From positions 60,531 to 124,530 of the forward strand of contig NIVC01000590.1 of the NCBI GenBank assembly GCA_002269645.1: a DNA stretch of 64,000 nt, in the 5' to 3' direction. Below the pieces are notes generated by a model. That model searched no databases. It saw only the letters and a program-made list of their open reading frames with translations, and was not told where the DNA came from. Below are positions 1-64,000 of the stretch, piece after piece (the first letter of the stretch is position 1; each line of letters starts with the position of its first letter). The stretch comes from Macrostomum lignano. Its lineage: Eukaryota. The translations under genes and the position numbers were made by a program.

Positions 1-137
1 CGCGCCAGTGCTGCTATACAACAGATTCCGAACGGCGCCATTTCGCACCGGGGTGGACTATGCGGACCGCTTCGTGGTCTACTTGACAAACCACGTGGAC
101 GAATTGCGCCCAGAGTTCACAAAGGCGGTCCTGTTTG
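1..137 (+). CDS. Gene 1, 3' end of a type-E domain exon (truncated by window edge)
   Basis: Reads ...LLYNRFRTAPFRTGVDYADRFVVYLTNHVDELRPEFTKAVLF-G, then donor G|GTAAGA at 137/138. Near-identical to the end of exon 51040-51654 (offset 51,517). Confidence 0.85.
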
Positions 138-236
138 GTAAGACATTTTATTTGATCGAAAGAATTTATGGAAAAATTCAATTGGATGCTTAACAATAGG
201 AAATTCAATAACAAAAACTCAAGTAAAAATTTTTAG

Positions 237-848
237 AAAAAGGCAAGCAGCTGCTTTACACAATTGTTCCGAACGTGCACTTGGAGGCTCTAGAGACATT
301 TGAGCATCAACAAAACTACAAAATGCCCGCCAACGGATCTCTGCCTCCGGTCTACAGATCCGATCTCATCGACGAGCTTCCTCGAGCTGTGAGACAGTCG
401 GGAATGACCAAGATGGTCGTCGAGATGCGCAAAGACAATAAAGTCGTCTCTCAAGTGGCATTCGATGTTTCCACCGACACAGAGAAGCTCGACAAAGAGA
501 ACTGGTTCTCGCTGTTAAGACTGTACTCATCTTACCCTTATCCAATTAGTCGGAAAGAGTTCAACTACTTTTCTTTGGATGGGGATACTGGCCAGAAGCG
601 AAGATTCTACATCAGCAACCACTATGGAGGCTGTGACCGAGATTCAGGCTTCATCATGGTGTCTGACTCACGCGGCAGCTGCGACTGGGTAACTCGAGGC
701 TGGCGAGGCTCTCCTCCGAGTCTGGCCTACAACCGAGAGCAGGGTCGATCGTTCCACGACAGCGTTGGGTACGCGGACAGACTAGTAATTTACCTGACAA
801 AAGAGGTACTGGATCCTCGAGCCGAGTTTAAGAAGCCGCTAATCATCG
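237..848 (+). CDS. Gene 1, type-B' domain exon (612 nt, phase 1-1)
   Basis: Acceptor TTTTAG|AA at 236/237, donor G|GTAGGA at 848/849. Open frame with domain motifs YRSDL.D, NWFS, GGC..D.GF, C.W...GW.G, YADR..IYL. Confidence 0.88.
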
Positions 849-1684
849 GTAGGATATACTCGTACCTTTAGGTCAATTTTTGTTCCTTCTTTGTTCTTTG
901 TCCTACGTTTCTACAAAAGTTTTTGCCTTTTAGGACTTGTATTGCTCCAAAATGAAATTCTCTTCAGCAACTGCAGTAAAATGTGCTGGAAACTATATTT
1001 TTTGCAACATAGTCTAGACGATTCTAGCCTTCCAACTACGAGCGTACCCAATTTAACGAATTTTTCCAATCGAAAATTTATCTTGTGAGAGTTTTAAATT
1101 TCCGAAAAACAGCAAACTAAGTAGAAGGAATGTCTTCTGTTAGTACTAAAGAAAATTCAGTCCAGTATTTATTTCTTCGGTTAAAACTTGTAAAAGATAA
1201 TATTGCCATCAGAATTTTCTAAGGGCAACAATGCAGCTCATTGACGATTCGGTTTCGATAGACACTTGTTGGGACTCGAACGCCCAAGCTCCGAAGAAAA
1301 AATGTACAATTCACGTACAATCAGGATTTCTCTATCTAAACATCTGAATATCTGAATCGTACGAGTCAAGAAGCTACGTACATCCAGTGAACCTGAACAA
1401 GAGAAGTGTAGTTATTTGAATTCGCCCGGTCTTCACGCTCTAGGACGGTGAATTTTTATAACTTTGTGCCAAGCAACTACGCTCGTATTACTCATTTTAC
1501 GAATTTCATTTATTACCGATGAAAACAACCGGAAAAATTACAGCGATCGACCTAAAACTTCAATAAACATTTAGTTTACACAATGGGTAAACTCCTCCAG
1601 TTTCTATTGGAAACCGAAAACCATATATTTGCAGTACAGTAAGGATCGTTAAAAAACTAAAGCTTTTCGTTCACCGGGAAAATA

Positions 1685-2072
1685 CACTACGGAGATAGGA
1701 AATTTCACGATTTTCAACACTAAAACAGTGATTGGGTCTCTTAAAAGTGTCAGAGAAAGTTATAATTACACTATTTCGTGTTTCACATGCTGCTCTAACG
1801 ACGCATTAATCGAATTTTTATGTTAAATTGGTCTGTGACTTGAAAAAACGTTTAAAATAATGACAAGAAATAATAACAATTTCCTATCTCCGTGGTGCAT
1901 TTTTCCGGTAAAACCTGCCTTTAAAACTATTTCGGAACGAAAAGCTTTATGCATATCGATAGAGCAATAAGAAAGGCACAACATATCAAAAGATGAACAC
2001 TGGATCTGCCTAGTATTAAAAGGAAAAGCAATTTTGGTGCTGAAAAAATTGAAAACTCCCATCTCTGTAGTG
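1685..2072. mobile_element. MITE with CACTAC...GTAGTG termini (CACTA/EnSpm-like)
   Basis: Imperfect inverted repeats CACTACGGAGATAGGA (1685) and TCCCATCTCTGTAGTG (ending 2072), both flanked by TA. No coding capacity. Confidence 0.55.
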
Positions 2073-2293
2073 TATTTTTCGGCGAAAAGTTGCCTTAAAA
2101 AAAACCATAGATTTCGAGTGTAGCGTCCTATATATATGTTACTTGAGTAGGCTTTGATATTGTCTTGAGCAAGAGATAAATCTACAGTAACCTTAAATCT
2201 ATATCATCTCAGTACGGGCAAATAAATAATCTGCATCGGGTTCCACATCCTGAAATTGCACCTCGGTAATAAAAGAGTATCTTTTGATTGCAG

Positions 2294-2906
2294 ATGGCAG
2301 CAAGCAGGTGCTGTTCACGATCAAATCCAACATCAACACCGAGGCCAAGCACGCATACTCTGTCCAGCAGAACTACAAGGCTCCGACTGACGGGTCTCTG
2401 CCTCCTGTCTACAGATCTGACCTGCTCGATCAACTCGCCCTCATTGTGAAGCAATCAGGAAAGAAAAGATTGTCGCTGAGATGGAAAAAGATGATCACGT
2501 GGTTGCTCGAATGGTGTTTGACTTGTCAGAGAAGACCGACGAGATCACACTGATGAACTGGTTCTCGCGCTCTCGACTCGTCTCGTCCTATCCATTCAAG
2601 ATCGATCCGAACAAAGCACGAACTACTTTAGTATTGACGGAGACGCTGGTCAAAACAGACGCTTTTTCGTTTCGTACTCTGGTGGTGGATGTGACAATGA
2701 TCGAGGCTTCTGGGTGGTGTCCGACAAACGCGATCCGTGCACTTGGGGCAACGAAGGCTGGAAGGGCTCGGCTCCAGTGCTGGTGTACAACAGATACCGA
2801 ACTGCCACCTTTAGAAGCGGAGTGGACTATGCTGATCGGTTCACGATCTACCTGACGGACTCGGTGACGGAACTGCGAGAGGAGTTCATTCGGAAGGTCA
2901 TGTTTG
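2294..2906 (+). CDS. Gene 1, type-A domain exon with two 1-nt deletions (613 nt versus 615; pseudo-exon or assembly error)
   Basis: Acceptor TTGCAG|AT, donor G|GTAAGA. Nearly identical to 5165-5779 and 9150-9764, but the A-run at 2464-2467 has 4 A instead of 5 and the run at 2610-2611 has 2 A instead of 3. Confidence 0.75.
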
Positions 2907-3267
2907 GTAAGAAATGTCAAATTAACACTTTTTTCATGGAAATTTCGTCGCTTTTTGCGCTTTTCTTGATAAGAAGAGTGAAAGCTATTTCATTATTACA
3001 CAAAAGTAAAAATAGAGAATATCTCTTTTAGAATCCAAACAAAATTTCAAGGCGTTTACAAAGTAGATATTCACATGGAAAATTGAGGTCAGACCGTATC
3101 AGTCATGCGCATTAAATGCGTTAACGTAGAATTTATATCACAATTGTAACTGAAAATTGCGGTTAAATATGCAATGATAAGGGTGGTTAGGAGGCAGAAG
3201 CAAAAATCGAATTACAACGTCGGGCAAGATCTTTGTAATGATTATTTGTCATGTTCTTCTGTTGCAG

Positions 3268-3882
3268 AAAAAGACAAGCAGCTGTTGTTCACCATCATCC
3301 CGAACGTGCACTTGGAGGCTCTGGAGACATTCGAGCATCAACAAAACTACAAAATGCCTGCCAACGGATCTCTGCCTCCGGTCTACAGATCCGATCTCAT
3401 CGACGAGCTTCCTCGAGCTGTGAGGCAGTCGGGAATGACCAAGATGGTCGTCGAGATGCGCAAAGACGACAATCAAGTCGTCTCCCAAGTGGTGTTCGAT
3501 GTTTCCACCGACACAGAGAAGCTCGACAAAGAGAACTGGTTCTCGGAGCTGAGACTTGAGTCGTCTTATCCGTACTCGGTCGATCGGAAAGAGTTTAACT
3601 ACTTTTCTCTGGAAGGCGAGAGAAGCTCGAAGCGACGCTTCTACATCAATAACTGGCACCACGGATGCCACCGAGAGACGGGCTTCATTCTTGTGTCGGA
3701 CGCGCGCGGTCACTGCGACTACGTGACTCGAGGCTGGAGGGGATCTGCTCCGACCTTGATTTACAGTCGACTACCTGGAAAGCCGTTCGAAGAGAGCGCA
3801 GGATACGCTGACAGGCTACTGATTTACCTTGCGAAGGAAGTTCCGGACCTCAGGGCCGAGTTCAAGAAGCCACTCATGATCG
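3268..3882 (+). CDS. Gene 1, type-C domain exon (615 nt, phase 1-1)
   Basis: Acceptor GTTGCAG|AA, donor G|GTAAGC. Open frame EKDKQLLFTIIPNVH...EFKKPLMI. Confidence 0.88.
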
Positions 3883-4449
3883 GTAAGCTAATAGTTGAAG
3901 CATGTATACACCAATAGGTCAGAAGAATCTCTTTATTTATTTTACTAAGTCAGTGTTAACTCAATAGAATTTTTTTAATTTGATTATGAGTGAAACGTAG
4001 CCCAAGTTCGAGGTTAGTGAAGTTTAGCTTTTTTGCCATTAGGTTTTTTATATCTTGGAACTTACTTGTACTTGAAGGGAAATGACAGATTTTACTATTT
4101 ATCAACTTCTATTATTGATAACTTTTTTAAATGATACATCGGTTGCCTTAGGAGTATTTAACAGTGAGGTGGAAACGCACTCCTTCACCAAAAATATTGA
4201 ATATAATATTTCTGATTCATCTTAAAAACATCTGCGGGGCAGGGAGACACTTTTGAAGGGTTCTGATGCTTTGCTTTAAATGGCTCAGAAATGGCAAAAC
4301 TTATCGTTTGATGTCCCTTATCCAACCTTCTGATATCAAGGAACTATTGATCCCTCCAGCTAATGCCGGCAACCCAGTAACTTCGATAGTCCAATTAAAC
4401 AAAGATTCTCTTCTCAGTGTTTTCGGAATTTATATTGTCTTCCGTAGTA

Positions 4450-4791
4450 CTAGTATGACTCCTCTGAACTTCTGAGGCGCTGAATTAGCTTTTGGGGCCC
4501 GCGGATGACGCCTTATAAATTTTTAGCAGAGTGCAAAGCCGGTTTGTACTTGTAAATACTGGTACCTTGTGTCGATAGCAGAGAACCAGTAATATTCGGG
4601 TGTTAGTTGTAACAAATATATCGCAAGCGAATAATTAGAATAGGTCTTGTCCCGAACAATTTAATAGTAAGTTTGCAAGTATTGACAGGGTCTTCCGGCT
4701 ATAAAGCACGGGACTATGTACTCCAAGAAAGAATGAGGACAAAATCAAAACAACAATAAGCCACCTAGCCAAGTAATACGCTCGTATATGA
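4450..4791 (-). mobile_element. Small non-autonomous Helitron (342 bp)
   Basis: Minus strand reads A|TCATATACG... at the 5' end, a hairpin (4461-4477), then CTAG|T at 4450. A^T target with no TSD. Confidence 0.55.
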
Positions 4792-5164
4792 TTTGACAGC
4801 CTGTATGCAATGGGCAGGTATTAATTATCACTGGCAGACCTATTCTTTCCGAATTTACATTTAAACTACGCCAGTCTCAAAAGAGTTTGCAATAACTAAG
4901 TAAACAGCAAAGGCTGCAGCTTCTTAGATTCATGGAATAAACTGGTGATAAAAAACTATCAAAAATTAAACAGAGAACGCCTAATCAGTTACTTTACAAA
5001 TACTGAATAAACTTCCTCTGGAGTTACTTCTTAATGACACCTAAGGAGAGAACCTAGGAGAGTCACACAAATCACTAATTTCGAAACATCTCAATTTGGA
5101 GTTTCAGAAAATATTAAATCTAACCATTATTGATGCCGAACGTTTAAAAATCTACTAATTGCAG

Positions 5165-5779
5165 ATGGCAGCAAGCAGGTGCTGTTCACGATCAAATCCA
5201 ACATCAACACCGAGGCCAAGCACGCATACTCTGTCCAGCAGAACTACAAGGCTCCGACTGACGGGTCTCTGCCTCCTGTCTACAGATCTGACCTGCTCGA
5301 TCAACTCGCCCTCATTGTGAAGCAATCAGGAAAGAAAAAGATTGTCGCTGAGATGGAAAAAGATGATCACGTGGTTGCTCGAATGGTTTTTGACTTGTCA
5401 GAGAAGACCGACGAGATCACACTGATGAACTGGTTCTCGCGCTCTCGACTCGTCTCGTCCTATCCGTTCAAGATCGATCCGAAGCAAAGCACGAACTACT
5501 TTAGTATTGACGGAGACGCTGGTCAAAACAGACGCTTTTTTGTTTCGTACTCTGGTGGTGGATGTGACAATGATCGAGGCTTCTGGATGGTGTCCGACAA
5601 ACGCGATCCGTGCACTTGGGGCAACGAAGGCTGGAAGGGCTCGGCTCCAGTGCTGGTGTACAACAGATACCGAACTGCCACCTTTAGAAGCGGAGTGGAC
5701 TATGCTGATCGGTTCACGATCTACCTGACGGACTTGGTGACGGAACTGCGAGAGGAGTTCAATCGGAAGGTCATGTTTG
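5165..5779 (+). CDS. Gene 1, type-A domain exon (615 nt, phase 1-1)
   Basis: Acceptor AATTGCAG|AT, donor G|GTAAGT. Open frame DGSKQVLFTIKSNINTEAKH...EFNRKVMF. Confidence 0.88.
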
Positions 5780-5799
5780 GTAAGTGTGTTATTGAAAGC

Positions 5800-6560
5800 A
5801 AAGTTATTTGTTTTTTTTGTTGATTGCTTGTTTTTGTTGTTCGATAAGGTTTTGAAGTTCGGCAATCTTGAGGGTAACATGGGCGTTTCCTTGGAGAAAC
5901 AGAACTGATTCCTTGCGCTTAATGGTGCGGCAGCAGGCGGGGCGGTCGGCGTGCTCCAGGGTCACCTCCGGGTGGCACGAGGTGATGCAATGTGGGCTGT
6001 TTAAGGCGGTCTGCGTTGCAATGGTTCTGTTAAGGTCGGGGCACACTTTGTGGCAATCGGCGGATGACGGCGCGGAATTTGTGGGTTCAGCCCCCGCAAC
6101 AGGCCGGGTTCAGATCCTGGGTTGCAGAAGTTTTAGTTCAGGGCGCACCAGCGCAACGGCTGGCTATCGAACTGACCGTGTCCGGTGTCGCCGGACATCG
6201 CTCAAACAAATCCACCCCTTGTACCTGGTGATTCCTCTGCAGGCTGTCGTGCGATTACAAAACGAGTTGCAGTTTTGATCGGCGTATTTGAGCGGGATGG
6301 TCCCGGTGTGAATTCTGGCGTCGCAGGAGAGGCACAGGGCCTGGACCGATTGCAAAGCGGAGGCGGGGGTGCTGAGTCTCGTTGTGTCGGTCATCACGAT
6401 CAAAATTGTGATCTGCGCTTTACGTTTGTATCTGATCCCGTTGATAGCGTCGGACTCCGCTGCATTCAATTTTCACATCTCACAATTCCGCTGCATTGTA
6501 ACAAGTACTTCGCAAAGTGTGCTTTGGCGCTGTAGGAATAGGAGATCTCTTCTGAGATCT
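5800..6560 (-). mobile_element. Degenerate non-LTR retrotransposon 5' fragment (PHD finger plus start of AP endonuclease), antisense in intron
   Basis: Minus-strand remnants CLSCDARIH...CNSFCNRTTACRGITRYKGWIC (PHD-like) and SVLFLQGNAHVTLKIAELQNLIEQQK (APE N-terminus, compare FLQWNAG in the paralog at 58640-59070). Many stops and frameshifts. Confidence 0.6.
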
Positions 6561-7630
6561 CTTCTGAGCGGTTGCAGTCATTGTTGTTAAACGGGGGGGG
6601 GGAAAGAGCTAGCTTCCCGCGGATCAGCCCTGAAGGGGGGGCTCTGCCGCTGAGTGGCACTTCCAGGGGCCTAAGCCCGAGATACCTTCCTGATTGGGCC
6701 CCGACGTCTAGGCCAGGGGGAATTTTGGGGCTACTAACCCAAACATGGTACAAGACACCGCCAACCCAAAAAGTGGAATCAGGGACGGTGCTAGGACCGA
6801 GTTTACCCAGGCTACCCCCCAGCAGACAAGTCCTCGGGAGTGCGCGAAAAACAGAAGCAGTTGCAGTCGTTGGGGCTTGGATTGCAAGCAGAGGCAAAAG
6901 AAGAAGCGTCAAAACTTGGGGCGTCGGACGAGCTGGAGCTCAGGGAAATAACCATGTAGTGTGTGCGCACCAGGAGAGGTGGTTGCCTGGTAGCAGGCAT
7001 CGTAGTACGGCAGGCCCCCGACCATCCGAGTCGCCTCGGAGAGGTGATGCCTATGACCACAGCTACATCGTTGTTAATACCGTGGCTGTCCATACCTGTT
7101 GATACGATGGGCCGCTGCTGCTGCTGCTGCTGCTGTGTGAGTGTCGTCGGGAACGATTTCCCCCCTGTCAGAGCAACTCTAGGCCACGGACTACTTAAGT
7201 ATACGCTAAGGGAAATTCAGCCTCCAAAAACATTTACACGAATCCTGCGTGTCGCGTCCTTTATAAACGACAATTAAATTGTCCCTGCTCTGGGCGGGCT
7301 GACCGAAGGAAACTTAACACTACGTCCTCATCACTCAAGCTGCTCTTGCTGCTGTCATTGTTGTTGTTATTGACCACCCACTGGGTCTCCTGGTTGTTTG
7401 ACCTTCCAATGCTAACTGGCTGCTTTGTGTGAGTTGTATCGGATTTTACCGTATTTAACTAATTTTCTACTATACTCGTATGTATAAGTTTGTGAGACGT
7501 TACGAATAAAATGATCCGTGCATTTAAAACCATTAAATACTCGAATAAGACTAATTAAGGTCGACAAAACTTATTCACCAGAAATAAGCACTGTAAAAAA
7601 TATTCCAACCTGCATCACTTTCCAATTTAG

Positions 7631-8245
7631 AAAACGACAAACAGCTGTTGTTCACCATCATCCCGAACGTGCACTTGGAGGCTCTGGAGACATTTGAGCA
7701 TCAACAAAACTACAAAATGCCTGCCGATGGATCTCTGCCTCCGGTCTACAGATCCGATCTCATCGACGAGCTTCCTCGAGCTGTGAGGCAGTCGGGAATG
7801 ACCAAGATGGTCGTCGAGATGCGCAAAGACGACAATCAAGTCGTCTCCCAAGTGGTGTTCGATGTTTCCACCGACACAGAGAAGCTCGACAAAGAGAACT
7901 GGTTCTCGGAGCTGAGACTTGAGTCGTCTTATCCGTACTCGGTCGATCGGAAAGAGTTTAACTACTTTTCTCTGGAAGGCGAGAGAAGCTCGAAGCGACG
8001 CTTCTACATCAACAACTGGCACCACGGATGCCACCGAGAGACGGGCTTCATTGTTGTGTCGGACGCGCGGGGTCACTGCGACTACGTGACTCGAGGCTGG
8101 AGGGGATCTGCTCCGACCTTGATTTACAGTCGACTACCTGGAAAGCCGTTCGAAGAGAGTGCAGGATACGCTGACAGGCTACTGATTTACCTTGCAAAGG
8201 AAGTTCCGGACCTCAGGGCCGAGTTCAAGAAGCCACTCATTATCG
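7631..8245 (+). CDS. Gene 1, type-C domain exon (615 nt, phase 1-1)
   Basis: Acceptor AATTTAG|AA, donor G|GTACGT. Near-identical to 3268-3882. Confidence 0.88.
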
Positions 8246-8491
8246 GTACGTTATACTGTTAAGTTTATTGGTTGGGATCACAGGATTTACGAGTACTGCG
8301 TTTTATCTGTTGGCTGATTTCTTCACAGATTGGTATATAAAAGCTTTAAAAATCTCAAAGAGTTTGCTGAAGAAACAAAATTACGATTACTTGTTTACTG
8401 TTGGAATTTTTTTATAGCTTTTTGCAGCCCCATGTGAGCTGACACGGATAAGATTTAATCCAAGGAGTTCTATAGAACTCCATGACATATT

Positions 8492-8685
8492 GGGCCGTAT
8501 GCAGAAAGCTCTGTCTAGGGTAGTCCGGTCTTGAAAAGCTAGTCTGGACTTGGATTTGGTATGCAGAAACACAAAGTTAGACCAGTCTACTATAGACAGA
8601 ACTAGGGTAGCCGGACCATAGAATATAGACTGAACTACCCAAGTCCGAACTAGCTAGTCTGGACTAAGCTTTCTGCATACGGGCC
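8492..8685. mobile_element. MITE, PIF/Harbinger-like (194 bp)
   Basis: TIRs GGGCCGTATGCAGAAAGCT and AGCTTTCTGCATACGGGCC, with a 3-bp ATT duplication on both sides. Confidence 0.7.
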
Positions 8686-9149
8686 ATTCTGTCAGGCAGC
8701 CTTGCTACCACAGACAAAAGCTGCATTATTTTGGACAACATACGAGCATATCTTGGATTACAGTGCGTTTAGGCCCAAATTGGCTGAAAAAAGCTAACAT
8801 TTTATGAAAAAGTGCCATTATATTAATGTTTAAAAAAGTCAATTTAAAACCCTGGGTTAACCATGACTTTATTCATAGAGACAAGGCCATGTGTTCGCGG
8901 ATCGATACCGACGAAAAGCTCAAGAACAAAGAATGCAGGGAGTTGGTATACCTCGCTAGGGCTGAGCGTACACGGTCACTAACTGACAAAGAGAGATAGG
9001 TTGATGCAAAACTGTACACGCTGAGTAAGTCCACTGGCTAGTTTAAAAGGCACCAGCCTACAAGGACAAGACAGCTACCTATATATGCAATAGTACCTCG
9101 TAGAATGCCCTAGAAAAAATTAATTTTTTATTCAACTCTATTGACGCAG

Positions 9150-9764
9150 ATGGCAGCAAGCAGGTGCTGTTCACGATCAAATCCAACATCAACACCGAGG
9201 CCAAGCACGCATACTCTGTCCAGCAGAACTACAAGGCTCCGACTGACGGGTCTCTGCCTCCTGTCTACAGATCTGACCTGCTCGATCAACTCGCCCTCAT
9301 TGTGAAGCAATCAGGAAAGAAAAAGATTGTCGCTGAGATGGAAAAAGATGATCACGTGGTTGCTCGAATGGTGTTTGACTTGTCAGAGAAGACCGACGAG
9401 ATCACACTGATGAACTGGTTCTCGCGCTCTCGACTCGTCTCGTCCTATCCATTCAAGATCGATCCGAAACAAAGCATGAACTACTTTAGTATTGACGGAG
9501 ACGCTGGTCAAAACAGACGCTTTTTCGTTTCGTACTCTGGTGGTGGATGTGACAATGATCGAGGCTTCTGGGTGGTGTCCGACAAACGCGATCCGTGCAC
9601 TTGGGGCAACGAAGGCTGGAAGGGCTCGGCTCCAGTGCTGGTGTACAACAGATACCGAACTGCCACCTTTAGAAGCGGAGTGGACTATGCTGATCGGTTC
9701 ACGATCTACCTGACGGACTCAGTGACGGAACTGCGAGAGGAGTTCAAACGGAAGGTCATGTTTG
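9150..9764 (+). CDS. Gene 1, type-A domain exon (615 nt, phase 1-1)
   Basis: Acceptor GACGCAG|AT, donor G|GTAAGT. Open frame. Confidence 0.88.
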
Positions 9765-9845
9765 GTAAGTTTGAAGTCAGAGTCTTCATATTATTATCTC
9801 ATCTGATTATCAAATGAAAGCTGTTTACCATTTTAAACGTCTTAG

Positions 9846-10451
9846 AAAAGAGCAAGCAGCTGCTTTACACCATTATTCCGAACGTGCACTTGGAGGCTCT
9901 GACAACATTCGAGCATCAACAAAACTACAAAATGCCTGCCGATGGGTCTCTGCCTCCGGTCTACAGATCCGATCTCATCGACGAGCTTCCTCGAGCTGTG
10001 AGACAGTCGGGAATGACCAAGATGGTCGTCGAGATGCGCAAAGACAATAAAGTCGTCTCTCAAGTGGCATTCGATGTTTCCACCGACACTGACAAGCTCG
10101 ACAAAGAGAACTGGTTCTCGCTGTTAAGACTGTACTCATCTTACCCTTATCCAATTAGTCGGAAAGAGTTCAACTACTTTTCTTTGGAAGGGGATGCTAG
10201 CCGAAAATTCTACATCAGCAACCACTATGGAGGTTGCACCAGAGATTCAGGCTTCATCATGGTGTCTGACTCACGCGGCAGCTGCGACTGGGTAACTCGA
10301 GGCTGGCGAGGCTCTCCTCCGAGTCTGGCCTACAACCGAGAGCAGGGTCGATCGTTCCACGAAAGCGTTGGGTACGCGGACAGATTGATCATTTATCTGT
10401 CAAACGAGTTCCTTGACCCACGTGCCGAATACAAAAGATTTATTATTTTCG
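9846..10451 (+). CDS. Gene 1, type-B domain exon (606 nt, phase 1-1)
   Basis: Follows an 81-nt intron. Acceptor CTTAG|AA, donor G|GTGAGT. Open frame EKSKQLLYTII...EYKRFIIF. Confidence 0.88.
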
Positions 10452-10580
10452 GTGAGTCGTATTTGCTTTATATTAAACGGGTTTGCCGGATCCTTTAAAG
10501 CTACTACTGACATAGTTTATTATTAAAGCTAATGAAAGTTTTATTTCATGTAGCACTCTTTAACTTCCCTCTATTTACAG

Positions 10581-11146
10581 AAGAATACAAGCAGCTTCTG
10601 TTCACAATCAAGGCAAATGTCGGCCGAGAGGCGCTTAACGTGTTTTCGCATAGGCAGGACTTCAAAATGCCGACAGACGGTTCGCTGCCACCAGTGTACC
10701 GCTCCGATCTCTTGGACCAGCTGGCCTTGACTGTGAAGCAGTCGGGCAAGTCAAGGATGGTTGTTGAGATGCGCGAAGGCAAGAGCGTTGTGTCGCAGGT
10801 GATTTTCAACGTTGCCAAGGATACGGACAAGTTGACTCGCGAAAACTGGTTCTCGAAGGAGCGGATCGAGTCGTCGTACCCATTTTGGATCGGCCGGACT
10901 GAATTCAGCCAGTTTTCGCTGAATGACGACTCATCCAGAAAGCGGCATTTCTCAATCAGCAGTACGGGCGGGGGCTGTGACACCGAGCGCAGCTTCTTTG
11001 TCGTTTCGGACAAGGAAGACTCCTGTCCCTGGATTAGTGAGGGCTTCAAGGGATCTCTGCCAGTTCTGGTTTACAACTACATCCAGGATGCTCCTAGCAG
11101 AGTGGGCAGCGGCTACGCTGATCGGCTGGTAATCTACCTTATGTAG
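10581..11146 (+). CDS. Gene 1, terminal coding exon (type T), ends exactly at the domain end
   Basis: Acceptor TTTACAG|AA. Frame EEYKQLLFTIKANVG...GYADRLVIYLM with stop TAG at 11144-11146; it lacks the inter-domain linker found in internal exons. Confidence 0.88.
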
Positions 11147-13054
11147 CAGGAATTAATTCTTTTCAATGTTTTAGTACAAGTTAATTAATAATTATTAAGC
11201 CCGCCTCAACATCCCGTAGTCTATCTGTGTGTAGAATATCTTAGTACTTTTTCAATAGACTTTGATAACAAACCATGTAGGACTTCACGATTTTATTGCA
11301 ACTTTAGTTTAGGAATTTAGGATATAGCTTCTATCATAAATACTGTAAACGCAATATTTTTACGAGTATATTTGACTGCCGATTCAATGAACTTGTTTTT
11401 ATACTTTCAAGTGGATAAAAATTTAGTTTTTAGTCTTCGAAAATAAACTTGTGTTGTTTCTAATTGTTGCTTCTATCGAAGATTAGTTTTGTGTTCCGCG
11501 TTTTCTAGTTTTTTGTAGATGAAGTTTGAAGAGAGCTAGCTATCCATAATCTATTTTAAACGCTGTAGGTGAGGATTTATTGGAAATACTCGTAGTTAAT
11601 ATCCAATTAAGTTATTTGTTAGTCTTCAATCAATTTCGCAAATGCAGCTAAACAATCTAAAAATGCTAGTTAGGCATTATACCTGGTATATAAAAATGAG
11701 TAAGCATATCTGGTGTAGTGTTCTACTTCCCACAAAAATCATAAAAATTGTTAACATACTACTTTTACTTTATTCAGTAGTATAGTAAGTATTATGTATA
11801 AAAATAAACTGAATCACATGTTTATTTTTGCCAACCAATCATAAGAAGGTAAAGTCATAAAATATTATTTTTAACAACCAACCAATCATGCCTGACCCAT
11901 AATTTTCAGTTCGAACCCCATCTGTGTTTCATCATTCGGCCTGCACCGAATTAGCCAATCAAAAGTAACTGGTTAAAATTTTACTGGTTTTTCTTGTGTC
12001 AGATGCATGCACATAAACTGCCAGTAATCGTATTAATTCCTATTTTCTCTGTATTTTTGCGTGTGTTGGCCCCCATCGGGCCGTTTTAATTTGTGATTCT
12101 TGTGGCGCACGGAGGTCCAGTTTCAATATTTCTAAATAACTCGTATAACCTGCCTCGCGTCGACTTAACCATCACTCTCACTTCTCCTTATCTCTTCTCT
12201 CGCTCTCGCTCTCAAGAGTTAGTTCATTCTTCGATAATTCGTCCCACTAAAAATTGGACAACTTGTTCCGTAGACGACTAACCACGGTCATGAGTGTAAC
12301 AATTTATCTTGTTAGCGAGTTACATGTAGCTCGTCTTGCAACTGTGTTGTAACGTATTCTAATAAATTACCAGCGCTACTCCTTCCATTTCAAATCTGCA
12401 ATGCTGAAGAAGTTAACATTCCCATTAGAGGCTTGAAAAATGGGACGGCGACGGGACGCGAACTGTAATGAACGCGCTGCAACAGATCTAACATGAAACA
12501 GTTTGGATTAGAGATTATAGCTTTTCATGCGGTATAATTAAGAAAAGATTTGTTCAAATTACGAATTTTATTCATAGAGTATTTCAGTTGAATTCATTGA
12601 ATTGGCTACATCTACATGTCACATGCAGGGGCTGTTAGCCTGTTTTCGATAAAACAGCTAATTTCTATTTAAGAAAAAAGCGTTCAGTTGAAGAGTTTAC
12701 GCTCTTATGAAGACAGAAGACGACTCCTTAGGAATTTCTGTGCCCTCTATTAAAAGAAAACTGGGTTTTCTTTTCCTAGTTAATTCTTTAACTGAATGCA
12801 CCATATCTTTAGCCTACCGGTCTCGTCGCTACAGCAGTTGTTTGTGAAGCCTTCACTGATTAAACCTACTTACTGAAAAATTTACACGTATAATAGCTAG
12901 TAACAACTTAACTAACAAAAAACTATTTAATAACAATAGCTAATCCATAATTTTCGGGCAGAAATGGGGAAATGCTGAGGGTATTTTTTATAATAAATAC
13001 ATTCAGTAAACATGTTAATTAAAGAAACCCACCCCTAAAGCGGGCCCAGGACTA

Positions 13055-13521
13055 CGGGTGACATTTCGTCAACCGGCATTTCATCCACCGGCATTTCGTC
13101 AACTGGTACTTTGTTGATGTACATTTGTAATTAGTTTAGCAGACACGGTGAAGCCAATTCCCGCAGCTGTCGCAGTCGAGTCCGTCATCACCATCATTGA
13201 CGCCCTTTCGGCAAACAGGATATTTTGGAGCTCGCCGACGCCCGCGAGGCATTGTTCAGCTGCATGATGCAATCCCAAGGCGCGACACCATTGAGCACCT
13301 AACGTTTCTACCAAAATTTACTTCCAAGAAGTGTACTCGTTTTAAACAAATTTGGTATCGAATTACCACTGCTTACATTCTCTGACCGGTGCAGCTATAA
13401 TAATCAGCTGCAATTTGCTGAGTATTCCTTAGTGTCTGGTTGACAAAATACCAGTTGACGAAATGCCGGTTGACGAAATGCCGGTTGACGAAATGCCGGT
13501 TGACGAAATTTCCTGGAACCG
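13055..13521. mobile_element. Non-autonomous DNA transposon with 15-bp subterminal tandem repeats
   Basis: TA|CGG...CCG|TA ends. Left repeats ATTTCGTCAACCGGC are inverted relative to right repeats GCCGGTTGACGAAAT. A 3-bp ACT TSD with ACGG..CCGT ends fits equally well. Confidence 0.7.
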
Positions 13522-13766
13522 TACTACGTGTTACTTTTCTCATATCTCGGCCTCATTAAGTGACCCCCATGGAATTCACACCATGCCTGCTCAAATGTGG
13601 GTGGAAGTGGTGCAATTTGCGTTGCAAGGCCCTAGCTTAGGCTGGTGAAGAGAGAGCGGAGAGTTATGGCTTGAGTTGGATTCAAAGCATGCCCTGCAAC
13701 TACTAACCTTGCTTTTAAGTGTTGATTTTCAGAATTCTGGCGCAAGAAACGCAAGTTATACTACTA

Positions 13767-14506
13767 TCCATATACGAGCGTACTACTGACAAGAAATATG
13801 CAAGTTGAAACGCTATCCTAAGCGTGATAATATATGTACATTTCGTACTTCTATATATGGACATTAATCTCGTACTTCTCCCAATCTGTCTCTACGATAA
13901 TTTATAAATTTTCACTGCATACTTCTATATCTACTTCTATATGTACATTAAGTGTGCTTTGTGGGCGGCCGTTTGGTCTTCGTCACTTGCCTAACCCCTA
14001 ACCACTATCTACTTTTCAAAATCTACTTCTTTATGTAAATTATCTACTATTGTACATCCCCGCCAGCTATATTGGAATGCTGGTTGGAATGCTTTGGATT
14101 TGAGAATCTCTACGATGTCGAGGCTTGCAGGGAATCGCTATAATGCTGTAGTAGTGCTATAATGACTCTTAGAGAGAATTACTGAAATTTCAATGCTTTA
14201 GGGTTAGGTTAGGGTTAGGGTTAGGCATAGGGTAAGGGTTAGGGTTAGGGTTAGGTTTAGGGTTAGGCTAGGGTTAGGGTTAGAAGGTTGACAGATATTT
14301 TTAGATTTCCAAGGCTTATTGGGGGCATTGCTGAGATGTCAAGGGGGGAAGTTAATATGTTAAAGCTTGTGGGGGGGAATTACTGACATGTCAAGGCTTA
14401 CAAGGTTTGACAGGAGATTTTTTAATATTTCAAGGATACATGTAGCTTATTAAAAAAACGTGTATTGCATTTCTTTGGCTCCCCAACGGGGGGCGTAGAT
14501 TGCTAG
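13767..14506 (+). mobile_element. Non-autonomous Helitron (740 bp) containing telomeric repeats
   Basis: A|TCCATATAC at the 5' end. GCTCCCC-AAC-GGGGGGC hairpin (14478-14494), 8 nt, then CTAG|T. The 3' end closely resembles that of the large array units. Confidence 0.7.
14198..14283 (+). repeat. Interstitial telomeric-type repeat (TTAGGG)n, about 14 units with variants
   Basis: Direct reading: TTAGGG, TTAGG, ATAGGG, TAAGGG and CTAGGG units. Confidence 0.9.
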
Positions 14507-15602
14507 TTCTCTCTAAGAGGCAGATTTGAATAATTTCCTACTCGAGACACTTGTTTACAATGTATGCTTCAGAGGCTCGAGCTGTACAATCCCCCCTGTA
14601 GAGAGTCCAGTCCATAAAATGCTACTGTAAGTAGAATAACACAAATACTGCTAGAATTTAAAAGCTTGAATTACGATACTATCAGGATTTTAAGGTCATG
14701 ATACTAACTTGAAATTTAAGGCCTCCCTATTCCTAAGGGATTGGATAGGATCCACTGGATCGATTCCTATACTCTTAGACGATCATTGATTTCGATTGAT
14801 TAGGTACCCTTGAGTAACCGATAGGGGCACACGACTCCGATTCCGTTATTTCTAGAAGAAGACGCCCCTTTTTCTGGAGGACCTTGCTTATTAGTTGATT
14901 ATTAGGGCGCATCTCTGATTTTGATTACTGACCACAAGGAACACTAACGTCGACGAATTAAATTTTTACGATTATTTAAGTTGCTCTCGTATTCAGCCGA
15001 CTTCAGAATCGACAAGGAGAACCCTCAGCGCGCGACTACAGCCCGAACTACAATTGAAGAGGAGCCCGCTATCGTAAGTGAACACTAAATTCTGCCCCCA
15101 GACTTACGGTCTGGAAGTGAGAGTTTTTGAGTGACTGATCACCACTCTTAAACTCTTCACACCAAGCAATGGGGTGGTTGCGTCATCCCAACTTCAACCC
15201 TCAAGACTGCGCGAAAGCAACACTTTTATACTTCTATTAACAGTACGGATGATAAATTTCGCGCTTTGAATGGCGATTACGACTGATGCTGGTCTACACT
15301 TTATTCTCTTCCCCTCGCAGCCCCTACGCTCATTTAAAGATGTTGCACAGTTAGCATGTGCAATCACCCTGAATTACCCTGATTCAACTCTGACCATATT
15401 CAGAATTTAACCCTAAAGCAATAAATTTTCGAAAACAGCCACCCCTCCAATGGTCAACAGACTCGTCTTCACAGCGCAGACACCATATAGCAAATCGCGA
15501 CAAAGCACTCGTCCTTGTTCTCTCCGACCAAGCCTTTCCATTTCTAACAGTCAACGCAAATTCCGACCCTCCATTCCCAATGTGCATTCTGATCTTTGTT
15601 GT

Positions 15603-15985
15603 TGTTAAACGGGAATGCTAGGCTAAGCCTGGCGCGGATCAGCCCGGAAGAGAGCTCTGCCGTAGATATTTAGAGTGGTCCACCAGGGGTACTAGACCCG
15701 GGCCACCAAGGATCGGAGATAGGAGTCTTGCCCTAGCAATTGCTCAGGGCTCAACAAATTGAGCAAATTGAACAACGAGAACACCGAGGACCCAACCAGT
15801 GGAATCAGGGAGACGAGTTCTAAGACTGTCACCAGGCCACCACCCCAACGGCATAACCCGAATGTGCGCGCAAAAAGAGAATTGGAAGGAAAAATTTTGG
15901 AAAGAAAAATTTTGGAAAGATTTTGGAAAGCAGGTCTGAGAGCGGGACCCCGGAAATGCCCCGGGCATTGTCTTTACCTGTAACA
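15603..15985. repeat. LTR-like repeat related to about 6582-6950
   Basis: TGTTA...TAACA ends. Shares TGTTAAACGGG, CGCGGATCAGCCC, GCTCTGCCG, CCAGGGG, AGTGGAATCAGGG and GTGCGCG blocks in the same order as 6582-6860. No TSD found. Confidence 0.4.
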
Positions 15986-16149
15986 AGGCATCCAGGGCCC
16001 CGAGTCAGCGGAAAAGGCTATCAGATTGGAACGAGTCTGGGCGAGTCTTCTCACAACTCCTATAGTGCCGCAAGCAACAAGGCTTATTTCGCTACCCAAC
16101 TCTAACTGCCCAAGCCAAGGAACCGGAGAAGGAGCAGAAGCAACTCGAA

Positions 16150-19100
16150 GCGGAAGCGGTGTGGAAGCAACTCGGCCGACCTCCGCTGACACCAACACGC
16201 CTGCGACTCCGGACCTGGACTGGCGAGCCAATACAAGTCAAGGGAACAGCCGAGGTCAGGGTCAACTACGACGGAGGACAGTATGGTAAGCTGCCGCTGG
16301 TGGTCACGAGTCAGACTGGAGCCTGCCCATTGATGGGATGCAATTGGCTGGGAAAAGTGCGACTCAACTGGACTCAGTTGTTTGCCAACCAGATCAGCCA
16401 GGCGCCGGCGCAGAACAGCGGGCCTCTCGACCAGATGCTGGAGGAGTTCGCTGATGTTTTCGACGAGAGCCTGGGGCAGTTGAAGGATCAGACAGTCGCA
16501 CTGAGACTTAAAAGTGACGCACAGCCTCGATTCTGCAAGGCCAGACCCGTGCCATTCGCAGTGCGGGACAAGCTGGAGCTCGAGCTCTAGGACATGCTCA
16601 ACAAAGGCATCATCCGCCCGGTGACCTACAGCGAGTGGGCTACGCCAGTGGTTCCGGTACTCAAGGCGGACGGCTCAGTCCGACTGTGCGGCGACTATAA
16701 ACTGACGTTGAACCCTCAGCTCCACATCGACCAGTACCCGCTGCCTACGCCTGAAGAGCTTTACGAGCAGATGGGACGGGGTCAGCTGTTCTCAAAACTC
16801 GATCTGTCACAATGTTATCTTCAGTTTCCACTCGACGAAGAGAGCTGCAAGCTGACGACCATCAACACGCATAAAGGGTTTTTCGAGTACCTCCGGTTGC
16901 CATTTGGCGTCAGTTCGGCTCTTGCGATTTGCCAGAGGCTGATGGAAACACTTTTGAAGGGCGTGCCGGGAGTCTGTTGCCGCATTGATGACATCCTGGT
17001 CTCCGGTCCGTCAATAAGTGAGCACCTAGCAGCGCTTCGCGAGGTACTGACCAGGCTGAGAGCGGCGGGCTTGCGGCTGAAGCGAATCAAGTGCAAATTT
17101 CTGCAAGAAGAAGTCGAATACCTGGGCTCGTTGCTGAGCAAGGACGGAGTCAAGAAGCTGCCTCAGAAGGTGGAAGCAATAGTCAACAGCCCGAAGCCAG
17201 TGACAGTATCAGAGCTGCGATCATTCTTGGGCCTCGCAAACTACTATGCTCGACATGTCAAGGACTTCTCCACGATCGCTGCTCCTCTGTATAAACTTTT
17301 GAGGAAGGAGACGGACTGGCGGTGGGCTGAGACGGAGGACCGAGCCTGGGACCATCTTAAGCAAGAACTGAGTTCGGACAGCGTGCTGACACATTTCAAC
17401 GAGCAGCTTCCAGTGGTGGTGGCCGCGGATTCTTCATCGGTCGGCATCGGCGCGGTGCTGTCCCACACGATGGAGGACGGCTCGGAACGGCCGGTGACTT
17501 TTGCTTCCAGGACGCTGTCAGCAGCGGAGCGAAATTACTCGCAAATTGAGAAAGAAGCCCTCGTCATCGTGTTCGCCATCAAGCGGTTCCACCAGTACCT
17601 GTTCGGCCGGAGCTTCACGATAATTACGGATCATCAGCCGTTGACGACGATTTTCGGACCGAAGGTTGGCATCTCCCCGACTGCAGCAGGGCGACTTCAG
17701 AGATGGGCACTGCTGCTGTCAGGGTACAGCTACAGCATCCGGTTCCGCAAGACTGCTCAGCACAGCAACGCAGACGGCCTGTCTCGCTTGCCCCTGCAGA
17801 TGAAGGACGACAGCCCAGACGACGACGATCGGGTCTGTCAGCTGACGGGCGAGTTTCCATTGACGGCGGCGGATGTAGTTGCAGCAACAAAGCGAGATGA
17901 CGAGCTCCGAGATGTTCTCCGGATGATAATGACTGGCTGGCCAGAGTCGGTTCCCCCGGGGCTCGAGCCCTACTTTCGTCGTCGACTAGAACTAAGCGTG
18001 GAAGACGGCTGCGTGATCTGGGGAACTCGCGTGCTGGTTCCGGAAGCGTTGCGACCTGGAGTTCTGCGCGAGTTACACGTGGAACATTTCGGCATGGCCC
18101 GGATGAAAAGTGTCGCCAGAATCTTCGTCTGGTGGCCAGGAATGGATTCTGACATCGAGTCGGTTGCCAGCAGCTGCCAAGCCTGCCAATCCGTTAAGCT
18201 GCATCCGGTGCTGGCTCCACTGCACCCCTGGGTGTGGCCAGACCAGCCCTGGGACCGCATCCACGTTGATTTTGCCGGGCCGGTTCGAGGCCGCCAGTTT
18301 CTCCTCGTAGTCGACGCGCACTCAAAGTGGCCGCATGTGGAGGCCGTGTCAACACTCGAATCGGCCGAGCTGGTTCGTAAGCTGCGAGTGTTGTTTGCAC
18401 AATGGGGCCTGCCGAGAGAACTGGTATCGGACAACGGTCCAGCATTCATCAGTCAAGGATTTAGCGATTTCTGCAAAGCAAATGGAATTCGCCACACAAG
18501 AAGCAGTCCATATCACGCCAAGACCAACGGACTGGTGGAACGGCTGGTGAAGTCGTTCAAGATGGCCATGGAGGCGTCACGAAGCAGTCAGCCGGACCTC
18601 GACATCCGCCTGTGCAACTGGCTGCTGGGCTACCGAGCTAGTCCGCACCCAACGACCGGTCGGACACCAGCGGAGCTCTTCCTGAAGCGGCAGCTCCGGA
18701 CTCGAATGGACCTGCTGAGGCCGTCAGCCCGGGATCGAGTACTGCGGGAGCAATCTGCCCAGAAACGACAGCACGACCGGCGGTCGCGGGAGCTGCCGGA
18801 GGAGCCGTGGTCGGAGGCCTGGGCCAGGGACTACCGGCCTAATGCGGCGGTCTGGCAACCAGCAAAAGTTCTCGAGCAGACTGGACCGCTGAGCTTCCGA
18901 GTCGAAACGAGCGACGGCCTGACCTGGCGCCGTCATGCCGACCAACTGCGGGGCCGGCGAGTCGAGAGCGACAAACCTGACGGTCCGGCAGCCGGGACCG
19001 AGCCAGCTGAAGCTGCGGACTCGACCGGGACCGGCGCGGAGCACCCGGAGCCGGAGCCGCCAGACGCGCCCTGCGGACTGCAGCCTGCACGCCGGCGACG

Positions 19101-19364
19101 GCCACCTGAGAAGCTGACCTACTCGAAACTCGGGAGCTGTGATTGATAGGGAGCGGACTTCTTCTGAGAGGGGAAAAGTGTCATGACTTATGGGGTGGGG
19201 GCCGCGTGGTAGGGGTGGAGCTTGTCTAGTAAGCCTAGTTAGCAGTACGTACGGTAATGTACATGCGCGGGCCACCGTGCCCCTTGGCCTATAAAATATA
19301 CAGAGCGTGGAGGGTTTTGCCTCAACTGAGTTTACTCCAGAATAAGCGACTTGACTTCATTACA
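16150..19364 (+). mobile_element. 5'-truncated Gypsy LTR retrotransposon with 186-bp 3' LTR
   Basis: PPT GAGAGGGGAAAAG at 19166-19178. LTR 19179-19364 reads TGTCATGA...TCATTACA and contains TATAAAA. No 5' LTR, gag or protease active site upstream. Confidence 0.85.
16159..19146 (+). pseudogene. Gypsy pol (partial protease, RT, RNase H, integrase) with one in-frame TAG
   Basis: Protease C-half (WKQLGRP...LMGCNWL), RT (RIDD), RNase H (DSS...EKEAL...TDH), integrase HHCC and D,D,E (DFAG, DNG, LVER). TAG at 16588-16590 is in frame between the two listed ORFs. Confidence 0.9.
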
Positions 19365-19754
19365 GAATCATCCTTCAATTTAACGATTCCCCGCTATACA
19401 CTCTAGTCATATTCAAAATTCAACCCAAGACTATGAATATTCATCAATACGAATAGGGACGCCAATTCTTTACCACCGCTTAAATGCCATAACTGACCCT
19501 CAGTCCTTACAACTCCAGGTGACAGGGAAGCCTCCCAAAATATCACGTGACCAGCCCGAGAAGTATAAAACTCCGGCCGGAAATCGACAGGGGATCTCGG
19601 GCATCTTTATTACTCTTAGACAAATGGTATATTTTAGAAGAATGGCCACTGCTTTTCATCGACTATTACTCTTCTAGCACTAGTCTAACACTATCGACTA
19701 ATACTCCATCGGATACAAACATTTGGAGTAAACCGGACCCCCATTTTTCGGAGT

Positions 19755-20050
19755 ATGAGAGGTAGTAGGAAGACGGAGCTGTCTACAGAGAAGTCTGTCA
19801 CCAGTGCGTTTTTGGACAGTAGAGGGTGGAGAGCGGTCAAGCTAGTCAAGGATGGCGACGTGGAACCAAACCCGGGAACGTGCGCCAGGTGTGGCAAGAA
19901 CATCGTCAGAGGTCAAAACCCTGTCGTCTGTATAGTGCTTGCGCATGAGAAGTCCACGGCAGTTTCTCAGGCCTGACAAGGGCTGGTCAAAGTAAAGTGA
20001 AAGAAAACAAGAAGGACTGGAAGTGTGGCGAATGTGTAGGCTACAAGAAG
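19755..20050 (+). mobile_element. Non-LTR retrotransposon 5' remnant: 2A-like motif plus frameshifted PHD finger
   Basis: RGWRAVKLVKDGDVEPNPG-T followed by CARC...C, then after frameshifts VHGS..GL...WKCGEC. Confidence 0.55.
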
Positions 20051-20611
20051 AATGGTATCTTGGAGATAGGGCGGAAGTGGAAGAGAGGCGCAGAAGTTGT
20101 ATTGAGAAGATCGAAAAGGGGCTGCAGATGCGCTAAGAAAAGCTGTGGCTGCAAGATCAAGGTTACAAGGTCAATGTCAAGGTCACAGCAGAACAATTAC
20201 GCTCGTATATGTGCTAATAAATAGCATTCATTGTCTATAGCGTTAATTGGAGATATAAAAGAAATAAAAAGTGGAGCCTCAGAGCTCAGGGCGCAAGGAG
20301 CCAAGTTTAATTTTACGCAGCAACTCAGACCAGAACCAAGCCACAACACTTGCCACAGAGATAAATTTTAAAATGTATGAAAAATCTCGAGTGCGAAATA
20401 TTTTGTCTCAGCATTAAGAAGTTACTTGCTGACAATCAAGCTAGCAGCTGGCTCGTATCCAGTTTATGCAACCAACTGAAACAAACAGTTGGTCTAAGGA
20501 TTTTAGACATCCTGTTAAGCTCAATGAGGCATTTACAATGTCCTTGGACGTAAAATTCCATAAGTTCAACATTGCATTCAATCTTGCGAAAATCACTTTT
20601 TGACTTGTTGA

Positions 20612-21839
20612 TCGTGTCTGGGTCAATCGTGTCTGGGTCAATCGTGTCTGGGTCAATCGTGTCTGGGTCAATCGTGTCTGGGTCAATCGGTCTGGGTCAA
20701 TCGTGTCTGGATCAATATTGTCTGGATCAACCGTGCCTGCATCAATATTGTCTGGATCAACCGTGCCTGCATCAATATTGTCTGGATCAACCGTGCCTGC
20801 ATCAATATTGTCTGGATCAACCGTGCCTGCATCAATATTGTCTGGATCAACCGTGCCTGCATCAATATTGTCTGGATCAACCGTGCCTGCATCAATATTG
20901 TCTGGATCAACCGTACCTGCATCAATATTGTCTGGATCAACCGTGCCTGCATCAATATTGTCTGGATCAACCGTACCTGTATCAATATTGTCTGAATCAA
21001 TCGTACCTGGATCAACCGTGCCTGCATCAATATTGTCTGGATCAACCGTGCCTGCATCAATATTGTCTGGATCAACCGTGCCTGCATCAATATTGTCTGG
21101 ATCAACCGTGCCTGCATCAATATTGTCTGGATCAACCGTGCCTGCATCAATATTGTCTGGATCAACCGTGCCTGCATCAATATTGTCTGGATCAACCGTG
21201 CCTGCATCAATATTGTCTGGATCAACCGTGCCTGCATCAATATTGTCTGGATCAACCGTGCCTGCATCAATATTGTCTGGATCAACCGTGCCTGCATCAA
21301 TATTGTCTGGATCAACCGTGCCTGCATCAATATTGTCTGGATCAACCGTGCCTGCATCAATATTGTCTGGATCAACCGTGCCTGCATCAATATTGTCTGG
21401 ATCAACCGTACCTGCATCAATATTGTCTGGATCAACCGTGCCTGCATCAATATTGTCTGGATCAACCGTACCTGTATCAATATTGTCTGAATCAATCGTA
21501 CCTGGATCAACCGTGCCTGCATCAATATTGTCTGGATCAACCGTGCCTGCATCAATATTGTCTGGATCAACCGTGCCTGGATCAACCGTGCCTGCATCAA
21601 TATTGTCTGGATCAACCGTGCCTGCATCAATATTGTCTGGATCAACCGTGCCTGCATCAATATTGTCTGGATCAACCGTACCTGTATCAATATTGTCTGA
21701 ATCAATCGTACCTGGATCAATTGTGTCTGGGTCAATCGTGTCTGGGTCAATCATGTCTGGATCAGTCGTGTCAGGATCAATCGTGTCTGGGTCAATCTTG
21801 TCTGGGTCATGCCGTCTCTGGGTCAAAGAGCCAACCCCG
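20612..21839. repeat. Minisatellite: 30-bp core TATTGTCTGGATCAACCGTGCCTGCATCAA flanked by 15-bp TCGTGTCTGGGTCAA units
   Basis: Direct tandem periodicity, which gives 10-aa repeats in the ORF track. The array ends in CCCCG|TA. Confidence 0.95.
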
Positions 21840-22324
21840 TAAAGTAGCATTAAAATGCATTCTTATCTGAAAAATCTGATTATCAGGGTTTTGACTCTTT
21901 TTAAAAAGAAATTAACTAAATTGTAAAAAAAGTAGCAGAGATCTACCGAAAAGTCGATGCCATGCTTCATTCACTTGCTGTCCTTATCAACAGGCTCAAA
22001 ATCATAAGACCTGATTAGTCGAAGGTTAAACTCTAAAACTTTTCTCAATTGGTTTTATCATTTTCAGAAAGCAATCGCCAATTTTTTTTTTGCGGAGAAA
22101 AGTTCGAACTCAATGTCGCTCCAGACATGCGCTATCTCAGGGTTGGAAGCCTAAAAAGAATTCGGGTGTCACAGACCGCGCATTTTGATGAGCAAACTGA
22201 TCCAACTGTGAGGGCCGAGTGTTATCAGCTCAACCCCTGTGGTTTCCAAGCGACGGTTTTAATGGTCTCTTAAATCGCATAAACCTACGAATTTTCAGTT
22301 GATAAAACAGAGGAGACCGATCGC

Positions 22325-22752
22325 TTGAGTCACATTGCACTGAGTTTGGATGTCATTGCACTGATTTCGGGTGTCATTGCATTGAGTTTAGGTGTCATTG
22401 CACTGAGTTTGTGTGTCATTGCACTGAGTTTAGGTGTCATTGTACTGAGTTTGTGTGTCATTGCACTGAGTTTAGGTGTCATTGTACTGAGTTTGTGTGT
22501 CATTGCACTGAGATTGGGTGTCATTGCACTGAGATTGGGTGTCATTGCTCTGAGTTTAGATGTCATTGCTCTGAGTTTGGGTGTCATTGCACTGAGATTG
22601 GGTGTCATTGCACTGAGATTGGGTGTCATTGCACTGAGTTTAGATGTCATTGCTCTGAGTTTGGGTGTCATTGCATTGAGTTTGGGTGTCATTGCATTGA
22701 GTTTGGGTGTCATTGCATTGAGTTTGGGCTTCATAGCACTGAGTTTGTGTCA
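22325..22752. repeat. 21-bp minisatellite (GTGTCATTGCACTGAGTTTGG)
   Basis: About 20 tandem units; 7-aa periodicity in the ORF track. Confidence 0.95.
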
Positions 22753-23439
22753 TCGCGCAGCGGTTTCAAAAAAGTTTAAATGGCTTGCTGGCTGACAGAC
22801 TTAAAAATTTTTCACCGATTTTAGAGAAAAAAATTAGTCTACTGCTCTTCGTACCTATCAAAATCAAACAAAAAATTATCTTATCGAAATCATCCATTTT
22901 TCATAGCTATTGCAGTAACAACTCTTGAATCATTTATATCTCCTTTTGCGATAACGAGCACTTGAAAAGGTATACGCTCGTATTAATGCTCAACCCGAGA
23001 CGCGCCTTAGAAGTTTATGAAATCAATTTTGTGTTTTTGATTTCCAGAGCACTCTTTGCTTCACTCCCTGACCCTGAAAAGTAATTAAAGGTATTTTAGG
23101 CACTCATTTTTAGTGCCTAACTCAATCGTTCTTACGGAAAAATTACTCAGCAATTAGGCAACTTACCGCGCACTTTAGGAAGAACCGACAGCCGAAGCAC
23201 AGCATCTCTAAGTACCATGGCTTGGCGGCATCTTCGCGACTGGCTGCTCGCATTGTTGTGGGCCACCGCATCTGTTGAAGCTGCCGATGTGGCCTCGCCC
23301 AATGGCTTTGCATTTGGTAAGCCTTCTGCCCCTCTGCTTCGAATCTTAAGTTGCTTCAGATCTTTAGCTTGAGTTGCTTGCGTCATGGCCATTGACGTAT
23401 TATGCTTGAGACAGTTAGGGCATGCTTGGGAAATTCTTG

Positions 23440-23600
23440 TCTAGGTCATTATTGTGTGGGTCATTATTGTGTGGGTCTTTCTTGTGTGGGTCATTTTTGT
23501 GTATCATTATTGTGTGGGTCATTATTGTGTGGGTTATTCTTGTTTTGGGTAATTCTTGATTGGTCATTATTGTGTGGGTCATTCTTGTGTGGGTCAGAGC
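23440..23600. repeat. 15-bp tandem repeat (TCATTATTGTGTGGG)
   Basis: Direct reading; shares the GGGTCA core with the 15-mers at 20612-21810. Confidence 0.85.
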
Positions 23601-24099
23601 GTCACGTTAGACCATTACACCCCCTCCCCAAAACGTTATCTTTAGGTCTCGATCATTTCTTCTGGCTGGGTCAGGTCATTTGGTCATTGGCATCGATTTT
23701 TCTCTGCAATGAGTCATAAATTTTGTTGAATATCGAATTCCATCTTATCTGGCAAGGTCTGGCTTTGAACTAAGTGACACTGAAAACAAATGGTGTAAGA
23801 TCACAAAAGGCCGAACGCGAGGTCAAAGCCTCAAAGCATCGGTTACGTTCGACAGTACAGCCAAATCAGTTAGTTTTAATAATTTTTAAAGATCATCTAG
23901 CAAACTATAGTGCCCACCTTCGGGGCGGCCAATAAGCAAGGAAAAAATATTATTTATGCAAATCTATTCAAAAAGCGCATTTTCTAGAGAACCAATTCCT
24001 TCTTCAGTTTTATAAATCACATAAAAACTGAAATCACAGCAAAATTTTCACGGACGAGGATGTTTGCTTTGAATCCTTTTTTTAAAAGTAACAAAAGCC

Positions 24100-24245
24100 A
24101 AGCATCACCCAGTTAGCAAGCATCCTCCAGATAGCAAGCATCCTCCAGATAGCAAGAATCCCACAGATAGCAAGCATCCCTCAGATAGCAAGCATCCCTA
24201 AACAGCAAGCATCCCACAGATAGCAAGCATCCATCAGAAAGCAAG
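24100..24245 (-). repeat. 18-bp minisatellite of the Helitron family in reverse orientation (part of an older minus-strand copy)
   Basis: CAGATAGCAAGCATCC units are the reverse complement of the array 18-mer. Confidence 0.8.
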
Positions 24246-24269
24246 TAGCTATTGCAACAATTTCTTTTT

Positions 24270-24690
24270 TAGCTAATGCAGTAATCCTCTACTCATCTAG
24301 TGCAATAATTCTTAACTCATCATTGTAAAAATCAGTTTCTGTTACCCTTGCCACTGTGTTGGTGGTAAGGGTGTTTAAACTGCGGGGTGAGGTGGCTCGC
24401 TTGGCTGGGGCGGGTGTGTGCGGGTTTGCATTACTCATTCCTTTACTCATTAAGTGCAATAACCCTTTACTCATTAAGTGCTATAATCCTCTACTCATCT
24501 AGTGCAATAATCCATGTCTCAGCCAGTGCAATATTCCCTTTCCCATCTAGCGCGATAATCCTTTACTCATCAAGTGCAAAATTTCCTTTTCTCGTGTAGT
24601 ACAATAATTCTTTACTCATCAAGTGAAATAATCCCTTTTTTAAGCTAGTGCAATAATCCCTCTTAAGCTCGGGCAATAATCCCTTTCGCA
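24270..24690. repeat. Degenerate ~25-bp tandem repeat (TGCAATAATCCTTTACTCATCAAG-like)
   Basis: Repeated motif readable by eye, interrupted at about 24320-24430. Confidence 0.7.
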
Positions 24691-24808
24691 TATATAACCA
24701 TTTCTGTAATAAATCCTTTCAAAACTTGAATAAAAAATAGTACTGTGGTAAAGTTGCGCGTCTGAGAAAAAGTAGAATTAAGAAGGTGAGCACTATCATT
24801 TTTTATGC

Positions 24809-24840
24809 GACATGCTTCACCTCGCGTCAGGCATCGTCAG
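24809..24840 (-). ncRNA. Hammerhead ribozyme motif, mutated copy
   Basis: Minus strand reads CTGACGA-T-GCCT-GACGCG-AGGT-GAAG-CATGTC, with core changes C11.1 to U and GAAA to GAAG relative to the copy at 48908. Confidence 0.55.
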
Positions 24841-24985
24841 GCTCTTAAAATTAGTAACGATTTATTTGTTCATTAATACTTAACAATTAAGACTAAAAAC
24901 GGTCGATAAAAGTCAGAAATGTATATAAATTAACAGTACATTGTACAGTCCGACGGAGCGCTCACAGAGTTGCAATGAGGGGAGA

Positions 24986-25030
<45 letters not shown>

Positions 25031-25052
25031 TGAGATAAGCACAAGTGTACAC

Positions 25053-25937
25053 CTAGAATACTCTAAGGAGGGCACTGGCACCGTGATTGGCAAGTTGCTT
25101 ATTTAGGATTGGTTTACGCGATTTTATATACAGGGCTTCAAGCACTTTTAGTCTGTACTCATTTGAGCACGTATGGATGGTGGAAAAGTTTTTATCTATT
25201 TGGCTGTCACAGCATTCTTTGCATATCATCAGGTGGTCGTGTACGGCCGACATCTTTTGCCTATGTTCTCTACTTCTCACGTACAGGTGTCGGGTAGTTT
25301 CACCTATGTAGGTGATACTCTGGTCGCCAGAGCATTGAAATTGGTAAACGACACCTGCCCGTAAGGAGCTGAAAACGCGGCATTTCAAATTCTTAACAAA
25401 ACGACCGATTTTCTCGCAACGGAAAGTGACCATGAGCTTTACATTTAAATACTTATTAAACGCTCTGATGAGGTTCTTTTTAAAATGAATCTGGCCCATA
25501 GAAAGGAATGGAGATATGGGTGCAATCAATCCTCAGATCTTTTTGTTCTTCCTTATTCTGTCTATTGTTAGGATTTGCGACTTTACCATCAATGAATTTC
25601 CTAATGTGGTAATCGAGGAACCGTTTCGGGTAGTTGTTTTCGGAAAAATAGGTGCTAATCAAGCAAATTTCTTCGTGGAAACTAGTCCAGGTGCTACAGA
25701 TTTCGAAAGCCCGGTGGAGCATACCACGCAGCAGGCCCACTTTCCACTGGGTTGGGCAGAGAGCATTGAAGTTTAGCAGAAGACCAGTGTAGGTGGGTTT
25801 ACGATAAACTTTGGTGGACACACAATCGTTTTCAACATTAATCTGAATGTCTAGAAAAGGTATAGATTTCCCACCTCCTTCAGCAGTGAATTTTATGTTG
25901 GGATGAGTGCTGCTCAAAATGTCTAAGAATGGGCTAT

Positions 25938-25939
<2 letters not shown>
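25053..25939 (-). pseudogene. Penelope-like ORF 3' part (RT palm/thumb and GIY-YIG endonuclease), one frameshift near 25482
   Basis: HPNIKFT...IPFLDI...VYRKPTYTG...HRAFEIC is typical of the PLE RT C-terminus. VVYQFQC...YIGETTR.L..R..EH...EAL.I...KP.LN is GIY-YIG. The RT YxDD motif is absent because of truncation. Confidence 0.88.
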
Positions 25940-26009
<70 letters not shown>

Positions 26010-26869
26010 TCTCCCCTCATTGCAACTCTGTGAGCGCTCCGTCGGACTGTACAATCTACTGTTAATTTATATACATTTCTGACTTTTATCGACCCGTTCT
26101 TAGTCTTAATTGTTAAATATTAATGAACAAATAAATCCAATATACAAAAAATCAAAACTATGTACCTACCTACCTACCTATCTATCTATCTAGCTTTATT
26201 TGGCTATCTTCTTATTCCTTGTAGAGAACAGAGATTCTATACAGATGTCCCCCAACGGGGGGCGAAAATTGCTAGTCCCATATACTAAAAATGAAATGTC
26301 TGTAGCTATGCGATAGATTTCAGAAAAATTGGCTCAACCGATTTTCTTCAAACTTGCACCATTCGATCAGAAATTTTCCTGGGACGGTACATGCATCTTG
26401 GCTAAGAAATTGCTAATGTTAAAGGGATTAAATATTCGAAAAACATGCTTTTTTGCAAAGGTCAAGCAGCTCTTTCGACCTGAAATGCATTGTAAGAATG
26501 CTAGAGAAAAAACTAACTGACTGAATTTCAATTCTGATAAAGATTGCATCACAACCAGTTGAAAACATTGCCGAAGAAATGCACACAAGACTTGATTTAA
26601 ATTGCGTAACCATATTTCTAACTTGAACTGAGACTGATACTGGCTGATAGAGAAATTGATTACGAGCGTATGTCATAACTTTTTACTTTAATTGACTTGC
26701 TGTAAGAATTGAATTATAAGGGCCACAATTCATGTACTCCAATTGAAAAGAGATAGCCTAGATACGAACAGACTCGACTGCCAACGTAGCGACCTGGGTT
26801 CGAATCTTAGTAGTGCAAAATAATTTTTTTAATCAAACACCTTGAAAACACGAAACTGCTAAACATAAA

Positions 26870-27660
26870 AAGCACAATGTCAAACATAAAAGAGGCACCA
26901 TGTCAAACATAAAAGAGTCACCATTTCGAATATTAAAGTGCCACTATGTCAAACGTAAAAGAGCCACCATGAAGAACATTAAAGAGCCACCATGCCAAAC
27001 ATAAAAGAGCCACTATGTCGAACATTAAAGAGCTAGCATGTCAAACATTGAAGAGCCACCATGTCGAACATTAAAGAGCCACCATTTCGAACATAAAAGA
27101 GCCACCATTTCGAATATTAAAGAGCCACCATGAAGAAAATTAAAGAATCACCATATCGAACATTAAAGAGCCACAATGTAGAATATATTAAAGAGCAACT
27201 ATGTCGAACATTAAAGAGCCACCATGTCAAACATAAAAGAGCCACCATGTCGAACATTGAAGAGCCACCATGTAGAATATTAAAGAGCCACCATGTCAAA
27301 CATTGAAGAGCCACTATGTCAAACGTAAAATTGACTTTATGTCAAACATATCAGTGACTTTATGTCAAACATATCAGTGACTTTATGTCAAACATATCAG
27401 TGACTTTATGTCAAACATATAGGTGTTTTTATGTCAAACATTAAAGAAACACCATTTTGAACATTAAAGAGTCACTATTTCGAACATTAAAGAGCCACCA
27501 TGTCAAACATAAATGAGCCACCATGTCAAACATAAATGAGCCACCATGTCAAACATAAATGAGCCACCATGTCAAACATAAGAGGCACCATGTTAACATA
27601 AAAGAGCCACCATGTCAGACAAAAGAGAGCCACCATGTCAACCATAAAATATACACAATT
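26870..27660. repeat. 23-bp minisatellite (AAAGAGCCACCATGTCAAACATT), Helitron unit 2
   Basis: 23-nt periodicity. Further short blocks at about 32800-33000 and 33775-34400. Confidence 0.9.
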
Positions 27661-27764
27661 TCAAACGTAAAAGTATTGCCAGCCAATGCCAATTTTAAGT
27701 CATGCCAATTTTAAAGGAGCCACTATAAAGCTAAGGAAATTTTCGCACTAGCTACTTATTGTCT

Positions 27765-28156
27765 GGTGGATGCTTGCTATTTGGGGATACTTGCTATCTG
27801 GGGGGGGGGGGTGCTTGCTATCTGGGGGATGCTTTCTATCTGGGGGATGCTTGCTATCTGGGGGATGCTTGCTATCTGGGGGATGCTTGCTATCTGGGAT
27901 GCTTGCTATCTGGGGATGCTTGCTATCTGGGGGGTGCTTGTTATCTGGGGGATGCTTGCTATCTGGGGGATGCTTGTTATCTGGGGGATGCTTGCTATCT
28001 GGGGGATGCTTGCTATCTGGGGGGTGCTTGTTATCTGGGGGATGCTTGCTATCTGGGGGATGCTTGTTATCTGGGGGATGCTTGCTATCTGGGGGATGCT
28101 TGCTATCTGGGGGTGCTTGCTATCTGGGGGATGCTTGTTATCTGGGGGATGCTTGC
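27765..28156. repeat. 18-bp G-rich minisatellite (ATGCTTGCTATCTGGGGG), Helitron unit 2
   Basis: 18-nt periodicity. Continues after the Gypsy insertion at 32562-32715; further blocks at about 33105-33690, 34450-35015 and 37250-37350. Confidence 0.9.
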
Positions 28157-31100
28157 TGTTATGACTTCTTCTCTAGCGGAAGACAGTGAGTCAAGATCAA
28201 CAAGGTCAACTTAAAAGTTGCACTCTTAGCAGAGCGTCTTATTTCATGTTCGTAACGTTCTTTTTTATTTTCCAAGCTTGAAGCATCGCTTCTTTAGCTT
28301 ATGGCTGGGTGTGTGTGCGACGGAGTCGTCTATGGCCACACCCAACATCTCCCCCCTTACAATGGCAAAGAAAATTTTTTTTAAGTTAATGCGGGAGGAA
28401 CAAATTTTAGCACTTATAGTTAACTTTGGGTTTCTCCGAAAGTCGCATGCTTCTCCTGGGTTCAATAGTATCCTCGGGAACCTCAAGGATCGGAGGTGTA
28501 CGCAGCCCCTCTTGTTGTGGAGGCTCCTCTTGTTTCCTCCCTGCCGCGTGCTCGCCAGCTCTGGGTGGCATTCTGTCGGTTTCTGCGGGCTCCTCGCCGG
28601 TTAGACTGTACGGATGTAGCTGATCCAAGTGAACCTTCCGATACTTTGAGTTCGGTTCATCTGTCTTGATCATGGCCATGCTCCTTCCGATAGGCAAAAG
28701 CAGTTTTGCAGTGATTGGCTTGTCTCTCTCATTTTTGTAGATAACTGGATCCTCCAGTCCAACTTGCCTCTTGGTAAACGGAACCCTGAGCTTGTGCCCC
28801 AGCAGCTGTTCCGCTGGTGACGATCCCGCTTTGTTGTCTGATGCGCGATAAAACAGCAAGAAGCGGTCAACAGACTCTTGACTGAAGCCATTTGCCTTGA
28901 TGCTTTCTTTTAGGGTGCGTACGAAACGCTCTGCAACCCCATTACTTTGTGGGTGATAAGCTGCGATAGTCAGGTGCTCACAGTCAATTCCTGCCAACCA
29001 CTCTGTAAAGTCCTTGCTGATAAAGCATGGTCCGTTATCTGACACAAGTGTCCTTGGAATTCCAAGCTGAGAAAACGTCCTTCTGACGCACTGAATGACA
29101 GTTCGAGAAGTCATATCTTTGGTGACGTGGACTTCAGGATACCCGCTGTACGAATCTACCAGAACGAGCATGTAGTGGTTGTCGATCGGTCCTGCAAAGT
29201 CGATATGAACACGATCCCAAGGACCCGCAGCTTCAGGCCAACTGGAGCGAAAATTCCTATTTTGCGGTTTTGCGGTCCTACAGATCTGGCACAAACCGAC
29301 TGTCCGTTCGATATCGCTGTCCATGGCTGGCCACCAAAACTCCGCACGAGCCAAGGACTTGGTGCGGGACATTCCCAAATGAACTTCGTGCACTGCTGCA
29401 ATCGCTTTCATGCGTAAGGATTTTGGAATAATGATCCTGTGGCCTCGAAGAATAACATCGTCCTGAACGCAAAGTTCTTCTCGCACATTTTTGAAAGGTC
29501 GCAGCCTAGGGTGTTTAAAGCTTCCTGTCTTTATAGCGCTCTTCAGCAAGCGCATTTCGTTACACCGCTTCGTTGCTAGCCTGATTTCTTCCAGAGACAC
29601 TGTAGTTGAAACCGTGTGAATGTTACCAATCTCTAGCGTTTCACCGCTTCTTCCTTGCGGAACCAATCTTGAGAGCGCGTCAGATGCCATAGCTTTAGAT
29701 TTTCGATACTCGATCTCGTAATCGTACGCCGTGAGAAATATCGCCCATCTCTGCAGCCTTGCGGACACTCTCGATGGTAGCTCTTTGTCACAGGCTAAGA
29801 TGTAAACGAGAGGTCGATGGTCGGTTATTAGCTTAAATTTTCTGTCACAGAGAAAACGATGGCATCTTCTAACACCCCATATTATCGCAAGCGCTTCTCG
29901 CTCTATTTGCGAATAATTTCGCTCCGATGATGACAAAAGTTTGCTGATGTACAAGACAGGACGTCCTTGCTGACTCAGGACACCACCAAGGGCAATCTGC
30001 GAAGCATCTACTTCGAGCTCAACCGGTAGCTTTGGGTCGTACGCATGCAAAGCAGCGTCTTCTGAAAGTGATTTCTGGATGTTTCTGAACGCATCTTGTT
30101 CTTTTGCGCCCCAACGAAACTCCACACCTTTGCGCTTCAGGTGCACTAACGGAGCCGATATTCCAGAAAGGTTTGGAATGAATCGCGAGCAGAACGTAAT
30201 CAGTCCGAGGAAGGATTCTAACTCGGAAAGATTTTTCGGAGTTTCCATTTCTTTGATCGCCCGCACTTTCTCTCCATCAGGATAAATGCGACCGCTGTCC
30301 AGAATATGACCCAAAAACCGGACTCGAGATAAATTCCGTTGGCATTTCTGATCATTTACCTTTAGCCCTTCCGATGCTAGACGGTAAAGTACTTGTTCTT
30401 CGCGTCCTTTCAACTCTGACTCATCGCTTCCACCAATTAATATATCGTCCATGTACGCTATTGTTCCGGGAATACCTTGGATCACTTGCGATATATACCG
30501 TTGGAAAATACTCGGAGCCGTTTTTATTCCAAACACAAGTTTATTGTACTTAAAATTTCCAAATGGAGTCGACATCACGGTTAGCGGTTTAGATGCATCG
30601 TCCAGCTCTACTTGGTTGTACGCTTTCTCTAGATCGATGATACTGTACCGAAAGCATCCCGCCACTGTCGAGAAAGCTTCCTCCGGGGTCGGTGTCGGGT
30701 AGCTATCCGGGACCAGCTGTGGATTAAGCGTACTCTTATAGTCCACACATAGCCTGATACTGCCGTTGGGCTTGCCGACTACCACGACTGGAGACGCCCA
30801 TTCCGAGAATTTCACAGCTTCGATTATACCTTCATCAAGTAAGCGATCCAATTCCTTTTTTACTGCTTCACGTTGAGCAAATGGTAACGGTCTTGCTTTT
30901 ACATACTTTGGTACTGCTCCGTCTTTAAGTTCCAAATGAGCTTTCATTGTAGTTGCACTTGCTGCCAGAGATGCCATATCCATGGAGACTTCCCCACTAT
31001 GTCCTGTGTCCAGCTGTACACAGAGAACATCTCGCCCCAGCAAGGCATAGCTCTTGCTGCCTTTCACTACCTCAAAGTCGATGCGCTGATATTTTCCATT

Positions 31101-32561
31101 CAGTTCTACCACAGCTTCGTATCGACCTAATACCGTGAACTTGTGATCACTTACATAGCCACCCAGCTGTGTATTTGAGTTCTTAAGAGCTGGTCGACCC
31201 AACTGTTTCCAGAGGGATTCTGACATTATGGACACACCCGCTCCAGTATCCAGCTCGCATGTCAGCGCGTATCTCTTTTGCCCTTCTAGTACGGACACTG
31301 TGATGGAGATAGGTTTTCGGTGATCCCGATCTGGGCAGCAACTTTGCACTTCAGCGACAAATACTTCGGAATTTTCTTGAACATGTTTTACTGTTGATTT
31401 ACTCGTGCCACCGGTCTTTCTATGTGAAAAGTCTGAACCTCTGCAGGCTTTGGCAAAATGATTAGCCTTGCCACACCGGTTGCAGGTCTTACCATACGCT
31501 GGGCATTTAAACTTTTCATGATTGCCGCCACACTTCTTGCACAGCCGATCCGCCACTGCCGGAGTTTTGAAATCCTTCGACTTGGACCCTGGTTTCCGCG
31601 TTGAGACTTTCAGAACTGTTCCAGAATCTGATTTCGGAGTTGTCTTCATTATCTGCGTTTCCAGCAAACTTGAATGGGCTTCTGCTTCTGCTACCGCCTC
31701 TTTGAATGTGAGTGTTTTATGATCCTTGATGATCAGCTTTCCAACTATGGCTTGACTGCCAAGACCGCATATGAATTGGTCACGCATTCTCACATCTCTG
31801 TTTTCAAACTCACATTTCTCAGATGCTTTTATTAGTCTTTCTGCAAAAGCTCTTACCGGCTCATTGGGTTCACGGCCAATTTTTTGAAATGTAAATCTTT
31901 CGGCCAACACATATGTAGTGGGTATTAACAGTTCTTGTAGTGCTCCTGTTAGTTCCTCAAACGACATCTTGCCAGGCTTCTTTGGAGACACATAGTCCGC
32001 TAGCTTATTGTAGAGAGCAGGTGACATTCGCATCAGCAGGACATGAGCACGTGCAGATGCGTCCCAGTTAAACAGGGTGGCTCCGATCTCAAAACGATCG
32101 AGCCAACGATCCAGAATGGTTGACTCCTCCAACCTTTCAATCTCAGACATACCTGAGGTTTGGCGACTGCTCTGAGTGGCGTTCTGGGCTTGAGCATCCC
32201 TTTCAATTGCTTGGGACTGTGACCGGTTTTGAGAACCTCCTCCATTACGGCTTGGAGAGATCCCAGCAGACTTGGCCGCTGACTTCGTCGGATCTGCAGA
32301 CTTCGTCGGATCCTTGCTCATTATGAGCTTGAAAGTCTGACCGTCAGGTTACGATTGCTTGCGACGCCACTGTTATGACTTCTTCTCTAGCGGAAGACAG
32401 TGAGTCAAGATCAACAAGGTCAACTTAAAAGTTGCACTCTTAGCAGAGCGTCTTATTTCATGTTCGTAACGTTCTTTTTTATTTTCCAAGCTTGAAGCAT
32501 CGCTTCTTTAGCTTATGGCTGGGTGTGTGTGCGACGGAGTCGTCTATGGCCACACCCAACA
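28157..32561 (-). mobile_element. Full-length Gypsy LTR retrotransposon (4,405 bp, probably Mag-like)
   Basis: Identical 191-bp LTRs (28157-28347, 32371-32561) with TG...CA ends. 5-bp TSD CTTGC. PBS-like TGGCGTCGC next to the 5' LTR and PPT GTAAGGGGGGAGA next to the 3' LTR. Confidence 0.95.
28407..32321 (-). CDS. Single gag-pol polyprotein, 1304 aa
   Basis: Two zinc knuckles (CKKCGGNHEKFKC, CNRCGKANHFAKAC), protease LDTGAGVS, RT YMDD, RNase H, integrase HHCC and D,D,E in Gypsy order. No stops. Confidence 0.95.
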   Translation of the reverse strand: MSKDPTKSADPTKSAAKSAGISPSRNGGGSQNRSQSQAIERDAQAQNATQSSRQTSGMSEIERLEESTILDRWLDRFEIGATLFNWDASARAHVLLMRMSPALYNKLADYVSPKKPGKMSFEELTGALQELLIPTTYVLAERFTFQKIGREPNEPVRAFAERLIKASEKCEFENRDVRMRDQFICGLGSQAIVGKLIIKDHKTLTFKEAVAEAEAHSSLLETQIMKTTPKSDSGTVLKVSTRKPGSKSKDFKTPAVADRLCKKCGGNHEKFKCPAYGKTCNRCGKANHFAKACRGSDFSHRKTGGTSKSTVKHVQENSEVFVAEVQSCCPDRDHRKPISITVSVLEGQKRYALTCELDTGAGVSIMSESLWKQLGRPALKNSNTQLGGYVSDHKFTVLGRYEAVVELNGKYQRIDFEVVKGSKSYALLGRDVLCVQLDTGHSGEVSMDMASLAASATTMKAHLELKDGAVPKYVKARPLPFAQREAVKKELDRLLDEGIIEAVKFSEWASPVVVVGKPNGSIRLCVDYKSTLNPQLVPDSYPTPTPEEAFSTVAGCFRYSIIDLEKAYNQVELDDASKPLTVMSTPFGNFKYNKLVFGIKTAPSIFQRYISQVIQGIPGTIAYMDDILIGGSDESELKGREEQVLYRLASEGLKVNDQKCQRNLSRVRFLGHILDSGRIYPDGEKVRAIKEMETPKNLSELESFLGLITFCSRFIPNLSGISAPLVHLKRKGVEFRWGAKEQDAFRNIQKSLSEDAALHAYDPKLPVELEVDASQIALGGVLSQQGRPVLYISKLLSSSERNYSQIEREALAIIWGVRRCHRFLCDRKFKLITDHRPLVYILACDKELPSRVSARLQRWAIFLTAYDYEIEYRKSKAMASDALSRLVPQGRSGETLEIGNIHTVSTTVSLEEIRLATKRCNEMRLLKSAIKTGSFKHPRLRPFKNVREELCVQDDVILRGHRIIIPKSLRMKAIAAVHEVHLGMSRTKSLARAEFWWPAMDSDIERTVGLCQICRTAKPQNRNFRSSWPEAAGPWDRVHIDFAGPIDNHYMLVLVDSYSGYPEVHVTKDMTSRTVIQCVRRTFSQLGIPRTLVSDNGPCFISKDFTEWLAGIDCEHLTIAAYHPQSNGVAERFVRTLKESIKANGFSQESVDRFLLFYRASDNKAGSSPAEQLLGHKLRVPFTKRQVGLEDPVIYKNERDKPITAKLLLPIGRSMAMIKTDEPNSKYRKVHLDQLHPYSLTGEEPAETDRMPPRAGEHAAGRKQEEPPQQEGLRTPPILEVPEDTIEPRRSMRLSEKPKVNYKC

Positions 32562-35500
32562 CTTGCTATCTGGGGAATGCTTGCTATCTGGGGGATGCTT
32601 GCTATCTGGGGGTGCTTGCTATCTGGGGGGTGCTTGTTATCTGGGGGATGCTTGCTATCTGGGGGGTACTTGCTATCTGGGGGATGCTTTCTCTCTGGGT
32701 GATGCTTGCTGTCTTGGGATGATTTCTTTTTGCATTGCACTTCATTTGAGCACTTTTTCGGTTTTCTTTGTGAAGGTTTTTTTTGTATGTCGAATATTAA
32801 ACAGCCACCATGTCAAACATAAAAGAGACACCATGTCAAACATAAAAGAGCAACCATGTCGAACATTAAACAGCCACCATGTCGAACATTAAAGAGCCAC
32901 CATGTCAAACATTGAAGAGCCACCATGTCAAGCATAAATGAGCCACCATGTCAAACAAAAGAGAGCCACCATGTCAACCATAAAATATACACAATTTCAA
33001 ACGTAAAAGTATTGCCAGCCAATGCCAATTTTAAGTCATGCCAATTTTAAAGGAGCCACTATAAAGCTAAGGAAATTTTCGCACTAGCTACTTATTGTCT
33101 GGTGGATGCTTGCTATTTGGGGATACTTGCTATCTGGGGGGGGGGGTGCTTGCTATCTGGGGGATGCTTTCTATCTGGGGGATGCTTGCTATCTGGGGGA
33201 TGCTTGCTATCTGGGGGATGCTTGCTATCTGGGATGCTTGCTATCTGGGGGATGCTTGCTATCTGGGGGGTGCTTGTTATCTGGGGGATGCTTGCTATCT
33301 GGGGGATGCTTGTTATCTGGGGGATGCTTGCTATCTGGGGGATGCTTGCTATCTGGGGGGTGCTTGTTATCTGGGGGATGCTTGCTATCTGGGGGATGCT
33401 TGTTATCTGGGGGATGCTTGCTATCTGGGGGATGCTTGCTATCTGGGGGTGCTTGCTATCTGGGGGATGCTTGTTATCTGGGGGATGCTTGCTATCTGGG
33501 GGATGCTTGCTATCTGGGGGATGCTTGCTATCTGGGGGTGCTTGCTATCTGGGGGGTGCTTGTTATCTGGGGGATGCTTGCTATCTGGGGGTGCTTGCTA
33601 TCTGGGGGGTGCTTGTTATCTGGGGGATGCTTGCTATCTGGGGGGTACTTGCTATCTGGGGGATGCTTTCTCTCTGGGTGATGCTTGCTGTCTTGGGATG
33701 ATTTCTTTTTGCATTGCACTTCATTTGAGCACTTTTTCGGTTTTCTTTGTGAAGGTTTTTTTTGTATGTCGAATATTAAACAGCCACCATGTCAAACATA
33801 AAAGAGACACCATGTCAAACATAAACGAGCAACCATGTCGAACATTAAACAGCCACCATGTCGAACATTAAAGAGCCAGCATGTCAAACATATATGTGAC
33901 TGCATGTCAAACATAGAAGAGCCACCATGTCAAACATAAAAGAGCCACCATGGCGAACATAAAGAGCCACCATGTCAAACATAGAAGAGACACCATGTAA
34001 AATATAAAAGAGCTACCATGTAAAATATAAAAGGGCCATCATGTCAAACATTTACGTGACTCAATGTCAAACATTAAAGAGCCACCATGTCAAACATATA
34101 CGTGACTCCATGTCAAACATTAAAGCGCCATCATGTCAAACATATATGTGACTGCATGTCAAACATAAAAGAGCCACCATGTCAAGCAACTAAGCCACCA
34201 TGTCAAACAAAGAAGAGACACTATGTCAAACATAGAAGAGCCACCATGTCAAACATAACAGAGACAACATTTCAAACGTAAAAGGGCCGCCATGGTAAAC
34301 ATAGAAGAGCCACTATGTCAACATTAAAGAGCCACCTTTTTAAACATAAAAGAAACACCGTTTCAAACATAAAAGAAGTGTCATGCCAAACACAATGGAG
34401 CCACTATAAATCTAAGGAAATTGTTGCACTATAGCTACTTTCTCTGGTGGATGCTTGCTATCTAAGGATGGATACTTGCTATCAAGGGGATGCTTGCTAT
34501 CGGAAGGATGCTTGCTACTGGGGTAACTTGCTATTGGGAGATGCTTGCTCTTGGGGGGGGGGTGGAGGGTACTTGCTATCTAAGAGGGGGTTGCTAGATA
34601 TCTATAAGGTCTCTTTGTATCCAGGTTAATGCTTGCTATCTGGGGTTGCTTGCGGTCTGGGGGATGCTTGCTCTTGGGGGGTGGAGGGTACTTGCTATCT
34701 AAGAGGGGGTTGCTAGATATCTATAAGGTCTCTTTGTATCCAGGTTAATGCTTGCTATCTGGGGTTGCTTGCGGTCTGGGGGATGCTTGCTATCTGGGGG
34801 ATGCTTGCTATCTGGAGGATGCTTGCTATCAGGGGTTGCTTGCAGTCTGGGGGATGCTTACTATCTGGGGTCTGGGGGATGCTTGCTATCTGGGGGATGC
34901 TTGCTATCTGGGGTTGCTTGCTATCGGGGGGATGCTTGCTATCTGGGGGATGCTTGCAGTCTGGAGGATTTCGCTATTTGGGGATCGATGCTTGAATGCT
35001 GTCTGAGGATGCTTGCTGTCTTGGGATGTTTTGTTTTTAGAGGGAATGTCTGCTGTTTTTTATGAAGGCTTTATTTCGCTGTCTATTTGTTATTTGTAAA
35101 GAACAAGGATTCTATCCAGATGTCCCCCATCGGGGGGCGAAGATTCCTAGTCCTATATACTAAAAATGAGTTGTCTGTATGTGGGTAGGTATGCGATAGA
35201 TTTCAGAAAAATTGTCTCAACAATTTTCTTCAAACTTGCACCATTCAATCAGAAATTTTCCTGGGACGGTACATGCATCTTGGCTAAGAAATTGCTCAAT
35301 GTTAAAGGGATTAAATATTCGAAAAACATGCTTTTTTGCAAAGGTCAAGCAAAATTTTCGACTTGAAATGCATTGTAAGAATGCTAGAGAAAAAAACTGA
35401 CTGGCTGAATTTCAATTCTGATAAAGATTGCATCACAACAAATTGAAAACAGTGTCGAAGAAATGCACACACGACTTGATTAAAATTGCGCAACCCATAT

Positions 35501-35627
35501 TGCTAACTTCAATTGAGACTGATTCTGGCTGACTGAGAAATTGATTACGTCATAACTTTTTACTCCAATTGATTTGCTGTAAGAATTGAATTATAAGGGC
35601 CACAATTCATGTTCTCCAATTAAAAAG

Positions 35628-35695
35628 AGATAGCCTAGATGCGAACAGACTGGACTGCTAATGTAGCGACCTGGGTTCGAATCTTAGTAGCGCAA
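35628..35695 (+). other. tRNA-derived (SINE-head-like) segment present in each full Helitron unit
   Basis: A-box-like TAGCCTAGATG, anticodon-like loop CT-GCT-AA (35655-35661), B-box GGTTCGAATC (35674-35683) in a T-stem, then a T-run. Copies near 26750, 37965, 41495, 45003 and 47550; inverted copy at about 49000-49070. Confidence 0.6.
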
Positions 35696-35749
35696 AATGA
35701 TTTTTTATTAAAACACCTTGAAAAGAAAAAATTGCTAATCATAAAAGAA

Positions 35750-37160
35750 GCGCAATGTCAAATATAGAAGAGCCACCATGTCGAACATAAAAGGGCCACC
35801 ATGTCAAACATTAAAGAGCCACCTTGTCAAACATAGAAGAGCCACCATGTCAAACATTAAAGAGCCACCATGTCAAATATTAAAGAGCCACCTTGTCAAA
35901 CATTAAAGAGCCACCATGTCAAATAATAAAGAGCCACCATTTCAAACCTAAAAGAGCCACCAAGTCGAACATTAACAAGCCACAATGTCAAACATTAAAA
36001 GGCCACCCATTTCCAACCTAAAAGAGCCACCATGTCGAACATTAAAAAGCCACCATGTCAAACATTAAAGAGCCACCATGTCAAACATTAAAGAGCCCCC
36101 ATTTTGAACATTAAAGAGTCACCATGTCAAACATTAAAGAGCCACCATGTAGAACATAAAAGAGCCACCATGTCTAATATAAAAGAGCCACCATGTCAAA
36201 CATTAAAGTGCCATCGTGTCGAACATTAAAGAGCCACCATGTCAAACATAAAGAAGCCACCATGTCAAACATAAAAGAGCCACTATGTTGAACATTAAAG
36301 AGCCACCATGTCAAACATTAAAGAGCCACCATTTTGAACATTAGAGAGTCAACATGTCAAACATTAAAAAGCCACTTTGTTGAGTATTAAAGAGCCATAC
36401 TCAATCCCTGGCCAGCTACCATGCCCCCATGTCAAACATTAAAGAGCCACTTTGTTGAATATTAAAGAGCCACTATGTCAAACATTAAAGAGCCACCATG
36501 TCAAACATTAAAGAGCCACCATGTCTAATATAAAAGAGCCACCATGTCGAACATAAAGGAGCCACTATGTCGAACATAAAAGAGCCACCATGTTAAAAAT
36601 TAAAGAGCCACCCTGTAAAACATTTAAAAGATTCACCATGTCAAACAAATAAGTGACTTCATTTCAAACATAAAAGAACCATCATGTCAAACAGAAAAGA
36701 GCCACCATGTCAAACATTAAAGAGCTACCATGTCAAACATTAAAGAGCCACCATGTAAAACATAAAAGAGCCACCATGTCAAACATTAAAGAGCCACCAT
36801 TTCTAACATAAAAGAGCCACTATGTAAAACATATATGTGACTCTATATCAAACATATACATGACTTCATGTCGAACATTAAAGAGCCACCATGTAGAACA
36901 TTAAAGAGCCACCATGTCAAACATATAAGAGACTTTATTTCAAACATAAAAGAGCCACCATGTTGAGCATTAAAGAGCCACAATGTAAAACATAAAAACG
37001 ACCATTTCGAACATTTAAGAGCCACCATGTTGAACATTAAAGGGCTACCATGTCAATCATTAAAGAGCCACCATGTCAAACATTAAAGTGCCATCGTGTC
37101 GAACATTAAAGAGCTACCATGTTGAACATAAAGGAGCCACCATGTCGAACATAAAAGATA
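35750..37160. repeat. 23-bp minisatellite, Helitron unit 3
   Basis: 23-nt periodicity. Confidence 0.9.
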
Positions 37161-38089
37161 CACAATTTCAAACGTAAAAGTGAGCGAATTTTGAAGGAGC
37201 CACTATAATGCTAAGGAAATTGTCGCACTAGCTACTTATTGTCTGGTGGATGTTTGCTATTTGGGGATGCTATCTATCTGGGGGATGCTTGCTATTTTGG
37301 GGATGCTTGCAATCTGGGGGATGCTTGCTATCTGGGGGATGCTTGCTGTCTTGGGATGATTTCTTTTTGCATTGCACTTCATTTGAGTAGTTTGTCTGTT
37401 TTCTTTGTGAAAGCTTTATTTGGCTATCTTCTTATTCCTTGTAGAGAACAGAGATTCTATACAGATGTCCCCCAACGGGGGGCGAAAATTGCTAGTCCCA
37501 TATACTAAAAATGAAATGTCTGTAGCTATGCGATAGATTTCAGAAAAATTGGCTCAACCGATTTTCTTCAAACTTGCACCATTCGATCAGAAATTTTCCT
37601 GGGACGGTACATGCATCTTGGCTAAGAAATTGCTCAATGTTAAAGGGATTAAATATTCGAAAAACATGCTTTTTTGCAAAGGTCAAGCCAAATTTTCGAC
37701 TTGAAATGCATTGTAAGAATTCTAGAGAAAAAACTGACTGACTGAATTCCGATTGTGATAAAGATTGCATCACAACAAGTTGAAAACATTGCCGAAGAAA
37801 TGCACACACGACTTGATTTAAATTGCGTAACCATATTGCTAACTTAAATTGAGACTGATACTGGCTGACTGAGAAATTGATTATGTCATAACTTTTTACT
37901 CCGATTGACTTGCTGTAAGAATTGAATTATAAGGGCCACAATTCATGTTCTCCAATTGAAAAGAGATAGCCCTGATGCGAACAGACTGGAATGCTAATGT
38001 AGCAACCTGGGTTCGAATCTTAGTAGTACAAAAAGATTTTTTTTATTATAACACCTTAAAAACACAACAAAACTGCTAAACATCAAAGA

Positions 38090-40160
38090 AGCGCAATGTC
38101 AAACATAGAAGAGCCAACATATCGAACATAAAAGAGTTACCATATCAAACATAGAAGAGCCAACATATCGAACATAAAAAAGTTACCATATCAAACATAG
38201 AAGAGCCACCATGTCGAACATTAAAGAGCCATCATGTCAAACATAAAAGAGCCACCATGTCAAACATAAAAGAGCCACCACGTCAAACATAAAAGAGCCA
38301 CCATGTCAAACATAAAAGAGCCACCATTTCTAACATTAAAGAGCCACCATTTCGAACATTAAAGAGCCACCATTTTGAACATTAGAGAGCCACTATGTCA
38401 AACAATTAAGAGCCACCATGTCAAACATAAAAGAGCCACCATGTCGAACATTAAAGAGCCACCATGTCGAACATTAAAGAGCCACAATGTCAAACATTAA
38501 AGAGCCACCATTTCAAACCTAAAGGAGCCACCATGTCGAACATTAAAGAGCCACCATGTCGAACATAAAAGAGCCACCATATCAAACATAAAAGAGTTAC
38601 CATGTCAAACATTAAAGAGCCACCATGTCGAACATTCAAAAGCCACCATGTCAAACATTAAAGAGCCACCATGTTGAACATAAAAGAGCCATTATATCAA
38701 ACATAAAAGAGTTACCATGTCAAACATTAAAGAGCCACCATATCGAACATTAAAGAGCAGCCATGTCAAACATTAAAGAGCCACCATATCAAACATAAAA
38801 GAGTTACCATGTCAAACATTAAAGAGCCACCATATCGAACATTTAAGAGCAGCCATGTCAAACATTAAAGAGCCACCATATAAAACATAAAAGAGTTACC
38901 ATGTCAAACATTAAAGAGCCACCATTTCGAAAATTAAAGAGCCACCATGTTAAACATTTAAGGGCCACCTTGTCAAATATTAAAGAGCCACCATTTCGAA
39001 AATTAAAGAGCCACCATGTTAAACATTAAAGGGACACCTTGTCAAATATTAAAGAGCCACCATTTCAAACCTAAAAGAGCGACCATGTCGAACATACAAG
39101 AGCCACCATGTCGAACATAAAAGAGCCACCATGTCGAACATAAAAGAGCCACCATGTCAAACATAAAAAAGCCAGCATGTCAAACATAAAAGAGCCAACA
39201 TGAAGAACATTAAAGAGCCACCATGTCGACCATTAAAAGAGCCACCATGTCGAACATACAAGAGCCACCATGTCAAACATAAAAAAGCCACCATGTCAAA
39301 CATTAAAGAGCCACCGTTTCAAACCTATAAGAGTTACCATTTTGAACATTAAAAAGCCACCATGTCAAACATTAAAGAGCCACAATGTTAAACATTAAAG
39401 AGCCACCATTTCAAACCTAAAGGAGCCACTATGTCAAACATAAAAGAGCCACCATGTCAAACATAAAACAGCCACCATTTCAAAAATTAAAGAGCCACCA
39501 TGTCAAACATTAAAGAGCCACCATGTCGAACATTAAAGAGCCACCATGTCAAACATAAAACAGCCACCATTTCAAAAATTAAAGAGCCACCATGTCGAAC
39601 AATAAAGAGCCACCATGTCGAACAATAAAGAGCCACCATGTCGAATATTAAAGAGCCACCATGTCGAACAATAAAGAGCCACCATGTCGAACATTAAAGA
39701 GCCACCATGTCGAACATAAAAGAGCCACCATGTCAAACATAGAAGAGCCACCATGTCTAACATAGAAGAGCCACCATGTCGAACAATAAAGAGCCACCAT
39801 GTCGAACATAGAAGAGCCACCATGTCAAACATAGAAGAGCCACCATGTCAAACATAAAAGAGCCACCATGTCGAACAATAAAGAGCCACCATGTCGAACA
39901 ATAAAGAGCCACCATGTCGAACAATAAAGAGCCACCATGTCAAATATAAAACAGCCACCATGACAAACATAAAAGAGCCACCATGTCAAACCTAAAAAAG
40001 CCACCATGTCAAACATAGAAGAGCCACCATGTCAAACATAAAAGAGCCACCATGTCAAACATTAAAGAGCCACCATGTCAAACATAGAAGAGCCACCATG
40101 TCAAACATAGAAGAGCCACTATGTCAAACATAAAAGAGCCACCATGTCAAACATTCAAGA
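38090..40160. repeat. 23-bp minisatellite, Helitron unit 4
   Basis: 23-nt periodicity; variant order almost the same as 41620-43670. Confidence 0.9.
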
Positions 40161-40259
40161 TATACAATTTCAAATGTAAAGGTATAAAGCGCCATGCCAA
40201 TTTAAAGGAGCCACTATAAAGCTAAGGAAATTGTCGCTCTAGCTACTTATTGTCTGGTG

Positions 40260-40875
40260 GATGGTTGCTATTTGGGGATGCTATCTATCTGGGGGATGCT
40301 TGCTATTTGGAGGATGCTTGCTTTCTGGGGGATGCTTGCTATCTGGGCGATGCTTGCTATTTGGGGTATGCTTGCTATCTGAGGGATGCTTGCTATCTGG
40401 GGAATGTTTGCTATCTGGGGAATGTTTGCTATCTGGGGAATGCTTGCTATCTGGGGGATGCTTGCTATCTGGGGGATATTTGCTATCTGGGGGATGCTTG
40501 CTATCTGGGGGATGCTTGCTATCTGGGGGATCCTTGCTATCTGGGGTATGCTTGCTATCTGAGGGATGCTTGCTATCTGGGGAATGCTTGCTATCTGGGG
40601 GATGCTTGCTATCTGGGGGATGTTTGCTATCTGGGGGATGCTTGCTATCTGGGGGATGCTTGCTATCTGGGGATGCTTGCTATCTGGGGGATGCTTGCTA
40701 TTTGAGGGATGCTTGCTATCTGGGGAATGCTTGCTATCTGGGGGATGCTTGCTATCTGGGGATGCTTGCTATCTGGGGGATGCTTGCTATCTGGGGGATG
40801 CTTGCTATTTGAGGGATGCTTGCTATCTGGGGAATGCTTGCTATCTGGAGGATGCTTGCTATCTGGAGGATGCTT
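40260..40875. repeat. 18-bp G-rich minisatellite, Helitron unit 4
   Basis: 18-nt periodicity. Confidence 0.9.
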
Positions 40876-41619
40876 GTGGTTTCGGGAAGATTTCTTATTG
40901 CAATTCACTTCATTTGAGCAGTTTGTCTGTTGTCTTTGTGAAGGATTTTTTGGCTGTCTTTTTGTTACTTGTAGAGAACAGAGATTCTATCCAGATGTCC
41001 CCCATCGGGGGGCGAAGATTGCTAGTCCCATATACTAAAAATGAAATGTCTGTAGCTATGCGATAGATTTCAGAAAAATTGGCTCAACCGATTTTCTTCA
41101 AACTTGCACCATTCGATCAGAAATTTTCCTGGGACGGTACATGCATCTTGGCTAAGAAATTGCTCAATGTTAAAGGGATTAAATATTCGAAAAACATGCT
41201 TTTTTGCAAAGGTCAAGCCAAATTTTCGACTTGAAATGCATTGTAAGAATTCTAGAGAAAAAACTGACTGACTGAATTCCGATTGTGATAAAGATTGCAT
41301 CACAACAAGTTGAAAACAGTGCCGAAGAAACGCACACACGACTTGATTTAAATTGCGTAACCATATTGCTAACTTAAATTGAGACTGATACTGGCTGACT
41401 GAGAAATTGATTATGTCATAACTTTTTACTCCGATTGACTTGCTGTAAGAATTGAATTATAAGGGCCACAATTCATGTTCTCCAATTGAAAAGAGATAGC
41501 CCTGATGCGAACAGACTGGAATGCTAATGTAGCAACCTGGGTTCGAATCTTAGTAGTACAAAAAGATTTTTTTTATTATAACACCTTAAAAACACAACAA
41601 AACTGCTAAACATCAAAGA

Positions 41620-43670
41620 AGCGCAATGTCAAACATAGAAGAGCCAACATATCGAACATAAAAGAGTTACCATATCAAACATAGAAGAGCCAACATATCG
41701 AACATAAAAGAGTTACCATATCAAACATAGAAGAGCCACCATGTCGAACATTAAAGAGCCATCATGTCAAACATAAAAGAGCCACCATGTCAAACATAAA
41801 AGAGCCACCACGTCAAACATAAAAGAGCCACCATGTCAAACATAAAAGAGCCACCATTTCTAACATTAAAGAGCCACCATTTCGAACATTAAAGAGCCAC
41901 CATTTTGAACATTAGAGAGCCACTATGTCAAACAATTAAGAGCCACCATGTCAAACATAAAAGAGCCACCATGTCGAACATTAAAGAGCCACCATGTCGA
42001 ACATTAAAGAGCCACAATGTCAAACATTAAAGAGCCACCATTTCAAACCTAAAGGAGCCACCATGTCGAACATTAAAGAGCCACCATGTCGAACATAAAA
42101 GAGCCACCATATCAAACATAAAAGAGTTACCATGTCAAACATTAAAGAGCCACCATGTCGAACATTCAAAAGCCACCATGTCAAACATTAAAGAGCAACC
42201 ATGTTGAACATAAAAGAGTCATTATATCAAACATAAAAGAGTTACCATGTCAAACATTAAAGAGCCACCATATCGAACATTAAAGAGCAGCCATGTCAAA
42301 CATTAAAGAGCCACCATATCAAACATAAAAGAGTTACCATGTCAAACATTAAAGAGCCACCATATCGAACATTTAAGAGCAGCCATGTCAAACATTAAAG
42401 AGCCACCATATAAAACATAAAAGAGTTACCATGTCAAACATTAAAGAGCCACCATTTCGAAAATTAAAGAGCCACCATGTTAAACATTTAAGGGCCACCT
42501 TGTCAAATATTAAAGAGCCACCATTTCGAAAATTAAAGAGCCACCATGTTAAACATTAAAGGGACACCTTGTCAAATATTAAAGAGCCACCATTTCAAAC
42601 CTAAAAGAGCGACCATGTCGAACATACAAGAGCCACCATGTCGAACATAAAAGAGCCACCATGTCGAACATAAAAGAGCCACCATGTCAAACATAAAAAA
42701 GCCAGCATGTCAAACATAAAAGAGCCAACATGAAGAACATTAAAGAGCCACCATGTCGACCATTAAAAGAGCCACCATGTCGAACATACAAGAGCCACCA
42801 TGTCAAACATAAAAAAGCCACCATGTCAAACATTAAAGAGCCACCGTTTCAAACCTATAAGAGTTACCATTTTGAACATTAAAAAGCCACCATGTCAAAC
42901 ATTAAAGAGCCACAATGTTAAACATTAAAGAGCCACCATTTCAAACCTAAAGGAGCCACTATGTCAAACATAAAAGAGCCACCATGTCAAACATAAAACA
43001 GCCACCATTTCAAAAATTAAAGAGCCACCATGTCAAACATTAAAGAGCCACCATGTCGAACATTAAAGAGCCACCATGTCAAACATAAAACAGCCACCAT
43101 TTCAAAAATTAAAGAGCCACCATGTCGAACAATAAAGAGCCACCATGTCGAACAATAAAGAGCCACCATGTCGAATATTAAAGAGCCACCATGTCGAACA
43201 ATAAAGAGCCACCATGTCGAACATTAAAGAGCCACCATGTCGAACATAAAAGAGCCACCATGTCAAACATAGAAGAGCCACCATGTCTAACATAGAAGAG
43301 CCACCATGTCGAACAATAAAGAGCCACCATGTCGAACATAGAAGAGCCACCATGTCAAACATAGAAGAGCCACCATGTCAAACATAAAAGAGCCACCATG
43401 TCGAACAATAAAGAGCCACCATGTCGAACAATAAAGAGCCACCATGTCGAACAATAAAGAGCCACCATGTCAAATATAAAACAGCCACCATGTCAAACAT
43501 AAAAGAGCCACCATGTCAAACCTAAAAAAGCCACCATGTCAAACATAGAAGAGCCACCATGTCAAACATTAAAGAGCCACCATGTCAAACATAGAAGAGC
43601 CACCATGTCAAACATAGAAGAGCCACTATGTCAAACATAAAAGAGCCACCATGTCAAACATTCAAGATAT
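41620..43670. repeat. 23-bp minisatellite, Helitron unit 5
   Basis: 23-nt periodicity. Confidence 0.9.
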
Positions 43671-43769
43671 ACAATTTCAAATGTAAAGGTATAAAGCGCC
43701 ATGCCAATTTAAAGGAGCCACTATAAAGCTAAGGAAATTGTCGCTCTAGCTACTTATTGTCTGGTGGAT

Positions 43770-44395
43770 GGTTGCTATTTGGGGATGCTATCTATCTGGG
43801 GGATGCTTGCTATTTGGAGGATGCTTGCTTTCTGGGGGATGCTTGCTATCTGGGCGATGCTTGCTATTTGGGGTATGCTTGCTATCTGAGGGATGCTTGC
43901 TATCTGGGGAATGTTTGCTATCTGGGGAATGTTTGCTATCTGGGGAATGCTTGCTATCTGGGGGATGCTTGCTATCTGGGGGATGCTTGTTATCTGGGGG
44001 ATGCTTGCTATCTGGGGGATGCTTGCTATCTGGGGGATCCTTGCTATCTGGGGTATGCTTGCTATCTGAGGGATGCTTGCTATCTGGGGAATGCTTGCTA
44101 TCTGGGGGATGCTTGCTATCTGGGGGATGTTTGCTATCTGGGGGATGCTTGCTATCTGGGGGATGCTTGCTATCTGGGGGATGCTTGCTATCTGGGGGAT
44201 GCTTGCTATTTGAGGGATGCTTGCTATCTGGGGAATGCTTGCTATCTGGGGGATGCTTGCTATCTGGGGGATGCTTGCTATCTGAGGGATGCTTGCTATC
44301 TGGGGGATGCTTGCTATTTGAGGGATGCTTGCTATCTGGGGAATGCTTGCTATCTGGAGGATGCGTGCTATCTGGAGGATGCTTGTGGTTTCGGG
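43770..44395. repeat. 18-bp G-rich minisatellite, Helitron unit 5
   Basis: 18-nt periodicity. Confidence 0.9.
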
Positions 44396-45129
44396 AAGAT
44401 TTCTTATTGCAATTCACTTCATTTGAGCAGTTTGTCTGTTGTCTTTGTGAAGGATTTTTTGGCTGTCTTTTTGTTACTTGTAGAGAACAGAGATTCTATC
44501 CAGATGTCCCCCATCGGGGGGCGAAGATTGCTAGTCCCATATACTAAAAATGAAATGTCTGTAGCTATGCGATAGATTTCAGAAAAATTGGCTCAACCGA
44601 TTTTCTTCAAACTTGCACCATTCGATCAGAAATTTTCCTGGGACGGTACATGCATCTTGGCTAAGAAATTGCTCAATGTTAAAGGGATTAAATATTCGAA
44701 AAACATGCTTTTTTGCAAAGGTCAAGCCAAATTTTCGACTTGAAATGCATTGTAAGAATTCTAGAGAAAAAACTGACTGACTGAATTCCGATTGTGATAA
44801 AGATTGCATCACAACAAGTTGAAAACAGTGCCGAAGAAACGCACACACGACTTGTTTTAAATTGCGTAACCATATTGCTAACTTAAATTGAGACTGATAC
44901 TGGCTGACTGAGAAATTGATTATGTCATAACTTTTTACTCCGATTGACTTGCTGTAAGAATTGAATTATAAGGGCCACAATTCATGTTCTCCAATTGAAA
45001 AGAGATAGCCCTGATGCGAACAGACTGGAATGCTAATGTAGCAACCTGGGTTCGAATCTTAGTAGTACAAAAAGATTTTTTTTATTATAACACCTTAAAA
45101 ACACAACAAAACTGCTAAACATCAAAGAA

Positions 45130-46925
45130 GCGCAATGTCAAACATAGAAGAGCCAACATATCGAACATAAAAGAGTTACCATATCAAACATAGAAGAGCC
45201 AACATATCGAACATAAAAGAGTTACCATATAAAACATAGAAGAGCCACCATGTCGAACATAAAAGAGCCATCATGTCAAACATAAAAGAGCCACCATGTC
45301 AAACATAAAAGAGCCACCACGTCAAACATAAAAGAGCCACCATTTTGAACATTAAAAAACCACCATGTCGAACATTAAAGAGCCACCATGTCGAACATTA
45401 AAGGGCCACCATGTAGAACATTAAAGAGCTACCATGTCGAACATTAAAAAACCACCATGTCGAACATTAAAGAGCCACCATGTCAAACCTAAAAGAGCCA
45501 CCATGTCGAACATTAAAGAGCCACCATGTCAAACATAAATCTGGCATGATGTCAAACATTAAAGTGCCACCATATCGAACATTAAAGAACCACCATGTCT
45601 AACAGTAAAGAGCCACCATGTCGAACATTAAAGGGCCACCATGTAGAACATTAAAGAGCCACCATGTCGAACATAAAAGAACCACCATGTCGAACATAAA
45701 TCTGGCATGATGTCAAACATTAAAGTGCCACCATATCGAACATTAAAGAGCCACCATGTCTAACAGTAAAGAGCCACCATGTCGAACATTAAAGGGCCAC
45801 CATGTAGAACATTAAAGAGCCACCATGTCGAACATTAAAGAGCCACCATGTCAAAAATTAAAGGACCACCATGTCGAACATTAAAGAGCCACCATGTAAA
45901 ACATTAAAGAGCCACATTGTTAAACATAGAAGAGCCACCATGTCTAACATTAAAGAACCACCATGTCGAACATTAAAGAGCCACCATGTAAAACATTAAA
46001 GAGCCACATTGTTAAACATAGAAGAGCCACCATGTCTAACATTAAAGAACCACCATGTCAAACATAAAAGAGCCACCATGTCTAACATTAAAGAGCCACC
46101 ATGTCTAACATTAAAGAGCCACCATGTAAAACATTAAAGAGCCACATTGTTAAACATAGAAGAGCCACCATGTCTAACATTAAAGAGCCACCATGTCTAA
46201 CATTAAAGAGCCACATTGTTAAACATAGAAGAGCCACCATGTCTAACATTAAAGAGCCACCATGTCTAACATTAAAGAGCCACCATGTCTAACAGTAAAA
46301 AGCCACCATGTCGCCTGCTATCTGGGGGTGCTTGCTATCTGGGAGAGCCTGCTATCTGGGGGTGCTTGCTATCTGGTGGTGCTTGCTATCTGGGGGTGCT
46401 TGCTATCTGGAGGTGCTTGCTATCTGGGGGTGCCTGCTATCTGGGGGTGCCTGCTATCTGGGGGTGCTAGCTATCTGGTGGTGCTTGCTATCTGGGGGTG
46501 CTTGCTATCTGGGGTGCTTGCTATCTGGGGGTGCTTGCTATCTGGTGGTGCTTGCTATCTGGGGGTGCTTGCTATCTGGAGGTGCTTGCTATCTGGGGGT
46601 GCCTGCTATCTGGGGGTGCCTGCTATCTGGGGGTGCTAGCTATCTGGTGGTGCTTGCTATCTGGGGGTGCTTGCTATCTGGGGTGCTTGCTATCTGGGGG
46701 TGCTTGCTATCTGGGGGTGCTTGCTATCTGGGGGTGCTTGCTATCTGGGGTGCTTGCTATCTGGGGGATGCTTGCTATCTGGGGGGTTCCTGCTATCTGG
46801 GGGGTGCTTGCTATCTGGGGGGTACTTGCTATCTGGGGGGTGCTTGCTATCTGGGGGGTGCCTGCTATCTGGGGGGATGCTTGCTTTCTGGAGGTGCTTG
46901 CTATCTGGGGGGATGCTTGCTGTCT
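45130..46925. repeat. 23-bp array (to about 46310) fused directly to an 18-bp-type array, Helitron unit 6
   Basis: Abrupt switch CCACCATGTC|GCCTGCTATCTGGGG near 46310; the linker seen in other units is missing. Confidence 0.85.
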
Positions 46926-47669
46926 TAGGATGTTTTTTTTTCGCATTGCACTTCATCTGAGCAGTTTTTCTATTGACTATGTGAAGGCTTTGTTTGACCA
47001 TCTTATTGATACTTGTAGAGAACAGAGATTCTATCTAGATGTCCCCCATCGGGGGGCGAAGATTGCTAGTCCCATATACTAAAAATGAGTTGTCTGTATC
47101 TATCTATCTAGCTATGCGATAGATTTCAGAAAAAACGGCTCAACTGATTTTCTTCAAACTTGCACCATTCGATCAGAAATTTTCCTGGGACGGTACATGC
47201 ATCTTGGCTAAGAAATTGCTCAATATTAAAGGAATTAAATATTCGAAAAACATGCTTTTTTGCAAAGGTCAAGCAGCTCTTTCGACCTGAAATGCATTGT
47301 AAGAATGCTAGAGAAAAAACTGACTGACTGAATTCCAATTGTGATAAGGATTACATCACAACCAGTTGAAAACAGTGACGAAGAAATGCACACAAAACTT
47401 GATTTAAATTGCATAACAATATTGCTAACTTAAATTGACACTGATACTGGCTGACTGAGAAATTGATTATGTCATAACTTTTTACTCTAACCGATTTGCT
47501 ATAAGAATTTAATTATAAGTGCCACAATTCATGTTCTCCAATTGACAAGAGATAGCATAGATGCGAACAGACTGGACTGCTAATGCAGCGACCTGGGTTC
47601 GAATCTTAGTAGCGCAAAAAGATTTTTTTATTCAAAAACCTTAAAAACACAAAATGCTAAACACAAAAA

Positions 47670-48745
47670 AGCACAATGTCAAACATTAAAGAGCCACAAT
47701 GTCGAACATAAAAGAGCCACCATGTCTAACGTTAAAGAGCCACCATGAAGAACATTATAGAGCCACCATGTCTAACATTTATGAGCCACAATGTCAAACA
47801 TTAAAGAGCCATCATTATAGACATTAAGGTGCCACCAGGTCAAACATTAAAGAGCCACCATGTCTAACATTAACGAGTCACCATGTCAAGTATATTCGTG
47901 ACTCATTGTCAAACATCAAAGAGCCATCATGCCAAACATTATAGAGCCACCATGTCGAAAATAAAAAAGCCACTATGTAGAACATTAAAGAGCCACCATG
48001 TCTAACATTAAAGAGCCACCATGTCTAACATTAAAGAGCCATCATGTCAAACATTAAAGAGCCATCATGTCAAACATAAAAGAGCCACCATGTCAAACAT
48101 AAAAGGACCACCATGTCAAACATTAAAGAGCCACCCTATCAAACATTAAAGAGCCATCATTACAGACATTAAGGTGCCACCAGGTCAAACATTAAAGAGC
48201 CACCATGTCTAACATTAACGAGTCACCATGTCAAGTATATTCGTGACTCCATGTCAAACATCAAAGAGCCATCATGCCGAACATTAAAGAGCCACCATGT
48301 TGAAAATATAAAGCCACCATGTAGAACATAAAAGAGCCATCATGTCAAACATAAAAGAGCCACCATGTCTAACATTAAAGAGCCACCATGTAAAACATAA
48401 AAGGACCAACATGTCAAACATTAAAGAGCCACCATGTCAAGCATAAAAGGACCACCATGTCGAACATTAAAGAGCCACCATGTCAAAAATTAAAGAGCCA
48501 CCATGTCTAACATTATAGAGCCACCATGTAGAACATAAAAGAGCCACCATGTAGAACATAAAAGAGCCACCATGTAGAACATAAAAGAGCCACCATGTCA
48601 AAGAGCTATCCGGGAGGGGGGATGCTTCCTATCTGGTGGATGCTAGCTATCTGGGGGATGCTTGCTATTTGGGGGATGCGTGCTATCTGGGGGATGCTTG
48701 TAATCTGGGGGGATGCTTGCTATCTGGGGGATGCTTGCTGTCTTG
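47670..48745. repeat. 23-bp array (to about 48600) plus short 18-bp array, Helitron unit 7
   Basis: Direct periodicities. Confidence 0.85.
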
Positions 48746-48889
48746 GGATGATTTCGTTTTGCATTACACTTTATTTGAGCAGTTTATCTGTTGTCTTTGT
48801 GAAGGCTTTATTTGGCTGTCTTTTTGTTACTTGTAGAGAACAGAGATTGTATCCAGATGTCCCCAAATGGGGGGCGAAGATTGCTAGTC

Positions 48890-48960
48890 GTTACTAATTT
48901 TAAGAGCCTGACGATGCCTGACGCGAGGCGAAACATGTCGCATAAAAAATGATAGCGCTC
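48890..48960 (+). ncRNA. Type I hammerhead ribozyme (minimal, Penelope-type) with intact core
   Basis: CTGACGA (48908-48914), extra T, helix II GCCT/AGGC with 6-nt loop, GAAA, palindromic helix III ACATGT, cleavage triplet GTC (predicted cut after 48939). Helix I is weak with an internal loop. Confidence 0.75.
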
Positions 48961-49329
48961 ACCTTGTTAATTCTACTTTTGAATAAAAAAGATTTACACT
49001 CAGCTTCGAACCCAGGTCGCCGCACTAGCAGTTTAGTCTGTTCACATACAGCTATATCTCATCGAATTTAATAAATAAATAGTAGCACCTATAATTTAAC
49101 ACTCACACCAAGTCGATTAGAGTAAGTCACATGAAGCAGTTATGACATAATCAATTTCTCAGGCAAGTCAGTACGAGGTATCAGTCTCATTTGTAGCTAA
49201 AAATATGGTTACGCAGTTCTAGTAAGGGTCTGAGAATGGGTCGGTAGGATACCAGGTGGCGATTTTGCCCCAACTGAAACTGCTTTAAAACTTCGAGCTT
49301 GCACTAAAACAATCGTTTGAAAATCGCAG

Positions 49330-49953
49330 AGGACGGCAAGACGCTGCTGTTCACTATTCGGAGCAACATCGGCGAGGACCCGCAGAAGGCGTTCGTCACC
49401 CGGGGCAACGGCAACCGGCCAGCCCCGTCGCCCAGTGAGCCGCTGCCGGCCGTCTACCGGTCCGACCTGCTCGACGAGCTGCCCGACACTGTCCGCCGTC
49501 TAGACAAAACCTACATGGTCGCCGAGATGCGCGTCGACAGGGCCGTCGTGATGCGCGTCGTCTTTGATGTCGGCGACTACCCGGACAGCATAGACCAGTT
49601 CAACTGGTTCTCGCCGTCCCGCCTGATCGGCGCCTGGCCCTACCGCCTTGACGACGTGGCCAAGTTTAGCGCCTTCTCCATCGAGGGTGACGCAAACAAG
49701 GAGCGCAGGTTCTTCATAGCAACGAGCTTCGACGGCTGCAATGGTGACCGCGGCTTCTGGGTCGTGTCCGGCGCCAGAGATCCATGTGGCTGGGGCCGCA
49801 ATGGCTGGAAGGGCCTCGCACCGGCGCTGATCTACAATAGATTTAAGGACCGCACGCTGCAACAGGGCGCCGCGTATGCCGACCAGTTTCTGGTGTACCT
49901 CACCGACACTGTGGACGAGTTTCGAGCCGAGTTCAGGAAGCCCTTCTTCCACG
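49330..49953 (+). CDS. Gene 2, type-F domain exon (624 nt, phase 1-1), first recognisable exon
   Basis: Acceptor ATCGCAG|AG, donor G|GTGAGC. Open frame DGKTLLFTIRSNIG...EFRKPFFH. Confidence 0.85.
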
Positions 49954-50032
49954 GTGAGCACTTTACTGAAACTATTAACATTATCGAATAACTAAGGCAA
50001 TTATAGTTGAAAGTCGCCCTGATCTGCTACAG

Positions 50033-50644
50033 CGGAAAGAAAACAGCTTCTGTACACGATCAAGGCCAACATCCACAAGAGCGCGCTGGAAACGTTCAGG
50101 CAGCAACAAAACTATCGCGCGCCAATCGACGATAATTTGCCGATTTTGTACCGGTCCGACCTGCTGGACGATCTGTCGCGGACCGTAAAAGACTCGGGCA
50201 TGACCCAGATGGTGATGGAGCTCGTCAAGGACCACTCAGTGGTGGCTCAGTTGGTTTTCAATGTGACTAAGGATGTCGACAGTCTGACCTTAGACAACTG
50301 GTTCTCGCTAGAACGGCTGGAGTCCTCCTATCCCTACCTGGTGGACAAGACCAAGTTCAACTACTTCTCTTTGGATGGAGACGTGGGCGAGCAGCGGCGG
50401 TTTTACATCAGCTACAACTATGGAGGCTGTCATGTTGACGCCGGGTTCATCGCTATCTCAGATGCCAGAGACAGTTGCAACTGGGCCAACCGCAACTGGC
50501 GCGGCTCCCCGCCGTTGCTGCTGTACAACCGGCTGCAGAACAAGCCGTTCCATGCTGGCGTCGACACGGCCGAACGGATGCTTGTGTACCTCACGCACGA
50601 GGTCGAGGACAGACGATGGAAGTTCAGGCAACCGTTCATTGTTG
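50033..50644 (+). CDS. Gene 2, type-G domain exon (612 nt, phase 1-1)
   Basis: Follows a 79-nt intron. Acceptor CTACAG|CG, donor G|GTGCGT. Open frame ERKQLLYTIKANIH...KFRQPFIV. Confidence 0.85.
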
Positions 50645-51039
50645 GTGCGTGCGAACATTTTTGCAAAAGCATTGTGCAAGTATATTACTTTGGGCACTTA
50701 TACTTAGGGAAGTTAAACGAAGCAGTAAATAAGAAATCTTAATTCTAATGCCCTAATAGCTGCGAGTCATAGTCAAAGACCGGTTCAAATTGCCGCAAGA
50801 AGTTCCAAAGGTTAGATATCATTCAAATACTGAAGTAAGTTTAAAAATGGATCTGAACCAGCTGTACATTGATTTAAGCCATCTTTGACGTGTAGAGCTA
50901 TTAGTGGTAATGTGAACCGGCCTTTAAGAAGCTAGAGGTTCATGTATTGAGAAAACGAACGCCAGAGTTATACAGCATCTTTGATTGTGTTAGCAACTTT
51001 TTGGCACGAACCATTTAATCTATTTCTATTGGCTTTCAG

Positions 51040-51654
51040 ACGGAGACAAGCAAATCCTGTACACAATCACGCCTAACATTGGGAAAGAAGCAGTGGACAC
51101 ATTCAAGCATCAGCAGGACTACCCGATTCCATCCGATCGCTCCCTGCCCCCAATTTACCGGTCGGACCTGCTGGACCAGATGGATAAAACCGTGAGGCGT
51201 TCAGGTCGTAGCAAGATGGTTGCAGAGATGCGCAAAAACAACGCAGTGGTAGCGAGACTTGTATTTGACGTTGCAACTGACACGGATTCGCTTACCTTAC
51301 TCAATTGGTTCTCAAGAGATAGACTCGTCGCAGCGTACCCTTATCAGATTTCCAAGAAAATTCATCTGAACTACTTTAGCGTGGATGGTGACACATCCTT
51401 AAAGCGAGGATTCTCTGTAACGGACACGGGAAAGGGATGTGACAACGATTTAGGATTCTGGATTGTCACAGACAGGAAGGATCCTTGCAACTGGGGATCA
51501 CAGGGCTGGAAGGGAGCCGCGCCAGTGTTGCTATACAACAGATTCCGAACGGCGCCATTTCGCACCGGGGTGGACTATGCGGACCGCTTCGTGGTCTACT
51601 TGACAAACCACGTGGACGAACTGCGCCCAGAGTTCACAAAAGCGGTCCTGTTTG
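51040..51654 (+). CDS. Gene 2, type-E domain exon (615 nt, phase 1-1)
   Basis: Acceptor TTTCAG|AC, donor G|GTAAGA. Open frame. Confidence 0.88.
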
Positions 51655-51781
51655 GTAAGACATTTGATCAAAAGAATTTATGGAAAAATTCAGTAGTGAA
51701 ATACACAATCAAACACAAATAGCCATTGGCTGCTTAGCACTAAGAAATACAATAACAAAAACTCAAATATAAACATTTCAG

Positions 51782-52387
51782 AAAAAGGCAAGCAGTTGTT
51801 GTTCACTATTGTTCCGAACGTGCAGTTGAAGGCTCTGGAGACATTCAAACATCAACAAAACTACAAAATGCCTGCCGATGGGTCTCTGCCTCCGGTCTAC
51901 AGATCCGATCTCATCGACGAGCTGCCTCGAGCTGTGAGACAGTCGGGAATGACCAAGATGGTCGTCGAGATGCGCAAAGACAATAAAGTCGTCTCTCAAG
52001 TGGCATTCGATGTTTCCACCGACACAGAGAAGCTCGACAAAGAGAACTGGTTCTCGCTGTTAAGACTGTACTCATCTTACCCTTATCCAATTAGTCGGAA
52101 AGAGTTCAACTACTTTTCTTTGGAAGGGGATGCTAGCCGAAAATTCTACATCAGCAACCACTATGGAGGTTGCACCAGAGATTCAGGCTTCATCATGGTG
52201 TCTGACTCGCGCGGCAGCTGCGACTGGGTAACTCGAGGCTGGCGAGGCTCTCCTCCGAGTCTGGCCTACAACCGAGAGCAGGGTCGATCGTTCCACGAAA
52301 GCGTGGGCTACGCGGACAGGCTAATAATTTATCTTGCGAAAGAGGTACTGGATCCACGGGCCGAGTTTAAGAAGCCGCTCATTGTTG
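51782..52387 (+). CDS. Gene 2, type-B domain exon (606 nt, phase 1-1)
   Basis: Acceptor TTTCAG|AA, donor G|GTACGA. Open frame. Confidence 0.88.
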
Positions 52388-52661
52388 GTACGATATACTT
52401 TATGCCAATATTTTGCTCTAAATGCTCGTAAATCCAGTGCATGTGATCAAAAGCAGTGTATGGTTAGTCGTAATTGAATTGACCCGCTTAGTTAAGTTAA
52501 GTTTGAGTTACTTCTTTATGACGCATAGGAGAGTACTGGTAAAAAACAGATCACTAATTTTAGGATTCTACCTGTAAACGTCTCAACTTTGGAGCTTCAG
52601 AAAAAAAAACATCAATGTAACCAACGTTGATGGCGAATTTTTAAATATCTAATAATTGCAG

Positions 52662-53276
52662 ATGGCAACAAGCAAGTGCTGTTCACGATCAAATCCAATA
52701 TCAACACCGAGGCCTTGTCTGCGTACTCTGTCCAGCAGAACTACAAGGCTCCGACTGACGGGTCTCTGCCTCCTGTCTACAGATCTGACCTGCTCGATCA
52801 ACTCGCCCTCACTGTGAAGCAATCAGGAAAGACAAATATTGTCGCTGAGATGGAGAAGGACGATCGCGTGGGTGCTCGGATGGTGTTTGACTTGTCAGAG
52901 AAGACCGACGAGATCACACTGATGAACTGGTTCTCGCGCTCTCGACTCGTCTCGTCGTATCCATTCAATATCGATCCGAAACAAAGCATGAACTACTTTA
53001 GTATTAACGGGGACGCCCCTTTGAAACGTCGCTTTTTGGCCTCATTTTCTTACGGTAGTTGTGTCAATGATCGAGGTTTCTGGATGGTGTCCGACAAACG
53101 CGATGGGTGCACCTGGGCCAACGAAGGCTGGAAGGGCTCGGCTCCAGTGCTGGCGTACAACAGATACCGAACTGCCACCTTAAGGAGCGGAGTGGACTAT
53201 GCTGATCGGTTCACAATCTACCTGACGGACTTGGTGACGGAACTGCGAGAGGAGTTCAATCGGACGGTCATGTTTG
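52662..53276 (+). CDS. Gene 2, type-A' domain exon (615 nt, phase 1-1)
   Basis: Acceptor ATTGCAG|AT, donor G|GTACGA. Open frame. Confidence 0.88.
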
Positions 53277-53594
53277 GTACGAGATCTCAAACTAGCTCGT
53301 ATCTCGTAACACTTTATAAACGGAAATCCCGTTTTTTTGAGCTCTATATCTCTTTTAGTATCTAGACAAAATTTCAAGGCGTTTACAAAGTAGATATTCA
53401 CATGAAAAATTGAGGTCAGACCGTATCAGTCATGCGCATTAAATGCGTTAACGTAGAATTTATATCACAATTGTAACTGAAAATTGCGGTTAAATATGCA
53501 ATGATAAGGGTGGTTAGGAGGCAGAGACAAAAATCAAATTACAACGTCGGGCAAGATCTTTGTAATGATTATTTGTCATGTTCTTCTGTTGCAG

Positions 53595-54209
53595 AAAAAG
53601 ACAAGCAGCTGTTGTTCACCATCATCCCGAACGTGCACTTGGAGGCTCTGGAGACATTTGAGCATCAACAAAACTACAAAATGCCCGCCAACGGATCTCT
53701 GCCTCCGGTCTACAGATCCGATCTCATCGACGAGCTTCCTCGAGCTGTGAGGCAGTCGGGAATGACCAAGATGGTCGTCGAGATGCGCAAAGACGACAAT
53801 CAAGTCGTCTCCCAAGTGGTGTTCGATGTTTCCACCGACACAGAGAAGCTCGACAAAGAGAACTGGTTCTCGGAGCTGAGACTTGAGTCGTCTTATCCGT
53901 ACTCGGTCGATCGGAAAGAGTTTAACTACTTTTCTCTGGAAGGCGAGAGAAGCTCGAAGCGACGCTTCTACATCAACAACTGGCACCACGGATGCCACCG
54001 AGAGACGGGCTTCATTGTTGTGTCGGACGCGCGCGGTCACTGCGACTACGTGACTCGAGGCTGGAGGGGATCTGCTCCGACCTTGATTTACAGTCGACTA
54101 CCTGGAAAGCCGTTCGAAGAGAGCGCAGGATACGCTGACAGGCTACTGATTTACCTTGCGAAGGAAGTTCCGGACCTCAGGGCCGAGTTCAAGAAGCCAC
54201 TCATTATCG
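53595..54209 (+). CDS. Gene 2, type-C domain exon (615 nt, phase 1-1)
   Basis: Acceptor GTTGCAG|AA, donor G|GTAAGC. Near-identical to 3268-3882. Confidence 0.88.
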
Positions 54210-55852
54210 GTAAGCTAATAGTTGAAGCATGTATGTATCATTAGTTCAGACAAATCTCTTTATTTATTCTTCTAAGTCAGTTTTTACTGAATAGAATTTT
54301 AGGAAAAGGAATGCTAAAACGAACATTCACACTGTTTCCTTCTTCTTTTTTTCTTCAATCAAATTTTCATTTTATTTATGTTTGTGTGACATTTTTTGCC
54401 GAACCATCGGAATCAAAGGCAATTACACAGAAAGATGGTAAAATCATTTTAATTAAGTCAACATGATGCAACAAAGCAGGTATGGGCAAAAAAATAGATA
54501 TTAAGTTAGAGAGGCAAGCACTGGTCAAAACAGCCTTAAATGTACACTCGCCCCTTACCACGGAGTTGGATATGAACATGATTAAAAACGCAATTTGATT
54601 GGAGAAAAATAAAAAAGAAAAGCATGCGAATGCTCGTTTTGCATTCATTTCCTAAAATTCCTAAAACGGTTTACCCTACCTCGACTCTTACTGAATAGAA
54701 ACTTTGTTAATTATCTTACGAGCTCGTAAGCTTGAAGCGTAGCCAATTCTGCGAGGTTTGTGAATTTTAAATATTAAGCCATTAACCGTCTTATCTTGGA
54801 GCTACCTTTACGATTGTATGAGAATATGAAGGATAACTACAAATTTTACAATTCTACTATCTCTAGATATGATAGCTCTTTTAATTTTGAACCCATTGAC
54901 TTATGAGCGTTCGACAGTATGGCGAAAGCTGATTGTTTTGAAAAATATAGCATATTACCGACTTTATCTTAGAACATCTGAGAGTCAGGGGACGCCTTTG
55001 TAGGGTTCCTTGTTTCCTTGCTGTTTCGGAATTGAAATTGTCTTCGGTAGTTCTCGTGTCACTCGTCTGAACAACTCACGCGCTAAATTAGTCGACTGGG
55101 GCCTGATGGTTTATTTTGTAGTTGATTGTAGTTGAATGTAAAGCCGGCATGTAGATCTGTCGATGCGAGCTGGCACAGGACCAATAGGATTCAGATTTAA
55201 GTTGCAACAAGTGTCTCGCAATCTGATGCGTAGTTCGTAAAATTGGTCTTGACGCCAAACAGTTTAGTAAGAATTTTGTTATTTTTATTGGCTATTGACT
55301 TCTGAAAGCCTTCTCCTCGAAGATAGTGCCTTTTAAAAAGGGTCAGTTTAAGAAATCATACTTGCTTTAGGTTTTACGTATCTTAGTAACTTCGATTCAC
55401 TGGACAGGCCCTTACGACAAAGCAATTAAGCTCGGGGATAATGTGCTGCAAGGAAGAAAGAGAACACAATAAAGGAGTTAGAAATATAAGGACTTAAGTG
55501 CCCGCATGCAGTGGACAGCTGGGGGTGTTTTACGAACCAAATTCAATCCTAACATCAAACTTAGGATTGAGTTTAGGATAGACGTGTTCTATGAAGATAA
55601 AAGTCGATCTTAGCTGGGATCCAACTTAGGTCTGACCTAAGGGAAGATAAGATTGGTGCGTTTTATCAAGAGAGACTGTCTATGACCAAAACTGTCATGG
55701 TCGGTCTTAACTTTAGGACACATCTAGAGTTGTCCTAAGTTTCAAGTCGCTATCTGAAAAGCAAGAGCCGATCTTTTGAAATAAAATGTTTGCCGTTTTA
55801 ATTGCTCGTCGTGCGACCGAGAGACAAAGGAATGTGATTTGCAATGGTAGAT

Positions 55853-55950
55853 TGTATAGTATGCAACTGAGTTGAATAATGGCCAAAACTCGAGTGCGCG
55901 TAGCGCACGAGTGTCTATGGCCATTATTCAACGAAGTTGCATACTATACA
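55853..55950. repeat. 98-bp palindrome with GAGTGCGCGTAGCGCACGAG core
   Basis: Arms 55853-55885 and 55918-55950 are complementary apart from a 3-nt block. Confidence 0.85.
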
Positions 55951-56934
55951 AGTGCATTGTATTTATACTTTCACTCAGCGCCCAGTCATTATTCCACACT
56001 TTTGCGGCCATTATTCCACACTTTTGTTGCTGTCATTATTCCACACTTTTTATCATGCTTCAATTGGCTGTTTTAAGAGTTGTTTTACCCATAGACGACT
56101 GAGTTGTGTGGCTTAGTTTGACCTAGTTTGATTGTGTGGCTTAGTGTGGCTTGCGTCTTGCAAGAAATCAGGAAAGCGAGTAGTGGGAGAAAAAGCTATT
56201 TGTCTTGTCAAACAACTATGGCTATAGTGCATCTCGTCAAACAGCCGCGCTTATTAATTGAAAAAAATCTTCCTGTCGACGACTGAACGAACCGTGCGGC
56301 GCTACCTAGGAAGAAAACGCGACCATGCAGTCTTCAACGCCTCGACGGCTATAAACGATGCCTGAAAGCGGCCAATCGATTCAGTCGAGCAGCCGACAGT
56401 CCCAAAGAATCCCAGCTTGGATACTGCGGTACCAAAGAAGCTCATCAGACGAAGCTCATCAGTCGCATGCCAACTTAACCAAGACGTGCATCTTTCAAAT
56501 GGTAAGTTCGGCAACTATACTTGAGCACCTGTATTTCTCTTTCATAGAAAACATTCAACATAGACCAACTCCTTTTGCAGTGCCAAATCATCAGGCTAAA
56601 GTGTCGAGCATCTTTGGAAACTGCGGCTTTGAGAACTGTGCATGTTTCACTTTGGGTGACAAATTGATTTTTACATTGTCAAATTTCGACTACAAACTGA
56701 TAAACTGCACTAGCTGTGACATTTATTATTAACTCTTTTCGTGTAGCTGGTACTTTAGTTTTAATGATTTTTCCTTTTTGTTCATTTACCTCTTGTTGTT
56801 CTGTATTTATTAACAAAAATACTGAGCGATGGATTTTTTCAATCCAAATGTCTATGGTACACATCAAAACTGTGGAATAATGGCCAAAATATTTTTTCAT
56901 TGCGTCTGGGTAAAAGTATAATTACAATGGTAGA

Positions 56935-57033
56935 TTGCGTAGTAGGTAAGGGGCTGAAATAATGGCCAAACACGAGTGCGCGTAGCGCACGAGTGTCTAT
57001 GGCCATTATTTCAGCCCCTTACCTACTACGCAA
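56935..57033. repeat. 99-bp palindrome, same core, different outer arms
   Basis: Arms of about 34 bp (56935-56968 and 57000-57033) are complementary. Confidence 0.85.
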
Positions 57034-58021
57034 CGTCATTGTCTATAAGACACAGCCTGGCCATTATTTTAGCGTGCCGGAAGCGGTCATTATTTCAGGG
57101 TAAGAGTCTGCGTGCGTGCGACTGCGTAAAGAGGGCGGTGGTTGGGCCATAGACTATAAATAAAAAAGCTGTTGGGCCATAGACTATAAATGAATAAGCT
57201 GATGATAGGCTTGAGCTGACGAGAAGTAGCTGGAATAATGGCCAGTTGAGTTTGTCATTACGCCAGGCTGTGTCTTCTGGACAATGCAAAATAAAATCAA
57301 TGACCAAGAAGTACTATAAGCTGTGACCGTGTCTCTGCTGGCTAACATAAGGAAATAACATAAAACGGCTAAAGTTTCTCGCCACGCGGAATTAGTCTAT
57401 GGTCAACCCTATCTTAAACTTTCTCGTCCAAAACCAAAGCTCGACCTTAGCTAAGATCGAGGTTAGAAGTGACTCCTAAGTGTTTGTAAAACGCATTTAC
57501 GGCTCAGTCCTAAGTTCGAGCCTAAGTTGGAACTTAGGACTCAGTCTTAAGAAGCAGTTCGTGAAACACCCCCTTAAATATCGTAAAACAGTCCTTAAAT
57601 ATCACTGACTGATTATTTTTACGGCGTTAAATTTTACTCTACGCTAGTCCCGAAAGTGTTTGCACAAACTAAACAGTTACATTTTTGACGCCAAGAAAAA
57701 GTCAGCTTACTCGTAGGCCTTACACAAACTGCAATAGCTTCAGCTACTCGGATCCAAATAAATGAACTTAAAATAAAACAATCCAAAATTAAACAGAAAA
57801 ACAGAGAAGGCTTACCATTCGCACAATCAGTTACTTTACGAATACTTAATAAAGTGCTAACGAAGTTACTTCTTAATGACGCATAGGAGAGTACTGGTAA
57901 AAAACAGATCACTAATTTTAGGATTCTACCTGTAAACGTCTCAACTTTGGAGCTTCAGAAAAAAACAAACATCAATGTAACCAACGTTGATGGCGAATTT
58001 TTAAATATCTAATAATTGCAG

Positions 58022-58636
58022 ATGGCAACAAGCAAGTGCTGTTCACGATCAAATCCAATATCAACACCGAGGCCTTGTCTGCGTACTCTGTCCAGCAGAA
58101 CTACAAGGCTCCGACTGACGGGTCTCTGCCTCCTGTCTACAGATCTGACCTGCTCGATCAACTCGCCCTCACTGTGAAGCAATCAGGAAAGACAAATATT
58201 GTCGCTGAGATGGAGAAGGACGATCGCGTGGGCGCTCGGATGGTGTTTGACTTGTCAGAGAAGACCGACGAGATCACACTGATGAACTGGTTCTCGCGCT
58301 CTCGACTCGTCTCGTCGTATCCATTCAATATCGATCCGAAACAAAGCATGAACTACTTTAGTATTAACGGGGACGCCCCTTTGAAACGGCGCTTTTTGGC
58401 CTCATTTTCTTACGGTAGTTGTGTCAATGATCGAGGTTTCTGGATGGTGTCCGACAAACGCGATGGGTGCACCTGGGCCAACGAAGGCTGGAAGGGCTCG
58501 GCTCCAGTGCTGGCGTACAACAGATACCGAACTGCCACCTTAAGGAGCGGAGTGGACTATGCTGATCGGTTCACAATCTACCTGACGGACTCGGTGACGG
58601 AACTGCGAGAGGAGTTCAATCGGACAGTCATGTTTG
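58022..58636 (+). CDS. Gene 2, type-A' domain exon (615 nt, phase 1-1)
   Basis: Acceptor ATTGCAG|AT, donor G|GTAAGT. Nearly identical to 52662-53276, including about 165 nt of upstream intron. Confidence 0.88.
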
Positions 58637-58649
58637 GTAAGTGTGTTAT

Positions 58650-59075
58650 TTAAAGCAAAGTTAGTATTTGTTGCCTTTATGCTGATTGGTTGTTCCTGTT
58701 GTTCGGTGTGGTCTTGAAGTTCGGCAATCTTGAGGGAGACCTCACCGGCGTTCCATTGGAGAAACCGAATTGACTCCTGGCGCTCGATGGTGCGGAAGCA
58801 GACGGAGCGGTTGGCGTGCTCCGGGGTCACCTCCGGGTGGCACGGGGGTGATGCAATGCATGCTGCTAAAGGCATTCTGTGTTGCAACAGTTCTTTTGAG
58901 GCCGGTGTACACTTTGTGGCAATAGTCGACCCAGCGGTTGCAAGGGATCAGCGGATGACGGCGCGGACTTTGTGGCTTCAGCCCCCGCAACAGGCCATGT
59001 TCGGATCCCGGGTCGCAGCAGTTTTCACCCAGGGCGCCAGCGCGACGGCCGGCGATCGACTTGACAGGGTCCGGT
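58650..59075 (-). mobile_element. Paralog of the LINE fragment at 5800-6190
   Basis: Collinear similarity to the gene 1 intron; SIRFLQWNAGEVSLKIAELQ marks the APE start. Confidence 0.6.
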
Positions 59076-59089
59076 ATCGCCAATTCTGT

Positions 59090-59913
59090 CAATCCCGGGA
59101 TTGTCGGGATCGGGATATCCCGGGATTAGTATTTGTAATCTCGGGATCCCGGGATTTAATCCCAGAATTCGGCCAATCCCGGTATTCACTCCCGGGATCA
59201 GAACTATACAGATTTTTTTAAGCTTCTGGGTTGAAATTTTAAGTCAAAATATGCGCTAAGCGTTTTTTGCTTCCGTTTTGACTGTTATAGAGTTAATGAT
59301 CTGTTTGTAGATAAAAACAGCATTATCTTGTGACGTATTTGAGTAAGTAGTATAAAAGTACTAATTAGTAGTAAAGAAGCAAATCAAGTATCAAAATTTA
59401 ATTGGAATAAGCTTCACATTTAAATCTGATGTGGGGTTTAAAAAGGTGCCACGCGACGTGAGGCAATTAACGGAAATTAGCGCAGTATAATAACATACTT
59501 GTGGGCCCAATTATGTTCATATTAGAACACTTTATGTAAAAACAATAACAAAAATTTGTCGCCGGATTCGGGACCTCAAATTTCATACAAAACAGTTTTG
59601 AATTCATTCCTAGAAAACAATTTTACGATTCACACATTTCATTATTCGGATGACTTAACGATATTCTAAAAAATTGCATGGTAAAGTGAAGTGGAACTGA
59701 AAAGTACATGATGAAAATTTAAAATTGAAAGCGTCTGTTCCATCTTATCAATCCCGAAAATCCCGGGATTCACAGATTTTAATCCCGGGATCCGAATTCC
59801 AGCCATGGATAATCCCGGGATATCAATCCCGGTAAATCGCGACAAATTTTAATCCTGGGATTCAAATCCCGGAATTTGGCTCCTAATCCCGGGATCCCGG
59901 GATTGCAAACCCT
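59090..59913. mobile_element. Non-autonomous DNA element with ATCCCGGGAT subterminal repeats (hAT-like), left end truncated
   Basis: Clusters of palindromic (AT)CCCGGG(AT) at both ends. The right terminus reads TAGGGTTTGCAATCCCGGG on the minus strand. Confidence 0.5.
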
Positions 59914-60151
59914 AGTAGCAGGAAACGCGGCACACTGGCTGCCTCTAGCATGTAGATGCAGAGCTTGCCTTGGATAGCCGTCTGAAATCCAGCTGGCTTG
60001 GTTGCTTCCAGCTCCAACTTGCCCTGAATCTCCTGAAACCGAAAGTCTGTCTCAGCAATGAAGTCAGCTTCCAGAAAGACTCCAATTCCAGGTCTCTCTC
60101 CATGCGCTCAGACAATGCCACTGTGGTTGCTCGCGGTGCCTTCTTATCAAA

Positions 60152-60452
60152 TCACAAGTAGATGGGAGCGTTCCGCCGATTCAGGAAGATGGAGGGAACT
60201 GCTCCAGGCTTCAGACACCTCCTTGATAGCGACTCGTTTCTCTTATTGCATGTGACGTTGGTATCCGCGAATGAAGTCATTAGAATAAAAATCGCGAGAG
60301 CAAATCTTGGAGAACTTCGCCAGCTCAAAGTATTCTCGTGCTTCCTTCCATTTCTCAAGAGCAGCATCTTGGAGAGGCTGGCTGTGGAAGCTCACTCCAG
60401 ATTCCGGGGTTTTTCGAGTTGAGCATCTGTAGGCTGAATATGCATGCAGCAT
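60152..60452 (-). pseudogene. THAP zinc-finger remnant (frameshifted), probably from a DNA transposon
   Basis: M...SAYRCS...SGVSFHSQPL.D...KW...SKICS..F...DF, then in another frame LKPGAVPSIF, the THAP AVPTIF-type box. Confidence 0.7.
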
Positions 60453-60873
60453 TTAAAGCTTGTACTGAAACAGGCTCTTGGAAATGATAGCAGTGTGGAT
60501 TTTTGATTTAATGGCAAACCTGCACAGTTCAAGGCATCATATACTCTTTGTCAGTGCTTGGCAGAGAAGCAAGGAGGAACTGGGGGTTAGGAGGGTGACT
60601 AATTTCTTAAAATGTACATACAACGAGCAACGTATCAGTGTCCTGAGCTTGGTGCCCATCTTGGTGTACATCTCTATTCGTTTGTCTGTTTCCCTGCTCT
60701 TCCCCCCAGTCCCCTATCCCCAGTGCCCCAACTCGAAAGAACTAGTTTTTTAGCTTTGTTATCGAAATTTCTACCTTGCCACACTAGCGTAAAATGGGGG
60801 AGCGTTTTATTCTAGCTTCCAGTCCAGTGGTGCCAGCTCTAGAAGTCCCTGATCTGCCCCTCCGAAAGCCAGC

Positions 60874-62813
60874 TTACGAGTCGTTGAACCAGTTGGTCTT
60901 TTCGAACTTGAATCTAATCCAGGCCGCTAGGATCCTCTGCATCCATTTGCTGATACTATAATAGAAGTGAGGCTGATTTGGCGGGATGATCCCACGAGCG
61001 CCGGGTCTTTGCCATTTTGAGATCGGGATAATCCTTCTCCAATTTTGAGGGCATTCTCCGGTGCGCCAGCTTAGGTTGAACAGGCTCAGAAAGTGCATCT
61101 TCAAAGCCTGAAGAAGCCCCTTGAGAAGCCTCGGATGCACCCTCTCCAGCCCCGCCGCCCTTTTACCGTCCATGAGGTCCAGGGCATCCTCCAGTTCCAC
61201 GAGCGTGATGTCCTGTCCGTCCTCGTTCACCGGCCCCACTGATCTGATCCTTTCGGCCACCTACTTCCGGTACCTGCTCGCTTTTTTCCGGCAGCTTAAA
61301 GCTGCTCACCCTGCTGTACTCCTTCACGAAGGCTTGCGCTTTGCTACGGTTCCTGGCTCTCCTCACGTTGTTGGGAACCAGCACATTGTCCTTACCATTA
61401 ATGCTGGGCTAGCCTTTTAGCTTATTGAGCACCTTCCACATTAGCCTGCTGTCTTTGTGATCTTCAACGTGCTTCTTCCATTCTACCTCTTTGGATTTCC
61501 TCACTTCTTGCATGATCTTCTCGTTGTCTGCGATCCAGTCATCCTCCTCCTCTCCGTCCCTCAGTTTACCTCGCGCTTCCATATCCGCTTTGAGTTCCGC
61601 ATTCTCCACCATCAGGTTCTTAGTAATCCTGGCTACCAGCCCGATTTTTCCCTCGCGGCCTTGAGCACCATCCTCTTTAGCTCTTCCTCCGCTTGCTTCA
61701 GCGGCTTGCCGTCTACCTTTCCATTTGCCGGCTTGGGCCTTCAGCTGTGCCGCGTTCCCTTCAGTCCGCCTTCTTCCAGTTCCAGCTGACCATCTTCTTG
61801 ATCCTGTCTTCTCGGGCTTCGTATCCTGTCTCAAAAGGATAGGTCGGTGGTCCGGCCCAAGCTCCTTCATGGTCGTTCGTTCCTATGCCTCAGCTTCCTC
61901 CAGGTGACAAGAGGGTGGCATCGGGCATCGACTCTCTGCTGCCTCCTCTGCCATCAGTTGTGGTGTCCCCATTATTGAGCGACGCGAACTCTTGGTATCG
62001 ATCCATTCCACAATCATCTCTGCCTCTCTCGTTCGCTTCGATATTGTTGTCCCACCGTTCGTGTTTTGCATTTAGGTCACTGCCTATTTAGGCCAGCGTG
62101 TCATCTCTTCCTTCTTGATGTTGACTCCCGGTTGTAGGTAGACGTTGGCTAAATTGAGCTTGGTTTTGGCCTTCCAGCTGGTGATGGCTTGCATTTCCCA
62201 GCCATCCTTGCCGTTGCAGCAGTACTCGTCGAGCACCTGAAAAGGTCTGTCTTGCCGGATGATTAAGGCCAGGCCCCCGCCTCTCACCTGGCTTGCCATC
62301 ATGCTTCTGCATCTGTCTTGCCTGTGTAGTGTAGCCGATAGTCTGGATTTCTCTGTCCTCTGCCCGAAGCTTCGTCTCCAGCAGCATGGCCACGTCCACC
62401 TCTTATCGTAGGTCGTAGTTCCATTGCAGCACCGTCAAATTCTCCTTGCCCGTCTCCACCTTCTCTTCAACCATGGTGGTGCCCATCTCCTTGGACCTCG
62501 GTAGTGGCCCGGTTCTCTCTTCTTGGCATTCTCTGCAGTGCCATACTCCCGAAACCTTAGTCTGGTCCTGTGCCTTGCGTGAGCCCAGTCCGGAAGACTT
62601 CCGGTGGACCGTTTTATCACAGCGGGAGCAGGCAATTCCCAGGGCGGCTTTCCGATACATCTTGCAAACCGCGAACCAGCCTTTACTGACTATCTTACTC
62701 TTCGTCCTCCATCTTTGGGTCTCCGTAAACTTTTCGGCCGTCCTTGCACCCGTGCGTTCTCGGCATGACCAGCTGCACAGGACTCCATCCTCCATCAACT
62801 GACTCCCGAGCAT
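60874..62813 (-). mobile_element. Decayed APE-type LINE (PHD, endonuclease, start of RT); I-group-like
   Basis: PHD (CKM..IACSRCDKTVH...WHCREC), LTVLQWN, LLETKL, RGGGLALII, NVY, DHRPIL, then ELEDAL...AAG...LFNLSWRTG.CP..W in RT. Multiple frameshifts; truncated at about 60874. Confidence 0.8.
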
Positions 62814-63793
62814 TGTTTATGGCTCAGGCTACCGCAGTCTGCAGGTGATTCTAGGCGCTCTTTTTTATGTAGCCGCTGCACTCTCCACATCTACCGGATT
62901 CAACTTCTGATTCAACTTCTCTGTCCAAATTTGCTCGCCTGCGCCACCGCTTCCAGGTAGGCTCCTTTGCGCTTAACAATCCATTTCTCGCATTCCTCGT
63001 CAAACACTTGAATGTCTTGGATCTTAACCTCGGACATTTTTCCGCATGCCAGCCAGGTGACTCGGCCTTTCCGGTCTCCTTTCTCCTCCTCGGCCTCGCC
63101 AAACCCCGCAACAACGACGAGACTTCGAGTTTGCCCATACAAGCTCCTGATCGCCCGCCTCTACTGCGCTGTCCTTCCTGCTTACCTCTTCCTATTTTTG
63201 GGTTTTTTGGATATCATTGACCTTATGTTCTCTTCTACTGGCAGCAGGCCGGTCCATCCTTCTCTCGCTGCTATGCTTCTTTGGATTTGTAAAACCTGTA
63301 ACTGCTCAACTGCTGCACTTGATATGGAGAAGCTGCCGCAGTAATGGCATGGTGGCCCTCTTTGTTAGTGCGTCTGCTGCAGAGCCACAAAAGGAGCCCA
63401 TTGTACGGTTGTTGTTTTCTGGTATGCCCCCCCCCCCAGTCGTCATTTCCGGGGACCGCAGCATAACGTGCCGTAGGATGGAGATGTGGGGCTGTGCTGC
63501 TGCTGCTGCTGTCATTGATATTGTTGTTATTGACGACCCACTGGGTCTCCTGGTTGTTTGACCTTCCAAAGCTAACTGGCTGCAAATGCTATGTATGAAT
63601 TGTATCGGATTTTACTGTATTTAACTTGATTTCTACTCGAATGGAAAGATTTGTGTGTGAGGTTACGAATAAATTGAATCGTGCATGTAAAACCATTAAA
63701 TTCTCGAATATTACTTACTAAGGTGAACAAAACTTATTCACCAGAAATAAGCACTGTAAAAAATATTCAAACCTGCATCACTTTCCAATTTAG

Positions 63794-64000
63794 AAAACGA
63801 CAAACAGCTGTTGTTCACTATTGTTCCGAACGTGCACTTGGAGGCTCTGGAGACATTCAAACATCAACAAAAACTACAAAATGCCTGCCGATGGGTCTCT
63901 GCCTCCGGTCTACAGATCCGATCTCATCGACGAGCTGCCTCGAGCTGTGAGACAGTCGGGAATGACCAAGATGGTCGTCGAGATGCGCAAAGACAATAAA
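63794..64000 (+). CDS. Gene 2, next domain exon (B-type body, C-slot acceptor), +1 A at 63869-63873; runs off the window
   Basis: Acceptor AATTTAG|AA as at 7631. CAACAAAAACTAC has 5 A where other copies have 4. Confidence 0.75.

Follow-up and report, generated by a model that had tools for sequence, protein, structure and literature searches.

Tandem genes of Macrostomum lignano built from single-exon copies of an unnamed extracellular domain

The DNA analysed here, a 64,000-nt stretch of the Macrostomum lignano contig NIVC01000590.1 (the window), raises the question of what kind of protein is encoded by a long series of similar exons that each specify the same domain, and of how such a series grew. 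The most reasonable answer, to which we assign a probability of about 0.6, is that the window holds two tandem paralogues encoding secreted strings of one domain that serve as multivalent binders, and that the arrays grew as exon pairs and genes were duplicated, with gene conversion bounded by exons. Frameshifting 1-bp indels in two exons count against this answer. Such genes would be an unusually pure case of array growth by exon duplication in which gene conversion halts at exon borders, and they lie in a transgenic model animal, which makes localisation and knock-down feasible.

Gene layout and coding status

A first-pass annotation had placed 17 exons or exon fragments in the window, and tblastn of one domain against it returned 17 copies or fragments at those places, every one of them on the + strand and with E values from 1e-9 to 1e-141. 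They form two colinear tandem paralogues of the ~204-aa domain array, with at least nine domain copies in gene 1 and at least eight in gene 2 inside the window and both genes exceeding it. The 5′ part of gene 1, including its first exon, lies beyond the left edge and the gene ends with a TAG at 11146; gene 2 begins with a putative signal-peptide exon at 23217–23316 and has its 3′ part beyond the right edge. As annotated, the complete internal domain exons are 606–624 nt long, carry one domain each and have AG/GT borders in phase 1-1. Acceptors are AG throughout, 8 nt upstream of KQ or KT codons, donors are G/GT(A/G)(A/C/G)G throughout (the first slash marking the splice site), and the introns of both genes are in phase 1 without exception; these are symmetric (1-1) module exons, a single domain flanked on both sides by phase 1 introns. 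All but one have a length that is a multiple of 3.

Gene 1 enters the window within an E-type domain exon, whose 3′ part (1–137; donor CTGTTTG/GTAAG, phase 1) is 100% identical to the E-type domain end in P0156–P0158. It continues with B′ (237–848, 612 nt), an A-type exon (2294–2906, 613 nt), C (3268–3882), A (5165–5779), a second copy of C (7631–8245), A (9150–9764), each of these last four 615 nt long, and B (9846–10451, 606 nt). All were placed by tblastn, with splice flanks fixing the 1-1 phase of B′, the first C, the exons at 5165 and 9150, and B. The exception to the rule of three is the A-type exon, whose two indels, already annotated, are 1-bp deletions at ~2463 (A5 to A4) and ~2610 and mark it as a pseudo-exon, unless the assembly is wrong here. 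The terminal domain exon T (10581–11146) ends in ...VIYLM and the stop codon at 11144–11146; an AATAAA is found downstream of the stop, at 11442.

The order of domain exons given for both genes in the first-pass annotation was correct, though it had overlooked the first coding exon of gene 2 (23217–23316, donor G/GTAAG, phase 1). This exon encodes MAWRHLRDWLLALLWATASVEA/ADVASPNGFAF, and by inspection the n, h and c regions expected of a signal peptide can be recognised in MAWRHLRDWLLALLWATASVEA/AD. It matches the N-terminus of the paralogous protein model P0003 at 88% identity (tblastn), and its splice to 49330 is in frame and yields ...GFAFEDGKTLLFT, as P0003 has. On the basis of this match gene 2 would have a repeat-filled first intron of 26 kb (23317–49329), in which arrays of 23-bp and 18-bp satellites alternate and an LTR-retrotransposon gag-pol ORF lies on the minus strand. 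Domain exons F (49330–49953, 624 nt, phase 1-1), G (50033–50644, 612 nt), E (51040–51654, 615 nt), B (51782–52387, 606 nt) and A′ (52662–53276, 615 nt) follow, all supported by tblastn and splice flanks, and then, by tblastn, C (53595–54209, 615 nt), a second A′ (58022–58636, 615 nt) and a B-like fragment cut by the window edge (63794–>64000). The F to G and G to E junctions read ...FFHAERKQ and ...FIVDGDKQ and match P0003, and independent protein models, 97–99% identical, use the junctions from the signal peptide through F and G to E; near-identical proteins also assign the window to M. lignano or a close relative. The edge fragment carries a further indel that had escaped the first-pass annotation, a 1-bp insertion at 63869 in an A-run.

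Conceptual splicing gives uninterrupted reading frames of 1414 aa for gene 1 and 1467 aa for gene 2, the latter with the putative signal-peptide exon in frame with the first domain exon, which supports the proposal of secreted multi-domain proteins. The domains stand head to tail with linkers of a few residues, each with precisely two Cys, and there is no other domain type. For all alignable exon pairs dN/dS is 0.10–0.33, which shows the exons to be under purifying selection. The arrays might instead be decaying pseudogenes or artefacts of collapsed or expanded repeats in the assembly of a polyploid genome, a reading to which the 1-bp indels in two exons lend something but which we consider very improbable: 14 of 16 copies are open, splice sites are intact throughout, the low dN/dS speaks against decay, and two of the three indels sit in A-runs, as long-read errors would.

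Proposed growth and homogenisation of the arrays

The recurrence of near-identical exons could also be put down to assembly. Exons 98–99% identical do recur, the A-type exon at 2294–2906 being 98.6–98.7% identical to those at 5165 and 9150, and PMC10468722 describes M. lignano as a hidden polyploid whose assemblies are difficult. The tracts of 98–99% identity end 2–14 nt from exon borders, however, and the introns flanking near-identical exons do not align, a pattern that duplication in the assembly would not give. The tract shared by 7631–8245 and 3268–3882 stops no more than 3 nt from the edges of the exons, and dS for the near-identical pairs is 0.02–0.05.

Expansion by exon duplication, as the first-pass annotation had proposed, is supported by the recurring A-C exon pairs and by the colinearity of the two genes. 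The arrays would have grown by duplication of exon pairs, together with duplication of a whole gene, and gene conversion would homogenise the copies in tracts that stop at exon borders. Elsewhere similarity reaches into introns: exon C of gene 2 is 97.5% identical to gene 1 positions 3019–3973 over 955 bp including intron flanks, and exon 237–848 matches 51725–52399 at 91.8% DNA identity with the neighbouring intron covered. The B-like sequence at 63794 shares its intron surroundings with exon 7631.

The domain family and its relation to fibrinogen-related domains

The motif set and the two conserved Cys described in the first-pass annotation were confirmed: 14 window copies have 39 invariant columns, C131 and C147 (A1 numbering) among them. 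The window holds at least seven distinct domain types that are 45–55% identical to each other. The domain had been left without a named family, and the follow-up proposed for it, a Pfam search and AlphaFold plus Foldseek of one domain, gave no match to a well-characterised domain: five window copies had no Pfam match at E ≤ 1, and NCBIfam and PDB sequence searches were likewise empty. What the domain does match, over its full length, is the profile of an extracellular family. A profile of A1/A3 collects 556 cluster representatives at E ≤ 1e-3, of which 81 reach E ≤ 1e-10, from amphioxus, crinoid, sea star, coral, flatworms and Myxococcota. Across 49 diverse members F76, C133 and C149 are invariant and W90, G116, R122, Y165 and A180 nearly so. 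By these profile matches the domain is a member of a widespread, unnamed extracellular family without a solved structure. The locus thus points to a large family, without a Pfam model, of hundreds of 50%-identity clusters in amphioxus, echinoderms, cnidarians, flatworms and Myxococcota, and provides for it an AlphaFold model of high confidence and a connection to fibrinogen-related lectin domains that can be put to the test.

That connection had been a guess of the first-pass annotation, and it is partly supported, through distant relatives and not through the window copies themselves. Fibrinogen-related domains (FReDs; PF00147, PROSITE PS51406; ficolins, angiopoietins, tachylectin 5, invertebrate FREPs) are likewise extracellular globular domains of ~200 aa, and distant members of the family from Myxococcota and coral open with a fibrinogen/COLFI-type YCDxxxxGGGW head, that is, an A-subdomain and YCDM..GGGWT, ahead of the same body. 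Columns ~2–55 of PF00147 and PF01410, and NF040941, match immediately upstream of the domain in these members (NF040941 strongly, at 42–127 bits, in P0043, P0064, P0103, P0108, P0111, P0128, P0140 and P0143), headed members align with FReDs at hhalign probability 98.2% (E 4e-14), and the paralogue P0005 is automatically named "Fibrinogen C-terminal domain-containing protein" in UniProt. The window copies, unlike FReDs, have neither the A-subdomain with its disulfide nor a PF00147 match; they show no CDM..GGGWT motif or extra Cys, and NF040941, a 46-aa head model, matches neither the window domain nor P0020. Their first residues, K-Q-L-L-F-T-I, align to the strand that follows GGGW, and the copies read as the headless version of the family. 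A FReD is also usually single and C-terminal, whereas the flatworm proteins have at least nine tandem copies.

The GGGWT_bact proteins (NF040941) make the same point from the bacterial side. In P0022, P0043, P0103, P0108, P0128 and P0140 (Myxococcota, metagenome) the part after the head is a clear homologue of the entire flatworm domain (hhalign probability 100%, E 2e-56 for proteins of this type), but NF040941 covers the head alone, which the flatworm copies lack, and the bacterial proteins are no exon-built arrays.

The body is another matter. Its hhalign probability against FReDs is 0.2% for the family against the FGG FReD, 1.2% against five FReDs, and, without the head, 4.6% from the start of GGGW and 0.1% once GGGW is removed; the family profile recovered no FReD among PDB sequences. 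Foldseek of the AlphaFold model (pLDDT 94.8) found no significant match in PDB or BFVD, its best FReD match being Angptl3 (TMq 0.35, E 0.31, non-significant), and an earlier structure model reached TM ≤ 0.36. The link to FReDs is accordingly indirect, since by sequence it runs through the head of distant members and the body gives no signal. The collapse of the hhalign probability as head and GGGW go, the restriction of Pfam and NCBIfam matches to the first ~55 columns, and the failure of so confident a model to find a significant neighbour would all be expected if GGGWT were a separate small module fused, in bacteria and corals, to a structurally new domain unrelated to fibrinogen. We hold this to be a tentative alternative, somewhat unlikely. 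Solved FReDs have GGGWT as a strand within the central sheet and not as a free-standing unit, and the alignment pairs it with the flatworm domain's first strand. In both Foldseek runs the top hits by TM and by probability are FReDs, albeit non-significant ones, and a forced global hhalign alignment, whose local confidence is nil, puts FS.D, C..GW..C and the final strand in FReD order. The invariant Cys of the window copies, 15 residues apart, follow an FS..G(D/E) motif, and in that forced alignment they lie opposite the P-subdomain disulfide of FReDs and the acidic FST.D.D calcium-site motif ahead of it; the family's conserved Cys pair in the C-terminal part, 13–15 residues apart after FS.(G)D, would then follow P-subdomain order.

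Possible roles of the encoded proteins

The likely role of these proteins is multivalent binding after secretion. Each would be a beads-on-a-string binder, lectin-like or matrix-binding, with its putative binding site in the stretch of highest conservation, RRFFIN..YGGC..D.GW..V.D...C.W, which surrounds the invariant Cys pair; a lectin-like site is an analogy, because the similarity of the body to FReDs and the Foldseek match are non-significant.

Arrays of such length and monotony, with so little linker between domains, could also suit a structural or matrix protein that polymerises or forms mucus, rhabdite, egg-shell or cement substance, and in other animals the domain shares proteins with ZP, EGF, C-type lectin, Sushi, TSP1 and ADAMTS modules, relatives being found in matrix proteins of the ZP, EGF, ADAMTS and TSP1 types. 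M. lignano does make giant repetitive adhesive proteins: Mlig-ap2 is secreted and its 46 repeats measure 255 and 221 aa, lengths close to that of the present domain (PMC6410801). Compared by description, it differs in its terminal vWD, TIL, LDLR and TSP1 domains, none of which is found in the window genes, and NWFS and YRSDL are absent from the supplementary files of PMC6410801, where two YADR matches are unrelated peptides. With two Cys per domain there is no free Cys for cross-linking, and the secreted single-domain paralogues P0019, P0025 and P0027 speak more for a binding module than for the unit of a polymer. We regard a structural role as unlikely, if less so than the alternative that follows.

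In that alternative regulated skipping of phase 1-1 exons would produce many isoforms per gene, a diversified recognition system analogous to variable immune-type receptors. Because every internal exon is symmetric, the frame survives whichever of them are left out, and combinatorial skipping is possible on sequence grounds; the domain types are diverse; and gene 1 stays open only without exon 2294–2906, if its indels are real. Extracellular modules, however, generally have symmetric 1-1 exons, a textbook architecture from which skipping does not in itself follow. The available protein models take the exons consecutively, dN/dS of 0.1–0.5 gives no overall diversifying selection, and the copies appear to be homogenised instead, which leaves this reading improbable. 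Less probable again is the broader proposal that the ~200-aa body, with its confident model and no PDB match, represents a new structural type among extracellular binding folds, common to bacteria and many animal phyla and absent from domain databases, from which macrostomid exon arrays would build a variable secreted recognition repertoire by exon skipping and exon-bounded conversion.

For the preferred reading, a secreted string of binding domains, the closest parallel in gene architecture is provided by the module exons of mosaic proteins (EGF, Ig, FN3, Sushi), which share the one-to-one relation of domain and exon, the phase 1 flanks and tandem exon duplication; here the module is an unnamed one of 204 aa and the genes have nothing beyond it but a putative signal peptide. 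An environmental contig (L001) with a domain 44% identical also joins two domain exons through a phase 1 junction, G/GTGAG...CAG/AA.

One-domain exons of two tandem genes

A tblastn search of the window gave 17 matches for a single domain of ~204 aa, + strand throughout, with E-values from 1e-9 (the edge fragment) to 1e-141, and the copies fall into two clusters (2-11146 and 49338-63997). Exon edges were set by inspecting the flanks copy by copy together with a search for in-phase donors. An AG acceptor lies 8 nt upstream of the K-Q (or K-T) codons in all copies and every 3' end carries a G|GT(A/G)(A/C/G)G donor, so that the introns are all phase 1. Exons that are complete and internal are 606, 612, 615 or 624 nt long, apart from 2294-2906 (613 nt). 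These matches, flanks and donors bear out the arrangement of tandem one-domain phase-1 exons proposed in the first-pass annotation, as do the 39 columns invariant in an alignment of 14 copies for its motif set with two conserved cysteines.

With letters denoting domain-exon types (primes and numerals mark variants or second copies), the order in gene 1, the left paralogue, is E, B', A, C, A, C2, A, B, T, where the terminal exon is shortened and its stop codon (11144-11146) is followed by AATAAA at 11442. Gene 2 begins with a putative signal-peptide exon at 23217-23316 (+ strand; MAWRHLRDWLLALLWATASVEA|ADVASPNGFAF), located using the N-terminus of protein model P0003 as query; its donor (G|GTAAG, phase 1) would splice in frame to 49330, and gene 2 intron 1 would therefore be 26 kb long. 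The order F, G, E, B, A', C, A', C2' then runs to the window edge. Conceptual splicing of gene 2 yields an open frame of 1467 aa and that of gene 1 yields 1414 aa to the TAG when the frameshifted exon 2294-2906 is omitted, with exactly two cysteines per domain in both products. By the Nei-Gojobori method, dN/dS is 0.10-0.33 in all exon pairs with unsaturated dS except F vs G (0.54). The window exons are genuine coding exons of two genes, and these genes, which are colinear and each contain a duplicated A-C exon pair, are whole-gene tandem paralogues.

Three frameshifting differences are present in the window, each of a single base and two of them within A4/A5 runs. Exon 2294-2906 carries 1-bp deletions at ~2463 (A-run) and ~2610 relative to its 98.6-98.7% identical sister exons, and one base is inserted into an A-run of the fragment 63794-64000 (at 63869), a difference that the first-pass annotation lacked. 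All three may reflect errors of long-read assembly and not genuine pseudo-exons.

Protein models outside the window were recovered by an exhaustive profile search, in which P0002, P0003, P0151, P0152 and P0155-P0158 are 97-99% identical to window exons; where proteins in these clusters, or in close paralogue clusters, are named, the organism is always Macrostomum lignano. In P0003 and P0158 a translated 5' UTR precedes the signal peptide, and F, G and E follow with joins exactly where predicted (...FFHAERKQ... and ...FIVDGDKQ...), a layout that resembles transcript-derived ORFs. In P0151 (2137 aa), residues 994-1112 are a 96% match to intron sequence at 58718-59074, downstream of exon 58022-58636, and this model probably includes a retained intron or repeat; a homologous intron stretch lies downstream of gene 1 exon 5165-5779 (4983-6192 vs 57825-59081, 83%).

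A homologue search with the window alignment returned P0001 as its sole match. This domain, 44% identical, is encoded by a 957-bp contig (L001) of JGI metagenome 3300040801, presumably DNA from another small flatworm in the sample. There the domain ends in TTTG|GTGAG and a 65-nt phase-1 intron leads through CAG|AA into a second domain; because the junction is the same, the exon-per-domain, phase-1 design is conserved beyond M. lignano.

A divergent family and its link to fibrinogen-related domains

Searches of five window copies against Pfam-A, of a window domain against NCBIfam, and of PDB sequences (phmmer with a single sequence, hmmsearch with a 49-sequence profile) gave no match or, for the PDB, no relevant one, in keeping with the earlier view that no named family could be assigned; nor did literature searches for the domain family find a description. 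The family is nevertheless sizeable, since a profile search gave 556 matches at E <= 1e-3 and 81 at E <= 1e-10, counted as representatives of 50%-identity clusters. Members with names come from Branchiostoma, Anneissia, Acanthaster, the coral Desmophyllum, M. lignano and one Myxococcota bacterium. The family consensus reads W.LVF...G.G..Y..W ... YRS..LD.W ... V.V.LY..G ... NWFS..RL..S.W.D ... in its N-terminal part and continues NYFSI.GD....RRFFIN..YGGC..D.GW..V.D...C.WE ... P.ILYS ... AD...I.V. Neighbouring modules in family proteins are ZP, EGF/cEGF, C-type lectin, Sushi, TSP1, Kringle and ADAMTS, which identifies the domain as an extracellular module; all of these proteins are annotated as 'uncharacterized' or bear an unrelated automatic name. 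UniProt names for the M. lignano paralogues P0004-P0008, P0024, P0152 and P0179 (CBM_X, Peptidase_S9, Fibrinogen C-terminal, DUF5710, Jacalin-type lectin, Sema, FBA, protein-tyrosine-phosphatase) contradict one another and were rejected as evidence. In P0024 (2216 aa) the domain may lie within a receptor-type phosphatase.

Several distant members start with ...VYCDMTTDGGGWTMVFK, the fibrinogen-type head that the window copies lack. Pfam Fibrinogen_C (up to 66.9 bits, cutoff 22) and COLFI match such headed members, but solely within roughly the first 55 profile columns, and NCBIfam GGGWT_bact ('fibrinogen-like YCDxxxxGGGW domain') matches them too. Using hhalign, 15 headed domains aligned with five vertebrate fibrinogen-related domains (FReDs; of the five sequences only FGG was checked against the PDB) at 98.2% probability (E 4e-14, 90 columns) and with the flatworm-centred family alignment at 100% over the full length (E 2e-56). 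In the alignment the GGGWT strand lines up with K-Q-L-L-F-T-I, the initial strand of the flatworm domain, and forced global alignment puts the FS.D motif, the C..GW..C motif and the final strand across from their FReD counterparts.

The ~200-aa body that follows the head behaves differently. The family alignment gave no significant hhalign result against one FReD or five, and the headed alignment fell to 4.6% against FReDs when trimmed to start at GGGW and to 0.1% when GGGW was removed too; since neither the direct nor the head-removed comparison is significant, we reject as unproven the proposal that the body is itself a FReD. Ten sequences gave a first AlphaFold model with pLDDT 74, and 49 diverse sequences a second with pLDDT 94.8 and pTM 0.90. 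Foldseek found no significant match in the PDB for either model (best E-value 0.067 for the pLDDT 94.8 model) and none in BFVD for the second; the highest-TM matches were repeatedly FReDs, far under the shared-fold level, with a best TM in the PDB of 0.35 (Angptl3 FReD) for the second model. The modelling suggested at first pass produced a confident structure without a significant match, and the accompanying guess of a fibrinogen-like fold is partly supported, by the head of distant relatives, which links to FReDs, and not by the body. Membership of the FReD family proper fails in the tests of profile match, A-subdomain and fold. We read the flatworm domain as a headless representative of its family, and the family itself as probably an offshoot, highly diverged, of the fibrinogen/COLFI-type superfamily.

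Exon-bounded identity and the putative role of the products

C-type exons starting at 3268, 7631 and 53595 are 98-99% identical to one another, and the same holds for A-type exons 2294, 5165 and 9150. The tracts of identity (3266-3885 vs 7629-8248, 5161-5785 vs 9146-9770 and 2280-2911 vs 9137-9769; 98-99%) stop 2-14 nt beyond the exon borders, where the adjoining introns are entirely different and unalignable, and dS between near-identical exons is only 0.02-0.05. Simple recent duplication is disfavoured because the introns too would then still align. Exon 7631 has an upstream intron in common with 63794 (89% over ~500 bp) and is nonetheless a near-copy of 3268. The pattern points to concerted evolution, with gene conversion restricted to the exons. 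A separate ~1 kb tract (3019-3973 vs 53346-54300, 97.5%) shows exchange between gene 1 and gene 2. One domain per phase-1 exon is the classical arrangement for extracellular modules; apparently undescribed are the domain family, for which no database model and no solved structure exist, the headless tandem arrays that it forms in Macrostomum, and the conversion tracts bounded by exons, and literature searches returned no earlier description.

The putative signal peptide, the extracellular neighbours, the single-domain secreted paralogues within M. lignano (P0019, P0025, P0027), the FReD connection and the monotonous multivalent design together point to a putative secreted multivalent binding protein, lectin-like or matrix-binding, as the most likely role (probability about 0.35-0.4). 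A structural or secretion-material protein ranks next and seems to us rather improbable. The possibility that the products are the adhesive proteins of M. lignano was rejected, since the latter differ in domain make-up (PMC6410801); NWFS and YRSDL were not found in the supplements of that paper, where the only YADR matches are unrelated peptides. Combinatorial splicing would be allowed by the exon phases but seems improbable.

Repeats and mobile elements around gene 2

Gene 2 intron 1 is mostly satellite DNA (26861-48602), in which two kinds of array alternate, one with a 23-bp unit (AAACATTAAAGAGCCACCATGTC, up to ~90 copies), the other with an 18-bp unit (TCTGGGGGATGCTTGCTA, ~35 copies); together they build a ~3.5 kb higher-order unit that recurs at least five times, and the long 'ORFs' within it (…ACYLGD…, …CLLSGG…) are repeat artefacts. 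Within the satellite array lies an uninterrupted LTR retrotransposon gag-pol ORF of 1304 aa (28407-32321, - strand) with protease, RT, RNase H and integrase zinc-binding and core domains, and its flanks (27459-28157 vs 32792-33493) are 96% identical. A second retrotransposon ORF (16594-19146, + strand, 850 aa; RT, RNase H and integrase, without gag or protease) sits in a block of 56% GC between the two genes, and the element is probably truncated. Immediately upstream of the signal-peptide exon are a 30-bp tandem array (20614-21809; 40 copies, 93% matches), several frames of which are open on both strands, and a 21-bp array (22333-22747; 20 copies). Also within gene 2 intron 1, a GIY-YIG nuclease ORF (25053-25529, - strand, 158 aa, 27 bits) may be the remnant of a Penelope-type element.

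Follow-up and report, generated by a model that had tools for sequence, protein, structure and literature searches.

Why do the repeated exons of one gene remain nearly identical to each other, when the introns between them resemble nothing in the same gene and match, position by position, the introns of its neighbour? The question is raised by two tandem paralogous genes in a 64,000-nucleotide stretch of the Macrostomum lignano genome (contig NIVC01000590.1; hereafter, the window), in which each exon of about 615 bp, in phase 1-1, corresponds to one domain of about 205 amino acids. The initial annotation of the window ascribed the pattern to within-gene gene conversion limited to exons and possibly templated by cDNA. 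The data analyzed here represent one assembled haplotype, and independent comparison was made via protein models.

Organization of the two genes

The exons of both arrays are 606–624 bp long and in phase 1-1 throughout, and every exon named in the initial annotation has AG...GT bounds (Table 1). Both genes are predicted from sequence to encode a secreted protein in which approximately eleven such domains, members of an extracellular family, follow one another. Tandem exons of like length and phase are also a feature of mutually exclusive exon arrays, in which a transcript includes one exon of the set. In the gene models P0001, P0153, P0154 and P0006 the exons are strung in series; residues 645–678 of P0002 correspond to window positions 2–103 with 100% identity, the 3' end of D3 aligns to 51518–51654 of gene 2, and D11 corresponds to the C-terminal end of both P0006 and P0154. 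The signal peptide exon of gene 2 ends with a GT donor after ...GFAFG and is followed by a 26-kb intron. The domain and its distant relatives gave no family match in a Pfam search; AlphaFold2 modeling with a 10-sequence alignment reached a pLDDT of just 66, and a Foldseek search of the PDB with this model retrieved nothing significant (top TM-score 0.35). The ω values of 0.1–0.5 point to constraint on the domains. A3, like all the exons, is flanked by unique introns, their sizes being 0.08–1.9 kb, with the A3–B3 intron (81 bp) the shortest.

Table 1. Positions of exons, introns, shared tracts and the retrotransposon ORF in the window.
Feature	Position	Strand	Remarks
Gene 1, domain exon D3, 3' end	1..136	+	starts upstream of window
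Gene 1, exon B0	237..848	+	type II B domain; AG/GT, 612 bp, open in phase 1
Gene 1, exon A1	2294..2906	+	613 bp; frameshifted by two homopolymer deletions of 1 bp each
Gene 1, intron A1–B1	2907..3267	+	3' 249 bp (3019–3267) in recent tract common with gene 2
Gene 1, exon B1	3268..3882	+	type I B domain; 615 bp
Gene 1, intron B1–A2	3883..5164	+	homologous only to positional intron of gene 2, K 0.21–0.34
Gene 1, exon A2	5165..5779	+	615 bp, intact
Gene 1, intron A2–B2	5780..7630	+	GC-rich insert; both ends homologous to gene 2 intron 58637–63793
Gene 1, exon B2	7631..8245	+	type I like B1; 5' edge with states of positional B'2
Gene 1, intron B2–A3	8246..9149	+	no match window-wide
Gene 1, exon A3	9150..9764	+	615 bp, intact
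Gene 1, exon B3	9846..10451	+	type II; columns 278–434 mosaic tract common with B'0
Gene 1, terminal domain exon D11 and stop codon	10581..11143	+	translation ends ...ADRLVIYLM*
Retrotransposon reverse transcriptase ORF	16594..19146		intact
Gene 2, exon 1	23217..23316	+	start codon, predicted signal peptide; tblastn of P0002 N-terminus
Gene 2, exon D1'	49330..49953	+	
Gene 2, exon D2'	50033..50644	+	
Gene 2, exon D3'	51040..51654	+	
Gene 2, exon B'0	51782..52387	+	type II
Tract	52506..53279	+	157 bp of intron and exon A'1; counterpart 57864–58639
Gene 2, exon A'1	52662..53276	+	inside tract 52506..53279
Tract	53346..54234	+	holds exon B'1 (53595–54209); counterpart gene 1 3019–3907
Gene 2, exon A'2	58022..58636	+	
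Gene 2, intron A'2–B'2	58637..63793	+	degraded retroelement-like ORF fragments on minus strand
Gene 2, exon B'2	63794..64000	+	type II like B'0, 94–100% identical to it; cut by window end

The introns 5780–7630 and 58637–63793 had been described as LINE-bearing. This label was not borne out, as Pfam revealed neither a reverse transcriptase nor an endonuclease (EEP) domain in them; the ORF fragments of the latter are degraded and gave just a weak PHD match (E = 5e-4), below the cut-off, and the GC-rich insert of the former gave no Pfam hit.

Homogenization of the A exons

The near-identity of the three A exons of gene 1 was reproduced: they differ pairwise by 4–9 substitutions in 615 bp (4 between A1 and A3, 7 between A1 and A2), with 98.5–99.3% identity and dS of 0.011–0.037. 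Likewise, A'1 and A'2 differ by 4 substitutions (dS 0.022). Between the genes, 57–60 substitutions separate any A from any A' exon (dS 0.18–0.24); about 52 of these are fixed, including approximately 22–28 synonymous ones. The gene-specific haplotypes are real, and both recur in four other UniProt gene models of M. lignano, in which some variants are specific to one model yet common to all its A copies. The motif KKKIV, reported for all A exons of gene 1, has to be corrected for A1, where the two deletions turn the in-frame reading to KKRLS. In the exon tree, with support expressed as split counts, the A exons of gene 1 and those of gene 2 were each united with 100% support and positional pairs with 0%.

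The introns gave the opposite picture. Within gene 1 the similarity, as had been noticed, stops at the splice sites: it runs out 5–8 bp from them, inside the splice consensus, and the 250 bp on each side of A1, A2, A3, B1 and B2 displayed no detectable homology (local-alignment z of –0.3 to 1.7 versus shuffles). The positional flanks of the two genes, aligned in the same way, gave z = 25–165, and a sensitive BLAST search returned positional intron matches only; within-gene matches of the B1–A2 intron were not found. For each of the introns beside A1, B1, A2 and B2, gene 2 contains a positional homologue (K = 0.1–0.34), and the pooled K of 0.217 equals the A–A' dS. As to the two intron pairs singled out earlier, the resemblance of 2907–3267 to gene 2 concerns 3019–3267 (97.2% identity), while in its first 112 bp the likeness is confined to some 20 bp by the donor site; the intron that begins at 5780 resembles the one beginning at 58637 in its first 413 bp (77%; K = 0.18 for 5780–6192) and last 292 bp (85%; K = 0.105 for 7339–7630), but not in between. 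A'1 and A'2 are preceded by 157 bp of similar intron sequence (upstream flank z = 103, downstream z = –0.1), the sole case of intron similarity within a gene.

Since homology of introns is absent within gene 1 and strong between positional counterparts of the two genes, the array must be older than the gene duplication, and the identity of the exons secondary. Plain duplication is insufficient, as was stated in the initial annotation, because the positional introns are older than the near-identity of exons (dS 0.01–0.05). The within-gene dS lies well below the intron K, and the synonymous sites of A1–A3 are 5–20 times less diverged than the between-gene K of about 0.22, which supports the proposed within-gene conversion.

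Two explanations that dispense with conversion bear on these values. Exon units could have been duplicated recently by unequal crossing-over, their introns then turning over rapidly through insertions and deletions. Unit number varies among P0006, P0153 and P0154, which makes unequal exchange in this family probable, and insertions are indeed present in the introns; however, unequal crossing-over copies introns too, and with the exception of the 157 bp mentioned no within-gene intron similarity exists, while the introns by A1, B1, A2 and B2 retain gene 2 homologues older than the exon identity. We consider this explanation highly improbable. Purifying selection alone, acting also at synonymous sites with no exchange of sequence, finds some ground in the domain constraint, but it could not create the fixed differences shared by three and two copies, with so many synonymous ones among them, nor does it give mosaic tracts or intron segments of 97–98% identity (see below); it is scarcely credible.

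The first within-gene difference among A1–A3 occurs at column 170, i.e., these exons are homogenized up to the 5' splice site, and the fixed A/A' differences reach to 6–13 bp from the exon ends. Some tracts consequently reached the border of homology. A donor for the hypervariable patch distinguishing A from A' was looked for inside the window, and none was found. The A3–B3 and D3–B0 introns, compared in view of a possible overwriting of a D3-like exon by A3, did not display convincing similarity.

Shared tracts and mosaic B exons

The statement that exons follow the gene, valid for the A exons, does not hold for the B exons: in the exon tree B'1 of gene 2 clusters with B1 and B2 of gene 1, and B3 with B'0 of the other gene. 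B1 has 11 differences from B2; B0 and B'0 are diverged by a dS of 0.21. Alignment of 3019–3907 with 53346–54234 showed 7 mismatches per 249 bp in the upstream intron (53346–53594 in gene 2), 5 per 615 bp in the B1/B'1 exon and none in 25 bp of the downstream intron; identity changes abruptly at both ends, the mismatches jumping to 12 of 66 past approximately 3907. Over the 774 bp of the other recent tract, 52506–53279, the differences from its counterpart amount to 5 substitutions and a single 2-bp indel.

Further tracts have breakpoints within exons, namely columns 278–434 in B3/B'0, 409–523 in B0/B3 and 56–142 in B'1/B0; the mapping of tracts with a Sawyer-type permutation test gave P ≤ 0.0005 for each of these three B-exon pairs. 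B3 and B'0 are 99–100% identical in columns 300–500 and 76–85% at the ends. The exon edges partly keep positional states: B2 at its 5' edge shares columns 4, 10, 96 and 98 with B'2, and A2 at its 3' edge (columns 570–598) shares states with the A' exons (P = 0.002–0.004). Of 27 copy-specific differences, 15 fall within 100 bp of an exon end, which is an enrichment (binomial P = 0.011). The 12 intron bases directly 3' of B2 resemble those following B0 and B'0. No signature of GC-biased conversion was found as GC3 excess, the values being 0.59–0.68 in homogenized and non-homogenized exons alike; the intron tracts contain 33–35% GC.

These tracts and edges also bear on whether the homogenization is an artefact of assembly or polishing, in which reads from a single exon copy served to correct the remaining copies. 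The genome of M. lignano, a neopolyploid, is hard to assemble (PMC10733133), the two homopolymer deletions in A1 are typical of long-read errors, and the number of units in the window is unequal to that in the UniProt models. On the other hand, the copies are not identical, each having 4–11 differences including copy-specific amino acid states, and the A1-specific 'DSV...EEFIRK' and B1-specific 'ANGSL' are also present in the independent model P0001; the recurrence of the A and A' haplotypes in four other models is likewise against an artefact. The unique introns anchor every exon and are of lengths spanned by long reads, and polishing would produce neither sharp-ended tracts containing introns nor the edge effect. 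Considering these facts, we regard an artefact as unlikely.

Exchange confined to exon sequence would also result from cDNA-mediated recombination and RNA-templated repair of double-strand breaks, processes known from experiments on yeast and human cells, their hallmark being precise loss of introns or fusion of neighbouring exons. In M. lignano the gene's own spliced transcript would, out of register, serve as the repair template, and exon boundaries would set the tracts. The loss of identity 5–8 bp from every splice site within gene 1, the homogenization of fixed differences 6–13 bp from exon ends, the position-8 type switch of nearly a whole exon and the presence of an intact reverse transcriptase ORF of a retrotransposon all suit such a template. 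However, both recent tracts hold intron (157 bp in one, 249 bp upstream and 25 bp downstream in the other), no intron loss or exon fusion is seen even at the 81-bp A3–B3 intron, tracts end inside exons, and exon edges retain positional states; moreover, DNA templates predict the same pattern once intron homology is lost, so that cDNA is not required. The suggestion of cDNA templating thus received no positive support and appears very improbable, as does a contribution of the spliced transcript to just part of the homogenization, for which the position-8 switch and the identity of A1–A3 up to the acceptor would be the best candidates. Accordingly, 'limited to exons' describes the tracts of gene 1 and does not characterize the process itself.

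Proposed course of events

In our opinion, the locus was most probably shaped by homology-dependent, DNA-templated ectopic gene conversion, which stops where the homology of introns has gone. Such conversion is already known, and the locus shows it in clean form without revealing a new mechanism. The repair pathway, direction of transfer and role of selection in the following scheme are what we infer from the observed divergence pattern, tract boundaries, mosaic structure and edge effect. The exon array with its introns would have been already present at the gene duplication, some K = 0.2 substitutions per site ago. Later, double-strand breaks in a domain exon may have been repeatedly repaired from a non-allelic paralogous exon, mostly of the same gene and at times of the other one. 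Such conversion would be non-reciprocal, with synthesis-dependent strand annealing as the simplest route, and its tracts, which measure between a few hundred bp and some 0.9 kb, would need likeness of donor and recipient to form. Purifying selection on the domain presumably holds the exons alike, while the introns drifted past recognition; tracts between non-positional exons would therefore run out at exon edges, and between positional counterparts with introns still alike they could extend into the intron. As a result, A1–A3, A'1–A'2 and B1/B2/B'1 are homogenized and other B exons mosaic, with the introns retaining the positional history. Some tracts reached the border of homology with almost no flanking homology, which is awkward for a DNA template.

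Comparison with known systems

The closest parallel is provided by the tandem HMA4 paralogues of Arabidopsis halleri, in which, according to modeling, exons are homogenized and long introns escape (bioRxiv 10.1101/2025.10.29.685298). In both cases introns keep the duplication history and conversion is divergence-dependent, sustained by selection on exons; in HMA4, however, whole gene copies exchange sequence and their short introns are converted along with them (bioRxiv 10.1101/2025.10.29.685298), whereas in M. lignano the exchange mainly involves repeated exons inside one gene, every intron, even that of 81 bp, escapes, and the divergence is far deeper. Coding repeats more alike within than between genes are also found in the spider silk genes Flag and MaSp2 (PMC9779670) and in the exon-2 repeats of Schistosoma mansoni SmPoMuc (PMC2576457), but there introns are homogenized along with the exons or even more than these, which in our locus applies solely to the 157-bp intron segment preceding A'1 and A'2. 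The mammalian gene pairs BMP8A/B, DDX19A/B and TUBG1/2, known for long-lasting conversion (PMC2720389), similarly possess paralogues more alike than orthologues and discrete GENECONV-type tracts; those tracts cross introns and exons and have raised GC, in contrast to the mostly exon-edge-bounded tracts with no GC3 signal described here.

The locus is an unusually clean case of divergence-dependent conversion giving one locus two histories, that of exchange in exons and that of duplication order in introns. For annotation and phylogeny of repeat-domain genes of M. lignano this is a warning, since exon trees mislead and intron trees reflect the true positional relationships. How long tracts become, and how little homology suffices, in the repair machinery of this flatworm is roughly bounded by the ends of the tracts together with the edge effect and the type switch.

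Exon type switch at position 8

At position 8, gene 1 has a type I exon and gene 2 a type II one. The two types of B exon are 95–100% alike in columns 100–207 and 58–72% in columns 300–616, and the type difference at position 8 implies replacement of nearly a whole exon over a region just 60–70% alike. This speaks against the proposed course of events, which would here need gap repair with short conserved segments at the exon ends as anchors. The locus could be used to test conversion across such a 60–70% identical core anchored on short conserved ends. In the protein models P0006 and P0154 the exon corresponding to B'2 is of type II all through. Deletion of one A–B unit from gene 2 was considered and rejected, as P0154 indicates that gene-2-type models carry more A' and type II B exons past the window end.

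Organisation of the genes and of the encoded domain

Two tandem paralogous genes, both on the plus strand, are present in the window, being built of a ~205-aa domain unit at one domain per exon; every exon is AG...GT-bounded, of phase 1-1 and 606-624 bp long. A and B denote two kinds of domain exon (the latter of sequence type I or II), D the other domain exons, and primed names belong to gene 2.

Exons of the two paralogous genes (window coordinates)
Gene	Exon	Position	Strand	Remark
1	D3	ends 136	+	gene truncated by window start
1	B0	237-848	+	
1	A1	2294-2906	+	
1	B1	3268-3882	+	
1	A2	5165-5779	+	
1	B2	7631-8245	+	
1	A3	9150-9764	+	
1	B3	9846-10451	+	
1	D11	10581-11143	+	stop codon included
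2	first exon	23217-23316	+	signal peptide
2	D1'	49330-49953	+	
2	D2'	50033-50644	+	
2	D3'	51040-51654	+	
2	B'0	51782-52387	+	
2	A'1	52662-53276	+	
2	B'1	53595-54209	+	
2	A'2	58022-58636	+	
2	B'2	from 63794	+	truncated by window end

The motifs LPPVYRSDL, NWFS, GC..D.GF and ADR..IYL mark the domain encoded by these exons (A2 is an example). A Pfam search assigned the domain to no family, and its predicted structure, of moderate confidence, had no match in a PDB fold search. At E <= 0.001 a profile search recovered 566 relatives, among them some mosaic proteins in which the domain is combined with extracellular modules (TSP1, C-type lectin, ZP or Sushi); the domain represents an uncharacterised extracellular family. 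The translations of A2 and B1 matched Macrostomum lignano proteins only, the best match being the protein model P0001 (UniRef A0A1I8G039; 98% identical).

The putative first intron of gene 2 spans 26 kb and is satellite-filled (26861-48602), a 23-bp unit AAACATTAAAGAGCCACCATGTC alternating with an 18-bp unit TCTGGGGGATGCTTGCTA in a ~3.5-kb higher-order repeat (38078-40876 resembles 41608-44385). Two minisatellites lie closely upstream of its first exon (20614-21809, 30 bp, 40 copies, 93% matches; 22333-22747, 21 bp, 20 copies). The intergenic spacer holds an intact 850-aa ORF (16594-19146, plus strand), the pol gene of an LTR retrotransposon, in which Pfam recognises RVT_1, RNase H-like and integrase domains (E 1e-13 to 1e-34).

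Homogenisation of A exons within each gene

Exons A1, A2 and A3 differ pairwise by 4-9 substitutions (dS 0.011-0.037) and A'1 from A'2 by 4 (dS 0.022), whereas A and A' exons are separated by 57-60 substitutions, ~52 of them fixed by gene (dS 0.18-0.24). In the exon tree (300 bootstraps) the gene-1 and gene-2 A splits each received 100%, and pairs of positional counterparts, i.e., exons at the same place of the array in the other gene, received 0%. The identity of A1-A3 extends as far as the acceptor site, and all copies of one gene share the fixed A/A' differences situated 6-13 bp inside the exon ends. Flanking sequences (250 bp) of A1/A2/A3 and of B1/B2 have alignment scores at the level of shuffled controls (z from -0.3 to 1.7), as against z = 25-165 for positional flanks of gene 1 versus gene 2. 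Judging from the dS values, flank z-scores and fully supported splits, the within-gene likeness of A exons between dissimilar introns reported in the initial annotation is real and far beyond chance.

The A and A' exons contain a hypervariable patch (exon columns 344-402; 5509-5567 and 53006-53064), where 23 of 59 nucleotides differ versus ~5% elsewhere; its sequences, GDAGQNRRFFVSYSGGGCD in A and GDAPLKRRFLASFSYGSCV in A', are uniform inside each gene, and no donor for it was found within the window. The peptide haplotypes quoted earlier were recovered in the A exons, but in A1 the frame is broken by 1-bp deletions near 2464 (A5 run) and 2611 (A3 run), which produce stop codons. The first deletion may be real rather than a read error, because the terminal A copy of the model P0153 ends with the same frameshift peptide, KKRLSLRWKK; being of phase 1-1, A1 could be skipped with preservation of the reading frame.

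UniProt protein models from another M. lignano annotation served as an independent comparison. Both A/A' haplotypes recur in them: seven additional A' copies (P0154, P0155, P0006) carry ALSAYS and GDAPLKRRFLASF, and P0001, in which A1 is intact, has the residues that set A1 and B1 of the window apart. Model-specific variants occur in all A copies of one model: LALT, KTKIV, VSFS, VLAY and NRKIMF are found in both complete A copies of P0153, and DSVAEL in three A copies of P0154. Such repetition of haplotypes, copy-specific residues and model-wide variants argues for genuine, distinct exon copies and for homogenisation that still continues. The A-copy numbers of one in P0006, about three to four in P0153 and four in P0154 differ from those of the window genes, which points to variation in A-B unit number through unequal exchange, homeologous copies or assembly differences.

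Intron divergence and the age of the array

Sensitive BLAST of all 13 introns returned positional matches only, with the exception of 157 bp shared upstream of A'1 and A'2; the segment at A'1 was probably copied from the end of the positional A2/A'2 intron and overwrote earlier sequence. The positional resemblance of introns claimed initially is partial: in the A1-B1 intron 3019-3267 matches gene 2 and the rest does not, while the introns from 5780 and 58637 match at both ends and not in the middle. The GC-rich middle of the former (6192-7339) matches nothing in gene 2 or in the rest of the window, and the label "LINE" given to both introns was not confirmed by Pfam. By eye, degraded ORF fragments on the minus strand of 58637-63793 look retroelement-like; Pfam gave only a weak PHD finger there.

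Positional intron blocks outside recent tracts yielded a pooled Jukes-Cantor K of 0.217 (range 0.10-0.34), equal to dS for A/A' and for B0/B'0 (0.21); thus A and A' have diverged at an approximately neutral rate since the gene duplication. The introns show that the entire A1-B1-A2-B2 array was already present at that event. Within a gene, dS is 5-20-fold below the between-gene level beside unalignable introns, and it is this disparity that calls for an explanation.

Purifying selection on the protein without exchange cannot account for these data, as it does not give synonymous, gene-specific haplotypes, and unequal crossing-over would fail as the source of exon identity, since the introns would also have been duplicated. 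Because both fail, exchange of exon-confined sequence is required. DNA-templated ectopic gene conversion accounts for this most simply, and the conversion reading proposed initially is supported.

Exchange between B exons

The rule that exons follow the gene breaks down at B'1, which groups with B1, and at B3, which groups with B'0. B'1 shares 99.2% identity with B1 and 98.7% with B2 (dS 0.02-0.05), and 74% of the bootstrap trees unite it with B1. The B1/B'1 tract comprises ~0.9 kb (3019-3907 with 53346-54234): its upstream intron part has 7/249 mismatches, the exon 5/615, and the start of the downstream intron 0/25. Past its 3' end 12 of 66 positions mismatch, and no alignment is possible upstream of 3019. 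The type II exons B3 and B'0 join with 90% support, a grouping neither gene- nor position-wise. A Sawyer-type permutation test was significant for B3/B'0 (columns 278-434), B0/B3 (409-523), B0/B'0 (439-523) and B'1/B0 (56-142). Types I and II are 95-100% identical in columns 100-207 and 58-72% in columns 300-616. Tract ends thus lie in exon or intron, wherever homology permits.

At position 8 the exon is of type I in gene 1 (B2, like B1) and of type II in gene 2 (B'2, like B'0), and B2 and B'2 have their 5' edge and upstream intron in common; the first 12 intron bases downstream of B2 resemble those downstream of B0 and B'0. A difference in type beside a common 5' edge implies one near whole-exon replacement over a core of only 60-70% identity. 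Gap repair with anchors in the conserved 5' half and in the conserved segment GCCGAGTTYAAGAAGCC at the 3' end can cross such a core.

Template and limits of conversion

Homology-limited conversion accounts only in part for this replacement and for the A1-A3 identity reaching the acceptor site, and the replacement is the strongest remaining argument for an exon-delimited template. The cDNA-templated conversion suggested at first is nevertheless unsupported: two tracts contain intron DNA, no intron has been lost and tract ends fall inside exons. Under DNA-templated conversion, most events would join neighbouring exons within a gene and a few would link the two genes 50 kb apart, with tracts of a few hundred bp to ~0.9 kb bounded by homology. 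The term "exon-restricted" fits the gene-1 A pattern, but as an outcome of lost intron homology, not as a property of the mechanism. The window genes agree with a model of divergence-dependent conversion and purifying selection, in which exons are homogenised and long introns escape (bioRxiv 10.1101/2025.10.29.685298); in spider silk genes (PMC9779670) and schistosome SmPoMuc (PMC2576457), the classic examples inside single genes, in contrast, introns are homogenised too. The locus is a clean example of a known process, of modest interest, and no new mechanism is claimed.

Homology-limited conversion predicts weaker exchange near the homology border, in agreement with the enrichment of differences at exon edges: in three near-identical groups 15 of 27 within-group variable sites fall in the outer 100 bp (binomial P = 0.011). 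Four of the five sites at which B2 differs from B1 in the first 100 bp, END start included, match its positional counterpart B'2, and the 3' end of A2 has states common with gene-2 A' exons (P = 0.002-0.004). Exon ends thus track position in part, as introns do.
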